NCBI GenBank assembly: GCA_030390025.1
Contig: CM059453.1
Coordinates: forward strand, 6,820,001-6,884,000
Length of the DNA stretch: 64,000 nucleotides
Direction: 5' to 3'
Source: Squalus acanthias
Lineage: Eukaryota
The notes beneath the pieces were generated by a model. The model was not told where the DNA came from, ran no database searches, and saw only the letters and a list, made by a program, of their open reading frames with translations. This document shows, piece after piece, positions 1 through 64,000 of this stretch (position 1 is its first letter; the number at the start of each line of letters is the position of its first letter). A program made the position numbers and the translations under genes.

Positions 1-850
1 TCAAAATGGGACTATTTAGAGTATGATGCCTCTCCATATATTTCTCCCAAAGTGCATTTGTGCTTCACACTTATCCGCAGTAAATTGCATCTGCCATGTG
101 CCTGCCCATTTTAACAGTCTGTAGATGTACTCCCGAAGTCTGCTACAATCATGCTCACTATTTAATACGTTGCCAAGTTTTGTATCACCCGCAAACTTCG
201 AACGTTACTCCCAATACGCAAGTCCAGGTCATTTATATAGAAAAAGAATAGCAATGATCCTAATATCGACCTCCTGGGGGATCCCACATCATACTTCGCT
301 CCTGTCAGAAAAGCAGCCGTTCACCACGACTCTCTGCCTCCTATCCCTTAGCCAATTTCCTAATCACGTTGCCACCATCCCTTAAATACACTGTTCTTCT
401 ATATTCCGAATAGTCTGTTATGAGTTACTTCATCCAATGCCTTTTGAACGTCCACATATACAACATCTACTGTACTACCTTCATCAACCCTCTCTATTAC
501 TTCATCAAAGAACTCAATCGGGATAGTCAGTCACGATTTGCCTTTAACAAAGCCCTGCTGGCTTCCCTAATAAACCCATGCGTCTCCAAGTGAGAATTAA
601 TCTCGTCCTTCACAGTGGACTTATTTAGCTTTCCCACCATTGACGTTAGACTGATTAAGCTGTAGTTCCCAGGATCATCCGTCTCCACTTTTTTGAACAG
701 CGGTGTAACAGTTGAAATCCTCTAGTCTTCTGGTACCACTGCAATATCCATGAAGGATTGAGAGATTGTGGTCAGAGCTTCTTCTATATCCATCCTAGCT
801 TCTTCAGCAACCTCGGATGCATCCCATCTGGACCAGTTGACTTGTTATGT
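1..850 (-). mobile_element. CR1-clade LINE (HER1-like) RT fragment, decayed
   Basis: Minus strand gives degenerate CR1 ORF2 remnants (WRxANVTPLFK, NLIEFFD, DxxKAFD-like). Positions 1-~500 are a direct-orientation paralogue of 39821-40318. Confidence 0.8.
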
Positions 851-1059
851 TTTGACCTGAACAGATATTCAGCACTGCCATTCTTACACACTTACAGAAA
901 CTGGCTGTAATGTTCAGTTAGAAAGAGAAACACTAAATGTTGTTTTCAGATGTACAGACTGGCGGGTCAAAATTCAATCCTTCGTGGATTCTGGACAAAA
1001 ATGTCAAGGTTTGTACTTCTGAAGGGGAATAAGTGGACAAGATTTAAGGATAAGAGGGA

Positions 1060-1310
1060 TATCTCAGCAATGCAATAGTGACCAGATGATCTGTTTTCGG
1101 TGCTGGTTTATGCAATATATGAACCAGGACACGGGTATTTGAAATAATATATTGGGATACTTTACATCCACCTGTGAGGGAAGACGGGTCATCGGTTTAA
1201 CGTCTCTTCCATCAGATGTCATCTCCAGCATTGTAGCATTGCATCAGTACTGCAATGAAGTGTCAGGCTACAGCTTGTGATTTAGTCTCTGAATTGGGGC
1301 TTGAAACCCT
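1060..1310 (-). mobile_element. Decayed DeuSINE (SacSINE1-like) fragment
   Basis: Reverse complement resembles the Deu-domain core (cagtactga...gagacgttaaaccga...caggtggatgtaaa) of the fuller copies at 59300 and 63511. Confidence 0.6.
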
Positions 1311-1974
1311 AACCGGGTCTTGCTTTCTTCTGATATCTTTGCACTTTCCGCTGTTGTTAATGGGAACAAACGAGGATAGTTAACCTTTTCCTCTCCCTGA
1401 AGACCATCTGCAGCGCTCCTATCACGACGTTAAATGAGGTCAAATTAATTATAAGCAAGAGTTAAATTCACCCCTGTGCCTCATAGTGTAAATTAAGCGT
1501 TTCACGTGACACTGAGCCATTAGTCTAAGAGTATCCTAGATTCTATCCCAAATGCAGATATGGAACGTAAACTTGGACCCAGTTTTCTATGTTTTGTCAG
1601 ACCTAATGTTGAGTTGAAGCACTTGTGTTCAATAGAGTGGTGACTGAACTATAAGAAACAGGCCAGCAATGAATAATTCATGTGATATAGTGGGTGATAA
1701 TTAGGTTCAGGAACACATATATCAACCGATTGATTCCGTAACCGTTAAGTAATAACTGAAAATAGGCTCCTTCCCCTGCACCATAGAGTCATAACGGCAC
1801 AGAAGGAGGTCATTCGGCCCATCGAGTCCGTGTCCGTCACCAGAGAACAATGGAAAAAACAATAATTTTATTCAAGATATTATCTGAGACGTTGGGCTGA
1901 ATCGCCTTGACTTTCACTCCATATTTTATTATTTTGAAAGCCACTGTAACGCGAATTTCTTTCTCTCCTTACAG

Positions 1975-2279
1975 ATAAGTCCTGGATATCAGTCTCTGGG
2001 GAACTGATTGCTGGACAACCAGCACATTTGACCTGCTCAGTCACCACCAGTTGCCCGTCTGCCAAACCTGAACTGATGTGGATTCAGGACGAGGATAAAC
2101 GTCCTTCACTGCAAGAGAGTAAAACTTCAAGACACAGTGGAAACATTTCGATGGTTCCTGGACGGTTTCATCAAGTTTCACCTTCACCCCATCACTGGAC
2201 CATAAAGGGAAAAGGATGGGATATAAGCTTGCGGTTGATGGTGTCGTGGGTGCCGTTCAAGAAAAACTTAGACTGGACT
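1975..2279 (+). pseudogene. Gene C C2-set exon 1 (frameshifted)
   Basis: ag|AT acceptor and gtaagt donor. Reads DKSWISVSGELIAGQPAHLTCSVTTSCPSAKPELMW, then a frameshift, then DGSWTVSSSFTFTPSLDHKGKRMGY; the second Cys is now Tyr. Confidence 0.85.
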
Positions 2280-3087
2280 GTAAGTAACTGCTGTACCCTT
2301 CATTCTACCATCCTGTTGGTAAATAGGATCCAAACTTATCTTTATTCTCAGTGGAGTGATAGCTGGCCTGGAAAATTGAAAATTTCAAAACTGCGATGGA
2401 TAGTTTTTTTTTAGGTAAGTGTATTAAGGGTTACAATAAAGCAAAGGCGGGTAGACGGAGTTAAGATATGGATTAACCATGATCTGATTGATCAGTGGAA
2501 CAGACTCGAAGTGCTGAATGGCCTATGTTTCTATAATCAATGAACCAAATTGACAATCTGAGATTTATTGTAATTTATATTTTTTAACATTGATACAGAC
2601 CCGTGGAGTAATATTGGTCGCTCCGTGGTTGTCATTTACGTCAAATATTATTCCAAAGGCTCCTAATTCCTGATATAGTTGCAGACAGAGAGTACCTGAA
2701 ACAGCGGGTCTGTGTCGAGTTGGCTGGAGCGCTGGTCGGGTTACTGGAATTTGACTGAACAGCTCTGTTTAACGGATGTGAGAGCCCTCTGTTCTTGCTC
2801 TCGGAGGAATGGCCGCTTGATTGACTTATCGGTGGAGCAGAACCACGTCCAGGCAGTCACTACAACTCTTTGAAGAGAAGAGGAGGAAAGGTTAAGATAA
2901 AGCATGGTTGAGATTTAAATAAGCTTGTCGGTGGAATATCAACAATCTCAAGCTGGCTTTTCAATTTACAGTTGACAATATAACCACCATATCTGCTTTA
3001 ATATTCTTCGTTGGTTGTCAACCGGATTGTTATTTAAACCTCTGCTCCGACATTTTCCTATAACACCAATGATCTTGCGTGTTTCAG

Positions 3088-3334
3088 ATGCACAGTGGAA
3101 ACCAAGCCTCAATTCCTCTATAGTAAAAGTGGAAGGAAGTTCATTATTATTATACTGAACGGCCCTGGGGAACCCGACGATCAGTTTAACATTGCTCCGA
3201 GAAGGGACACAGATCATCAGGTGAACCAAAGCAGATATTTCACAGCATTAGTTCTGATGATGAGGGGGAGTATTGTTGCGTGGCTGAAGATACCCTGGGA
3301 ATCGCAAACAATATCCATCAGATTTCTGTACAAT
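3088..3334 (+). pseudogene. Gene C C2-set exon 2 (stop codon plus deletion)
   Basis: PSLNSSIVKVEGSSLLLY then TGA at 3156-3158 replacing Cys, ...DEGEYCCVAED...ISVQ|gtaagt. 247 nt versus 258 nt in gene A. Confidence 0.85.
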
Positions 3335-3649
3335 GTAAGTGTTATGTGAACTTATTTAATTAATAAAGGGACATTAATGGTCGGTCTCAAATGTTGTTTG
3401 GTACCGCTCTTCTGAACGTTCGCGGCACTATCTAAATCGGTCGGCTAAGTGATGAGGAGGGGACAATACTCTTGGCGCGCCGGTACTCGGGCCAGCGGAA
3501 CTCCTAGGTTTCCTTTTCGAGGCAGAAGGAGCTGAATAGGACAATTAGAATGGTGGAGGTGATGGAATAAAGCGGGTTATTCTGGAATATTAAGCGCAGT
3601 CTCACCCGGTTCAGTAGCTCCACATCTAACGCACTACTTTCTGTTACAG

Positions 3650-3817
3650 AGACAAGACAAATATAGAAACACTGGTGTGAGAGGGGCTCCATCAAACCAG
3701 TCAGCTCAAAGTGAAGAGGTCCTGTATGCAGCTGTCAGTGTTTCAAACGTTCGACAGCAGGAGCGATATCTCCAGCACGAGGATTCCAGTGAATAAGCCG
3801 CAATTAAAAGCAAATGA
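3650..3817 (+). pseudogene. Gene C terminal cytoplasmic exon (ITIM VLYAAV; distal Tyr codon replaced by TAA)
   Basis: gttacag|RQDKYRNTGVRGAPSNQSAQSEEVLYAAVSVSNVRQQERYLQHEDSSE*AAIKSK*. 168 nt, the same length as the gene A tail exon. Confidence 0.85.
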
Positions 3818-4139
3818 AAATCAGCGGCATTCACCCTATTCTGACAGATGGAACTGGTCAATATCTTCACACAATTGTTTTTTATGATATCGAACAGAAA
3901 CTCACACTCCAGGAAGTGCTGTGATAATGGAGATCACTCAGAGAGTAATAGCTAATATTTTAACATCTCTTTGTGAGACAATTTGATTTACAATCCCAAA
4001 GATTGTCCACTCCAAACATACTTCCGAAACGGTGCAGGAAGGGGGCGTGAATGTTCAATGTAATTTTAAACTTTTTTATCTGCTTTAATAATAAAATAAC
4101 TATTTCCCAGTTCGAACTTTTATTTCATTTCGGAACAAA

Positions 4140-4640
4140 AAGAACAGAAAGACTTGCATTTCTATAGCGCCATTTAGGACGTCACAAAGTGATTTACAGC
4201 CAATGAAGTACTTTTGAAGTGTGGTCAATATTGTAATTTAGGAAACGTGGCAGCGAATTTGCGCACAGCAAGCTCCCAAAAACAGCAATTTGATAATGAC
4301 CAGATCATCTGTTTTTGTCATGTTGATTTATGGATAAATATTGTTGCATGACACCAGGTTTAATTCCCCTGCTTTTCGTCGAAATAGTGGCAATGGGAAT
4401 TTCTTACGTCCATCTGTGAGGGCAGACGGGGCCTTGCTTTAACGTCTCATCCGAAAGTCGGCACCTCTTTCAGTGCAGCACTTCCTCAGTACTGCCACGC
4501 CGACAGTGCAGCGCTCCCTCAGAACTGCCCCTCCCACAGTGCAGCGCTCCCTCAGTACTGCCCCTCCGACAGTGCAGCGCTCCCTCAGTACTGCACTGGA
4601 GTGTCCGCCTAGATTATTGTGATCAAGTTTCTGGAGGGGT
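4140..4640 (-). mobile_element. DeuSINE (SacSINE1-like) with about 3-4 copies of an internal 33-bp unit
   Basis: Deu-domain core plus 3' tail (aagtacttcattggctgtaaa...ggcgctatagaaatgcaagtctttct); mirror of 59300-60395. Confidence 0.85.
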
Positions 4641-5139
4641 CCCCTCCCTATTATGTTGTTAAATAGCCCTGCCGGATACCGTTGACTCTCTCTGTCGATT
4701 GTGGGGTTATATTTGCACACTCTCCCAGCCCAGTGTAATAAACCTTCACCTTCCTGTCAAATTCCATCAGTTTCCTTCACTACAGCAGCTAAACTTTCTA
4801 TTTATTTTGATTCCATCGGTATTCTTCTGAAAGGTTGGAATTATAAAGAGGCGTGTCTGCGATCAACTTCAGCTTCATGATTAGAATATTTTTCGACACG
4901 CTACCTAGACATACGATGGCAAAGAATGTATTTCATTCTCATCCATGACCGCACTGAGTTTGATTCGACTGAGTGGCATTCACCAGCTACAAGCAAGTGC
5001 AGAGATTCCAGCTTTTTTATGTGCAGATTTGTAAAACCAGCATTCACATTCTCAAACTGCCATGTTTGGATTTGAACTCTTTTTCTCTGGATTACTCTCA
5101 GTGCATTCCCTAACGGTTTGTACAGTAAGAAACAAACTT

Positions 5140-5695
5140 TAATTCAGCTCCCCATTCCCACTCTGACCTCTCTGTCCTCCGCCTTCTACATTGTTCCAAT
5201 GATGCTCAATGGAAGCTCGCGGAACAGTATCTCATCTTTCGATTAGGCAGTTTACAGCCTTCCGGACTCAACATTGTGTTCCACAATTTGATTTCATAAC
5301 CTCTGCTCAGCATTTTTTTCGGACGGAAGCTGATGCTCGTGATTCTGCTATTCCCATTTACACCTCCTCTAAATCCATCTTTTGTTTATTTACTTGCTCC
5401 ATTACCACCTCCTTTCGCCTCGCACCATCATGCTTTTTGTCATAAAATCTCGCCTGCCTTCCACCCTTTCACAGGCCTTCCCTTTTGTTCTATCCTCCCC
5501 TCCCCCTTTCCCTGCATCTACACTTGCTTAAAACCTGTTACATCTCAAAAGTTTTCCAGTTCTGACGAAAGCTCAGCGAACTGAAACGTTAACACTGTTG
5601 CTCTCTCCACGGATGCTGCATGAGCTGCTGAGTATTTCCATCATTTTTTGTTTTAATTTCAGATTTCCAGCCTCCGCAGTAATTTGCTTTTGTAT
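5140..5695 (+). mobile_element. Penelope-like element 3' remnant
   Basis: Degenerate GIY-YIG C-terminus (HCSNDAQWKLAEQYLIFRLG) followed by tctgacgaa...tgaaacgttaac...gctgctgagtatttcca; mirrored at 58235-58790. Confidence 0.65.
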
Positions 5696-6689
5696 TTATT
5701 TTACAATAATATATTTGCCGTCAAATTGTAACAGATTCCAATGTCCCAGTCACATTTAAAAAGCAGGTTGATTGCGATAAAATAACTCTGTGTTCAAACG
5801 GCAAGCAGATAATATGCATGAAGTGAAGCAAAGTGTCACCTTGGAAAATCGCCACCCTTTACTATAATTCAACCTAATACACACAGGATGAATTGCTAAT
5901 GTGAACAGGCATTCCAACAGGAACTTTACAAGCTTCACTACGTTTTCCAGTTAAGATTCCACTCAGCTGACTGAAGCTTCCTGAGCTTTCTCTGCAAAGT
6001 GTTTGAAATGGCCTTTGAAGCTGTTCCTTCCATCGTCAGGATGTGCGCAAAGCGAACAGATCACAGCACACGCCATCTAACGGACAAAGGAAGCAAGTGC
6101 ATCGCATCAAGCAGAGCACATCCTCCAGCCACATCTGCTTCGGTCAACGCACCTGTAAATACTTAAACAGTCTATGTTGGGGAGGGTGAGGTAAACTAGC
6201 AGTTTGTCTGCGCAAGATGCCGGATTTCTGCCCCTGTTGGACTCAGATATGTCTGATGATACAGTGACAAGTCGCCTTTGTAATTCTGTCGGCCTACCGC
6301 TGTGTGGCGCTGTTGGCTTGCGAAGCCTACATTCACACAGAGCATGGAACAAGCAAGAGCACGGGCAGCGGGAGGAATCAGAGCAATTACATAAAACTGC
6401 AATTTATATTGCGATTGTAGATTGTCCAACAGTCTGAAAACCCAAGGACCAATTGAGCAAATAGTCTGTCCACAGTCTAGCTCAACTGGGCTAGGCACTT
6501 AAAGGTCAGTCAGGGTTCCCGCTCCTGTTAAAAATGCCGCCGACACTCGCTTTGAGTCTTGTAAGCTAAGATCTGATTATTTGAGAACTACCGGCGGGAA
6601 TAACATTTCAACAAGAAACAAGATGTTCAGAAGGGGGCATAATTGGAAAATTGGCCGTGGGAAAAATGCAGGGACATTTTTAAAATAAC

Positions 6690-7170
6690 TCTCAGCGTGG
6701 GGCGTCGCTGGCACAGCCGGCATTTATTGCCCATCCCGAGTTTCCCTTGAGAAGGGGGTGCTGAGACGCCTTCTTGAACAGGTGCAAGATTTATGTTTAT
6801 TCATTCACCGGATGTGGGCGTCGCTGTCAAGTCCAGAATTTATTGCCTATCCCTAATTGTCCTTAACTGTGTAGCTTGCTCGGCCATTTCAGAGGGCAGT
6901 TAAGAGTTAACCAGATTGCTGTGGTTCGGGAGTCACATGTAGGCCAGACCGTGTAAGAACGGCAGATTTCCTTCCCTAAAGGGCATTAGTGAACCAATAG
7001 GTTTTTTCCGAAAATCTGGCAGTGTCATGGTCAGCATTACTGATACTAGCTTTCTATTCCAGATTTATTTAATTAACTGAATTGAAATTCCCCCAGCTGC
7101 CGCGGCGGATTTGAACTCATGTCTCCGGATCATTAGTCCAGGCCTCTGGTTTACTACTCCAGTAACACAA
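6690..7170 (-). mobile_element. Shark-type SINE with duplicated LINE-like 3' tail
   Basis: Tail gggcaataaatgc...ccagcgacgcccac present twice; same family as 34010-34410; mirrored at 56760-57240. Confidence 0.7.
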
Positions 7171-7699
7171 CAACTGTGTGGACCTGCAAATTGCCCAACA
7201 ATGTTTACGAATCACCCTTAGAGTGAAAGCGCTTTAATAATCCGGTTGGCTCTCCTGTTTAATAGTCTGTTAATACATTGCATAATATGGTTAGAATCAG
7301 CTCAGAGTGATTCAATAATAGGCAATAGTCAACGCTTGAATCTTATTGTGTTCACAGGCCGCCGCATGGGTCTGCACTGCACCGATTGGTCCAAAACTTC
7401 CATCAGTGTACAGCGTGTTTAACATGTCTAATCCGATGAGAAGGCTGTGAAGTCTCCGTCAGAGTTCCCTTACATTGTATCTATCGGTTGGACACTCGGA
7501 AATGTAGCATCTTTGAGACCGGAGTGCACGGTTTCCCGTTCCTCCCCGTTCCTTCGTTCGCGGACGCTTCCTCCTTATGTAATAAATCAGCTTTAGGTTA
7601 CCCGGGTGACAGTAAAGTTGCATCGCAAAATTGCTCTCAATGGCTTTAACCGATGCAGTTGAGCAATGCGGTTCCGAATGTAACCAAGTCGCTCATAGA

Positions 7700-8074
7700 A
7701 ACCTAGAATGAAACATAGAGAAATAGGAGCGGAAGTAGGCGATTCGGCCCTTCGAGCCTGCTCCGCCAATTAATATGATCATGGCTGATCCTTTATCTCA
7801 ATACCATATTCCCGCTCTCCCCCCATACCCCTTGTCCTCTTTTGCGTCTGGAAATATATCTATCTCCTTCTTCAATATATTCAGTTACTTGGCCTCGACA
7901 GCCTTCTGTGGTAGAGAATTCCACATGTTTATTACACTCTGAGTGAAGAAATTTCCCCTCATCTCAGTCCTAAATTTCCTCTCCGTATCCTGAGACTGTG
8001 ACACCTCGGTCTAGAGCCCCCAGCCAGGGAAACCTCCTCCCTGCATCCAGTCTATCTAGCGCTGTCAGAATTTT
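7700..8074 (-). mobile_element. CR1 3' fragment, present only in the left arm
   Basis: CR1 3' UTR and hairpin (aggcgattcggcccttcgagcctgctcc). The right arm has the empty site near 55515-55525. Confidence 0.8.
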
Positions 8075-8479
8075 ATCTTGGCTGAGGGAACCCAAATGGA
8101 CTCGGAGCCCTGGGTTAGAGAGGGGCTTTTCTTCCATAGTATTTATCGCTGTTCAGTGAATCCTGCTGCAAGTAGCCTTTTCGATATCCAGTGAGGACAG
8201 GAGCAGACTCCGAGGTATTGGGCAGCGGGAGAAACATCATGGTGAAGCAATGCATCTGCAAAAGAGCAGCTTAAGCGAGAGATTGGAGAAATCGAACTCC
8301 AGCAAGCGTTCAAGTTGGAAGTGGAGAATATTGGGGCACATACTGCAAGCAAGAACAACGAGCGTTTGCAATGTCTTTATTGTAAAATCTTGTCGTATCT
8401 CTTCGTTGTTATAATTGGTTCATTTAGAGAATGAAACTTTGAGATTCAGAGAAGCGTCCTCTCTAAGTTCTGGTCCTTT

Positions 8480-8641
8480 TCAGGTAAATGTAATAGCTGC
8501 ATATTCGCTCGTCTCTTTGCTATGTACATATCCGTGCCCTTGAGGAATAGTTGAACAGTTCAGAGTGGCGAAAGTAAGTTTATCCTTCTGCTCAGTTGAG
8601 TTGGATATCAATTCCCAGCCGTCACTGTCTGGATGATCCCG
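8480..8641 (-). pseudogene. Extra terminal cytoplasmic exon, left copy (ITIM Tyr to Phe; acceptor AG to AA)
   Basis: RDHPDSDGWELISNSTEQKDKLTFATLNCSTIPQGHGYVHSKETSEYAAITFT*, homologous to the other tail exons. An upstream donor remnant (aag|gtaaga) lies at ~8953. Confidence 0.75.
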
Positions 8642-8679
8642 TTGCAACAGAAAGAACAGGTGCAGCATATAAAAGAGGA

Positions 8680-8858
8680 AACGTGGTACTGATACAGAAT
8701 TAACACGTGGTACAGGTAGACAAAGAACAGTGGTACAGATACACAAAGAACACGTGGTACAGGTACACCAAGGACACGTGGTACAGATACAGAAATAACA
8801 CGGGGTACAGGTAGACAAAGAACACGTGGTACAGATGCACAAAGAACACGTGGTACAA
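8680..8858. repeat. 24-bp minisatellite (~7 units), most units containing CACGTG
   Basis: Unit approx acacgtggtacagatacacaaaga; mirrored and longer at 54587-54910. Confidence 0.9.
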
Positions 8859-9659
8859 CGATAACAAAAACGTTTTCTGCTTTGATTTAAACAGAATCAG
8901 TGTTGGGAAACAAAACATACGGGGATAGAGAGACTCACTCTGGTCTCTCTTACCTTTGCATTCTGTGTGTTTGCGATATGTACATATAGTTATTATTGCG
9001 AGTTCGGATGAATGTGCAGTATCTGGCTACGACCAGTAGGTGGCGCGGTGGGTCCACGTATTTAATCACGTGACACACTGTCAGTACACGGGATATCGAA
9101 TGCTATTTACAACTAACTGACTGTTCTTGTCAGTTCCCAATGTATCCTTCCGTTTCAGAACACGTTGGAGTAGGATTTTTCTTGGACGGAAGCGCAAAAC
9201 CGAACGGCCGCCTCTCATACGCCCCACTTACTATTTAATTCCCTGCGATGCGATAAAGCCAGTTTTATGCTACCGCCTGCGATTAATTTCTACTCTGTCT
9301 AGCGCACGGTTATAGGACTTTCAATTGTTCTCTTGGATCCAGTGGACGTTGTTAACTCAAGCGCACTGGCTGCCAGTGGGGTCCGTACTCACAATTGTTC
9401 CTGATCCTGGATTTTCCCAGCCAAGATTCGGGCCCGGTGACCAGGTGGGAAAGGGTCACTCGACAGTGATCAGGAATTGGATCACTGGCTGTTTCATTCC
9501 ATTCAACGTCGATGTCATTCATAGTGCGGCGGCTGCCTACCTGACACAGACCTGCAATTGAAGCATGGTAGCAGTTTATACCTGGCGCAGACTTCACCCT
9601 CAGACCGCATGTGTTAGCTCTGATATAAACCAGCGATGCAATTAGGATATAATTAACCC

Positions 9660-11250
9660 GAACCCCTCGATTACATTCCAATCTGTAACTCACTCCCTGA
9701 GTATCCGTTATTCTATATATTAATCCCCCGACTCACCGATAAGATTCCAGCCTGTAACTCACTCCCGGGTATCTGTTATTCTACATATAAAACCCACGAA
9801 GAGCTCGATTAGATTCCTGCCTGTAACTCACTCCCAGGTATCTGTTATTCTATATATAAATCCCCTAACCCCTCGATTAGATTCCAGCCTGTAATTTACT
9901 CCCGGGTATCTGTTATTCTATATATAAACCCGCGAACCCCTCGATTAGACTACAGCCTGTAACTCACTCCCAGGTATCTGTTATTCTTTATATAAAACCC
10001 GAAACCCTCGATTAGATTCCGGCCAGTAACTCACTCCCGGGTATCTGTTATTCTATATATAAACCCCCCGAACTCCTCGATTAGAGACCAGCCTGTAACT
10101 CACTCCCGGGTATCTGTTATTCTATATATTATGCCCCCGAACCTCTAGATTAGATTCCAGCATGTAACTCACTCCCGGGATGCTGTTATTCTATATATAA
10201 ACCCGCCGAACTACTCGATTAGATTCCAGCCTGTAACTCACTCCCGGGTATCTGTTATTCTGAAAATCAACACCTCGAACCCCACGATTAGATTCCAGCA
10301 TGTAACTCACTCCCGGGATTCTGTTATTCGATATATAAACCCCCCGAAGTCCTCGATTGGATTCCAGCCTGTAGCTCACTCCCGAATATCTGTTCTTCTA
10401 TATATAAACCCCCTGAACCCCTCGATTAGATTCCCGCCTGTAACTCACTCAGCGAGTATCCTTTATTCTATATATAAACCCCCTGAACCCCTCGATTAGA
10501 TTCCAGCCTGTAACTCGCTCCCGGGTATCTGTTATTCTATATATCAACCCCCCGAAACCCTCGATTAGATTCCAGCCTGTAACTCACACCCGGGTATCTG
10601 TTATTTTATATATAAAACCACGGAACCCCTCGATTAGGCTCCAGTGTGTAATTCACTCTTGGGTATCTGTTATCTTATATATAAACCCCCCGAACCCCTC
10701 GATTAGATTCCAGCCTGTAACTCACTCCCGTGTATATATTGCTAATTTATAAACCTCCCTAACCTCTCGACTAGATTCCAGCCTGTAACGCACTACCGGG
10801 TATCTGTTATTCTGTATATAACCCTCCCCCGAACACCTCGATTAGATTCCAGCCTGTAACTCACTCCCAATATCTGTTATTCTATATATAAACCCCGACT
10901 CCTCGATTAGAATCCAGCCTGTAACTAACCCCCGGGTTTCTGTTATTCTATATATAAACTACCCGAACTCCTCGATTAGATTCCAGTCTGTAACTCATTC
11001 CCCACTGTCGGTTATTCACTATATGAACCCTCCCCCGAACCCATGATTGGATTCCAGCCTGTCAGCCACTTCCGGCTATCCGTTATTCTTTCTACAAACC
11101 ACACTGAAATCCCTCGATTATATTTCGGCCTGTAATTCACTTCCTGTTATCTGTTATTCTATATATAACACCCCGTAACACTCCATTAGATTCCAGCTTG
11201 TAACTCACTCCCAGGTATCTGTTATTCTACACATAAAACACCCAAAACAA
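9660..11250. repeat. ~69-bp minisatellite (~23 units)
   Basis: Unit cccctcgattagattccagcctgtaactcactcccgggtatctgttattctatatataaaccccccgaa, head-to-tail with no spacers. Confidence 0.95.
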
Positions 11251-11849
11251 TATATCAGAATCCAATCGCGAAGTCATTGTTCGATATGTGATAATGTACA
11301 CATAAGCCATTCGAATCTCTTCGTTAGATTTCAGCATATGACCTATATTTAGTTGTGCTTTTCCCTATTTATAAACAGTGCAAACTGCTAGATTGGATCC
11401 ATTAGCCAATACTTTTGGCTGGTAAGCGGTCTGTCTTCAAATCTTTTCGATTTCACTGGGAATACAAATTGGAGATAATCTTCAGGAACCATTGCTGATG
11501 CCAATGTACACATCACACGGTGCATCTCTTGTCTCAGTTACGTTGACAACAATCGCAGTTCAACAGCTCTCCTGCAGAAGTTTGACGTTTAAATATTTTC
11601 ACGCCTTTGTAGCCACGCTCTGAATTACTGTCAGTTTAACGATGAATTAAAGATGACCCATTTTGATATTTGTCCCATTCCCTATTCATGGCATTGCTCA
11701 AACTCTCCATTTCAAACTCTTATAGCTATCAGCATAAAGAGATCCCATCGCATTTTGTGATTTAGTTTTCAATTGGTGAAGGTAGGCGATGTAAAAAATG
11801 GTTATCTCACTTTGCACTCTCGGTGTCCTTTAGCCACAATATTGTATAT

Positions 11850-12570
11850 TGGACCGGATTTTGTAGTTGGTGTCGCGGGGTTTGTTACGCTGCAATTCCT
11901 CCTTTGAAATCCACCGCAAGTTCGGGATTTCTGCATGCGCTTTCTGGATCTTGCGGTCTGTCAGCGTACGTGTTGACAGGCCAGCCGCGCGGACCAATAG
12001 AAAGCAATTGATAGCCACAAATTGCATACGGAAATTTTACGATTGATGCGAACAAGCGAAGTGTATGATTGCATCTGCGTATGGGGATTTTTCAGGCATG
12101 ATTGAAACATTTTAACATCGTAAATTCTCCACGTACACTGTATAAAATGAGTTTCCGCAAATATTGGCCCAGATTAGAGTTTTAAATATGTTGAAAATTA
12201 TGATGAAAACATTTTATATTTAGTGTGGTTGGTGGAATTAAGCTAATTACGGTCTAAATTCCAATTCTGTAAATTGAAATTAGATTAGATTTCGGGATTC
12301 TGTTACATCTCATTACCGGATTCCCCTCGGAAATGATTAAAATCGAATTCTGCTTTGTGATTGGACGACCAGGCCCACGTGACCCCGGGTACACTTCCGC
12401 ACCGCCTGCGTCCCTGGGATCTTAAAGCCCTTTCACTGCCCTCCGCCTCGCATCGTCAGACAGCAACTTTTCGCAACCTCACCGCCATCAGGTATGTGCC
12501 TAATTCTTTCACCGGTCGGAGGCGTATTCTGGAGGTACACCACCAACACAATTTTTTCCCTATTAGACCC
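11850..12570. mobile_element. Degenerate non-autonomous TIR element (same style as 14832-15592)
   Basis: GC-rich ends, AT-rich centre and the family's attgg...ggcccacgtgaccccgg motif; termini degraded. Confidence 0.45.
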
Positions 12571-13145
12571 AGTCTTTTCCTGAATTAAGATTATTAATAA
12601 TAATCGACAATATTCGCATTAGTTTATTGCTGGCTCTGCATTTCCAACATGCAGCAGTCCAGGGATTCATGAAAAGTCAAAATGAAAATCGATGAGCTCA
12701 ACGTTTCATTCAAGGGACACAGACGGAATTATTCTCTTTAGTTCAGCGAGTTTTGTTTACATTATAAGAAATGGAAAATGTGCAGCCTTTAAAATATATT
12801 GTTTGACCATGTACAAGTAAAGGAGTGATTTTAAATGGCGCAGTGTGATGGTTGTGCATGAATAATTTACTAGCCTCAGATTAATATTGTGTGATAATAA
12901 CAAACGAATGTTAAACACATACACAACTACAAATGGCAATCTGAGAATCGCTGCAAGGGAGAAACTAGTGTTGAGATGTCACTGTGTCAGAATACCGTTG
13001 GAATTCTAAACAGCACATTGAAAATACATCGTTGTAGATTATTCACATGAGCTCGGCCGTTGTAATTTGAATGTCCATTAATATTAAACAAATTAATACG
13101 TAATCCAAAGCTCCACTTTTGTGCCGGCGTGTAATTGATGATATA

Positions 13146-13337
13146 NNNNNNNNNNNNNNNNNNNNNNNNNNNNNNNNNNNNNNNNNNNNNNNNNNNNNNN
13201 NNNNNNNNNNNNNNNNNNNNNNNNNNNNNNNNNNNNNNNNNNNNNNNNNNNNNNNNNNNNNNNNNNNNNNNNNNNNNNNNNNNNNNNNNNNNNNNNNNNN
13301 NNNNNNNNNNNNNNNNNNNNNNNNNNNNNNNNNNNNN
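13146..13337. other. Assembly gap (192 N)
   Basis: Run of N. Confidence 1.
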
Positions 13338-13392
13338 GGAGACTATCCCCGCCTGTTACGTGGGAGACCGCGGTTCAATTCCCCGATGGAGG
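13338..13392 (+). tRNA. Partial degenerate tRNA-Asp-derived sequence (pseudogene), 5' end hidden in the gap
   Basis: tatccccgcctgttacgtgggagaccgcggttcaattccccga matches the vertebrate tRNA-Asp(GTC) 3' two-thirds. Anticodon reads GTT, changes are CpG-type, and a T-run follows at ~13399. Confidence 0.75.
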
Positions 13393-13449
13393 GCACGATT
13401 TTTCCGACATGGAGTCGCTGGCCGATTGGCCTCCTTCTCTGCCGTTATG

Positions 13450-13508
13450 ACTATCTATCTTATATCTGTCTATCTAACTATCTATCTATCGATCTATTTA
13501 TCTATCTC
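13450..13508. repeat. (TATC)n microsatellite, imperfect
   Basis: Direct inspection. Confidence 0.85.
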
Positions 13509-14831
13509 CGGCTGTCTTTCTGGTTTACTTCTATATTGTAAAATTATTTCCATTCCTCAAAAACAGTTTTATTTTGAAATCAAACAATGCATCTTTTCGG
13601 GGAAGAAAGAGGAAAGGAGGATAGGAACGTGAGGGAAAGGAGCCTGGGAAACAAGCTTCTAGAGAGGGAGCTCTGATTTTACCCTTGTGAAAAACTATAC
13701 TAGTGAGCGGACGGTTAAGAAAGGAGCAAGTGGAAGTTGGCAGATTTATGGGTAATTCTAGTAGTGTGGCGATTATAGAAAAGTGAGGGAGTTGTGGGAA
13801 GTTGACGGGGTAGGGGATGTGATTGGATTGAAGAGATTGAGGAAGCATAAACGATTGGGTAACAGATGGAAGGGAATTGTTGTCGCCGCATTTTCCTTGA
13901 ATTTGGCAGGACAAATTCAAAATACAGGCATTGGTGTCTCGTTTCCGCAACCGGACCATGCAATACCAATGACACTGAAAGGACACAAGAAAGTTACAGA
14001 AATATAGACAATCAGACGGGGACGAGACAGAAGTGGAAAGAGTTAATGGATGAGAAGCACAAGAGATCAGAGAACGAGTGAACGAGAGAGTGAGATTAGC
14101 GAAGAGGAGATAGAGTAAGCAAAATCGCAATGAGAATTCCTCAGAGAAACGTAATAGAGACCGCATTCTCTGACCTGCCACGCTTCGAGTGAATCGGAAG
14201 ATCTAACAAGAAAATATTTCAAAAAGGCATCTGATGCAATTACAGTTAAAATTTCTCAAAATAACTTCCTGTGGGCTCATTTCGAATGGAACCTGACTGT
14301 GTGAACTGATCAATCTGTAATTACACCCACCAGCAATTTCACCTGGGTGCATGACCAGCTATGTGGGCGGAGCCTAATTGGAGCCAATTAATTTGTCAAA
14401 TAAAGTAGAAAGTCACGTGTTGGCGTGAGTGAGCGGAAAACAGATTGACAGGTCCCGAGATTTTTTTTAGTCCAGATGCACAATCACTGCTCAAATCAAA
14501 TACGTCCGAATAAATGATGGGCTGGAAATACACATCCGATCCGCCAAACAATTAGATAATTACCTGCTGGAGCAAGGTTGCGAAAAGTTGCTGTCTCAGG
14601 CCTCGTGACGGAGGGCAGCGGAATGGCTCACGGATCCCAGGGAAACAGGCGATACGGAAGCGTACTTAGGATCACATGGACCTGGTCCTCCAATGACAAA
14701 CGAGAATTCCATTGCAGTCAATTACGAATGGAATTCCCTGAAGACATGCAGTGGAATCCCAAATTTGAAACTTACAAAATTAATAGAACTGGAATTTTAT
14801 TCATAATTAACTTCATTCCACCAAACTCAAT

Positions 14832-15592
14832 GGGCCAGAATTTACGGTGTCTTTGACGGCAGACACTCAGCCTATGCCATCCTAATTCTTCAATTTGGAC
14901 CCCGCAAATTCCGGATCTACAAATGTGTTGCGCATGCACGCAAACGCAGAACTTGTGATCTGTCGAGGTACGCCTCGACAGATTTTAAAAACCGACAGAT
15001 AAGTCACATTCGCTGGCGCACATTTGAGCTATTTGCCCAACTACTGCCCAGCATTTGCCAACGAAACACTGATGTTTGGTAAACGCAGGTATAGGTCCTG
15101 CTTTCACTTACGTAACGGTTAAAATAAATCTTAATTTAAAAATGTAAAAATCAAAAAATGATGCACAGAGACTTAAAATTCGTTTATGCAAATATTGGCC
15201 TGGCTGAAAATGTTTAAAAATATTTTTCAAAAAAATATTTATTTTTGTTGTTTGGTTTAATTGAGGGAATTTCAATAAAAGAACATTTAAATTTATTAGA
15301 GTTGTCTGAATTTTATAAGTATTTGTGGATTCCGTTGCATATCATTAGCGGATTTCCTTCGTAAATGATTGCAATGGAATCCGCCATTCTCATTGGAGGA
15401 CCCGGCCTGCGCGATCCCACGGACGCTACTGGACTGTTTGCGTCCCTGGGATCCAGAAGCCATTAGCAGGCGTACGCCGGAGGCCCAGGATCTGAACTCT
15501 CCGTAGCTGTGGAGCCAATGGGTAAGTTCAGAAATGTTTCGCAGGTGAGAGGTGTACCCCGGAAGTACGCCTCCGACCACAAATTCAGGGCC
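14832..15592. mobile_element. Non-autonomous TIR DNA transposon (PIF/Harbinger-like MITE) with AAT target-site duplication
   Basis: aat|gggccagaattt ... aaattcagggcc|aat; no coding capacity; AT-rich core. Confidence 0.7.
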
Positions 15593-15999
15593 AATAAAAA
15601 TATATTTGTTTGATAATAATTTCATACATCTTCAAAACTGGTATCGGGCAGGCTTTTGCATAAACACATTTAATACAGTGTATGTGCATACAATTTGGAT
15701 TTTTTAATGTTTTATTTAATCCTTAGACATGTCCTTACGCTGATGTAAACAGGCTCTTCGCTTGCATCAACCGTAAGACTTACATGGGCAATCGCTGGGT
15801 AGTCGCTTTGCAAATAGCCCAACTCAGCGCCAGCGATTGCATCATCAGAGCCCCTGCAGATGGCCAGTCAATACTTAGGTTGACAGGTCGCAAGTTCCAG
15901 AAATCTGGAATTACAGCGCATCTCAAAGGGATTACGATGGCATACTCTGCCATCTCAGACAACGCAATTCCAGGGCTGACAACTTAAAATTATTTGGAT

Positions 16000-16746
16000 C
16001 TCTCGCCAGGACTCGTCTATGCGCATAATTATGGATCTCTTTAAATTAGCAAAAGATGTTAAGCGCCTAATTTTGCGACCCCTACTGATGCGTACGAGAT
16101 GTGTACGCACCCGTAGGGGAATGCGAAGCGATCTGTCAAAAATCTTCTTGACAGATAATCTGCATTACAGAGAGATGGGCCCCTGCGGGTGGAGTGTTGC
16201 GCTTTTTGCACAACTTACGCCCGCTGAAAGGCCATAGAATTCTTTCGCACAGTATAAGTGATTAAAATAACGTTATTTTTTTAATCATTTAAACATTAAA
16301 AAACCTTTGCAGTAATGTAAGGTTATTTTAGCTGCTTTAAAACATTTACATTTATTTTTACAAATATTACATTTTTGTTTAAAATATTTAATAAAGTGGC
16401 AATTTAATTAATTTTACATTTGTAATGGTTTTTCTTTATTTATTTAAGTGTGTTGGTGCATTTTTGTATTCATCCCATTTATACTTTTGACAGTTCTGTG
16501 CTGACGGAACACTCAAAATATGAAGGGGGATTCTTTTCTTCCATTGGTTCGCCCGGCCCACGTGATCCCAGGGGCGCTTGCGAAGCGCATGCGCCCATTG
16601 GGATACCTGGACCTCTGCTCATTATGAAGAGGAGAGTCCCAGGATCGCAAGCCTCGGTATCTACGGAACCAGCAGGTAAGTTGGTAGATATTTTTCCGAT
16701 CGGAGGCATCCGCCCGCAGGAAGCCTCCGAACGGAAATTCAGGGCC
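16000..16746. mobile_element. Related non-autonomous TIR element
   Basis: Ends cggaaattcagggcc|att; shares ccattgg...ggcccacgtgatcccagg and aggtaag motifs with the family. Confidence 0.55.
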
Positions 16747-17126
16747 ATTGTCTCTGGTGTTTCATTGCAAGCTTTTTTGGCAACCTGATCCCCGGTTGTG
16801 AAGGTTCCTACTGTAGGCCAATGGAGTTCAATAGATTAACAGACAAAGACGATCTTAGAAATGGTTTGTAAAATTGTTATTTTCAAAGAATATATAAAAA
16901 AAATTGAAAAGTTACATTAATGAAAAATTCACACTGTCAAACCTACTACAATGAACTCGACTTTGGGAACGTAAATCAAAACATGCGATCGATTTTCTGA
17001 ACGACCAACATTCTCATAGTCCTTGTTGCAATGCAAAGGTGCTTGATTTCCTTTATGTCATCAGGTGTTTTAAAGTATTGTCAGTCTCAAGACCATCCGC
17101 GCTGACAGTATAACTCCTGTTAACTT

Positions 17127-17294
17127 TCAGTTCTGTTTAATTGCTGCATTTTCGCAGGACTCCTCATTTTGAATATATTGATCATGTTTGCGGAAGTTGG
17201 AGACATTGACGTTCGCGTACGCAATCTCGTCATTCTGAGCTGGTTTATTCGATTGTGTGGCGCCACGACCAGCCTCTGTACACTGATCGTCCCT
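17127..17294 (-). CDS. Gene A exon 8, terminal cytoplasmic exon (open; ITIM IAYANV; distal motif Tyr to Asn)
   Basis: gttacag|RDDQCTEAGRGATQSNKPAQNDEIAYANVNVSNFRKHDQYIQNEESCENAAIKQN*. Confidence 0.85.
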   Translation of the reverse strand, partial: RDDQCTEAGRGATQSNKPAQNDEIAYANVNVSNFRKHDQYIQNEESCENAAIKQN

Positions 17295-17639
17295 CTGTAA
17301 CGGAAGGTATTTGTGTTAGATGTGGAGTTATTGCAGATATGGAGCAGAATGCGATGGGAGTGTGCTGTCTGCAACAGAATACATCTCACTATTTTATCAC
17401 TGGTAAGTTGTCTAAAGGCGCTGATTCATGAAATGAGCGTTGTTAAGTCTTGATGCAAGAAATAAAGCACTTGCAATTATACACCCGGACCAGTCGATAA
17501 GGCTGGGGTGTGCGACTAAATTGGTTACCTCTGTCAAAGAGCCAGCACAGGTACAACGGTCCGAAATGTCGCTTTCTGTGCTGTAAAAATCTACGATTCT
17601 AAGGCTTCTAAATAGCATACTTGATCCGGTTTTTATAAA

Positions 17640-18250
17640 TTGAGGTACAGATTATGAAAACAAGTTTGATAAGCTGAACCTTTATTCATCACTGGTTATG
17701 CCTCGGCTGGAGAATTGTTTCCAATTCTTGCATAACACTGTCAAAAGGATGTCAATGCATTAGAGAGCGTACAGAGCTAATTTGCCAGAATTATAGGAGA
17801 AATGAGGGACTGCACTTAAACGGAGAGTCCAGGGAAACTGGAGTAGTTCTCCTTAGTGTACAGAATGATAAAGGCAGATTAGATATTGGTGATCAAAATT
17901 CTGCAGAATTTTGATACAGTAAATAAGGACAGATTGTTTCCACTGGCAGGAACTTCGCTAACCAGATAACACAGATTGAAGATATTTGGGTCAAGAACAA
18001 CATTAGAGGTGAGAAGGTTTTATTTAACTCAGCGGGTTGTTGTGATCTGGAATGCACTTCTGAAAGGGCGGTGGGAGCAGATTCAGTAGTGACTTTCAAA
18101 GGGGAAATGGATATATGCGTGAATATGAAACAAAAATCAGGGCTGAGGGCAAAAAGCAGTGTAGTGTGACTAATTATTTAGCTGTTTCAAACAGCCAGCA
18201 CAGGCACCGTGGGCTGTATGGCCTCCTTCTGGGCTGTATGATTCTGTGAT
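17640..18250 (+). mobile_element. Decayed CR1 3' fragment
   Basis: Degenerate LVxPxLExCxQF / ALExVQ region and CR1 3' UTR ending tatgattctgtgatt. Confidence 0.65.
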
Positions 18251-19032
18251 TATTAAGACCGAAGCGCTGCTATGCAATAATGACTTTTGAATTCCTGCCG
18301 CTATTATAGGAAAAATGCAGCAACCAGTTAATTGGATGAATGGCGAATTAATCAGTTTTAGCTGGTGTTCATTGAGGGAGAAATGTTAGAAAGGGCACGG
18401 GGAAAACTCTCATCCGTCCCCTCAGTAGGACCGTATGATCGTTTCCCTCCATAGGAGGAAACAAACGTGGCCTCGTTTAACATCTAATCGAAAGGACGGG
18501 TCTTCCGGCAATGCTGCACACCTTCAGTGTTGAAGTGAAGTATCAGCCAAGATTATAGGTTCAAATGCTGGGGCGAAGCCTGAAGCCAGAACATTCTTAC
18601 CCAAAGGTTTGGACCATGGGGACCACATCGGCAGCAAGATGCAATTCGGAAGTTGCACATAAACCTGAGGAATGGCAACGATTATCCCCTCTGGGGCCGC
18701 TTACATTTTGTGATCTTGTTGGGCATTTAACAGATGAGACCTAATTGGTAGGGTTGTGATATGACATTGGCAAGGCATTATTATATTAAGAATTTGTTTT
18801 TTGAAGGAACGCCAAGGTGAGAAATACTCCCTAATTGGATTTAGTAGGTCACTACACGTAGAGTCTGTAGCTATGTTGCACTCTTGGTGACGTGAGGCGG
18901 TTAATCCTCCCTTAATGTTCAACAAGTTTCTGACACTCCAGTTTATCTGTTTGGTACTGCCCAAATGAGTAATTGCTGGTTGAAAGCACACCAAACATCC
19001 TTCAATTTTCAGCCCAGCTTGGCATCACTGAC

Positions 19033-19120
19033 GTCAGCCTTTTCTGCGTACTGCACCCGACTGTAAATCACCAAATCATCGTGTGCTTCGGAGACACGTG
19101 CAGCTTCTCTGTGTTTCTTC
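19033..19120 (-). CDS. Gene A exon 7, first cytoplasmic exon (open; ITIM VIYSRV)
   Basis: ttattcag|G KKHREAARVSEAHDDLVIYSRVQYAEKAD|gtcagt; 88 nt. Confidence 0.85.
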
Positions 19121-19230
19121 CTGAATAATAACAAATGCAAACGAGGCACTTCTCTTAATTAACTGGAATGTTTAATGAAAGCACATTGCGCCTGCGCGAT
19201 GAAGGACGTCAGTAGGTCAGGAAAGACTTA

Positions 19231-20397
19231 AGAACATAAGAAATAAGAAATAGGAGCAGGAGTAGGCCATACGGCCCATCGAGACTTTTCCGCCATTCAA
19301 TAAGGTCATGGCGGAACTTCGAACGCAACTTCACTTTCCCGTCGGACCTCCGTATCCCTTGATTCCCCTTGAGTCCAAAAATCTATCTATCTCCGCCATG
19401 AATATACTCAAAGACTGAGCATCCACAGCCCTCTGGGGCAGAGAATTCCAAAGATTCACAACACTCTCAGCGAAGAATTTCCTCCTCATCTCGGTCTTAA
19501 ATGGCCTACCCCTTATCCTGGGACTATGCCCCCTATTTCTAGACACAACAGACAGGAGAAACAACCTGTCAGCATCTAGCCTGTCAATCCCCTTCAGAAA
19601 CGTGTATGTTTCAAAGAGATCACCTCTGATTCTTCTGAACTCCAGAGAGTATAGGCCCATTCTTCACAAGCTTTCATCATAGGACAGCCAACTCATCCAA
19701 GGAATCAACCTAGTGAACATTCGTTGCACCGCCTCCATGGCAAGTATATTCTTCCTTAGATAAGGAGAACAAATCTGTGCGCAGTACTCCAGGTGTGATC
19801 TCACCAAGGCACTGTACAATTTTAGCAAGACTTCCTCACACTTATACTCCAACCCCCTTGCAATAAAGGCCAACATACCATTGCCTTCCTTATTGCTTGC
19901 TGTACTTGTATGCTAGCTTTCTGTGTTTCTTGAACGAGGACAGCCAAATCTCTCTGAATACCAACATTTGAAAGTTTTTCACCATTTAAAAAAATATTAT
20001 CTTTGCTATTCACCATACGAAAGTGAATAACCTCATATTTCCCGACATTATTCTACATCTGCCACCTTACAGCCCACTCACACTCTATCTATATCCCTTA
20101 GCAGACTCTTTGTGTTCTCCTCACAGTTTACTGTCCCACCTAGCTTTGTATCATCAACAAAATTGGATACATTACACTCGTTCCCTTCATCTAGATCATA
20201 ATATAAATTGTAAATAGCTGAGGCCCCAATATGATCATTTCGGCACCCTACCACTTGCAGCCTGCCAACCTGAAAAAGATCCGTTAATACCTACTACCTG
20301 TTTTCTGTCTGTTAACCTATCCTATATAGATGCTATTATATTACCCCCAACCCCATGAGCCCTTATCTTATGTAATAACCTTTTATGTGGCACCTTA
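19231..20397 (-). mobile_element. CR1 LINE 3' ~1.2 kb, present only in the left arm
   Basis: ORF2 C-terminus (LVRSHLEYCAQ, LYSLEFRRIRGDL, VVNLWNSLPQ) with ttcttatgttctt tail. Empty site in the right arm near 49583. Confidence 0.9.
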
Positions 20398-21396
20398 TGT
20401 CTTTTCCTTCTCCCGATTAGCACAGACCTGATCCGCAACCCAATTATTTTCAATTTCCACCAGCCAACATTTCAAAAGGGAACATTTTACTTTATCTATG
20501 ATATGCATAAATATACGTTAATGATAAGGTGCTGATTGCTCTAGGTGAAAGTTGAGTGTGATAAATAACGGTCAGTGCGCGGCTTATTAATGATTTCAAC
20601 CTGGGTAAACAGCAGATGCAAGTGTTTCAATGTGTAAACGCAGTCCTTTCTATTATTAGGTAGACCGCTTCAACACATTGGAGTTAGAAATTAGGAATTC
20701 TTCAATATTCCTCAGCAATCTTTTTGCGATCATTGAATAGTTGATATTATTAAGCATGGAATTGCCATCTTTAAATATAGCATGGTACATGAAGGGTTAA
20801 AACTAGCATCACTCACAAGCGTCTTCTGGCTCATGTTGCTGCGGTTATTGCCGAAACATTTGCTGTTGAGGGGCGGCGTCTATCCGAGAAGCAACGTCAT
20901 AGATTTGAATTGTATACATCCTGTCCGATTGGTTGAAGGATAAATTTGATTGGCAGCAGATTGTAAACCTAACTGGGTGTTATTTGAATTCACTTGGAGC
21001 CGGTCACAATTCTGAAGGAAATTATCAGCCTGTCTATTAAAAGCAGCGAGTCTGTCTGGAGCTTTCAAAGAGAGTTGTCAGACCAAATCGCTTAAATCAC
21101 TGCTAAGAATAAGATAACACGTGCAATATAAATAACTGCTTATATCATACTTTAGCACATCAGTCACACCCAATTATGAAATATAATGTTCGACTCCTTG
21201 AGCCAAACAAACTTAAGAACTACTGTAAACGTATGTGTCACGTTACTTTTACTATTTGCTTGTTGTTTTACTGTTTCCTGGACTAGCTTGATTGATAGAA
21301 CTTCAGTGTCAATCTGGTGTAGTGTTATGCTGAGAGCCTGACATGGCAAGTAGGCTCGTGTGAGGCTGCCCATAAAACCAGCAACAGAAAAAAACT

Positions 21397-21513
21397 GAAA
21401 GGGATTGTATGCCCATTCTTTGAGCATGCTGAAAAAATTATCCAGATTACACGGGAAGTGTAAACACTCCCTGGCACAAAGAGCGCCAGCGATCAGAAGT
21501 CCAAAAATGTCCA
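21397..21513 (-). pseudogene. Possible decayed second TM-like exon (left copy)
   Basis: tttaaag|VDIFGLLIAGAL, then after a frameshift GSVYTSRVIWIIFSACSK. Mirrored at 47685-47801, where a gtgagt donor survives. Confidence 0.35.
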
Positions 21514-21783
21514 CTTTAAACAGAATGAAACAGACCCCAATAACATAACAGGAAGAATGTACAGACAGCCTGATTCAAGCAGCCACTAATATTACTGTAT
21601 ATTTGATGCCGGGAGATGCGAACGACTGGTCAGGGATGATTGACCTTCCTACTTTACGCACCAGCTTAGGCTGATGCACACTGTACTCATGTGAGTTTAA
21701 TTTAAAGCAGATTTTGATATACGGACGTTCTGATGCAGGTTTCCTTTGAAACTTAATTCTATATAATTAATAATCACACCTAC

Positions 21784-21877
21784 CTTTTTATCTTCAGCGT
21801 GAGTACGACTGCAATTAGAATAACAAGCCCGATGGTTCCTCCTCTTATAATGAGGAAGATTGTCCTGGACAATATTC
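21784..21877 (-). CDS. Gene A exon 6, transmembrane exon with intramembrane Arg
   Basis: cattttag|GILSRTIFLIIRGGTIGLVILIAVVLTLKIK(R)|gtaggt; 94 nt, phase 1 to 2. Confidence 0.88.
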
Positions 21878-22701
21878 CTAAAATGTTGGATAACATTGCT
21901 GTATATTAGGAATTTGGGATTAAACAACAATCTATCTTGGAAGCATATTTATGAGTGTGAGGAAGCAAGTTTCCTTTATGTTCGGATCACAAAGCTATTG
22001 GTAAATTATATTCTCCACTTGATTCAACCTGTTGATCCTTGCGTAAAAGCCTTTTGTTCCTGTGTTGCGGACTGGCGTAAATTTGAATTAATAATTTAAG
22101 ATTCACTGATGTAAAAATCTCAATTGACAAATTAAGTTCACTCCACAACCCACCCTAGGAAAAACAGTGGGCTTAATCTGATCGGAATACAGGGCCGCCA
22201 AGGTCACCAGTTACATCGGTAAGATTTAAAATCTATAGCGATAATTCAATTTTGCTTAGGCTATTGAATATCGGCTCTACATACCCAAATGTGTCTGAAC
22301 ACGATAGAAATGAGCATGTAGCTACAAAAGGGTAGATTGCAGTTTGCTATCATGTATTGAGATAATTTTGGATTTTCTAAAGAGTTTAACTTAATTCAGA
22401 AGAATTTGTTTTCCAAGATCACTGGCTATTTCTGGTGATCAAATAATTTCAACTTATCTTGAAAATATAAACCGAACAAGTTGCAGAAGAATGAAAGTTA
22501 AAATGGATAATGCCGACCGCACCTTTCAGTTGGTGATTGACCACTGATGAAAGTGGTCCTAACACTAATTCGAGATAGATTCCGTATGGACCTGCTGAGT
22601 GAAGCTGATATTTGCTGATACTAACACCGTTCAGTTACTGACTGACCAGTGATGCACCAACTCCCTTATAGTATTAAATTACAGATAAATTAAACACGTA
22701 C

Positions 22702-22989
22702 CCTTAGAGTGGAGCTGATATTTACTGACAGAATCACCGTGCTCGTTTGCTGCAACACATGAGATCAGGTTTCCGGTTCCGGTTGGGTGAGTCAATCTCA
22801 GAGAGCTCTCCATGAGGTGACTATTCACCGCCCAGGAGATGATTTCCACATCTGACCTGTTCCCAGTGAGGATTCTCCCATTGAGGCCCCACGTGATGTT
22901 TCCCGGGGGATTGGCTCTGATCCGGCAGCTACAGTTCGTCCAATTCTCAGAGCTGGTGCATGTCGGGCCTGCTAAAATTGTGGCTTTAT
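22702..22989 (-). CDS. Gene A exon 5, membrane-proximal C2-like domain (MAG Ig5-like C-x8-C-x-C-x4-NP pattern)
   Basis: KATILAGPTCTSSENWTNCSCRIRANPPGNITW...ISCVAANEHG; open, 288 nt. Confidence 0.9.
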
Positions 22990-23915
22990 CTAAAAAAAAT
23001 GGAAACTTCAATAGTAAATGATCATGTAAATAGTTGCAGTATCGAAGTACAATTAATTCATGAGTTGAACTTACCATAATAGTTCTGGTAGATATATTTT
23101 AAGATGAAGCAACCTATGTTGCACCAGTTGATGGCGTATTATATTTTCACTTATAATAGGTGAGCTCGTTAGGAACAATTTCATATTAAACCTAATTGGT
23201 GTTCAGTCCAACCAGACCTGTCCTGACAGATATTGTGGGGGGTTCCTCAGAAGTAGCAAGTTCAGAGTGTTAATTATCTGTAATATACCCACAAACGTGA
23301 TTCACCCGTCACTGTTTTAACAGGTGAATTAATTTCAATTTCTTCACTTTGTGTACTGTTTTCAACATCTTCGTTTGTGGTGGACTGAAGTGATTCTTCA
23401 ATAAATGTCCGGCTAACAAGCCGACAGTTCAAAGGACCTTGTCTCGGAATATTACCCTGTCAACTCAACATTAGTACAAGTAACAGAAGTTGGCTTCACA
23501 CCATTTTATCAGATTTCATTTTGGAGAACTTCTGCTCATGAAATTGCTGCATGTCAGTTCTAAGGATTGGAAAATTGTTTACTTCAGACGACGAGTATTA
23601 TTTATTAACAATTAGATGTTGAGTAAAGTTCCCAGTAAATGTGCTGCTGTCGTAACCTCATAAATGTAAGACCTGCTGTATTTATGGGACATTATTCCAG
23701 TTTCCTCTCCTGTCATACTGAGCGAGATGCCAGGTTAGTTTCCATAATTGGAGCCATCGAGGTAGTTTCCCGCTATTTCCGCGGGAAGGGGTGAAACTAT
23801 CCCAAACTCATGCACACGGGCGCCTTCCAGCAAGCAGGCAAGAGAAAATTGGAATTTAATGCAGAATTCTTGAAGTGAAAGGCTACTATCTAATTGAAAA
23901 TTCATACATACTTAC

Positions 23916-24173
23916 ATTGGACTGAAATCTGTGTGGAGCGGTTTGTGGTGCCCACGGCATTTTCAGCGATGCACCAATCTTCCCCGGCGTCCTCAGAACG
24001 AATGTTGTGGAATATTTGATTTAGTTCACCACTGGAAGATCTGCTGATCTCTTCACCATTTTTCACCCATCTTAAACTGATCTGTGGTTTTCCACAGGCT
24101 GTGCAGCATAATAATAATGAATTTCCTTCCAAAGCTACTATAGATGAGTTGATGGTTGGGAGGTCCAGTCCAT
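23916..24173 (-). CDS. Gene A exon 4, C2/I-set domain (open)
   Basis: LPTINSSIVALEGNSLLLCCTACGKPQISLRWVKNG...EDAGEDWCIAENAVG...ISVQ; 258 nt. The usual YxC is DWC here. Confidence 0.9.
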
Positions 24174-24694
24174 CTGAAACAGGCGTTAATGCAAAACGTG
24201 ATTGTCGAATAAGCATAATTGAGTTCCTAATTAATTCATTATACTGGGTATGGGGATCGGGCGGGAAATATGGAGTTCAGTTCGATGATCAGCCATGATT
24301 GCCGGAGTGGTGGAGCAGGTTCGAAGGGCCGTATGGCCTACTCCTGTTGCTAATTCTTAAGTTCTTATTAAGCCCAACCAGAGCTGAGATCTGGTGTCAT
24401 AGCTTCAGATCCTAACTCGGCATGGCCTTTGTTGCTTCCATTTATGACTGACTAAACTCAGAACCTGACTGGAAGTTCATAGAATAAAGATTAACAATCA
24501 CATTAAAAAATCTGTTGGAGGCACCATCATTCATCCATGGATTTGAATGTTTCTAATATAATATGACTGATGAGAATTACATGTGAGCCATTCCGAAACT
24601 TTCTAACCCCTAATAAATTACTTGTGGTAAAAGTGCAAATTTGGAGCTGGTTGGCCCACAGGATAAGTCTGTTTACTTTAGACCGGACACTTAC

Positions 24695-25006
24695 CTTTAA
24701 TCTCCAAGGTAAGATTTTGTGCCTAGGAAGTTGGGATACCATCAATTGGAATTGTGCATCCCAGAATTTTCCCGTCATGAGCAGACGATGGTGTAAAGTT
24801 GACGATGGATGAAACTGTCCGAGAACCTGAAGTTTCTTTGTTAATTTCTGCTCCAACTTGATTATCCATTGGGGGAGAACGGGACACATTGTAATTAATC
24901 CACTTCAGTTTCAGGTTGCCATCTGGGCAGTTGTGGGTGACGGAACAGGTCAATCCTGCAGTTTGTCCAGCGATCAATTCCCCATAACCTGAAATCTCTG
25001 GCTTTT
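24695..25006 (-). pseudogene. Gene A exon 3, C2-set domain with in-frame TAG at 24723-24725
   Basis: KPEISGYGELIAGQTAGLTCSVTHNCPDG..W..FTPSSAHDGKILGC..IPTS*AQNLTLEIK; 312 nt as in gene B. Confidence 0.9.
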
Positions 25007-25869
25007 CTATAAAAACGAGAGAAAACAAGCTTGTTCGGTACATTTCAATGTTAAAACGCGCGATTGATGGCTTGCAACTAAATCTGAGAAAGAAAAAGCA
25101 AGCAAATCACATTTTGTTCATTTTCCTCTGCTACGTGTTGCAAGTGTGTTCACCATTCTGAATTACTCCTCGCAGTTGTAATGCATTTTTATTCCTCGTC
25201 GGGTAACATATGGCCCAACTTAATTAACCATTAGTCTTTATATCTCCAAATTATTTGTATCATGGATATTGTCCAGTGAACAAATTTTGCACGCTGGACT
25301 TAGAATTAACGTTAACTCCTCAAATGTCACGAATATTTATTCCTTTCGTATACCTCGTTCATCACCATCTATTGCCTATGTGATGGTGATTAATGCAGAC
25401 CCAGAGAGATCTCGATTCTGTTGTCAAGAAACGTCAATATAGAACGATAATGCTCAAGACATGGACAGACCAGACAAAGGACGGGTAACACCGCCTTGTG
25501 TGGGAGAACCAGAGCAGGTTCCTCGCGTGTACATCTGAAGAAGGCTTCAGCAGAAATAGTATTTGTAGCCGTGGGATTTGAATGAACAAATAAATTATAA
25601 CTTGAACTGATTTTCACGTTACTGAAATATCTACTTTTTAATTAAGATCTAATTAAAAGCGTGGTAAATGAGCGCTGGATAGGGAAAGGCACGAACAAAG
25701 ACTGCATTAATTCAACGCTTTTTAAGTACTCGCGACGTCAAAAGACGCTTCACCAAAAAGTAACTTGAAATGTAATCAAGCAGCCATTGCCGACGGTAAA
25801 TACAGGAGATTATTGGAGAAGATATTAAGAGGTTTGGAATTAAGGATTAGGTAGAAATTGCAATATAAA

Positions 25870-26660
25870 CTGTTTAGAAGTGACGATGCAGCGAGTCGCT
25901 GTTAAGCGCAGTTGCTCAGAATAGTTGGATCCCAGTACGGTGTCCCACAGGGTTGTCCTGTGGAATTGCTTCTATTCACTGTGTGCATCAATAAATTGGA
26001 TAAAGCGCTAAAGAGAATGATGTCAACATTTCCCGGCAGGAATTAATTGGATTCCAAAAAAATTAAAAATGGGTGGGGTGTACAATGAGAGGTGCATCCA
26101 ATATCGCCAGTTTGACACCCATGCCAACGTTGCAAGTACAACTCCCAGGAGATAACTAGAGAACTAAAGCGAGTTTCAAACGGATAGTGCAGATATAGTA
26201 GAATGGGGAGATAAGAGGCAGATATCATAAAAGTTCAGAAAATATGAGGTGGTAGATGTTCATTTGAACCGTAGGAAGCTGCGAGATGTGGAAGAGCAGA
26301 GTAATTTGGGGTCAGGTTCATGAGGCAGTAAAAGCAGCACCTCCAGTGGGAAAGTGTATGAAGATGTTTCTGGAGCTCTGGCTTTAATGGCAAGAGATCA
26401 ATAATATAAATTCGAGAATAGTGGAGATTCTAACGAGAATAGTAGTTATTTCACAGTTGGAGTAAGAATGCGGGTATTGGGCTCCAGTCTATAGGAAGGA
26501 TTTAGGGCGGATTCGCGTACATTCTGGCTCGTAAAAGGAAGTTTAAATAACAAGAAAATATTTAAAAATTGGGGTAGATCTAATTAGTTTAGAACTGATT
26601 TTGTGATGATTTAACAGAAGTGCTTAAACTTATTAAGCAACGGGACAGAGAAGATAGAAG
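25870..26660 (+). mobile_element. Ancient CR1 RT fragment in intron 2 (predates the duplication)
   Basis: Highly degenerate GVPQG / LFTVCINxLD / WAPxYRKD motifs; mirrored at ~42960-43760. Confidence 0.55.
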
Positions 26661-27199
26661 GAGACTGAAGTAGAATTTGAAATGGACGCCCTGGTCAAAT
26701 CTCTCATTCCAGATAATTCACCCATTGGAGCAACCGCCTAGTTAAATTGCCTTTCATTTCATTGGAAATAATGAGCTGCTGGTTTATGTATTGTAAGTAG
26801 GACCCAAAATCGTCAGTTTTAGTTTCAGTCAACATGTGCTAATCTATCCTCATGTGAACATATTCAGAATAGGCTCGACAGGTATTTGAAGGGAATTGCA
26901 ATAAAGGGATATGGGAACTGAACTGACGCATGCGATTCGGAGTTTTGCTCATGTGAAGGACAAACAGCCACACTGACTGTCTGGGCCGAAGGGCCTGTTT
27001 TACTGCTGTAATTTCAATATACTTCTGTGTTTAGGATATCAGACATCTGCGACACTTATCAGTATCCCTGCACCCTATGTTTCAACAACCCTTTGAGATC
27101 GGTCAGGGATATTTTAATATATTCCCACTTTGCACATAGGTTGATTCATACTAAAGCACTGGAGTGAAAATGTACAAAAGGAACAAAGGGAATACTCAC

Positions 27200-27579
27200 C
27201 TAAAACAGAAATAATTACGTCAGTACACATAGTCTGACGTTTATTAATATCACTGGCCGAAGCGATCTCGATGCTGAGTTCGTATGTACCCTCATCACCC
27301 TTCCTGATATCCTTTAGCAGGAGGGAACATTGTTTCATTTCAATGTTACACTTGAACTGAGCTCTTCCACCATAGTTATATTGCTGCCTGTCTGGATCTT
27401 TAGAATCATAGATAATGGAGAAACCTTGGTTACCAGGAGCATGTCCCTCTTTAACCACGTCACACCCGCGATTCCCCGATAGTCTGGATAATCAAACATG
27501 CACCGGATCTCTGCACATGAACCGGCCACCGCCGACACAACTTTTGGCATCATCACAGAAAATTCAGCACTAAAAACAA
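27200..27579 (-). pseudogene. Gene A exon 2, Siglec-type V-set domain; 1-nt deletion at ~27444; essential Arg to Ser
   Basis: AVAGSCAEIRCMFDYP..TWLKR, frameshift, HAPGNQGFSIIY..RAQF..CSLLLKDI..DEGTYELSIE. 380 nt versus 387 nt in B (one 6-nt and one 1-nt indel). Confidence 0.9.
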
Positions 27580-28214
27580 CTGAGAAAAATAAATTAGACA
27601 CCCTTTAATTAGCCATTCAAAATGCATTTCAGCATCTTTATCATCCATTAAAGTATTTGTTAATTGACAAATAATCGCCCATCACAATAGCAATTAAAAT
27701 ATCAGTGAAGGTCTTTTCAAAATCAAGAAAAAATACTGAATAATTTCCAATCACAACACCTATTGAAATGGTCATAGGAGTACCTATTTGATAGAGATTT
27801 ATGAACCGGTAATATACATATTTAATACTCATTTAAAAAACAAATACATATCCACTAACAAGTAAGCGAACGCCCAATAAAAATTCTCATTAAATATACA
27901 TTAAAATATTGATCAAAATAAATATTAAACATCTATTGAATCTCCTTGGAATCACTCAATCAATATGAAGTAAATGTTATTAAATGTGCATTATAATAAA
28001 AATAACTTGAAAATCACAGAATTTAAATATTATTTGAGTAGGCTACAAACGCTATAAAACAACAATAACGCACAAGTTAAACAATCATGAAATTCCTATT
28101 TCACAAGTTCTGAAATCAATAACAAAAAAATCATTCATAATCGTTATTTTCCTGTTCCTTTCCCACAAGATAGAAATCACTTGCTGAAATTGTAAAAAAA
28201 AAGCAGAAATGTAC

Positions 28215-28257
28215 CTTCTGTCAACATTATGAGAGGCAGCAGCACGGAACTCCTCAT
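28215..28257 (-). CDS. Gene A exon 1, signal peptide
   Basis: gccATG, MRSSVLLPLIMLTE|gtacat; 43 nt, phase 1. Confidence 0.85.
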
Positions 28258-28379
28258 GGCTGGAAACTGCTGCCGATTTCACTCGCAAAATGAAGAACCC
28301 AGTTCACAATAAACACCATTCAGATTTCAGAATTCTTCTTTCCAGTCACATCTTGGATTTGTTTTGCTAATCAGGATCA

Positions 28380-28800
28380 GACTATCGGGGAAGTCCGATT
28401 CGGTTCCTACCTATCTGTAGGAACAGTGCTCACTCAATCAGCTCCGTTGGTGAGGTAGGCAGCTAACACATCTTGTGCATGGGCTGCGTGTGACCGACTG
28501 TTACAGAATATGATGTTATAGTATGTTTAACCGTTGCAAAATAATACTTAATACAGAAACAATATCTCTCTCTCTCGAACAAACACACACAAACACCAAA
28601 TGTACTGTTATTTATGATATTGATATATTGGCGCCTGTGATAGAAAGGCACCGCTCACACTTGCAGACGCCTCTGACTCACATTTCACACATATTCCGCT
28701 TTCTGGCAGCTAATACGAGATGAATTTTGAAGAGTTGTTAACTACAGTTAGTTAGCATGCTGCAGTCTGTGGACGTGTGGTTTCGTCACCTTCTTTCAGG
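28380..28800 (-). promoter_or_regulatory. Putative upstream regulatory region of gene A (GGGGAAGT PU.1/ETS-like at 28387-28394; TGTGGTTT RUNX at 28776-28783)
   Basis: Both motifs are retained in the gene B copy (41227-41234; 40837-40844). Motif match only. Confidence 0.35.
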
Positions 28801-29099
28801 AGCGCTCCAACATGTATCTCTGACGTACTAGATAGGAGCTGTTTGGCAATAAACGATTTGATGCTGTGGTAAACTGCCTTTCTTCTAAATATTTAACTCT
28901 TTACATTCACACTCAAGCTCAGTAATTTTGCAGAACTTAAGAAAAATGCCAACCTATTTGTTGCAGTGCTTTTATTGAAATTTAGTTGTGAGGTCTGGGA
29001 CGTGTAAAATGGACTTAAGGTTCCTGTCGTAAATACAAATATTGCTGTAACAGACACAGATAAAATTGATTGACGCAATAGTTTCGACCAAACAGATCA

Positions 29100-29395
29100 G
29101 TGTGGTCAATATCGGGAGGCACTGTTTTTCTCATTGGCCACCCGGTGCGGAGTGGAATTCGGAGGACCTCCTCGTGGATATGCTTCTGGGCCTGGCTAAG
29201 GTGGCCATTCACAGGTCGAGGCATCACTCGGTCCAGGTGATTATTTGGTCTGACTGCCTGCCACCCATCACGTTCGTGTGTCCTTGAAGTGGGAGCATGC
29301 TTTGATTGCCTGCATGATTGAGGCCTTCCGCGACCGGTGGACACTGGAGGGACGAGAGTGCATTGTCGACACGGCCAAAAATGCTATTATTATAA
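29100..29395 (+). mobile_element. L1/Tx1-clade LINE ORF2 C-terminal fragment
   Basis: EDLLVDMLLGLAKVAIHRSR...DCLP...EHA...AFRDRW pattern. Confidence 0.6.
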
Positions 29396-29509
29396 AAAGT
29401 TTCTCTTTACATTTAATGACAATTTGAACCTTTTTGATTGTGCGTAAAAATGGTGCAATTGTGTTAATTTTTATTAGTTTGGTGACACGTCATCCACACT
29501 GGCCAATCA

Positions 29510-31686
29510 GAGAAGAGTAGCAAATCTCAGAAAAGTGTAGAAGTAATAGGGTAATAATAGTAGGGGTTTTCAACTTCCCCAATTTTAACTGGGAGAGTCA
29601 GAGTGTGTTAGGCTTCGAGGGTGCGGAATTCTTACATTACATCCAGGAGAGCTTTTTGAGCCAGCATGTAGAAAGTCCTACAAGAGAGGGGGCAGTACTG
29701 GACCTAATTCTAGGATTGGTAGCCGGACAAGTGGTAGAAGTTTCAGTCGGAGAGTATTTTGGTGACAGTGACCATAATTCCGTGAGATTGAAGGTGGTCA
29801 TGGAAAAGGACAAAGATGGACCGGAAATAAAGGTTCTAAATTGGGGGAAGGACAATTTTAATATGATAATGCAGGATTTGGCCAAATTGGACTGGGATCA
29901 GCTACTTGTAGAAATATCCACATCAGAGCAATGGGATTCTTTCAGGAAGGAAATAGAGAGTGTACAATGCCAACATGTTCCCGTAAAGGTCAAGGGTCGG
30001 ACCAATAATCCGCGGGAACCCTGGATGTCAAGGGATATACAAGAATGGATTAGGAAAAAAAGTGAGGCTTTTGGCAGATACAAAGCTCTAAAAACAGTGG
30101 AAGTTCTAGAGGAGTATAGAAAGTGCATGGGGGTACAGAAAAAAGAAATTAGGAAAGCGAAGAGGGGGCATGAAAAAACCCTGGCGGGAAAATAAAGGAA
30201 AATCCCAAGATGTTTTATAAGTATATTAACGGCAAGAGACTTACCAGGGAAAGAGTAAGTCCCATTAGGGACCAAAGTGGCAATCTGTGTGTAGAGCCGG
30301 AAGATGTAGGTGAGGTTCTAAATGATTATGTTGCATCTGTGTTCACTATGGAGAAGGGTGATGTAGGCATAGAAATCAGGCAAGGGCATTATGATACACT
30401 GGAAGAAATTATTATTGAGAGGGAGGAGGTATTAGCGGTTTTAGCGGGCTTAAAAGTGGATAAATCCCCAGGCTGCTGTGTGAGGCAACGGAGGAGATTG
30501 CTGTGGCTCCGACACAAATTTTCAGAACCTCTCTTGCCACAGGGGAGGTGCCAGAGGACTGGAAACCAGCTAACGCAGTACCATTGTTCAAGAAGGTTAG
30601 GAGGGAATATCCAGGGAATTATAGGCCAGTGAGCCATACATCAGTGGCAGGGGAATTATTGGAAAATATTCAGAGGGACAGAATTAGTCTCCACTTGGAG
30701 AGGCAAGGATTAATCAGGGATACTCATCATGGCTTTGTCAGGGGGAAATCATTTCTGAACAATTTGATAGAATTTTCCGAGGGGGTGATTGGTGTCTGGA
30801 TGAGGGTAGTGCAGTTGATGTAGGCTACATGGACTTCAGTAAGGCTTTTGACAAATTCCCGCATGCGAGACAGATCAAGAAGGTAAGAGCCCATGGGATC
30901 CAGGGCAATTTGGCACATTGGATCCACAATTGGCTTAGTGGCAGGAGGCAGAGAGTGATGGTCCAAGGTTATTTTTGTGACTGGAAGCCTGTGTGCAGTG
31001 GTGTACCGCAGGGTTGGTGCTGGGTCCTTTGCTATTTGTACTCTACATTAATGATTTAGATATGAATGTAGGAGGTATGATCAGTAGTTTCGCAGATGAC
31101 ACGAAAATTGGTGGAGTGGTAAATAGCGAGGAGGGAAGCCTCTGGCTACAGCACGATATAGACGGGATGTTTAGACGGGCAGAACAGTGGCAAATTGAAT
31201 TTAACCCTGAAAAGTGTAAGGTGATGCATTTTGAGAGGACTAACAAAACAAGGTAATACAGAATGAAGGGCAGGACCCTAGGAAGGACAAAGGATCAGAG
31301 GGACCTTGGTGTTCATGTACATAGATCCCCGAAGACAGCAGGACAGGTAGATGAGGTGGTTAAAAAGGCATATGGGATACTTGCCTTCATTAGCCGAGGC
31401 ATAGAATATAAGAGCAGGGAGGTTATGATGGAGCTGCAGTTAGGCCACAGCTGGAATACTGTGTGCAGTTCTGGTCGCCTCACTATAGGAGGGATGTGAT
31501 TGCATTGGAGAGGGTGCAGAGCAGACTCACCAGGATGTTACCTGGGCTGGAGCGCTTCAGCTATGAAGAGAGGCTGGAAAGGCTGGGGTTGTTTTCCTCA
31601 GAGCCGAGCTTGCTTAAAGGGGTCCTGATTGAGATGTACAAACGTATGAAGGGCCTCTTTTTGTGCTGTGTCACTCTATGACTCTT
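29510..31686 (+). mobile_element. CR1 LINE, 5'-truncated, ORF2 fragmented (APE endonuclease end plus RT)
   Basis: PTREGAVLDLIL..SDHN; VPEDWKPANAVPLFKK..PGNYRPVS; MDFSKAFDK; SGVPQG..LGPLLF; FADDTK; QFWSPHYRRD. Multiple frameshifts. Confidence 0.95.
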
Positions 31687-32239
31687 AGAATCTGTGACTC
31701 GAACAATGGCTCATTTCCCAAGTAACCCACCCCGCTTTGTGATGCTGTAGAAAAGCTCCCTGTTCCAGTCACGCATCGATTCCGCTCAATTGCCCAGGTT
31801 CATGGGAGAGTTTACACTGGGGACTTCTGCTATTGTGTGTGAGTGGAAACTTGAACGTAAATTCAGCTAGTCAACAGTGGTGCAATTTCCAGCGTATTCT
31901 GGGTGCAGTTTACAATTAAGCCACCAGCCGGAAAACCCTGCCACCTTTACGAAACTAGGTAGAACTAGGCACCAAGAGAATGGAGAGGAAGAGAGCGAGA
32001 GGGAGACAGTAAAGATATGCACAGTGAACATGATGGGATTAAAATCAAATTGAGAAAGTAACAGTAATAAGAGAAGAACTTTTGAAAAAGAAGCATGTCA
32101 TTAGTGGGCAGTAAGCAGTGAGGAAGCGAAATTTAGGAAGGAAGGTCAGACAAGTCAAGCAGTTTGATTAGGGCAGAATAAGACTTTAAATATCTGCAGA
32201 GTGTAAGAGGAAGGAGAGATGGGTGAGGAAGTAGAGTGG

Positions 32240-32652
32240 ATTGTGCCTATACTCCCTGGAGATAAGTAGAATGAGAGGTTATCTCATTGAAACATATAAG
32301 ATTATTTCGGGAAATGTCAGGGTAGATGCTGAGAGGTTGTTTCCCCTGGCTGGAGAGTCTAGAACCATGGGGCATAATACCAGGATAAGGGGGCGGCCAT
32401 TAAAGACTGAGATGACGAGGAAATGGGTATTGAATCTTTAAATTCTCTACCCCAAAGCGTTGTGGATTCCGAATTGTTGCTTATATTCAAGGCTGATCTA
32501 GATTTTTGGATATCAAGGGACTCAACGGGCATGGAGATAGGGAGGGAAAGTGGAGTTGAGGTCGAAGATCAGCCATGATCTTATTGAAAGGTGGAACAGG
32601 CTGGAGGGGCCATATGGCCTACTCCTGCTCCTAATACCTATGATCTTATGAA
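32240..32652 (+). mobile_element. CR1 3' fragment
   Basis: LYSLEISRMRGYLIETYKI...RIRGRPLKTEM plus CR1 3' hairpin and tail. Confidence 0.8.
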
Positions 32653-34009
32653 CTTTTTAGTTTTGAGCATTTAGCTCAACTTGCTCAACAAGCTAAAACA
32701 AAAAACAAATTATTACAGCTATTTCAGATTGCCCCGGGGACGGTTGTCAAGGAGATCTTCTGAGAAAATAACACGAGGTAATCCTGAAAATTGAGGCAGA
32801 ATACTTGGGATAATTGAAAGAGCAGATTCTAGATTTATTTCAAATATCAGAGAAAAGCGAATCAAATCCGAGTGTGCAGTTCATGCTCTCGGAGTTATAC
32901 CTGGAGATATATATTAAGACAGATCATTAATCGTCTGCTTTCAAGTTGGATTATCCCCTGGTAATTTAAACACTGTGTCGTATGCAGAGGAGCCGCTAGT
33001 TGTTTCGCAAAACATTTCCTTATATTAAATGATCCAACATGTGCACCCGGTGCTGAGCTTTGTACAGGGGATTGCATATTTACATTTCCTTATTTTTATG
33101 TCTTCTGAACTAAACATATAGGAAAGCAATCTTAGCGCAGTTATTTCAAATTTACACAAAGGACAAAACCATGTCTGAAAATCAGTGTCAGTCTGCAAGC
33201 TCTTCGTGTCCTCCTCACAACTTACTGCCCCACCTATCTTTGTAACGTCAGCTAACTTGGGATACATTTCCTTTCATACTAGGCACGGGATTTCTGCATT
33301 CGTGATGGTGTTGCTGCAGTAGGGAGATTCCCTCTAGCATGTCTGTGTGTTGTTGACGTTTTACAGTTAAATAGAATTACATAGAATGGGCAGCACACAA
33401 GCAGGCCATTGGGCCCAGTTGTCTATTTCGGTGTTTATGCACCACAAACAATATCTCCCTCCCTAATTCATCTGATTCAATCAGCATAACCATCTATTCC
33501 TGTCTCCTACATATGTTGTTCTAGCTTCTCCTAGAATGCACCTATGCTATTCGCCTCAATTACACCAGGCGGTCGCGAGTTCCACATTCTACCGTAATGC
33601 TTTTTAAAAAAATGTTTCCTTAAAATATTCCTGGATATTTTTAAGAGTGTTAAATTGTTAAAGTTTGATTAATACAGCTGAAACTGTGATTATCACAAGA
33701 AAGAACAATTTTGAATCACGGAGTCAAGCCACCAACTATGAGTAACCCGATTATAATTGACTGAAACTCACTTTAAAAAACTATAGTAAAAACTATGTTC
33801 TAGTTAGATTAGGATACAGTAGTCAATTCCTTAGGATAATTTTTTTTCGTTCAATACCTTTCAAAATGTACGTATTAGTGCCTAAGAAAATCCAGTTTAA
33901 TTTTGGGCCTGCAAACGAGCACAATTAGAGAAAACTAACAAAAGGAGATTAACTCATTCTGGAGGCGTGGCCAGTAGTTTGGATGGTCCTGCTTCATTAT
34001 TTCTAATTT

Positions 34010-34410
34010 ATTTATTCGTTCCTGGGATGTGGGGGTCGCTGGCAAGGCCGGAATTTATTGACCACCCCTAATTGCCCTTGAGAAGGTGGTGGTGACCCAC
34101 CTTCTTAAACCGCTGCAGTCCGTGTGGTGTAGGTACTCCCACAGTGCTGACATTTTCGCAGTGGTTTGGTACAACTGAGTGGTTTGCTAGGCATTTTTAG
34201 AGGGCAGGTAAGAGTTAATCACATTGCTGTCGGTCTGGAGTCACATATAGGCCAGATCAGGTGAGGACGGCAGATTTCCTTCCCTAAAGGACATCAGTGA
34301 AGCAGATGGGATTTTACAACAATCTGGTAGTGGCATGTTCACCATTACTGATGTTAGCTTTTTAATTCCAGATTTATTTAATGCACTGAATATAAATCCC
34401 CCCAGCTGCC
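34010..34410 (-). mobile_element. Shark-type SINE (family of 6690/56760)
   Basis: Shared tail (gggatgtgggggtcgctggcaaggcc..) and body (ggcagatttccttccctaaaggaca). Confidence 0.7.
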
Positions 34411-34519
34411 AAGTTCTAGCGCGATGTTTTTAAAACTACGCCGATATCAGGGAAATTGCGTCGAAAAGGACCGCATTCGAGCGGATACTCCAGGCCCTTG
34501 TATTTACATATCGCCATTC

Positions 34520-34890
34520 ACAAACACAGTACATTCAAATGCGCTTTACAGCCAATGAAGTACTTTTGAAATATTGTAAGGTTGGAATCGCAGCAACCAT
34601 TTTAGCATACAACAAGGTCGCCCAAAATCATCAATGTGATATTGAACAGATAATCTGTTTTGGTGCGGTTGATTGAGGGATAAATACTGGCCCAGGACAC
34701 CGGGCAGAGCTACACTCCCATTTTCCGAAACAGTGGCAAGGAATCTTTTCAGGCACCAAAGTAGCATCAGTTTATCGTCTCATTCGCAAGGCAGCTTCTG
34801 CGCATGTGCCACACTCCCTCAGTAGTGCACTGGGAATGTCAACATGAATTTTGCGCTCAAGGCTCTGGAGTGGGACTTGGAACCAACGAC
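34520..34890 (-). mobile_element. DeuSINE (SacSINE1-like), decayed
   Basis: gctttacagccaatgaagtacttttgaa...gagggataaatactggcccaggacacc... Confidence 0.7.
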
Positions 34891-35417
34891 ATCTTGATTC
34901 AGATGCAATATATTGTGAAGATGAATGCTCTGAGATCTCAATTCGAATTACAGTTTAAACGTGGAGCTGAAAACACAACAGGTCCTTTAAAGATTCAGCT
35001 TACACTCTAAGCGGATGTTGCCTGACCGCAAATAAATTTATTCCGGTCCAATTGTCCAGAATGATTCACACCGAAGAACGTCATAGATAGCAGTGGGCTG
35101 TGTTCTGCAGTAACCACAACTACAGAGGCGCTGAATAGAACCCAGCACTTCACACCTCCCCTCTTTTGCTATACTGGCACACGGTGTAAACAAACCCACC
35201 TCGGTGCAGCCGCAACGAGTGAGAAACTGAGCATGCTCCATATGAACAGTCAGCGTTAAACCCAAATTGAGCCCCGAATTTCACCACACATCATTTCAAA
35301 CTTCGGCTTCAAAGCAAATTGGTCTTGTGTGGAGCTTCATTGAGCAGGGGGCATTGCACCAACCGCCACTCTGTGATTGACCAGACATTATGGCTTATTT
35401 TATTGTTATTGCAAACT

Positions 35418-35632
35418 GAGACCTGGGTCTGAACACACATCCCTAAAGAAGTCAGTAAAACCAGGCTGTGACTGGGTCTGAACACACATCCCTAAACTAG
35501 TCAGTAAAACCAGGCTGAGACCTGGGTCTGAACACAAATCCCTAAACTAGTCAGTGAAGCCAAGCTGAGACCTGGGTCTGAACACACATCCCTAAACTAG
35601 TCAGTAAAACCCAACTGCGACCTTGGTCTGAA
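35418..35632. repeat. ~50-bp tandem repeat (~4.3 units)
   Basis: Unit gagacctgggtctgaacacacatccctaaactagtcagtaaaaccaggct. Confidence 0.9.
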
Positions 35633-35889
35633 TAGAAGAACCAAACAAACTCGGCCCTGGATTTGAACCCCCTTCACACCGCCAAAAAAATGGTTGTCCC
35701 AATGGATGATTTTAATCTCTTAGTTGTTTAATAAAAATAAACTGGGCACTGGAACCGCACTCACATCCCTGAAGTGCTCTGTAAAATCAGACTGGACCCT
35801 GGATCTTACCGCAAATTCCATCTCCCTTTCTCAGACTTTCTCTGTCAGAATGTCTCTCACACATTTTGACTTCTCTCTCTCTCTTTTTT

Positions 35890-36270
35890 CGCTAGAAAAC
35901 GAGAAGGCTGAGCTGTGGCCTAATAGAGGACTTGAAAATCACGATAGGGTTTTTGAGGGTAGATGTAGAGAAGGTATCCCTATTTGTGGGGAGTGCAAAA
36001 CTCGGGGTCATATATCTATGATTATCACCAATAAATCCAGTCGAGATTCAGTAGAAGCTTCACTACCCAGCGTGGTGAAAATGTGAAACTTGCTACCGCA
36101 GTGAGTGGTTGAGGCGAATAACATAGATACATTTAAGGGGAAGCTAGACAGGTACATGTGGGAGAAATATAGAGAAGGATATGCTGATAGGGTTAGAAGA
36201 GGTAAGGTGGAATAAGGCTCATTAGGAGCATAAACATACTGGCCTTTGTTTATATGTAATTATGTAAATG
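35890..36270 (+). mobile_element. Decayed CR1 3' fragment followed by (CT)n at ~36287-36315
   Basis: SLExRRL...KTRGH...VVKMxNLLP-like remnants. Confidence 0.55.
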
Positions 36271-36283
36271 TTATTCACTCTCT

Positions 36284-36318
<35 letters not shown>

Positions 36319-38657
36319 TCCCTCATTATCTGTCAATTAAGGGTATTAAAAGAGAATAAAAAAGGTGAGCAACTGCGATTTCAAACGGGTATAAAAAGGG
36401 GGTTTAAAAGTGATCTAATAGAGGTTTAAAACGGAGATCTAAGGCGGATCATGAAGGGGGTGAACAGGGGCTGTAGCACTGAGGTTAAGTACTGGTTTTA
36501 TTAAGGGGTTGACAGTAGTATTTAAAAGGGGGGTTTAAAGAAGTGTAATTACAAAGAGGGAAGGCGGGAGGATTATGTGGTCTCACCGGAAGTGACATCA
36601 ATCGCAGACATGACAGACAACAGCGAATGGGCTCTCATTGGATCTGTCATCATTTCATCAGTGAATATGAAATCCTACACTAGTGATTAGTAAGAAGATG
36701 AATATATTAAAAGAGGAATGGCCATTGGTCCAAAGGACGCTGCATCTTGCCCGTGTGAAATTCACCCTCATTGATTCTCATTCACTTATTTTTATGCTTG
36801 AGGGAATGGAATAATCACGGGGCACTCACGAGAAGGCAACGTCCCCTTTCCCAAATTTCGAAACCAAGAGATATTTCAGGTAAACTGTTATCGCACTGGA
36901 CTGAATGTTCAATTTAGTGCGTATTCATAATATAAGGCTTAAATAGTCACACTCAGAGCTCCACACGCAGTTTCCCTCTCGGACAATTATCATCCTCTGC
37001 ACCATTTACACATTCCTCAGTTCTTATATTGTATTTCCATTCACTGCCTGATGTTAGTTTATATGTTCTACTGGCCTTGTACTAACAGGTTTGTAAGCGA
37101 GTGATACCCATCCTGTAATGTCGGCCTCTGTTGTCTCGTCAGGACTTCTTCTTTCTCGCCTTACTAAACAATATGATTATCTTCCGTTTTCAATTCTGAT
37201 TAATTATATACCCAAAATGTCCACTGACATCTTCACCCCACAGACAGCGACTGACCTGTTATGCCTTGTCAACAGTTCCTGGTGTTCTTCAATGGATGTG
37301 TGCCCGGGACGTTCAAGAGTCCTGAGTAATGAGGCTGCTGTGACCCTCTCCTTGTGTGCGTCAGAAAATAATGGAGAATTAAATATCTTTGCTGTGTTGA
37401 GAAGTCCAATTAGTATGAATAGAATGTGCAAAATATTGTAATGGGTGAGCGCCAGAAAAATAAACAATTTGCTCTGGAAAGTGTAACGGATTTCAGATTA
37501 GAATTGTGAAAATGGGAAAGAGTGAGTTGTGCAAACTGCACGAGGCTCATCCGAGGTGCTTTACTGAGATCTATAAGGTAAGGTAGCGATTGATTACTAA
37601 CCTCTGCATGGTAGCAGTGATACGGTCCTCTTATCTTCCAAAGAATCTGAACTAATTCTGCTTCATAATCTGATTCCAAATGCGCCCAGCTTGAAGCTGG
37701 ACTGTGTGCGAATGAGGTTCCCGATTGTATCCAGGATTTGATCCCACTGATCAATTTGCAGGGATTTGTTCCCGTAGATAAAAATATCACGTTGTTTCCA
37801 GCAGCATTGACACTCCAATCTGAAAGCTCACGTCACATCTCACAGTTCTAGCATTAAAGTCAGAATCTTCATAAACCCGTCATTGTAGCAACTCGGATCT
37901 CAATGAGTTAATTTCAGCAGATTTCACCTCGCTGGACTGTTAATATAAACAGCTGAAGTCACTTATAAAAATGGCAGTTTACGCTCTTGAAACTGTTTTC
38001 AGAGAAACATGAAACATTTGACATTTCAGATACGTGTTGTGCCCCCGAACTACTGAAGGTGATCAACCCACACGTCTGCAGACAACGGCTACAGGACTAA
38101 CCACAGCTTCACACTTCAAACACTCGCAGTTCAAGGGCTGATAAATAGCTCAGTGTGTGGGAGTTGAGAGTCGAGGCGTCTAAAGTTGATGCAGAGGCTA
38201 TTTTAGATATTGCAATCTAAAGTGCCACTGCCTGTCCTGTAACTGTGCAGATGATGAGGGGCTGGGTGCATCTCTGCTCAGGGTTATTTTGCAATGGGTG
38301 AGCCTCATATATCCTGCAACAGCGGGCCACACACTGATGTAAACTGTTATATTTGAAGAGTCCCAGATTTCCAACAGTTTAGATCACCAACATTTCAGGA
38401 GTGGCGAAAGCTGTGTGAGCTACCACGGTTCCCAATGATTGTTGGGTGGCGAACAGCTGACCTCCTAATACTCTGATTCGATTCATTACGAACTCCAATA
38501 TATTAGCGGCGAACCGAAAACAGAAACTACATCACTTATATCTGAGATAAAAACTATTTATGTCATTTTGACATCGTCAACCGCCTCCAGTCATGAAGAA
38601 TATTAAATTTATTTCCAATCCGATATTTAGCGAAGGTAAAACATATTCATAGGGTAT

Positions 38658-38916
38658 GTGGTTAAAGGGAGTCCTGATCCTGGAACCTCACGGGTCTCGA
38701 TTATCTATGATTCCAGGGATTCAGACAACGTACCCTTAAATTATAGCGGGCGAGCTGAGTTCACCGGCGAATTTATAAAGAAACAATGTTCCTTACGATT
38801 AAAGGACAACGGCAAGCGCGATCAAGGTGACTATTATTACATATTGAAGATCATCACTGCCTTGAATACTACAGAAGGATATTCTTCCGGATCTAAAGTC
38901 ACACTTTTTATTTTAT
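38658..38916 (+). pseudogene. Gene E: 3' part of a Siglec-type V-set exon (5' half missing)
   Basis: WLK, frameshift, SPDPGTSRVSIIYDSRD..YSGRAEF..CSLRLKD..DQGDYYYILK..KVTLFIL|gtaagt. The essential-Arg position is ATA (Ile). Confidence 0.85.
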
Positions 38917-39074
38917 GTAAGTTTTTTGAATTGTTCAATTATAGTTTATCTTCCATCTCCTCAGTGCCATTTAACTTGAGCTTAAAGTGTAAAGATATCT
39001 TGTTACTCTTGGCCCAAGTCACAGGCTACAGCGGCAGGACTGGTACACTGCATAATACCCATGAGTGTGTTGTA

Positions 39075-40318
39075 GAATAGAATCATAGAATCATAGAATC
39101 TTACAGCACAGAAGGAGGCCAGTCGGCCAACCACGCCTGTGCCGGCTCTTTAAAAGAGCTATAAAATTTAGTCCCACTCCCCATATTTTTTCACATAACC
39201 CTGTAAATCAACCTTTTTTTTTAGGACAGCTCCAACTGTTTTTTAAAAGTTCCCATTGAATCGGATTCCACCATCCTTTCAGCTGAAGCATTCTAAATCT
39301 TATCAACCCTCTGGGTGAAGACATTTCTCCTCATTTCCCAACGAGTTCTTAGTCGAATTGGTTTAAATCTGAGACCTTTGGTTACCAACACACTTGCCAG
39401 AGGATATGGTTTCTCCTTAATAATTCTATCAAAACCCCTCACTTTTGAATAGCACTATAAGGTCTCCCGTTATCCTTATCTTCTATAAGGAGAACAATCC
39501 CAGCTTCTCTAATCTCTCCACGTATGTGAACGTCTTCATCCCTTGTATTATCCTGGCAAACTTCTTCGATACCTCCTCCAGGGCCTTGAACTGCTTCCTT
39601 AAATGTACTGCCGAGAATTGTACACAACACTCCAGCTGACGCCAAACCAGAGATTTGTAAAACTTGAACATGACTTCCTTGTTTTTGTATTCAATGCCCC
39701 TATGTAAAAAGAACCGAATTATCTTATATGCTTTCTTGTTAAACACCTTGTCAATTTACACTGCCATCTTCAAAGATTTGTGAATATGTACCCCATGTCC
39801 CTCTGTTCTTGCAGCTAACCTCAAAATGGGACTATTTAGATTATATTGCCTCTCCATACATTTCACCCAACGTGCATTACTTCATACTTATCCGCAGCAA
39901 ATTGCATCTGCCATATGCCTGCCCATTTTACCAATCTGTCGATGTACTCCTGAAGTTTGCTTCAATCATGCTCACTATTTAACACGTTGCCAAGTTTTGT
40001 ATCACGCTCAAACTTCGAAACGTTACTCCCAATACCAAAGTCTAGGTCATTTATATAGAACAAGATTAGCAATGGTCCTAAGATCGACCCCCTGCGGGAT
40101 GCCACAGCATACTTCGCTCCTGTCAGAAAAACAGCCGTTCACCACTTCACTCTGCCTCCTATCCCTCAGCCAATTTCGTACTCACGTTGCCACTGTCCCT
40201 TAAATAAAATGTGCTGCTATTCTCCGAATAGATCTGTTATGAGGTACTTCATCCAATGTCTTTTTAACGTCCATATATACAACAGCTACTGCACTACCTT
40301 CATCAAACCTCTCTATTA
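39075..40318 (-). mobile_element. CR1 LINE 3' portion in the intron after the gene E V exon
   Basis: atagaatc tail repeats; GIEYKNKEVM..QLECCVQF..LEKLGLFSL. Confidence 0.85.
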
Positions 40319-40319
40319 G

Positions 40320-40682
40320 TCAGAGAGTCATAGACTTATACAGCACATAAAGATGCCCTTCGGCCCATCGTGTCCGCGGGGGCCATCAAGCCCTGTCTAT
40401 TCTAATCCCATTTCCGAGCACTTGGTTCGTAGCCTTGTATGCTATGGCGTATCAAGTGCTCATCTAAATGCTTCTTGAATATTGTGAGGATTCCTGACTC
40501 TACCACTCCTTCAGGCAGTGAGTTCCAGATTCCAACCACCCTCTGGGTGAAAAAGTTTTTCCTCAAATCCCCTCAAAACTCCTGCCCCTTACCTTGAAAC
40601 TATGCCCCCTGGTTATTGACCACTTGACTAAGGGGAAAAGTTCCTTTCTATCTATGCCCCTCATAATTTTGTACACCTCAAT
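40320..40682 (-). mobile_element. Second CR1 3' fragment at the inner breakpoint of the right arm
   Basis: CR1 3' UTR hairpin and FFTQRVVGIWNSLP-like segment. Confidence 0.75.
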
Positions 40683-41362
40683 AAATCTTCAAAATTTCTG
40701 AGCTTGAGTGTGAATGTAAAGAGTTAAATATTTAGAAGAAAGGCTGTTTACCACAGCGTCAAACGGTTTACTGTCAAACAGCTCCTATCTGAAACGTCAC
40801 AGATGCATATTGGAGCGCTCCTTAAAGAAGGTGACGAAACCACACGTCTACAGACTGCAGCAAGCTAACTAACTGTAGTGACACCTCTACAACATTCAGC
40901 TCGTATTAGCTGCCAGAAAGCTGAAGATGTGTGAAATGTGAGGCAGAGGCGTCTGCAAGCGTGGGCGTTGCCATTCTGACACAGACGCCAATATATCAGT
41001 ATCATAAATAACAGTACATTTGGTGTTTGTGTGAGTTTGTACGAGAGAGAGAGATATTTTGTTTCTGTATTAAGTATTCTTTTGCAACGGTTAAGCATAC
41101 CATAACATCATATTCTGTATCAGGCGGTCACACGGAGCCCATGTACAAGATGTGCTAGCTGCCGACCTCACCAACGGAGCTGATTGAGTGAGCACTGTTC
41201 CAACACATCGGTAGCAACCGAATCGGACTTCCCCGACAGTCTGATGCTGATTAGCAAAGAAATCCAAGATGTGACTGGAAAGAAGAATGCTGAAATTTGA
41301 ATGGTGTAAATTGTGAATTTATTTCTTCATTTTGCGAGTGAAATCGACAGCATTTTCCAGCC

Positions 41363-41405
41363 ATGAGCAGTTGCGTGCTGCTGCCTCTCATAATGTTGAC
41401 AGAAG
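41363..41405 (+). CDS. Gene B exon 1, signal peptide
   Basis: gccATG, MSSCVLLPLIMLTE|gtacat. Confidence 0.85.
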
Positions 41406-42041
41406 GTACATTTCTGAGGTTTTTTTTACAATTTCTGCAAGTGATTTATATCTTGTGGGAAAGGAACAGCAAAATAACGAATATGAATGATTTTTTTGTT
41501 ATTGATTTCAGAACTTGTGAAATAGGTATTCCATGATTGTTTAACGCGTGTGTTGTTGTTGTTTGATAGCGTATACAGCCTATTGAAATAATATTTAAAT
41601 ACAGGGATTTTCAAATTATTTTTATTGTAAAGCACATTTAATAAAATTTACTTCATATTGATTGAGTGATTCAAGGGAGATTCAAGAGATGTTTAATATT
41701 TATTTTGATCATTATTTTAATGTATATTTAATGAGCATTTTAATGGGCGTTCTCTTACATGTTAGTGGATATGTATTCGGTTTTTAGCTGAGTATTAAAT
41801 ATGTATATTACCGGTTCATAAATCTCCTATCAAATAGGTATTCCTATGACCATTTCAATAGGTGTTGTGATTGGATTTTATTTAGTATTTTTTCTTGATT
41901 TTGAAAAGACCTTCACTGATATTATAATTGCTATTGTGAATGGCGATAATTTGTCAATTATCAAATACTTCAATGAATGATAATGATGCTGAAATGAATT
42001 TTGAATAGCTAATTAAAGGGTGTCTAACTTATTTTTCTCAG

Positions 42042-42428
42042 TTGTTTTTAGTGCTGCATCCTCTGTGAAGATACCAAAAGTTGTGTCGGCGGTGGCCGGT
42101 TCATGTGCAGAGATCCGGTGTACGTTTGATTTTGATTATCCAGACTATCGGGGAATCGTTGATATGACGTGGTTAAAGAGGGAACCTGGTCTTGGTAAGA
42201 CTGGCTTCTCCATTATATATGATCCTAAAGATCCACACAGGCAGCATAATAACTACCGTGGAAGAGCTGAGTTCAAGTGTAACATTGAAAAGAAACTATG
42301 TTCCCTCCTGCTAACGGCTATCAGGAAGAGTGATCAGGGTAAATACCAACTCAGAATCGAGATCGCTTCGGCCATATTTAATAATAGACCTCGGCCTCTG
42401 CATGCTGAGGTATTTCTTTCTGTTTTAG
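42042..42428 (+). CDS. Gene B exon 2, intact Siglec-type V-set domain with essential Arg
   Basis: GSCAEIRC (two B-strand Cys), W, CSL on the E strand, and DQGKYQLRIE with Arg and no F-strand Cys: the Siglec V-set signature. 387 nt. Confidence 0.92.
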
Positions 42429-44127
42429 GTGAGTTTTCCCTTTGTTCCTTTTGTACATTTTCACTCCAGTGCTTCAGTATGATTCAACCTATGTGCAAAG
42501 AAGGCCAAATATTATAATATCCCTGACCGATCTCAACCGGTAGTTGAAACATAAGGTGCAAGGATACTGATAAGTGTCGCAGATGTCTGATATCCGAAAC
42601 ACAGAAGTATATTGAAATTACAACAGTAAAACTGGCCGTTCGGCCATGAGACTCAGTGTGGCTGTTTGTCCTTAACATGAGCAACACTCCGAATCGCATG
42701 TGCCTGCTCAGTTCCCATATCCCTTTATTGCAATTCCCTTCCAACACCTGTCGAACCTATTCTGAAAATGTCCACATGAGGATAGATTAGTACTTGTTGA
42801 CTGAACCTAAAACTGACGTTGTTAGTCGTACATACAATACATTAACCAGCAGCTCATTATTTCCAATGAAATGAAAGGCAATTAAACTAGGTCGGTTGCT
42901 AGAGTGGGTGACTTATCTGGAGTGATAGATTTGACCAGGGCGGACATTTCAAATTCTACTTCAGTCTCCTTCTATCGCCTCTGTCCCGTTGCTTAATAAG
43001 TTTAAGCACCTCTGTCAAATCATCACAAAATCATTTTTAAACTCATAAGTTCTGCAATTTTTAAATATTTTCTTCTAATTTAAATGTTCTCATACCAGCA
43101 AGAAACTACGTGAATCCACCCTAAATCCTTCCTATAGACTGGAGCCCCATACCCGCATTCTTACTCCAACTGTGAAATAACTGCTGTTCGCGTTAGAATC
43201 TCCACTAATCTCGAATTTATATTATTGATCTCCTGGCATTAAACCCAGAGCTCCAGAAACATCTTCATACACTTTCCCACTGGAGGTGCTACTTTTACTG
43301 TCTCATGAACCTGACCCCAAATTCCTCTGCTCTTCCACTTCTCCCAGCTTCCTACGGTTCAAATGAACATCTACCACCTCATATTTTCCGAACTTTGAAT
43401 TATATCTGCCTCTTATGTCCCCATTCTACTATATATCCAGTAGCCGTTTGTAACTCCCTTTAGTTGTCTCGTTATTTCCTGGGAGTTGTACTTGCAAATT
43501 TGTCATGAGTGTCAAACTTGCGATATTGGATACGCCTCTCATTGTACAACCCGCCCAATTTTTCAGTTTGTTGGAATCTAATTAACTCCTAACGGGAAAT
43601 TTGGACATCATTCTATTTAGCGCCATCTCCAAGTTATTGATGCACCCAGTGAGTTGAAGCAATCCCACAGCACAACTCTTTGGGACACCGAACTCGGATC
43701 CAACTATTCTGAGCAACTGCAATTAACGGCGACTCACTGCATTCTCCCTTCTAAACTGTTTGTATTGCAACTTCTACCTTATCTTTAATTCCAAACCTAT
43801 TAATATCTTCTCCAATAATCTCCTGTGTTTACCGTCGGCAATGGCTTCCTGATTACATTTTAAGTTACTTTTTGGTGAAGCGTCTTTGGACATCGCGAGG
43901 ACATAAAAGGCGCTGAATTAATGCAGTCTTTGTTCCTGCCTTTCCCTATCCAGCGCTCAGTTATCCAGCTTTCAATTAGATCTTAATTAAAAAGTAGATG
44001 TTTCAGTAACGGGAAAATCAGGTTAAGTGATAATTTATTTGTTCATTCTAATCCCAAGGTAAACCATCACTCGCCCGCTCTAACATTGAAATGTACCTAA
44101 CACGCTGGCTTTCTCCCGTTTTAATAG

Positions 44128-44439
44128 AAACGCCACATATTTCAAGTTATGGCGTTCTGATCGCTGGAAAAACTGCACGACTGACCTGCTCCATCAGACA
44201 CAACTGCCCGAATGGCAACCTTCAACTGAATTGGATTAATTATAATGTGTCCCTTCCTCTTCAATGGGATATACAAGAAGGAGTAGGAATGATCAAAGAA
44301 CGTTCAGGTTCTCGGACAGTTTCATCCGTGCTGACCTTCACTCCATTATCTGCTCATCACGGGAAAATTCTGGGATGCACAATTCTAATTGATGGTATCC
44401 CAGCTCCTTCAGCACAAAATCTTATCTTGGAGATTAAAT
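44128..44439 (+). CDS. Gene B exon 3, C2-set domain (open)
   Basis: TPHISSYGVLIAGKTARLTCSIRHNCPNG..W..SVLTFTPLSAHHGKILGC; the HNCP Cys is the typical Siglec inter-domain partner. Confidence 0.92.
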
Positions 44440-45025
44440 GTAAGTGTCCGGTCTAAAGTAAACACACTTATCCTGTCGGCCAGCGGCCTCAAAATTTGCA
44501 CTTTTACCACAAGTAATTTATTACGTGTTAGAACTGCATCAAAGAATGCATCATGAAAAGCTCAGCCTCTGTACCAGTAGAGCTCACTTCGACAATCAAT
44601 GGTTCGGAATGGCTCTCATCTAATTCTTATTAGTCATATTTCATTAGAAACATTCATATGCATGAATCAATGATGGTGCCTCCAAGAGATTTTTTAATGT
44701 GACAGTTAATCTTTATTCTAAAAACTTACAGACAGGTTCTGAGTTTAGTCAATGATAAATGCAAGCACCAAGGCCATGCCGAGTGATGATCTGAAGCTAT
44801 GACACCAGATCTCAGCTCTGTTTGGGCATAATAAGAATTTAAGAATTAGGAACAGGACTCGGCCATACGGGCACTTCGAGCCAGCTGCGCCACATCGGCA
44901 ATCATGGCTAATCATCAAACTCAACTCCAAATTACCGCCCGATCCAAATACCCAATATAATGAATTACTTAGGAGATCAATTATTCGTATTCAGCAATCA
45001 CGTTTTTCTTTAACGCTTGCTTCAG

Positions 45026-45282
45026 ATGGATTGGAAATCCCAACCATCAACTCCTCTATAGTAAATGTGAAAGGAAGTTCATTATTATTGTACTGCACGG
45101 CCTGGGGGAAACCCCTGGTCAGTTTAAGATGGGTGAAAAATGGTGAAGAGACCAACAGGTCTTCCACTGGTGAACTGAAGCAGATATTACACAACATTCG
45201 TTTTGAAGACGCGGTGAATATTGATGCATAGCTGAAAATGCCCTGGGCACCACAAAACGTTCCACACAGATTTCAGTACATT
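45026..45282 (+). pseudogene. Gene B exon 4, C2/I-set domain; 1-nt deletion at ~45213 and TGG to TGA at 45222-45224
   Basis: 257 nt versus 258 nt in A; the shifted frame stops at TAG 45229-45231. Confidence 0.9.
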
Positions 45283-46208
45283 GTAAGTATGTATGCATTT
45301 TCAATTAGCTAGTAGCCTTTCATTTCAAGAATTCTGCATTAAATTCCAATTTTCTCTTGCCTGCTTGCTGGAAGGCGCCCATGTGCATGAGTTTGGGACA
45401 GTTTCACCCCTTCCCGCGGAAATAGCGGCAAACTACCTCGATGGCTCCAATAATGGAAACTAACCTGGCATCTCGCTCAGTATGACAGGAGTGGAATATG
45501 GCACAATGTCTCATAAATGCAGCAGACCTTACATTTATGAGGTTGCGACACAAGCACATTAACTGGGACCTTTATTCTACAACTAATTTTTCATAAATTA
45601 TACTCGTAGTCTGAAAGAGACAATTTTCCAATCCTTAGAACTGATTTGCAGCAATTTAATGAGCACAAATTCTTTCCAAAAAAATCTAATTAAATGGTGT
45701 TAAGCTAACTTCTGCTACTTGTATTAACGTTGAGTTAACAGTGTAATATTCTCGATACTTGGTTCTTTGAAGTGTCCCCTTGTTAGCCGGACGTTTATTG
45801 AAGAATCACGTCAGTCCACCACAAAGGAAGATGTTGAAAACAGTACACAAAGTGAAGACATTGACATGAATTGACCTTTTAAAACAGTGACGGGTGAGAC
45901 ACGTTTGTGTGTATATTATACATAAACAAATCTCTGAGCTAGCTCCATCTGAGGGCCCCTCACAACATCTGTCAGGAGATGTATTGATGGACTGAACACT
46001 CATTGTATTTAATATGGAATTGTTCCTAACGAGCTCACCTGTTATAAGTGAAAATATAAGAAGCCATGAACTGGTGAAACACAGCCTGCTTCATCTTAAA
46101 ATATAACAACCAGAACTATTATTGTTAGTTCAACTCATTACTTAATTGTATTTCGACACTACAACTGTTTTCATGATCATTTCCTATCGAAGTTTACATT
46201 TTTTTTAG

Positions 46209-46496
46209 ATAAAGCCACAATTTTAGCAGGCCCGACATGCACCAACTCTGAGAATTGGACGAATTGTAGCTGCCGGATCAGAGCCAATCCCCCGGGAAAC
46301 ATCACGTGGGACCTCAATGGGAGAATCCTCACTGGGGACATGTCAGATGTGGAAATCATCTGCTGGGCGGTGAATAGTCTCATCATGGAGAGCTCCCTGA
46401 GATTGACTCACCCAACTGGAACCGGAAACCTGATCTCATGTGTTGCAGCAAACGAGCACGGTGATTCTCTCAGTAAATACCAGCTCCACTCTAAGG
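46209..46496 (+). CDS. Gene B exon 5, membrane-proximal domain (open)
   Basis: KATILAGPTCTNSENWTNCSCRIRANPPGNITWDLNG...ISCVAANEHG; 288 nt. Confidence 0.9.
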
Positions 46497-47319
46497 GTAC
46501 GTGTTTGATTTGTCTGTAATTTAATACTATAAGGAGTTGGTCCATCACTGGTCAGTCACTTACTGAACATTGTTAGTTTCAGCAAATACCAGCTCCATTC
46601 AGCAGGTCCACACTGAATCTCTCTCGAATTCGTGTAAGGAGCTCTTTCCATCAGTTGTCAATCACCAACTGAAAGGTGCGGTCGGAATTATCCATTTAAA
46701 CTTTCAGTCTTCTGAAACTGGCTCGGTTTATATTTTTAGATATGATGGAATTATCTGAACACCAGAAGTAGCCATTGATCTTGGAAAACAAATTCTTCTG
46801 AATTAAGATAAACCCTTTAGCAAATCCAAATTACTCTTAATACATGATAACAAACTGCAATCTACCCTTTTGTATGTACATGCTCATTTCTATCTTGTTC
46901 AGACTCATTTAGGTATGTAATGCCGATATGTAATAAGCTATGTCAAACTGAATTATCTCTATAGATTATAAATCTTACCGCTGTAACTGGTGATCTTGGC
47001 GGGCCGGTATTCTGATTGGTTTATGCACACTGTTATTCCGAGGGTGGGTTGTCGCGTGAACTTAATTTTTCAATTATGATTTTTGCACCAGCGTATCTTA
47101 AATTATTTATTTCAAATTTACGCCAGGCCGCAACACAGGAATAAAATGCTGTTTTGCAATTATCATCAGGTTGAGACAAGCGGAGTGCCTAACTTTCCAT
47201 TAGCTTTCTGATCCGAACATAAAGGAAATTTGATACCTCGCACTCATAAATGTGCTTCGAATATTGTTGTTTAAATCCAATTCCCTAAGGTACAGCAATG
47301 TTTCTTCCCAATTTTTTAG

Positions 47320-47413
47320 GAATATTCTCCAGGACAATTCTTCTCATCATCAGAGGAGGAGCCACTGGGATTTTGTTACTAATTGCAGTCGTGCTCCTGC
47401 TGAAGATACAAAG
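47320..47413 (+). CDS. Gene B exon 6, transmembrane exon with intramembrane Arg
   Basis: ttttttag|GIFSRTILLIIRGGATGILLLIAVVLLLKIQ(R)|gtagga. Confidence 0.88.
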
Positions 47414-48519
47414 GTAGGAGTGATTCCTAATTACATAGAATGAAGTTTTAAAGGGGATCCTGCATCAGAAAGTCCGTGTATAAAAAGCTCGTTGAAATTA
47501 ATCTCCCGTGAGTAGAGTGAGCATCTGCCTGAATCGAAGCGGAAAGGAGGAGGGTCAATCGTCCCCTGACCAGTCGCTTGCATCTCCCAGCATCAGCTAA
47601 AGACCAATAATTGTGCCGACTTGAATGAGGCTATCTGTGCATTCTTCTTGTTATTTATTGCTGTTTTTTTCCTTATGTTTAAACTGAAATTTTTGGACTT
47701 CTGATCGCTGGCGCGCTATTTGAGAGGGATTGTTTTCACCTACCGTGTAATCTAGGAAAAATGCTCAGTATGCTCGAAGAATGAACAGAGAAAACCGTTC
47801 AGTGAGTTTCTGCTGCTGGCTTTACGGGGCACCCTCACACAAGCCTCCTTGCCATGTCAGGCTCCCAGCATAAAACTAAACCAGAATGATATTAAGTTCT
47901 AACAATCAAGCAAGACCAGCAAACTATAAAACAACAAACAAATAGTAAAGTTAACGTGACACATATGTTTACAGTAGTGATTCAGTTTGTTTGGCTCCTG
48001 GATTAGAATAATATATTTCAAAATTGGGTGTGACTGATGTGCTAAAGTATGATATAAACGTTTATTTATGTTGGGCTCGTTATCTTATTCTTACCAGTTA
48101 CTTAATCTATTTGGCCTGATCAGCTCTCACTGAAAGCTGTCGACAGAATCTCCGCTTATAATGGATAGGCTTATAATTAGCTTCAAGGAGGTGAATGGTT
48201 CCAAGTGAATTCCAATTATATCTATTCGGTTTACAATGTGCTGCAAACCAAAATTACTCTTCAACAAATCTCAAACGATGTTTACAATTGAAATCAGTGA
48301 CGGGCTCCTCAGGTTGGCGCCCTCCACAACAGCCAATGATTCGGCAACAAGCATAACTGGATGAGTTAGAACACTCTTGTGAGTGGTGCTCGATTATAAC
48401 ACTTCATGTACCATGACAATATTAAAGATGCCAATTCCATGCTAACTCATATATAAAATCTTCTTTCAGAGATACTGAGGAAGGATCTCAAAGTGGTTAA
48501 AGAGGAAAATTAATTTATT

Positions 48520-49325
48520 CCCCATTTCACACTCAAATTTTGATATATCTTAATGACTTGGCCTTGGGGACACAGGGCACATTTCGAACTTTGCAGATAA
48601 CACCGAACGTGGAAGTGTAGTGAACAGTGAGGAAGATAGTAATAGAGTTCATAGGGACAGACAGGCTGGTGGAATGGGTGGACACATGGCAGATGAAAGT
48701 CAACACAGAAAATTGTCAGGTGTTAGATTTGGGTAGGGAGAATGAGGAGAGACAACACATGCTAAATGGTACAATTTTAAAGGGGGTGCGGGAACAGACA
48801 AACGTGGGGCTGCTTGTGCACGACACTTTGTAATTGGCAGGACAGATTAACAAAGCAGTCAATAAAGATTATGGAAGCCCGGACTTTATAAATAGTTGCA
48901 CAGATTACAAAAGCCAGGAAGTTGTGCCAAACCTATAGAAAACATTGGTTCGGCCCCAGCTGGAGTATTCTGTCCAATTCTGGGCACCACACTATCGGAA
49001 GGAGGTGAAGGCTTTAGAGAGGGTGCAGAAGAGGTTTACTAGAATGGTTCCAGGGATGAGGGATTACAGTTATGTGGTTAGGCTGGAGAAGCAGGGGCTC
49101 TTCTCCTAAGAGCAGCGAAGGCTAAGAGGAGATATGATAGATTTGTTCAAAATCATGAAGGGTTTATATAAAGTAAATAACGATAAATTGATTACAATGC
49201 TTGAAATGTCGTTAACCAGAGGCAGAGGTTTAAGGCGATTGGCAAATGAACCAGAGGTGACATGAGGACAAACTTTATTTAAGCAAAGAGTGGTTAGCAT
49301 TTGAAATGCACTAACTCAAAGCGTT
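48520..49325 (+). mobile_element. CR1 RT/3' fragment, present only in the right arm
   Basis: FADNT, WVDTWQM, LVRPQLEYSVQFWAP, LERVQKRFTRMVPG; absent at the mirrored position ~20690. Confidence 0.85.
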
Positions 49326-49682
49326 ATGGATCTAGTAATCATAGATTGTAATGTGTTTGATCGTTGAAACTCTTCCATCTGCTACTTAATAAGGTGTTAA
49401 CATATTGAATGATCCTCCTATGTCCAACAGCACAATCAGCTTTCACCATGAGCAAGCAACACCGCGCCATTAACCAGCTTCATTCATAAAGACAACAATT
49501 CCCTTTTGAAATGTAGGCAGATGGAAATTGAAAAGAATTGGAGAGCGGACGTGGTCTGTGCTGATCAGAAAACGTAAAAGTCATAGGTCTCTCCTGACCT
49601 ACGAATGTCCTTCACAGTATACATTAAGTAAACATTCCAGTTAACTATGAAATGTGCATCATTTTTACTTACTATTTTTTAG

Positions 49683-49761
49683 GAAGAAGAGCAGTGAGAC
49701 TGCATGTGTGCCGAAAACGGCTAGCGGTGCGATGGTGTACACTGAGGTTCTAAACGGTGAG
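49683..49761 (+). CDS. Gene B exon 7, first cytoplasmic exon (MVYTEV, imperfect ITIM)
   Basis: ttttttag|G KKSSETACVPKTASGAMVYTEVLNGE|gtaagt. Confidence 0.85.
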
Positions 49762-50069
49762 GTAAGTGAAGCCAAGCTGGAGTGACAATTGTAGGATATT
49801 TGGTGTGTTTTGTAGTCGGTGGATTTATTATAAATCTATGAATCCCGTAAGCTTTTTAACAGCCTCAGCAACTTCGTCTGATAAAAATTTGGAAGTTATT
49901 TATTTCTTGCATCAAGACCTCAAGACGCATATCTCATGAATGAGCGCCATTAGAAAATTACCACAGATTAAATAGTTAGCTGTGCTCTGGTGCAGACAGC
50001 GCACTCCCAACGTGTTCATCTCTAAATCTGCAATAGCGCCACATCTAACACGAATGTCTTTCGTTACAG

Positions 50070-50217
50070 AGGGAGGATCACGTGAGCCCCGCGATGGATG
50101 CAACCAGCTCAGAATGAAGAGATTGTGTACGTGACTGTCAATGTCTCACACACCCGCAATCATGAACCATTTAGCCCAAATGAGAAGACGAGCGATTATG
50201 CACAAATTAAACAGAAG
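50070..50217 (+). pseudogene. Gene B exon 8; a 17-nt deletion shifts IVYVTV and SDYAQI out of frame
   Basis: Spliced frame reads REDHVSPAMDATSSE* (TGA 50115-50117); the ancestral frame QPAQNEEIVYVTV...TSDYAQIKQK is still visible. Confidence 0.85.
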
Positions 50218-50778
50218 AACAGAAGAAATAGGAGCAGGAGAAGGCCATTCCGTCCCTGGAGCCTGCTCCGCCATTCAATAAATCATGGCTGATCTGATAT
50301 TGGCCTCAACTGCACTTTCCCGCTCTCTCCCCATAACCGTTCACTCCCCTGTAGCTCAAATATCTGTCTATCTCCTCCTTCAATATATTCAATGACTCCA
50401 CCTCCACAGCTCTCTGGGATAGATAATTCCAAAGATTCATGGCTCGCTGAGAGAAGTAATTCCTCCTCATTTCCGTTTTAAATGGGCGAGCCCTTATTCT
50501 GAAACTATGCCCCCTAGTTCTAGATTCCCCGACGAGGTGAAACATCATCTATGCATCTACACTCTCAAGCCCCCTCAGAATCTGATATGTTTCAATAAGA
50601 TCACCTCTCATTCTTCTAAAATCCAATGAGTATAGGCCCAACCTGCTCAGCCTTTCCTCATAAGACAACCCCTTCATCCCAGGAATCACCCTAGTAAATC
50701 ATCTCTGAACTGACTCCAATGCAAGTATATCCCTCCTGAAATAAGGAGACCAAAACTGTACGCAGTACTCCAGTACTT
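50218..50778 (-). mobile_element. CR1 3' fragment inserted just before the ancestral stop codon of gene B
   Basis: ESRTRGHSFRIRARPFKTEMRRNYFSQR..NLWN; flanks rejoin as AAG|...|aagTGAaagttaac, matching gene A. Confidence 0.88.
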
Positions 50779-52029
50779 AAGTGAAAGTTAACTGTTAGCG
50801 CGGATTGTCTTGAAACTGACAATGCCTGAACACAGCTGATGTTATGAAGTAAAACAGACATCATTACAATACAATGAGGGCTATGAGAATGGAGAACTTT
50901 CAGAATATTAGTGGATTTCTTTGATTTATATTAACAATCTCGTTGTACCTGAAATAAAGTAGGGAGTGTGAATTTTTTGTGAATGTAACTGTTCAACATT
51001 TTTCTCTATTCTGTGAAATTAACTATTTTACAAACCATGTCTTACATCGTCTTTGTCTGTTAATCTGCTGAAATGCATTGGCCCACAGTATGAACCCTCA
51101 AAACCGTGTAGCAGGTGTCAAAAAAATTGCAATGAAACACCAGGAAATAAACTTTATTTGCTACTGCGCCTGAAAATCAGGTGCGAATTTCAAGAGAACC
51201 ATATATATGGGCGTAGACGAGTTCTGGCGAGAGTTCCAGACAATTGTCAATACTCATTCATCTGGGCTTATTTGATTTGTGCCCCGATTGTGAACATTTG
51301 ACAAGTATTCCCAGGGCATTTCAGTCAGTTTTCCGCTCACCCAGCACAACACTCGAGTGGCTACTTGTTTCCCCTAATTATATCAGCACAATTCAGGGAA
51401 ATTTGTAGAATGAGAGCTAAAGAGCGTGGAATTTTAAACGTTAGTGCGTTAGGTCCACGACCACTTACTCTCAATTTTTTCCTTCAACTTTTAACAGTTT
51501 CAAGTATTAATTTTACCCAATCAGGTTCCACCGACAAAGCTGGCCTTGCATCCAGGTCGTAATTGCGAGATTGCGTTGATTCTGAAAGGCTCATAAAATT
51601 GCACTCATTTTCTTAGGCGCAAAGGCAGGAGTAGCCATATTTTAATAGATTCCTCATATTATTAAACAAAGTGAATTTCTAAGGCACAGTAATTTTCCAT
51701 TTCATATCATGCAGTTATAACTCGGGGAACTAAATGAGTAACGTCGTCTGTGATGCACTGGGTGCTGTGTGCTTTGGTATCAGCAATGGTTCCTGAAGAT
51801 TATCTGCAACTTGTATTCCCAGTTTAATCGAAAAGAGTTGAACTTTAGACCATATACCAGCCAAAACCATTCGCTAATGGATCCAATGTAACAAATGCAT
51901 TGTTTATAGAAAGGCAAAAGCACAGCGAAGTAAAGGTCATGGACTGAAACCTAACGAAGAGGTTCGAATGGCTCATGTGTAATTTAACAGATACCCAACA
52001 ACGACTTCGGGATTGGATTCTGACCTATT

Positions 52030-52940
52030 GTTTTGGGTGGTTTATATGCAGAATAGCGGATACCCGGAAGTGAGTTACAGGCTGGAATCTAATCCAGGGG
52101 TTCGGGGGGTTTATATATAGATTAACTGATACTTGGGAGTGAGTTAAAGGCTGGAATCTAATCGAGGGGTTCGGGGGGTTTATATGTAGATTAACTGATA
52201 CCCGGGAATGAGTTACAGGCTGTAATCTAATCGAGGGGTTCGGGGGTTTTATATGTAGAATAACAGATACCCGAGAGTGAGTTACAGGCTGCAATCTAAT
52301 CGAGGGGTTCGTGGGGTTAATATATAGGATAACAGATACCGAGGAGTGAGTTACAGGCTGGAATCGAATCGAGGGGTTCGGGCTGTTTATATATAGAATA
52401 ACAGGTAGCCAGGAGTGAATTACAGTCTGGAATCTAATCGAACGGATCGAGGGTTTATATGTGGAATACAATATACCTGGGAGGGAGTTTTAGGCTGGAG
52501 TCTAATGGAGGTGTTCGGAGTGGTTTATATATAGAATAACAGATACCCGGGAGTGAGTTACAGTTTGGAGTCTAATCGAGGTGTTCGGGTGGTTTATATA
52601 TAGAATAACAGATACCCGGGAGTGAGTTACAGGCTGGAATCTAATCGAGGGGTTCGGGTGGTTTATATATAGAATAACAGATACCGGGGAGATTGTTACA
52701 GGCTGGATTCTAATCGAGGGTTTTGGGGGTTTTATATATAGAATAACAGATACCTGGGAGTGAGTTACAGGCTGGAATCTAATCGAGGGGTTCGGAGGGT
52801 TTAAAAAAAAGAATAACAGATACCCGAGAGTGAGTTACAGGCTGGAATCTATTCGAAGGGGTTCGGGGGTTTTATATGTAGAATAACAGATACCCGGGAT
52901 TGAGTTACAGGCTGCAATCAAATCGAGGCGTTCGTGGGGT
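52030..52940. repeat. ~69-bp minisatellite, inverted copy (~13 units)
   Basis: Reverse complement of the 9660-11250 unit. Confidence 0.95.
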
Positions 52941-52945
52941 TAATT

Positions 52946-53704
52946 GCCCGAAAATTAAACCTAATACGCGAGAGTACGCACTGTGTAGTCTCGCGTATTC
53001 GATCCCGAATTGCCGGTTTCCTGCATGCACTGCGCATGCGCGGGAAACCGGCACTTCGTGAATTGAAAAGGGGGCGGTTCCTAAGTGAACCGCGTGCGCG
53101 CTACAGGCTGTGCGCACGCAGTGCACTTAGTTTTTTTTCAGCTTTGAACGCGCAGGTTAGTGGTGAAGATTTTACACACAAAGAAAGCAGGCGTAGGAGC
53201 CCCTTTTAACAAGGTAAGTAGTTAATTAAGTGTTATTTTAAATTTTTTTCAAAAGGTTTATCTTTTTTAGAGAGTTTAAAGAAAGGTAAGTTTATCTTTA
53301 TAACTTTTAAAAAGATTTAAAATTTTTTCCAAAATTTATTTTTTTGTTTAAAGTGGTTAATTTATTTAACTATATCTATTTTATTAATGTGATGGCTTTT
53401 TTAAATTTAATTGAGGTTTAGCTGTTCTTTTGGGGTGTGTAACATTCATAGCTTTGACAGCTCTTGCCGTCAAAACTATGAATGAAAGATGGTGTGCTGC
53501 CATTGGCTCTAACTGAATCACGTGATCCCAGAGCTTGCACGAACTAATTGTGTCTCTGGGTCACGCAAGCACTGCACGGTTCCAACAGAGAGAGCCTTTG
53601 TAACTAAAGTTCGTGAGGGCCAGGAGCTAAAAGGAAGGCGCGGAGTGCGATGCCGCGGGGAATACTTACCCCCGCGGGAACCATCCATGTTTAATTTCTG
53701 GGCC
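52946..53704. mobile_element. Non-autonomous TIR element (Harbinger-like MITE)
   Basis: gcccgaaaatt ... aatttctgggcc; close relative of 55898-56614. Confidence 0.65.
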
Positions 53705-53714
53705 AATAAATGCA

Positions 53715-54456
53715 GGGGCAGAAATTCGTCAGTTGTCGGTTGAGTACACACTGTGTACTCACCCGTGGACTGAACAAAAGCGCCGGTTTCTTGCATGCAC
53801 TGCGCATGCGCGGGAAACCAACACTTCCGTTCCCCTGAGGAAAGGGGTTCAGAGGTCGAACGGCCACGCCAGCGTGCCAGCGCGTTCGCCTCGCACTTGG
53901 GGTTTTTTGCAGGTTCCTCCGTGAAGGTAAGCGTGGAGAAGATACACTTTGAAAAAGGATGCGCAAGGCCTTCTTTTAACAAGGTAAGTGCTGATTTTAT
54001 TAAAATTTCAACATTTTTTTCACAGATGTGTATATTTTAATTACTTTAAAGAAAGGTAAGTTTAGTTTTATCACCGTTAAAAAACGTAATTAATTTTTTC
54101 AAACATTTAAATTTTTGTTTAAAATAGTTAATGAATGTAATTTATAGTTATTTTAAAAATGTGATGTTTTAAAAAAAAATATTTGTAGTGTTAGGGATGT
54201 TTTGGGGCCGATCTGTATTCCTAGATTTGAATGAAAGAGGGTCTGCTGCCATTGGCTCTCCATGGCCTACGTGATCCCAGGGGATACATCGCACTAACTA
54301 TGCCCCTGGGATACACAAGCGCTGCGCACCAGCAGTTCGGGGATGGCCCAGGTGCCGAAGTCCCTGTGGGCCCAGAGGTCAACGGCAGGCACTGTAGGTA
54401 GGTGCGCGCGCGATCCTTGCACCCGCGGGAAGCCAGGGAGCCGAATTTCTGGCCTC
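53715..54456. mobile_element. Adjacent non-autonomous TIR element of the same family
   Basis: ggggcagaaattc ... gaatttctggcctc; shares tgcatgcactgcgcatgcgcgggaaacc with its neighbour. Confidence 0.65.
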
Positions 54457-54586
54457 AATTTACATGTCGCTAACACAAAGAATGTAAAGGTAAGAGAGAC
54501 AAGTGTGAGTCTCTCTATCCCCCTATTTTGTGTTTCCCAACAGTGATTCTGTTAAAATCGATGCAGAAAACCTTATTGGTATCGCT

Positions 54587-54910
54587 GTAACACGTGTTCT
54601 ATGTGTATCTGTACCACGTGTTCTTTGTCTATCTGTACCACGTGTTCTTTATGGATCTGTACCACGTGTCCTTGGTGTACCTGTATCCCGTGTTCTTTGT
54701 GTATCTGTACCACGTGTTCTTATTGCATCCGTACCACGTGTCCTTGGTGTACCTGTACCACGCGTTATTTGTGTATCTGTACCACGTGTTCATTGTTTAT
54801 CTTTTCCACGTGTTCTTACTGGATCGGTACCACGTGTTCTTGTTGTATCTGTACCAAGTTTTCTTTGTCTAACTGTACCCCGTTTTATTTCTGTATCTCT
54901 ACCACGTGTC
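54587..54910. repeat. 24-bp minisatellite (~13 units), most units containing CACGTG
   Basis: Unit gtaccacgtgttctttgtgtatct. Confidence 0.9.
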
Positions 54911-54946
54911 CTCTTTTATACGCTGCACGTGCTGTTTCTGTTGCAG

Positions 54947-55108
54947 AGGGATCATCCAGACAGTGACGGCTGGGAAGTGATATCCAACTCAACTTAGCAG
55001 AAGGAAGAAATTACTTACGCCACTGTGATCTTTTCAAGTATTCCTCAAGGGCACGGATATGTACATAGCAAGGAGATGAGCGAATATGCAGCTTTTAAAT
55101 TTGCCTGA
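54947..55108 (+). pseudogene. Extra terminal cytoplasmic exon, right copy (TAG at 54995-54997 upstream of ITYATV and SEYAAF)
   Basis: ttgcag|RDHPDSDGWEVISNST*QKEEITYATVIFSSIPQGHGYVHSKEMSEYAAFKFA*; donor remnant aag|gtaaga at ~54489. Confidence 0.78.
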
Positions 55109-55897
55109 AAATGACCAGAACTTAGAGAGGACGCTTCTCTGAATCTCAAAGTTTCTTTGTCCAAATGAACCAATTATAACAAAGAAGAGATACGACACGT
55201 TTTTGCAATCAAGACATTGGAAACACTCGTTGTTCTTGCTTGCAGTATTTGCCCCAATATTCTCCACTGCCAACTTCAACGCTTGCTGAAATTCGATTTC
55301 TCCAATCTCTCGCTTCAGCTGTTATTTTTGCAGATACCTCCCTTCACCATGAGGTTTGTCCCGAGACCCAATACCCCGGTGTCTGCTCCTGTCCTCATTG
55401 GATATCGAAAAGGCAACTTGCTTCAGGGTTCACCGAACAGCGATAAAGACTCGGGATGAATTGCCCCTCTCCAACCCGGGACTCCGAGTGCATTTGGATT
55501 CCCTCAGCCGAGATTGATCAATGTGCGAATTGATTACTTTCGGAGCTGCATTGCACAAGTGCATCGGTAAAAGCAACGCATTGCCACCCCCCCCCGGGTA
55601 ACCTAAAGCTGATTTATTACCTAAGGAGGAAGCGTCCGCGGACGAAGGAATGGGGAGGAACGGGAAACCGTGCATTCTGATCTCCATAATGCTACATTTC
55701 CGATTGTCCCACCGATAGATAGAGTTTAAAGGAAATCTGACGGACACTTCAAAGTCTTCTCATCTGATTAGACATGTTAAACAAGCTGTACAATGATTGA
55801 AGGCTTGGTACAATCGGTGCAGTGCAGACCCATGTTGCGGCCTGTGAACACAATAAAATTCAAGCTACTTTCTTTGTGTTGACTATTGCCTGTTATT

Positions 55898-56614
55898 GGG
55901 CCAAAAATTCATCCCGCGACGCGAGAGTACGCACTGCGTACTCTCGCGTATTCCCACTGCAGGGCATGCAGAAAACCGGCAATTGGTCTTTTGAAAAGGG
56001 GGCGGTTCCTCGGTGCATCGCGTGCGCGCTACAGGCTGCGCGCACGCTGTGCACTTCATGCTTTGGACGCGCAGGTAAGTACTGAAGATTTTAGAAATGG
56101 AAAAAGGAGGAGTAAGACCCACTTTTAACAAGGTAAGTTGTGAATTAAGTATTTTTTTGAATTTTTTTTAACAGGTATATCTTTTTTCGAGACTTTAAAG
56201 ACAGGTAAGTTTATTTTTATAACTTTTTAAAAGATTTAAAAAAAATTCAAAAATTTAATTTTTTATTTAAAATGTTTAATTTATTTAACTATACTTATTT
56301 TATTAATGTGATGGTTTTTTTTTAATTTAGTTGAGGTTTAGATGTTATTTTGGGGGGGTGTAAGATTCATAGATTTCACAGCACGTATGTGAAACTTATG
56401 AATGGAAGATGGTGTGCTGCCATTGGCTCTAACTGAGTCACGTGATCCCACAGCTCGCACGAATTCACTACGCCGGTGGGATACGCAAGCACTGCCCAGC
56501 TGATGTCTCGTACATCAAGTTCGTGCGAGCTGCATCTGAAAAAGCACAAGCGGAGTGAGAGAACGCGGGGAAGCCTTAACCCAGCGGGAACAGAGCGAGA
56601 TCAATGTCTGGGCC
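55898..56614. mobile_element. Harbinger-like MITE with ATT target-site duplication, right arm only
   Basis: att|gggccaaaaattc ... tgtctgggcc|att; the left arm has the empty site with a single triplet at ~7315. Confidence 0.75.
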
Positions 56615-56759
56615 ATTGAATCACTCTCAGCTGCTTTCAAACATATTATGCAATGTATTAATAGACTATTAAACAGGAGAGCCAACCGGATTATTAAAGC
56701 GCTTTCACTGTAAGGTTGGTTAGTATATATTTGTTTGTCAATTTGCAGGGCCACATTAT

Positions 56760-57240
56760 GGTTATGTTACTGGTGTAGTAAACCAGAGGCCTGGATTAAT
56801 GATCCAGAGACATGTTTTCAACTCCCACCACGGATGCTGGGGGAATTTAAATTGAGTTAAACAAATGAACCTGGAATAAAAAGTTAGTATCAGTAATGCT
56901 GACCAGGAAAGTACAGGATTGTCGTAAAAACCCAACTGGTTCACCAATGATTTTTAGGGAAAGAAATCTGACGTCCTTACCCGGTCTGGCCGACATGTGA
57001 CACCAGAACCACAGCAATGTGTTTAACTCTTAACTGCACTCTGAAATGGCGGAGCGAGTCACTCAGTGATTGGTCAATTAGGGATAGGCAATAAATGCTG
57101 GCCTTGACAGCGACGCCCACATCCCGTGAATCAATAAAAACAATATATTGCATCTGTTCAAGAAGGCGGCTAAGCACCACCTTCTCAAGGGAAACTAGGG
57201 ATGGGCAATAAATGCCGGCTTTGCCAGCGACGCCCACAGC
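56760..57240 (+). mobile_element. Shark-type SINE (mirror of 6690-7170)
   Basis: Reverse-complement match. Confidence 0.7.
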
Positions 57241-58234
57241 CGAGAGCTATTTAAAAAATGTCCCTGCATTTTTCAACGGCCAATTTTCCAATTATGCCCC
57301 CCTTCTGAACATCTTATTTCTTGTTGAAATGTGATTCCCGCCGGCAGCTCTCAAATGATCAGATCTTAGCTTGCAAGCCTCAAAGCGAGTGTCGGCGGGA
57401 TTTTTAACAGGAGCGGGAGCCCTGACTGACCTTTAAGTGCCTAGCCCAGTTGAGCTAGACAGCGGACAGACTAATTGCTGTATTGGTTCTTGGTTTTTCA
57501 GAATGTTGGACAATCTACAATTGCAATTTAAATTGCAGTTTATTATAATTTCTCTGGTTCCTCCTGCAGCCCGAGGTTTTGCTTGTTCCATGTTCTGTGT
57601 GAATGAAGGCTTCGCAATCCAATAGCGCCACACAGTGGCAGGCCAACAGCATTACATAAGCGATCTGTCACTGTATCATCAGACACATCTGAGTCCAACA
57701 GGGGCAGAAATCCCGCATCTTGCGCAGACAAACTGCTAGTTTACCTCACCCAACCCAACATAGACTGTTTAAGTATGTACCGGTGCGTTGACCGAAGCAG
57801 ATGCGGCTGGAGAATGTGCTCTGCTTGATGCGATGCACTTGCTTCCTTTGTCCGTTAGATGGCGTGCGCTGTGATCTGGTCGCTTTGTGCACAACCTCTC
57901 CAAGCGCAAAAGACCATTTGAAACAATTTGCCGAGCAAGCACAGGAAGCTTCAGTTAGCTGAAGGGAATCTTAACCAGGAAACGCACTAATTCTTGTAAA
58001 GGTCCTGTCGGAATGCCTGTTCCGTTCAGCAATACCTCCTGGGTGTATTATGTTGAATTAAGGCTAAGTTTGGCGATTTACCAAAGTGACTGTTTGCTTC
58101 ACTTCATGCATATTATCTGTTTGCAGTTTGAACACAGAGTCATTTTCTGGCAATCAACCTGCTTTTTAAATGTCACTGGGACATTGGAATCTGTTACACT
58201 GTGACGGCAAATAAATTATTGTAAAAAAAAATAC

Positions 58235-58790
58235 AAAAGCAAATTATTGTGGAGGCTGGAAATCTGAAATTAAAACAAAAAATGTTGGAAATACTCAGCA
58301 GCTCAGGCAGCTTCCGTGGAGCGAGAAACAGAGTTAGCGTTTCAGGTCGATGTGCTTTCGTCAGATCTGGAAAACCTTTGAGATGTAACAGGTATAAGCA
58401 AGTGCAGATGCAGGGAAAGGGGGAGGGGAGGAAAGAACAAAAGGGAAGGTCTGTGAAAGGGTGGAAGGCAGGTGAGATTTTATGACAAAAAGCATGATGG
58501 TGCGGGGCGAAAGGAGGTGATAATGGAGCAAGTAAATAAACAGAAGATGGATTTAGAGGAGGTGTAAATGGGAATAGCAGAATCACCAGCAACAGCTTCC
58601 GTCCGAAAAAAATGCGGGCAGAGGTAATGAACTGAAAAGTGGAACTCAATGTTGAGTCCGGAGGACTGTAAAGTGCCGAATCGAAAGATGAGGTTCTGTT
58701 CCTCGAGCTTCCATTGAGCTTCATTGGAACATTGTAGGAGGCGGAGGAAAGAAAGATCAGAGTGGGAATGGGGAGCTGAATTAAAATTTG
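58235..58790 (-). mobile_element. Penelope-like 3' remnant (mirror of 5140-5695)
   Basis: QCSNEAQWKLEEQNLIFRFG-like motif on the minus strand. Confidence 0.65.
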
Positions 58791-59299
58791 CTTCTTACTG
58801 TACAAACCGGTAGGGAATGTAGTGAGAGTAATCCAGAGAACAAGAGTTCAAATCCAAATATGGCAGTTTGAGAATGTGAATGCAGGTTTTACAAATCTGC
58901 ACGTAAATAAGCTGGAATCTCAGAGAGTGACCTTGTAGCTGGTAAATGCCACTCAGTTGAATCAAGCTCAGCGCAGTTTCAAATGAGCATGAAATACATT
59001 GTTTGACATGGTATGTCTAGGTAGCGTGTCGAAAAAATATTCTAAGCATGAAGCTCAAGTTGAATTAATCGCAGACCCGCCTCTTTATAATTCCATCCTT
59101 TCAGAAGGATAACGATGGAATCAGAATAACTATTTCTGAATTTTTAGCTGCTGTAATGAAGGAAACTGGTGGAAGTTGACAGAAAGGTGAAGATTTATTA
59201 CACTGGGCTGGGATAGTTTGCACATCTAACTCCACAACCGACAGAGAGACCCAACGGTATCCGGCAGGAATATTTAAAAACATAATAGGGAGGGGTCCC

Positions 59300-60395
59300 C
59301 TCCAGAGACTTGAGCACAAAAATCTAGGCTGACACTCCAGTGCAGTACTGAGGGCGCGCTGCACTGTCAGAGGGGCAGTACTGAGGGAGCGCTGCACTGT
59401 CAGAGGGGCAGTACTGAGGGAGCGCCGCACTGTCGGAGGGGCAGTACTGAGGGAGCGCTGCACTGTCGGAGGGGCAGTACTGAGGGAGCGCCGCACTGTC
59501 GGAGCGGCAGTACTGAGGGAGCGCTGCACTGTCGGAGGGGCAGTACTGAGGGAGCGCTGCACTGTCGGAATGGCAGTACTGAGGGAGCACTGCACTTTTG
59601 GAGGGGCAGTTCTGAGGGAGTGCTGCACTGTCGGAGGGGCAGTACTGAGGGAGTGCCGCACTGTCGGAGGGACAGTACTGAGGGAGCGCCGCACCGTCGG
59701 AGGGGCAGTACTCAGGGAGCGCTGCACTATCGGAGGGTTTGTACTGAGTAGGTGTCGCACTGTCGGAGGGGCAGCAATGAGGGAGCGCTGCACTTTCGGG
59801 GGGGCAGTTCTGAGGGATTGCTGCACTGTCGGAGGGGCAGTACTGAGGAAGCGCTGCATTGTCGGAGGGGCAGTGCTAGGGGAAGCACTACTCTGTCGGA
59901 GGGGCAGTAATGAGGGAGTGCTGCACTGTCTGAGGGGCTGTACTGAGGGAGCGCCTCACTGTCGGAGGGGCAGAATTGAGGGAGCACTGCACTGTCGGAG
60001 GGGCAGTACTGAGGGAGCTCTGCACGGTGATAAGGGCAGTGCTGAGGGAGCGCCGCACTGTTGGAGGTGCCGTGTTTCATAGGAGCCGTTAAACCAAGGC
60101 CCCGTCTGCTCTCTCAGGTGGACGTAAATGATCCCATGGCCACTATTTCGAAGAAGAGCAGGGGGAGTTCTCCCCGGTGTCCTGGGCCCAATATTTATCC
60201 CTCAGTCAACATAACAGAAACAGATGATCTGGTCATTATCACATTGGTGGTGTTGGGAGCTTGTTGTGCGCATATTGGCTGCGACATTTCTTACATTACA
60301 ACAGTGACCACACTTCAAAAGTACTTAATTGGCTGTAAAGAACTTTGGGATGTCCTGAAAGGCGCTATAGAAATGCAAGCCTTTCTGTTCTTTTT
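59300..60395 (+). mobile_element. DeuSINE (SacSINE1-like) with expanded internal VNTR
   Basis: SINE body and tail flank the 33-bp array. Confidence 0.85.
59340..60065. repeat. 33-bp minisatellite (~22 units) derived from the SINE Deu-domain start
   Basis: Unit gcagtactgagggagcgctgcactgtcggaggg. Confidence 0.95.
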
Positions 60396-60715
60396 GCTCG
60401 GAAAGAAAAGCAAATTTCGAATTAGGGAAATAGTTATTTTATTATTAAAGCAGATAAAAAAGTTTAAAATTACATTGACCGTTCCCGCTCCCTTCCTGCA
60501 CCGTTTCGGAAGTATGATTGGAGTGGACAATCTTTGGGATTGTAAATCAAACTGTCTCAGGAAGAGATTTTAAAATGTTAGCTATTACTCTCGGAATGAT
60601 ATCCATTATCACAGTACCTCCTGGAGTGCGAGGTTCCGTTCTAACTTGTAAAAAACAGTTTTCTTAAGATATTGACCAGTTCCATCTGTCAGAATAGGGT
60701 GAATGCCGCTGATTT

Positions 60716-62336
60716 TCAATTGCATTTAATTGCTGCGTATTCACAGGACTCCTCATTCTGGAGATATCTCTCCTGCTTTCGAACCTTTCAAACACTGACA
60801 GCTGCATACAGGACCTCTTCACTTTGAGCTGACTCGTTTGATGGAGCCCCTCTCACACCAGTTTTTCCATACTTGTCTTGTCTCTGTAAACGAAAGCAGT
60901 GCGTTAGATGTGGAGATACTGAACCGGGTGAGAGTGTGGTTGCTGTACCAGAATAACCCGCTTTATTCCATCACTGCCACCATTCTAATTTTCCTCTTCA
61001 GCTCCTTCTGCCTCGAAAAGGAAACCGTGGGCTTCCCCTGGCCCCGAGAACCGCCGCGCCGATAGTATTCCCCCCTCCTCAACACTTACCCGACTGCTGG
61101 GGGGCAGTTCCCGCTGTGTCCCCCTGGGCCAGCTTGATTTTAGTTCTCCGCTCCACTCCCACTCTGACCTCTCTGACCTCGGCCTCTTACACTGTTCCAA
61201 TGAAACTCAACGGAAACTCGAGGAACGGCACCTCCTCATCCGATTTGGCATTTATCCGCCTTGCAGGCTCTACATTGAGTTCAACAATTTCCGATCGTCA
61301 CCACTGCCCCATTGTTTCGGACGGTAGTTGTTGGTAATGTTTCTGCCGTTGCCATTTACACCTCCTCTAGACCCAATTTAGATTGCTTTACTTGCCCAAT
61401 ACCATCTCCTTTTGCCTTGCACCATCATCTCTTTTGTCATTTAATATCTCCTGCCTTCCACCCTATCACAGAACTTCCCTTTTGTCCTATCCTCCTTTCC
61501 CTGCATCTGCACTTGCTTAAAATCTGTTACTTCTCGAATCGTTTCCAGTTCTGACGAAAAGTCATCCACCTGAAACGTTAACTCTGTTTCTCTCTCCACA
61601 GACGCTGCCTGAACTGCTGACTATTTCCAGCATTTTCTGTTTTTATTATAGCCAATGATTGCAGTCGGGTTCGGGTGGGAGTCGGGGCTGGATATTGAAT
61701 TAAGACCCCGGATTTAAAATTTGTCCGGTCTTGGTCATGCCAGCCTATTGCTCACCCAGGCCCCTCGCACGGAATGTTGCCGCCTCGCGGTAAAATAGAG
61801 CCATAAAATCCAGGGAGGACAATGTTAATAATCCCAGCAAAAATACCATGCTATTTGACCCTCTCAAAGCCCTCATACTGCGTGATCTTGTTGATTATTT
61901 AAACCACCGGAGGTAATGTGGTGTGAGAGGGGAGAGTAAACATTATTCTGTTTAATACATGTAGTGACACGGTCAATCGGTTTTCTCAGACACACTTTGA
62001 ATTCAATAGAAATCCACTACAGAGAAAATGCATGATGCATTTATCTGGACATGACCAGCGCATCCTTTTCTGTTAGTCGTGTGAGGTGCTCATTGTATCC
62101 CTTATAAACTCCGTCAAACAGGTGTCCAGAACACGTGTTGACCCGTTGAACTGCACGGTTAATGTGTCTCACTCTGGTTACAAACAGTGCCAATATCAGG
62201 CAGGGGTAACTCCATCGGATGCTGGGCCGTTGCCATGCCCACACTTACCTCGGTGTTAAACGGGGTCTACGCCACAAATTTACTCACCGAATCGTTGTTG
62301 GTAAGGGGGACACCAGTGGTAGCTCTTGTCTTCTTC
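60716..62336 (-). pseudogene. Siglec/MAG-like gene D, 3' end (two cytoplasmic exons; remainder presumably beyond the window)
   Basis: Exon 62249-62336 (88 nt): KKTRATTGVPLTNNDSVSKFVA*TPFNTE|gtaagt. Exon 60716-60883: RQDKYGKTGVRGAPSNESAQSEEVLYAAVSV*KVRKQERYLQNEESCEYAAIKCN*. Confidence 0.85.
61130..61650 (+). mobile_element. Penelope-like 3' remnant in the last intron of gene D
   Basis: LGLLHCSNETQRKLEERHLLIRFG motif plus tctgacgaa..tgaaacgttaactctg end. Confidence 0.7.
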
Positions 62337-63510
62337 CTGATTCAAAAAAAATGCAATTAAGTCACATCACATAATTGATTAAAATTATCTCTAATAAATC
62401 CGTTCGGAAATTCAGGTCATTGCATATTTCCAAATGAAGGTTTCTCCCTATCTCAAGGAACTGGTTAATGACGTGGTGCAGTCCGCACTGAGAGGAATGT
62501 TCAGCCTGTACAATGGTTCATCACAATTGTAGAGAGTTTGTTCGCACCTATTCAAATAACGCCACAGGAATTCCGCACACTAAGGTAACACTATTTAAAC
62601 AGCAAATAGAGGAGTTTTGTAAAGTGCGTGCACACCGAGTAAGTATCTGACAGGGGATTGTTGCTGTTTATTAAGACTGTGTTTGAACGGCAGGCATGAG
62701 TTTTACACATTGTCTTAACACCCTATTAAGCAGACAAGTTTTTCATACAATGTGTTCACACTTTGTTAAATAGACACGATTTGCACACATTGGCTTAACA
62801 CGCTTTCTGAAGAGCAGACGGAAGAGTTTAATGCAAAATCCGAACGACATTTGATAATTGCAGACGGGACTGCCATGTAGTTGCGGTAACACGTTAATTC
62901 CTGATATTACACAGCTCAATTCTGGTCCATTGGTGTTGTGAAATGATGGAGAAAGAAATTTCCTTTTTGATTTAGTTTGAAGGCTTGGATTCTGTGTTCT
63001 TGATTCTGTGACTAAAACGAATGATTGTGTATTTAAACTTAGTTAGTTATTGTTTTTTTTCTAATACTCTCATGTTAAATTGTAGATAACAAGCAGCTTC
63101 ACTCAAACAGGAATATTGGAGCTCATGGATATACACTTGCTGCACAGTCTGTGGCTGTTGTCAGGCATGGGCCTGAGGAAAGAGCCGAGCCTTTCTTTTC
63201 AAACACAGACTTCTTCTGTGATTAATTAAAATATCTTTGTATTAGCTGCTTCTTTTGAATTGTCGATTTATTTAAAGTCACTTGCTTCCAGTTACTTTGA
63301 TGATGGCATTTCACAACCTACCTTTTTTCAATTGAGAAATTCTGGCAGAACCCTTGGAAGATGCATAGTGAAACATAACAGCTTCAGAAGAAAGAGTGAC
63401 AGATAAGAATAACACGTTTCTCCAAATTCCGCTGTTTTTCTATTACACCCTAATAACTAACGTAAAAATATACTCTGAGAACTTGCTACCAGCTTTCGGC
63501 TGTTAGCTTG

Positions 63511-63845
63511 TCAGCCGTGTCTCAGTGTACAGCACCCTCGCCACTGAGTCAGAAGGTTGTCTGTTAAAGTCTCACTCCAGGGACTTGAGCACCAAAATCA
63601 TGGCTGACACTCCACTGCAGTACTGAGGGAGCGCTGCACTGTCAGAAGTGCCGTCTTTCGGAAGAGACGTTAAACCGAGGCCCCGTCTGCTCTCTCAGTT
63701 GGGCGTGAAAGATCCCAAGGCACCATTTCGAAGAAGAGCAGGGGCGTTATCCCCGGTGTCCTGGGCCAATATTTATCCCTCAATCAACATCACTAAAGCA
63801 GATTATCTGGTCATTGTCAGATTGCTGTTTGTGGGAGCTTCCTGT
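63511..63845 (+). mobile_element. DeuSINE (SacSINE1-like) with tRNA-derived head and a single 33-bp unit
   Basis: Degenerate A/B boxes followed by the Deu-domain core; 3' truncated by a CR1 piece. Confidence 0.85.
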
Positions 63846-64000
63846 GGTGAACCTGTTGAATTCTCTACCACAGAAGGTAGTTGAGGCCAAGTCATTAAAT
63901 ATATTCAAGAATGAGTTAGATATATTTCTTAACGCTAAAGGGATCAAGGGATATGGGGAGAAGGCAGGTACAGGGTACTGAGTTTGGATGATCAGACATG
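63846..64000 (+). mobile_element. CR1 3' fragment
   Basis: VNLLNSLPQKVVEAKSLNIFKNELDIFL..KGIKGYG. Confidence 0.8.

What the first reader, a model, noticed from the sequence alone, without database searches (positions are those of the whole stretch)
3440..61094. ~58-kb inverted duplication organises the receptor cluster (C> <A  B> <D)
Seen: arms of ~25.5 kb and ~20.4 kb surround an ~11.7-kb spacer, each carrying a whole gene, an extra tail module and the last exon of a convergent neighbour. Divergence and arm-specific TE insertions show this is an old real duplication, not a duplicated contig. Known: the mammalian CD33-related Siglec cluster is thought to have been shaped by a large inverse duplication. 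Inference: convergent cluster architecture in a distant lineage.
Basis: partly seen in the sequence, partly recalled or inferred. Interest (0 to 1): 0.7.

Follow-up and report, generated by a model that had tools for sequence, protein, structure and literature searches.

The report
Duplicated-then-inverted shark Siglec-like pseudogene cluster
This stretch of DNA, likely from a shark, holds two mirror-image copies of a block of Siglec-like immune-receptor genes, every visible copy damaged, and it most likely arose by an ordinary tandem duplication followed by an inversion that split one gene, so it shows routine turnover of an immune gene cluster rather than a new architecture.

Summary
The inverted repeat is real: arms 3440-28934 and 40686-61094, 15,025 aligned columns, 86.8% identity. 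The reading needs three corrections. (1) No gene is whole: A, B, C, D and a missed fifth fragment E in the spacer all carry frameshifts, stops or deletions, none shared between arms. (2) The outer 'breakpoints' are probably not duplication ends. C and D belong to one shark receptor class (II), A and B to another (I); 3440 looks like a deletion inside C, and 61094 runs on into D. (3) E is a class II 5' half in the same orientation as C, and shares with it a LINE diverged as much as the arm flanks (K 0.113). One tandem duplication plus one inversion that split a gene into E and D explains all this with two copies. Divergence has two levels (20% centre, 11% flanks), suggesting later conversion. 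The convergent class II/class I pair predates the event. The proteins are MAG/Siglec-like; 0 of 10 named class I relatives has the sialic-acid arginine. Parallel with the mammalian CD33 cluster is loose. Interest low to modest.

The parts
3440..28934 (.). Left arm of the inverted repeat (contains tail of C, extra tail remnant, gene A)
40686..61094 (.). Right arm (gene B, extra tail remnant, last exon of D)
11251..22278 (.). High-divergence centre of the arms (left coordinates): 20.2% mismatch against 11.2% outside; covers TM, both tail exons and 3' flank of A/B
   Evidence: 2dLL 145.8; best of 20 block shuffles 33.2
17127..28257 (-). Gene A, class I Siglec-like, 8 exons (signal, V, three C-type Ig, TM, two tail exons); 1-nt deletion in V near 27446, TAG 24723-24725; no F-strand Arg
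41363..50217 (+). Gene B, class I; 1-nt deletion near 45211 plus TGA 45222-45224 in Ig3, 17-nt deletion in last exon, repeat inserted at the stop; V exon open and carries the F-strand Arg (YQLRIEI at 42344)
1975..3817 (+). Gene C, class II: Ig2 exon 1975-2279 and Ig3 exon 3088-3334 (both frameshifted), last exon 3650-3817 (TAA 3794-3796); Ig4, TM and first tail exon absent
3335..3440 (+). Left outer junction, 105 bp after C's Ig3 donor: inferred deletion inside C
60716..63413 (-). Gene D, class II, visible 3' part: last exon 60716-60883 (TGA 60788-60790), first tail exon 62249-62336 (TAG 62267-62269), part of TM-tail intron 62937-63413
37930..39141 (+). Fragment E: promoter-side homology, 43-nt signal exon at 38593, internal deletion, 3' two-thirds of a class II V exon to 38917, start of intron
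   Evidence: (class II clade 100/100)
39083..40318 (-). LINE fragment in E's V-Ig2 intron; 39821-40318 matches 1-499 in the same orientation
   Evidence: K 0.113
1..850 (-). LINE fragment upstream of C's Ig2 exon; runs on past 499 where E's copy stops
40321..40685 (-). 365-bp retroelement 3' fragment sitting at the E|B junction, the inferred inversion breakpoint
28935..29109 (-). A's upstream flank beyond the arm; still aligns to E's upstream, so likely native
8480..8985 (-). Extra tail remnant, left (last exon 8480-8641, acceptor AG changed to AA, ITIM Tyr to Phe)
54458..55105 (+). Extra tail remnant, right (in-frame TAG ending at 54997)
13146..13337 (.). Assembly gap of 192 N inside the left arm

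Best explanation
The window holds two copies, in opposite orientation, of a block of damaged Siglec-like receptor genes, which likely arose when a convergent class II/class I gene pair was duplicated in tandem and most of the second copy was then likely inverted from a break in the class II gene's V-Ig2 intron, leaving its 5' half (E) behind and its 3' half (D) flipped. Shown: homology, orientation, class of each piece, lesions, two divergence levels. Inferred: order of events; E and D being halves of one gene; 3440 being a later deletion in C; the 365-bp retroelement fragment at 40321-40685 marking the break (joined during repair, or by recombination between repeat copies); the 20%-diverged centre reflecting later exchange with a more distant class I paralogue or haplotype. 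Intact relatives in other sharks likely work as ITIM-bearing inhibitory surface receptors; these copies likely make no full-length receptor.
For: C's Ig2 exon groups with class II (100/99) and C and D tails group with class II (99/100), A and B with class I; A and B are sisters in V (100/97), Ig2 (91/91), Ig3 (97/95) and Ig4 (97/99) trees. E's V groups with class II (100/100). LINE 1-499 and 39821-40318 lie in the same intron position and orientation, 52 mismatches in 496 columns, equal to the arm flanks (Fisher p 0.71) and unlike the centre (p 7e-7); the 3 other copies of that stretch in the window are 57-64% identical. A's flank past 28935 still aligns to E's upstream (score 11, 0 of 2000 shuffles reach it); B's does not (1883 of 2000). 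D's tail continues into its own first tail exon and intron. No Ig4, TM or first tail exon of C is found in the spacer (tblastn with 7 shark proteins). Lesions differ between copies, so decay followed duplication.
Against: Every decisive prediction lies outside the window. The flank test interval was chosen after seeing the local alignment; two intervals fixed without it were not significant (193 of 300 and 103 of 300 shuffles), and 4 of 2985 random real windows also reached the score (at least one a self-overlap). The LINE pair could be two independent insertions of a young subfamily. Class II placement of E rests on unnamed database proteins and a long branch. The model does not itself explain the diverged centre. 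A 192-N gap separates C and the outer left arm from A. D could still give a shortened tail with one ITIM through an earlier in-frame donor at 62288, and B could skip its broken phase-symmetric Ig3 exon, so 'pseudogene' is likely, not proven.
Confidence: 0.58

Rival explanations
1. A single inverted duplication, larger than the window, copied the whole II><I unit (C and D both complete originally); E is a third, separately duplicated class II 5' half, and deletions trimmed C and B's upstream.
For: Anti-diagonal; C and D tails are sisters at about 90% DNA identity; outer and inner flanks have similar K, 0.127 and 0.114.
Against: Needs a second, direct duplication of the same age to give E and its LINE, and a deletion exactly at B's upstream end.
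Confidence: 0.2
2. A and B are older paralogues (K about 0.23) already inverted, and long gene-conversion tracts later homogenised the promoter-to-Ig4 region and the outer flank, as in primate SIGLEC11/SIGLEC16.
For: Two divergence levels (chi2 142.8, 13 df; change-point); centre divergence is symmetric between A and B in non-coding pieces (23 vs 22, 29 vs 24 unique changes); head-to-head genes 13.1 kb apart, like the 9-kb SIGLEC11/16 pair (PMC5701461 passages).
Against: Three separate stretches (outer, inner, LINE pair) share one age, which would need near-simultaneous conversions; no activating partner is seen.
Confidence: 0.12
3. The duplication is real but the inversion is an assembly mis-join at the 365-bp repeat, or the arms are two haplotypes placed side by side.
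For: The E|B junction is a repeat fragment; the assembly has a sized gap inside the left arm.
Against: 11-20% divergence with many arm-specific inserts is far above what alleles usually show (general knowledge); the junction repeat is short and its nearest window relatives are 58-69% identical; both inner junctions lie in gap-free sequence.
Confidence: 0.1

Closest known systems
Shark Siglec/MAG-like receptors annotated in NCBI/UniRef (Pristiophorus, Heptranchias, Heterodontus, Carcharodon, Cetorhinus, Mustelus, Scyliorhinus; P0001-P0014)
   Same: Same domains and tail motifs; best matches 50-76% identical per domain; two classes, both on one equally long contig in Heptranchias, Carcharodon and Cetorhinus.
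   Different: Those are predicted open reading frames; all copies here are damaged. Their gene order and orientation could not be seen.
Myelin-associated glycoprotein (Siglec-4) and sialoadhesin (Siglec-1)
   Same: Best solved relatives: MAG 100 bits to the family profile, sialoadhesin E 3.8e-11 to B's V exon; V-domain cysteines and B's Arg align.
   Different: Four or fewer Ig domains, multigene cluster, two ITIM-like motifs, Arg absent in 10 of 10 named class I relatives.
Mammalian CD33-related Siglec cluster (inverse duplication, Cao et al. 2009; title only seen)
   Same: Clustered Siglec-like ITIM receptors in opposite orientations with rapid birth and death.
   Different: That is an ancient event in a paracluster of about 2 Mb; this is a roughly 60-kb-plus lineage-restricted event whose products decayed; CD33 scores below MAG (63 vs 100 bits); orthology not shown.
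Primate SIGLEC11/SIGLEC16 paired receptors
   Same: Head-to-head, about 10 kb apart, similar 5' ectodomain region and more diverged TM/tail.
   Different: A and B both have ITIM-like tails and near-identical TM layout; no activating member; the outer flank is also young.

Membership tests
Siglec | N-terminal V-set domain followed by C-type Ig domains | tested here: met
   Pfam V-set 1.9e-10 and Ig_CD22 6.4e-8 for B's V exon; Ig hits for later exons; PDB sialoadhesin, MAG
Siglec | Siglec cysteine pattern in V domain and second domain | tested here: met
   Three V cysteines align with sialoadhesin and MAG, invariant or nearly so in 16 rows; paired Ig2 cysteines align with MAG
Siglec | Essential F-strand arginine for sialic acid binding | tested here: inconclusive
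   Present in B, absent in A and E; 0 of 10 named class I proteins; 3 of 6 unnamed class II-like proteins with the motif printed
Siglec | Single-pass TM and tyrosine-based tail motifs | tested here: met
   TM exons and ITIM-like motifs in A, B, C, D tails when read through breaks
Siglec | Intact, expressed receptor | tested here: not met
   All five copies carry frameshifts, stops or deletions; expression itself not testable
Siglec | Demonstrated sialic acid binding | not testable with these tools
   Needs glycan-array or cell-binding assay
CD33-related Siglec cluster | Closer kinship to CD33/Siglec-5-14 than to conserved Siglecs | tested here: inconclusive
   Profile scores MAG 100, Siglec-8 68, CD33 63, Siglec-5 55, sialoadhesin 54, CD22 37 bits, on chains of unequal length; no tree with mammalian rows was built
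CD33-related Siglec cluster | Conserved synteny with the mammalian locus | not testable with these tools
   No unrelated flanking gene in the window; no eukaryote genome collection available
Inverted segmental duplication (single event) | Continuous anti-diagonal over unique sequence | tested here: met
Inverted segmental duplication (single event) | One copy bounded by two new junctions, uniform age | tested here: not met
   New junctions are diagonal (3440 left outer, 40686 right inner) and divergence has two levels
Paired receptors (SIGLEC11/16 type) | One inhibitory and one activating member with shared ectodomain | tested here: not met
   Both A and B have ITIM-like tails; TM exons align with the same Arg at the outer edge in both

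The most novel reading that the evidence does not exclude
Sharks carry their own two-class cluster of Siglec-related ITIM receptors, built on a tail-to-tail class II/class I pair older than the split of hexanchiform and galeomorph sharks, in which class I has largely given up the sialic-acid arginine and copies turn over by duplication, inversion and SIGLEC11/16-style conversion with selected V domains: an independent or ancestral counterpart of the mammalian CD33-related cluster, against the view that fish lack such receptors.
Probability: 0.25. Interest if true: 0.58.

Novelty: new member of a known kind. Interest (0 to 1): 0.3.

Why it matters
The rearrangement itself is routine for immune gene clusters and here produced only damaged copies. 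Its value is as a window on an apparently unstudied shark family: 25 relatives examined fall into two classes, with ITIM-like tails and mostly no sialic-acid arginine in class I. One teleost paper states that fish genomes lack inhibitory CD33-related Siglecs (PMC7226832 passages); a clustered, fast-turning ITIM-bearing Siglec-like family in sharks would bear on when such clusters arose. Three searches showed no paper on it in the held library, which lacks most subscription journals.

Tried and rejected
Whole functional genes in the arms: rejected. Duplication endpoint at 3440/61094: rejected as likely, since both sides belong to class II genes. C's missing exons in the spacer: not found. Faster evolution of B as cause of the diverged centre: non-coding pieces are symmetric; only 2 of 9 relative-rate tests reached p<0.05, both in exons. 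A and B tails as non-sisters: not rejected as a clade (p-AU 0.23), unresolved. Microhomology at the E|B junction: ambiguous because the repeat end overlaps it. Low transition/transversion ratio as a feature of the arms: 6 of 6 control repeat pairs show it too. Extra-tail rows were translated in the wrong frame (both; left), so those rows were ignored and the tail tree was rebuilt without them. Single-sequence fold of B's V exon was poor (pLDDT 44) and not used; an alignment-based fold had not finished, so no structure comparison was made. ARAGORN and Rfam found nothing. Accession-level look-up of homologues could not be made. Angata et al. 2004 was not held. Of 150 proteins listed, only the top-scoring named ones and 11 unnamed ones above 270 bits were analysed.
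Full report
Observation. Self-BLAST shows a collinear anti-diagonal from 3440/61094 to 28934/40686. Fourteen hand-picked collinear blocks give 15,025 aligned columns at 86.8% identity, K2P 0.146, 59% of the 25,495-bp left arm and 74% of the 20,409-bp right arm, around an 11,751-bp spacer. The match covers introns and intergenic DNA, three shared minisatellites of unequal copy number and shared repeats, and is interrupted by inserts found in one arm only. A 192-N gap lies at 13146-13337; everything from 13338 to 64000, including A, B and both inner junctions, is gap-free.

What the genes are. A (minus strand, 28257-17127) and B (plus, 41363-50217) each have signal, V, three C-type Ig, TM and two tail exons. 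B's V exon matches Pfam V-set and Ig_CD22 and sialoadhesin and MAG in the PDB. All 14 named homologues returned by three searches are shark proteins; a profile of four of them scores MAG highest among solved structures (100 bits; Siglec-8 68, CD33 63) and finds 125 representatives at E<1e-30. A shark origin is therefore inferred. Domain trees split the family into class I (A, B, most named proteins) and class II (C's Ig2 exon, C and D tails, fragment E's V exon, Heptranchias P0014, Carcharodon P0013, Cetorhinus P0003), with supports of 99-100. In three species both classes report the same longest-contig length, which suggests linkage but shows no order. The F-strand arginine, called essential for sialic acid binding (PMC6288428 passages), is present in B, absent in A and E, absent in 10 of 10 named class I proteins and present in 3 of 6 unnamed class II-like proteins where the motif was printed.

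Every copy is damaged. A: 1-nt deletion in V, TAG at 24723-24725. B: 1-nt deletion and TGA in Ig3, 17-nt deletion in the last exon. C: frameshifts in both Ig exons, no Ig4, TM or first tail exon, TAA in the tail. D: TAG and TGA in the two tail exons. E: deletion from the signal-exon donor into the V exon, nothing after the first intron part. The extra tail remnants have a broken acceptor (left) or a TAG (right). No lesion is shared between arms, so decay followed duplication. Overall dN/dS between A and B is 0.86; in V it is 1.9 (45 of 292 replacement sites against 9.5% in flanking introns, p 0.003; against 7 of 83 silent sites, p 0.15), a weak hint that both V domains were once under diversifying selection. 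D could keep a shortened tail through an earlier donor and B could skip Ig3; single-base deletions could be sequencing errors; expression is untested.

The junctions. At 3440 the left arm starts 105 bp after C's Ig3 donor. Since the tail that follows is class II like C, it is most simply C's own last exon, brought close by a deletion. At 61094 the right arm runs on into D's first tail exon and intron. Neither is then a duplication end, and the duplicated unit likely exceeds the window. At 28935 A's flank still aligns to the upstream region of paralogue E as far as 29109 (0 of 2000 shuffles reach the score; interval chosen after the fact; two preset intervals were not significant), whereas B's flank stops at a 365-bp retroelement fragment. 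On the other side of that fragment is E's intronic LINE, which matches 1-499 in direct orientation at K 0.113, the age of the arm flanks (0.114, 0.127), while 3 other copies of that stretch are 57-64% identical.

Mechanism. A convergent pair II> <I was duplicated in tandem, giving [C> <A][E-D> <B]; the second copy was then inverted from the class II V-Ig2 intron to just upstream of B, giving C> <A, E>, B> <D. This uses two copies of each gene and accounts for the direct LINE pair, for E being only a 5' half, for B's cut upstream and for A's and D's native flanks (confidence 0.58). The order of events, or a single template-switching event with the same junctions, cannot be told. That LINE activity can join distant breaks is reported for human L1 (PMC11702581, abstract and outline seen); applying it here is inference. 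Divergence has two levels: 20.2% in 11251-22278 against 11.2% elsewhere, symmetric in non-coding DNA, which points to later exchange with a more distant paralogue or haplotype, or to conversion of the flanks as in SIGLEC11/16 (PMC5701461 passages). Rivals: one large inverted duplication plus a separate copy of E (0.2); old paralogues with converted flanks (0.12); mis-join or haplotypes (0.1).

Comparison with what is known. The claim about the mammalian cluster rests on Cao et al. 2009, seen only as a title in the reference lists of PMC5702289 and PMC3338513; the paper was not read. The event here is small, lineage-restricted and left damaged copies, and the convergent layout predates it, so it does not 'organise' the cluster in that sense. 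The whale shark genome paper mentions Siglecs once, as a family of jawed-vertebrate origin (PMC8455134 passage). PMC7226832 (passages) says fish lack inhibitory CD33-related Siglecs and does not mention sharks. Nine literature searches listed nothing on this shark family; only listings and abstract openings were seen for the other papers, no supplements were read, and most subscription journals are not held. Repeat-family labels such as CR1-like or Penelope-like are recalled; calls show only endonuclease and reverse-transcriptase matches for the spacer LINE. Synteny, flanks and reads stayed unchecked because no eukaryote genome or read collection was available.

Verdict. Real duplication, reinterpreted mechanism, decayed products: a new member of a known kind, interest 0.3. 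The family behind it deserves a look (novel case 0.25 probable, interest 0.58).

Noticed in passing
window, both arms and six repeat pairs: Transversions outnumber transitions (arms 1230 vs 759; 6 of 6 control repeat pairs likewise) and CpG observed/expected is 0.66: an unusual substitution spectrum for a vertebrate, apparently general to this region.
   Followed up: partly
window 22702-22989 / 46209-46496: Ig4 exon is 95.8% identical between A and B, silent sites included, above its introns (p 3e-6): a possible short recent conversion tract; the Ig2 exon is below its introns (82%, p 7e-4).
   Followed up: partly
window 8480-8985 and 54458-55105: Orphan two-exon tail of a third, more distant paralogue (31-42% to known tails) with no ectodomain exons nearby.
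   Followed up: partly
window 9657-11237 and 52035-52941; 4471-4594 and 59342-60067; 8681-8857 and 54585-54909: 69-bp (23 vs 13 copies), 33-bp (4 vs 22) and 24-bp (7 vs 13.5) minisatellites shared by both arms with different copy numbers.
   Followed up: no
window 13338-13450: tRNA-like fragment (resemblance recalled) abuts the assembly gap; not called by ARAGORN or Rfam.
   Followed up: partly
window 52939-54450, 55892-56621, 12229-16750: Several related AT-centred elements with GC-rich ends, in direct and inverted copies, arm-specific; likely non-autonomous DNA transposons.
   Followed up: no
window 29521-31650: Decayed endonuclease plus reverse-transcriptase non-LTR retrotransposon in the spacer.
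   Followed up: partly
P0003, P0013, P0014: The three named class II proteins lack a complete V domain, whereas unnamed class II-like proteins have one; V loss may recur in class II or reflect annotation.
   Followed up: no
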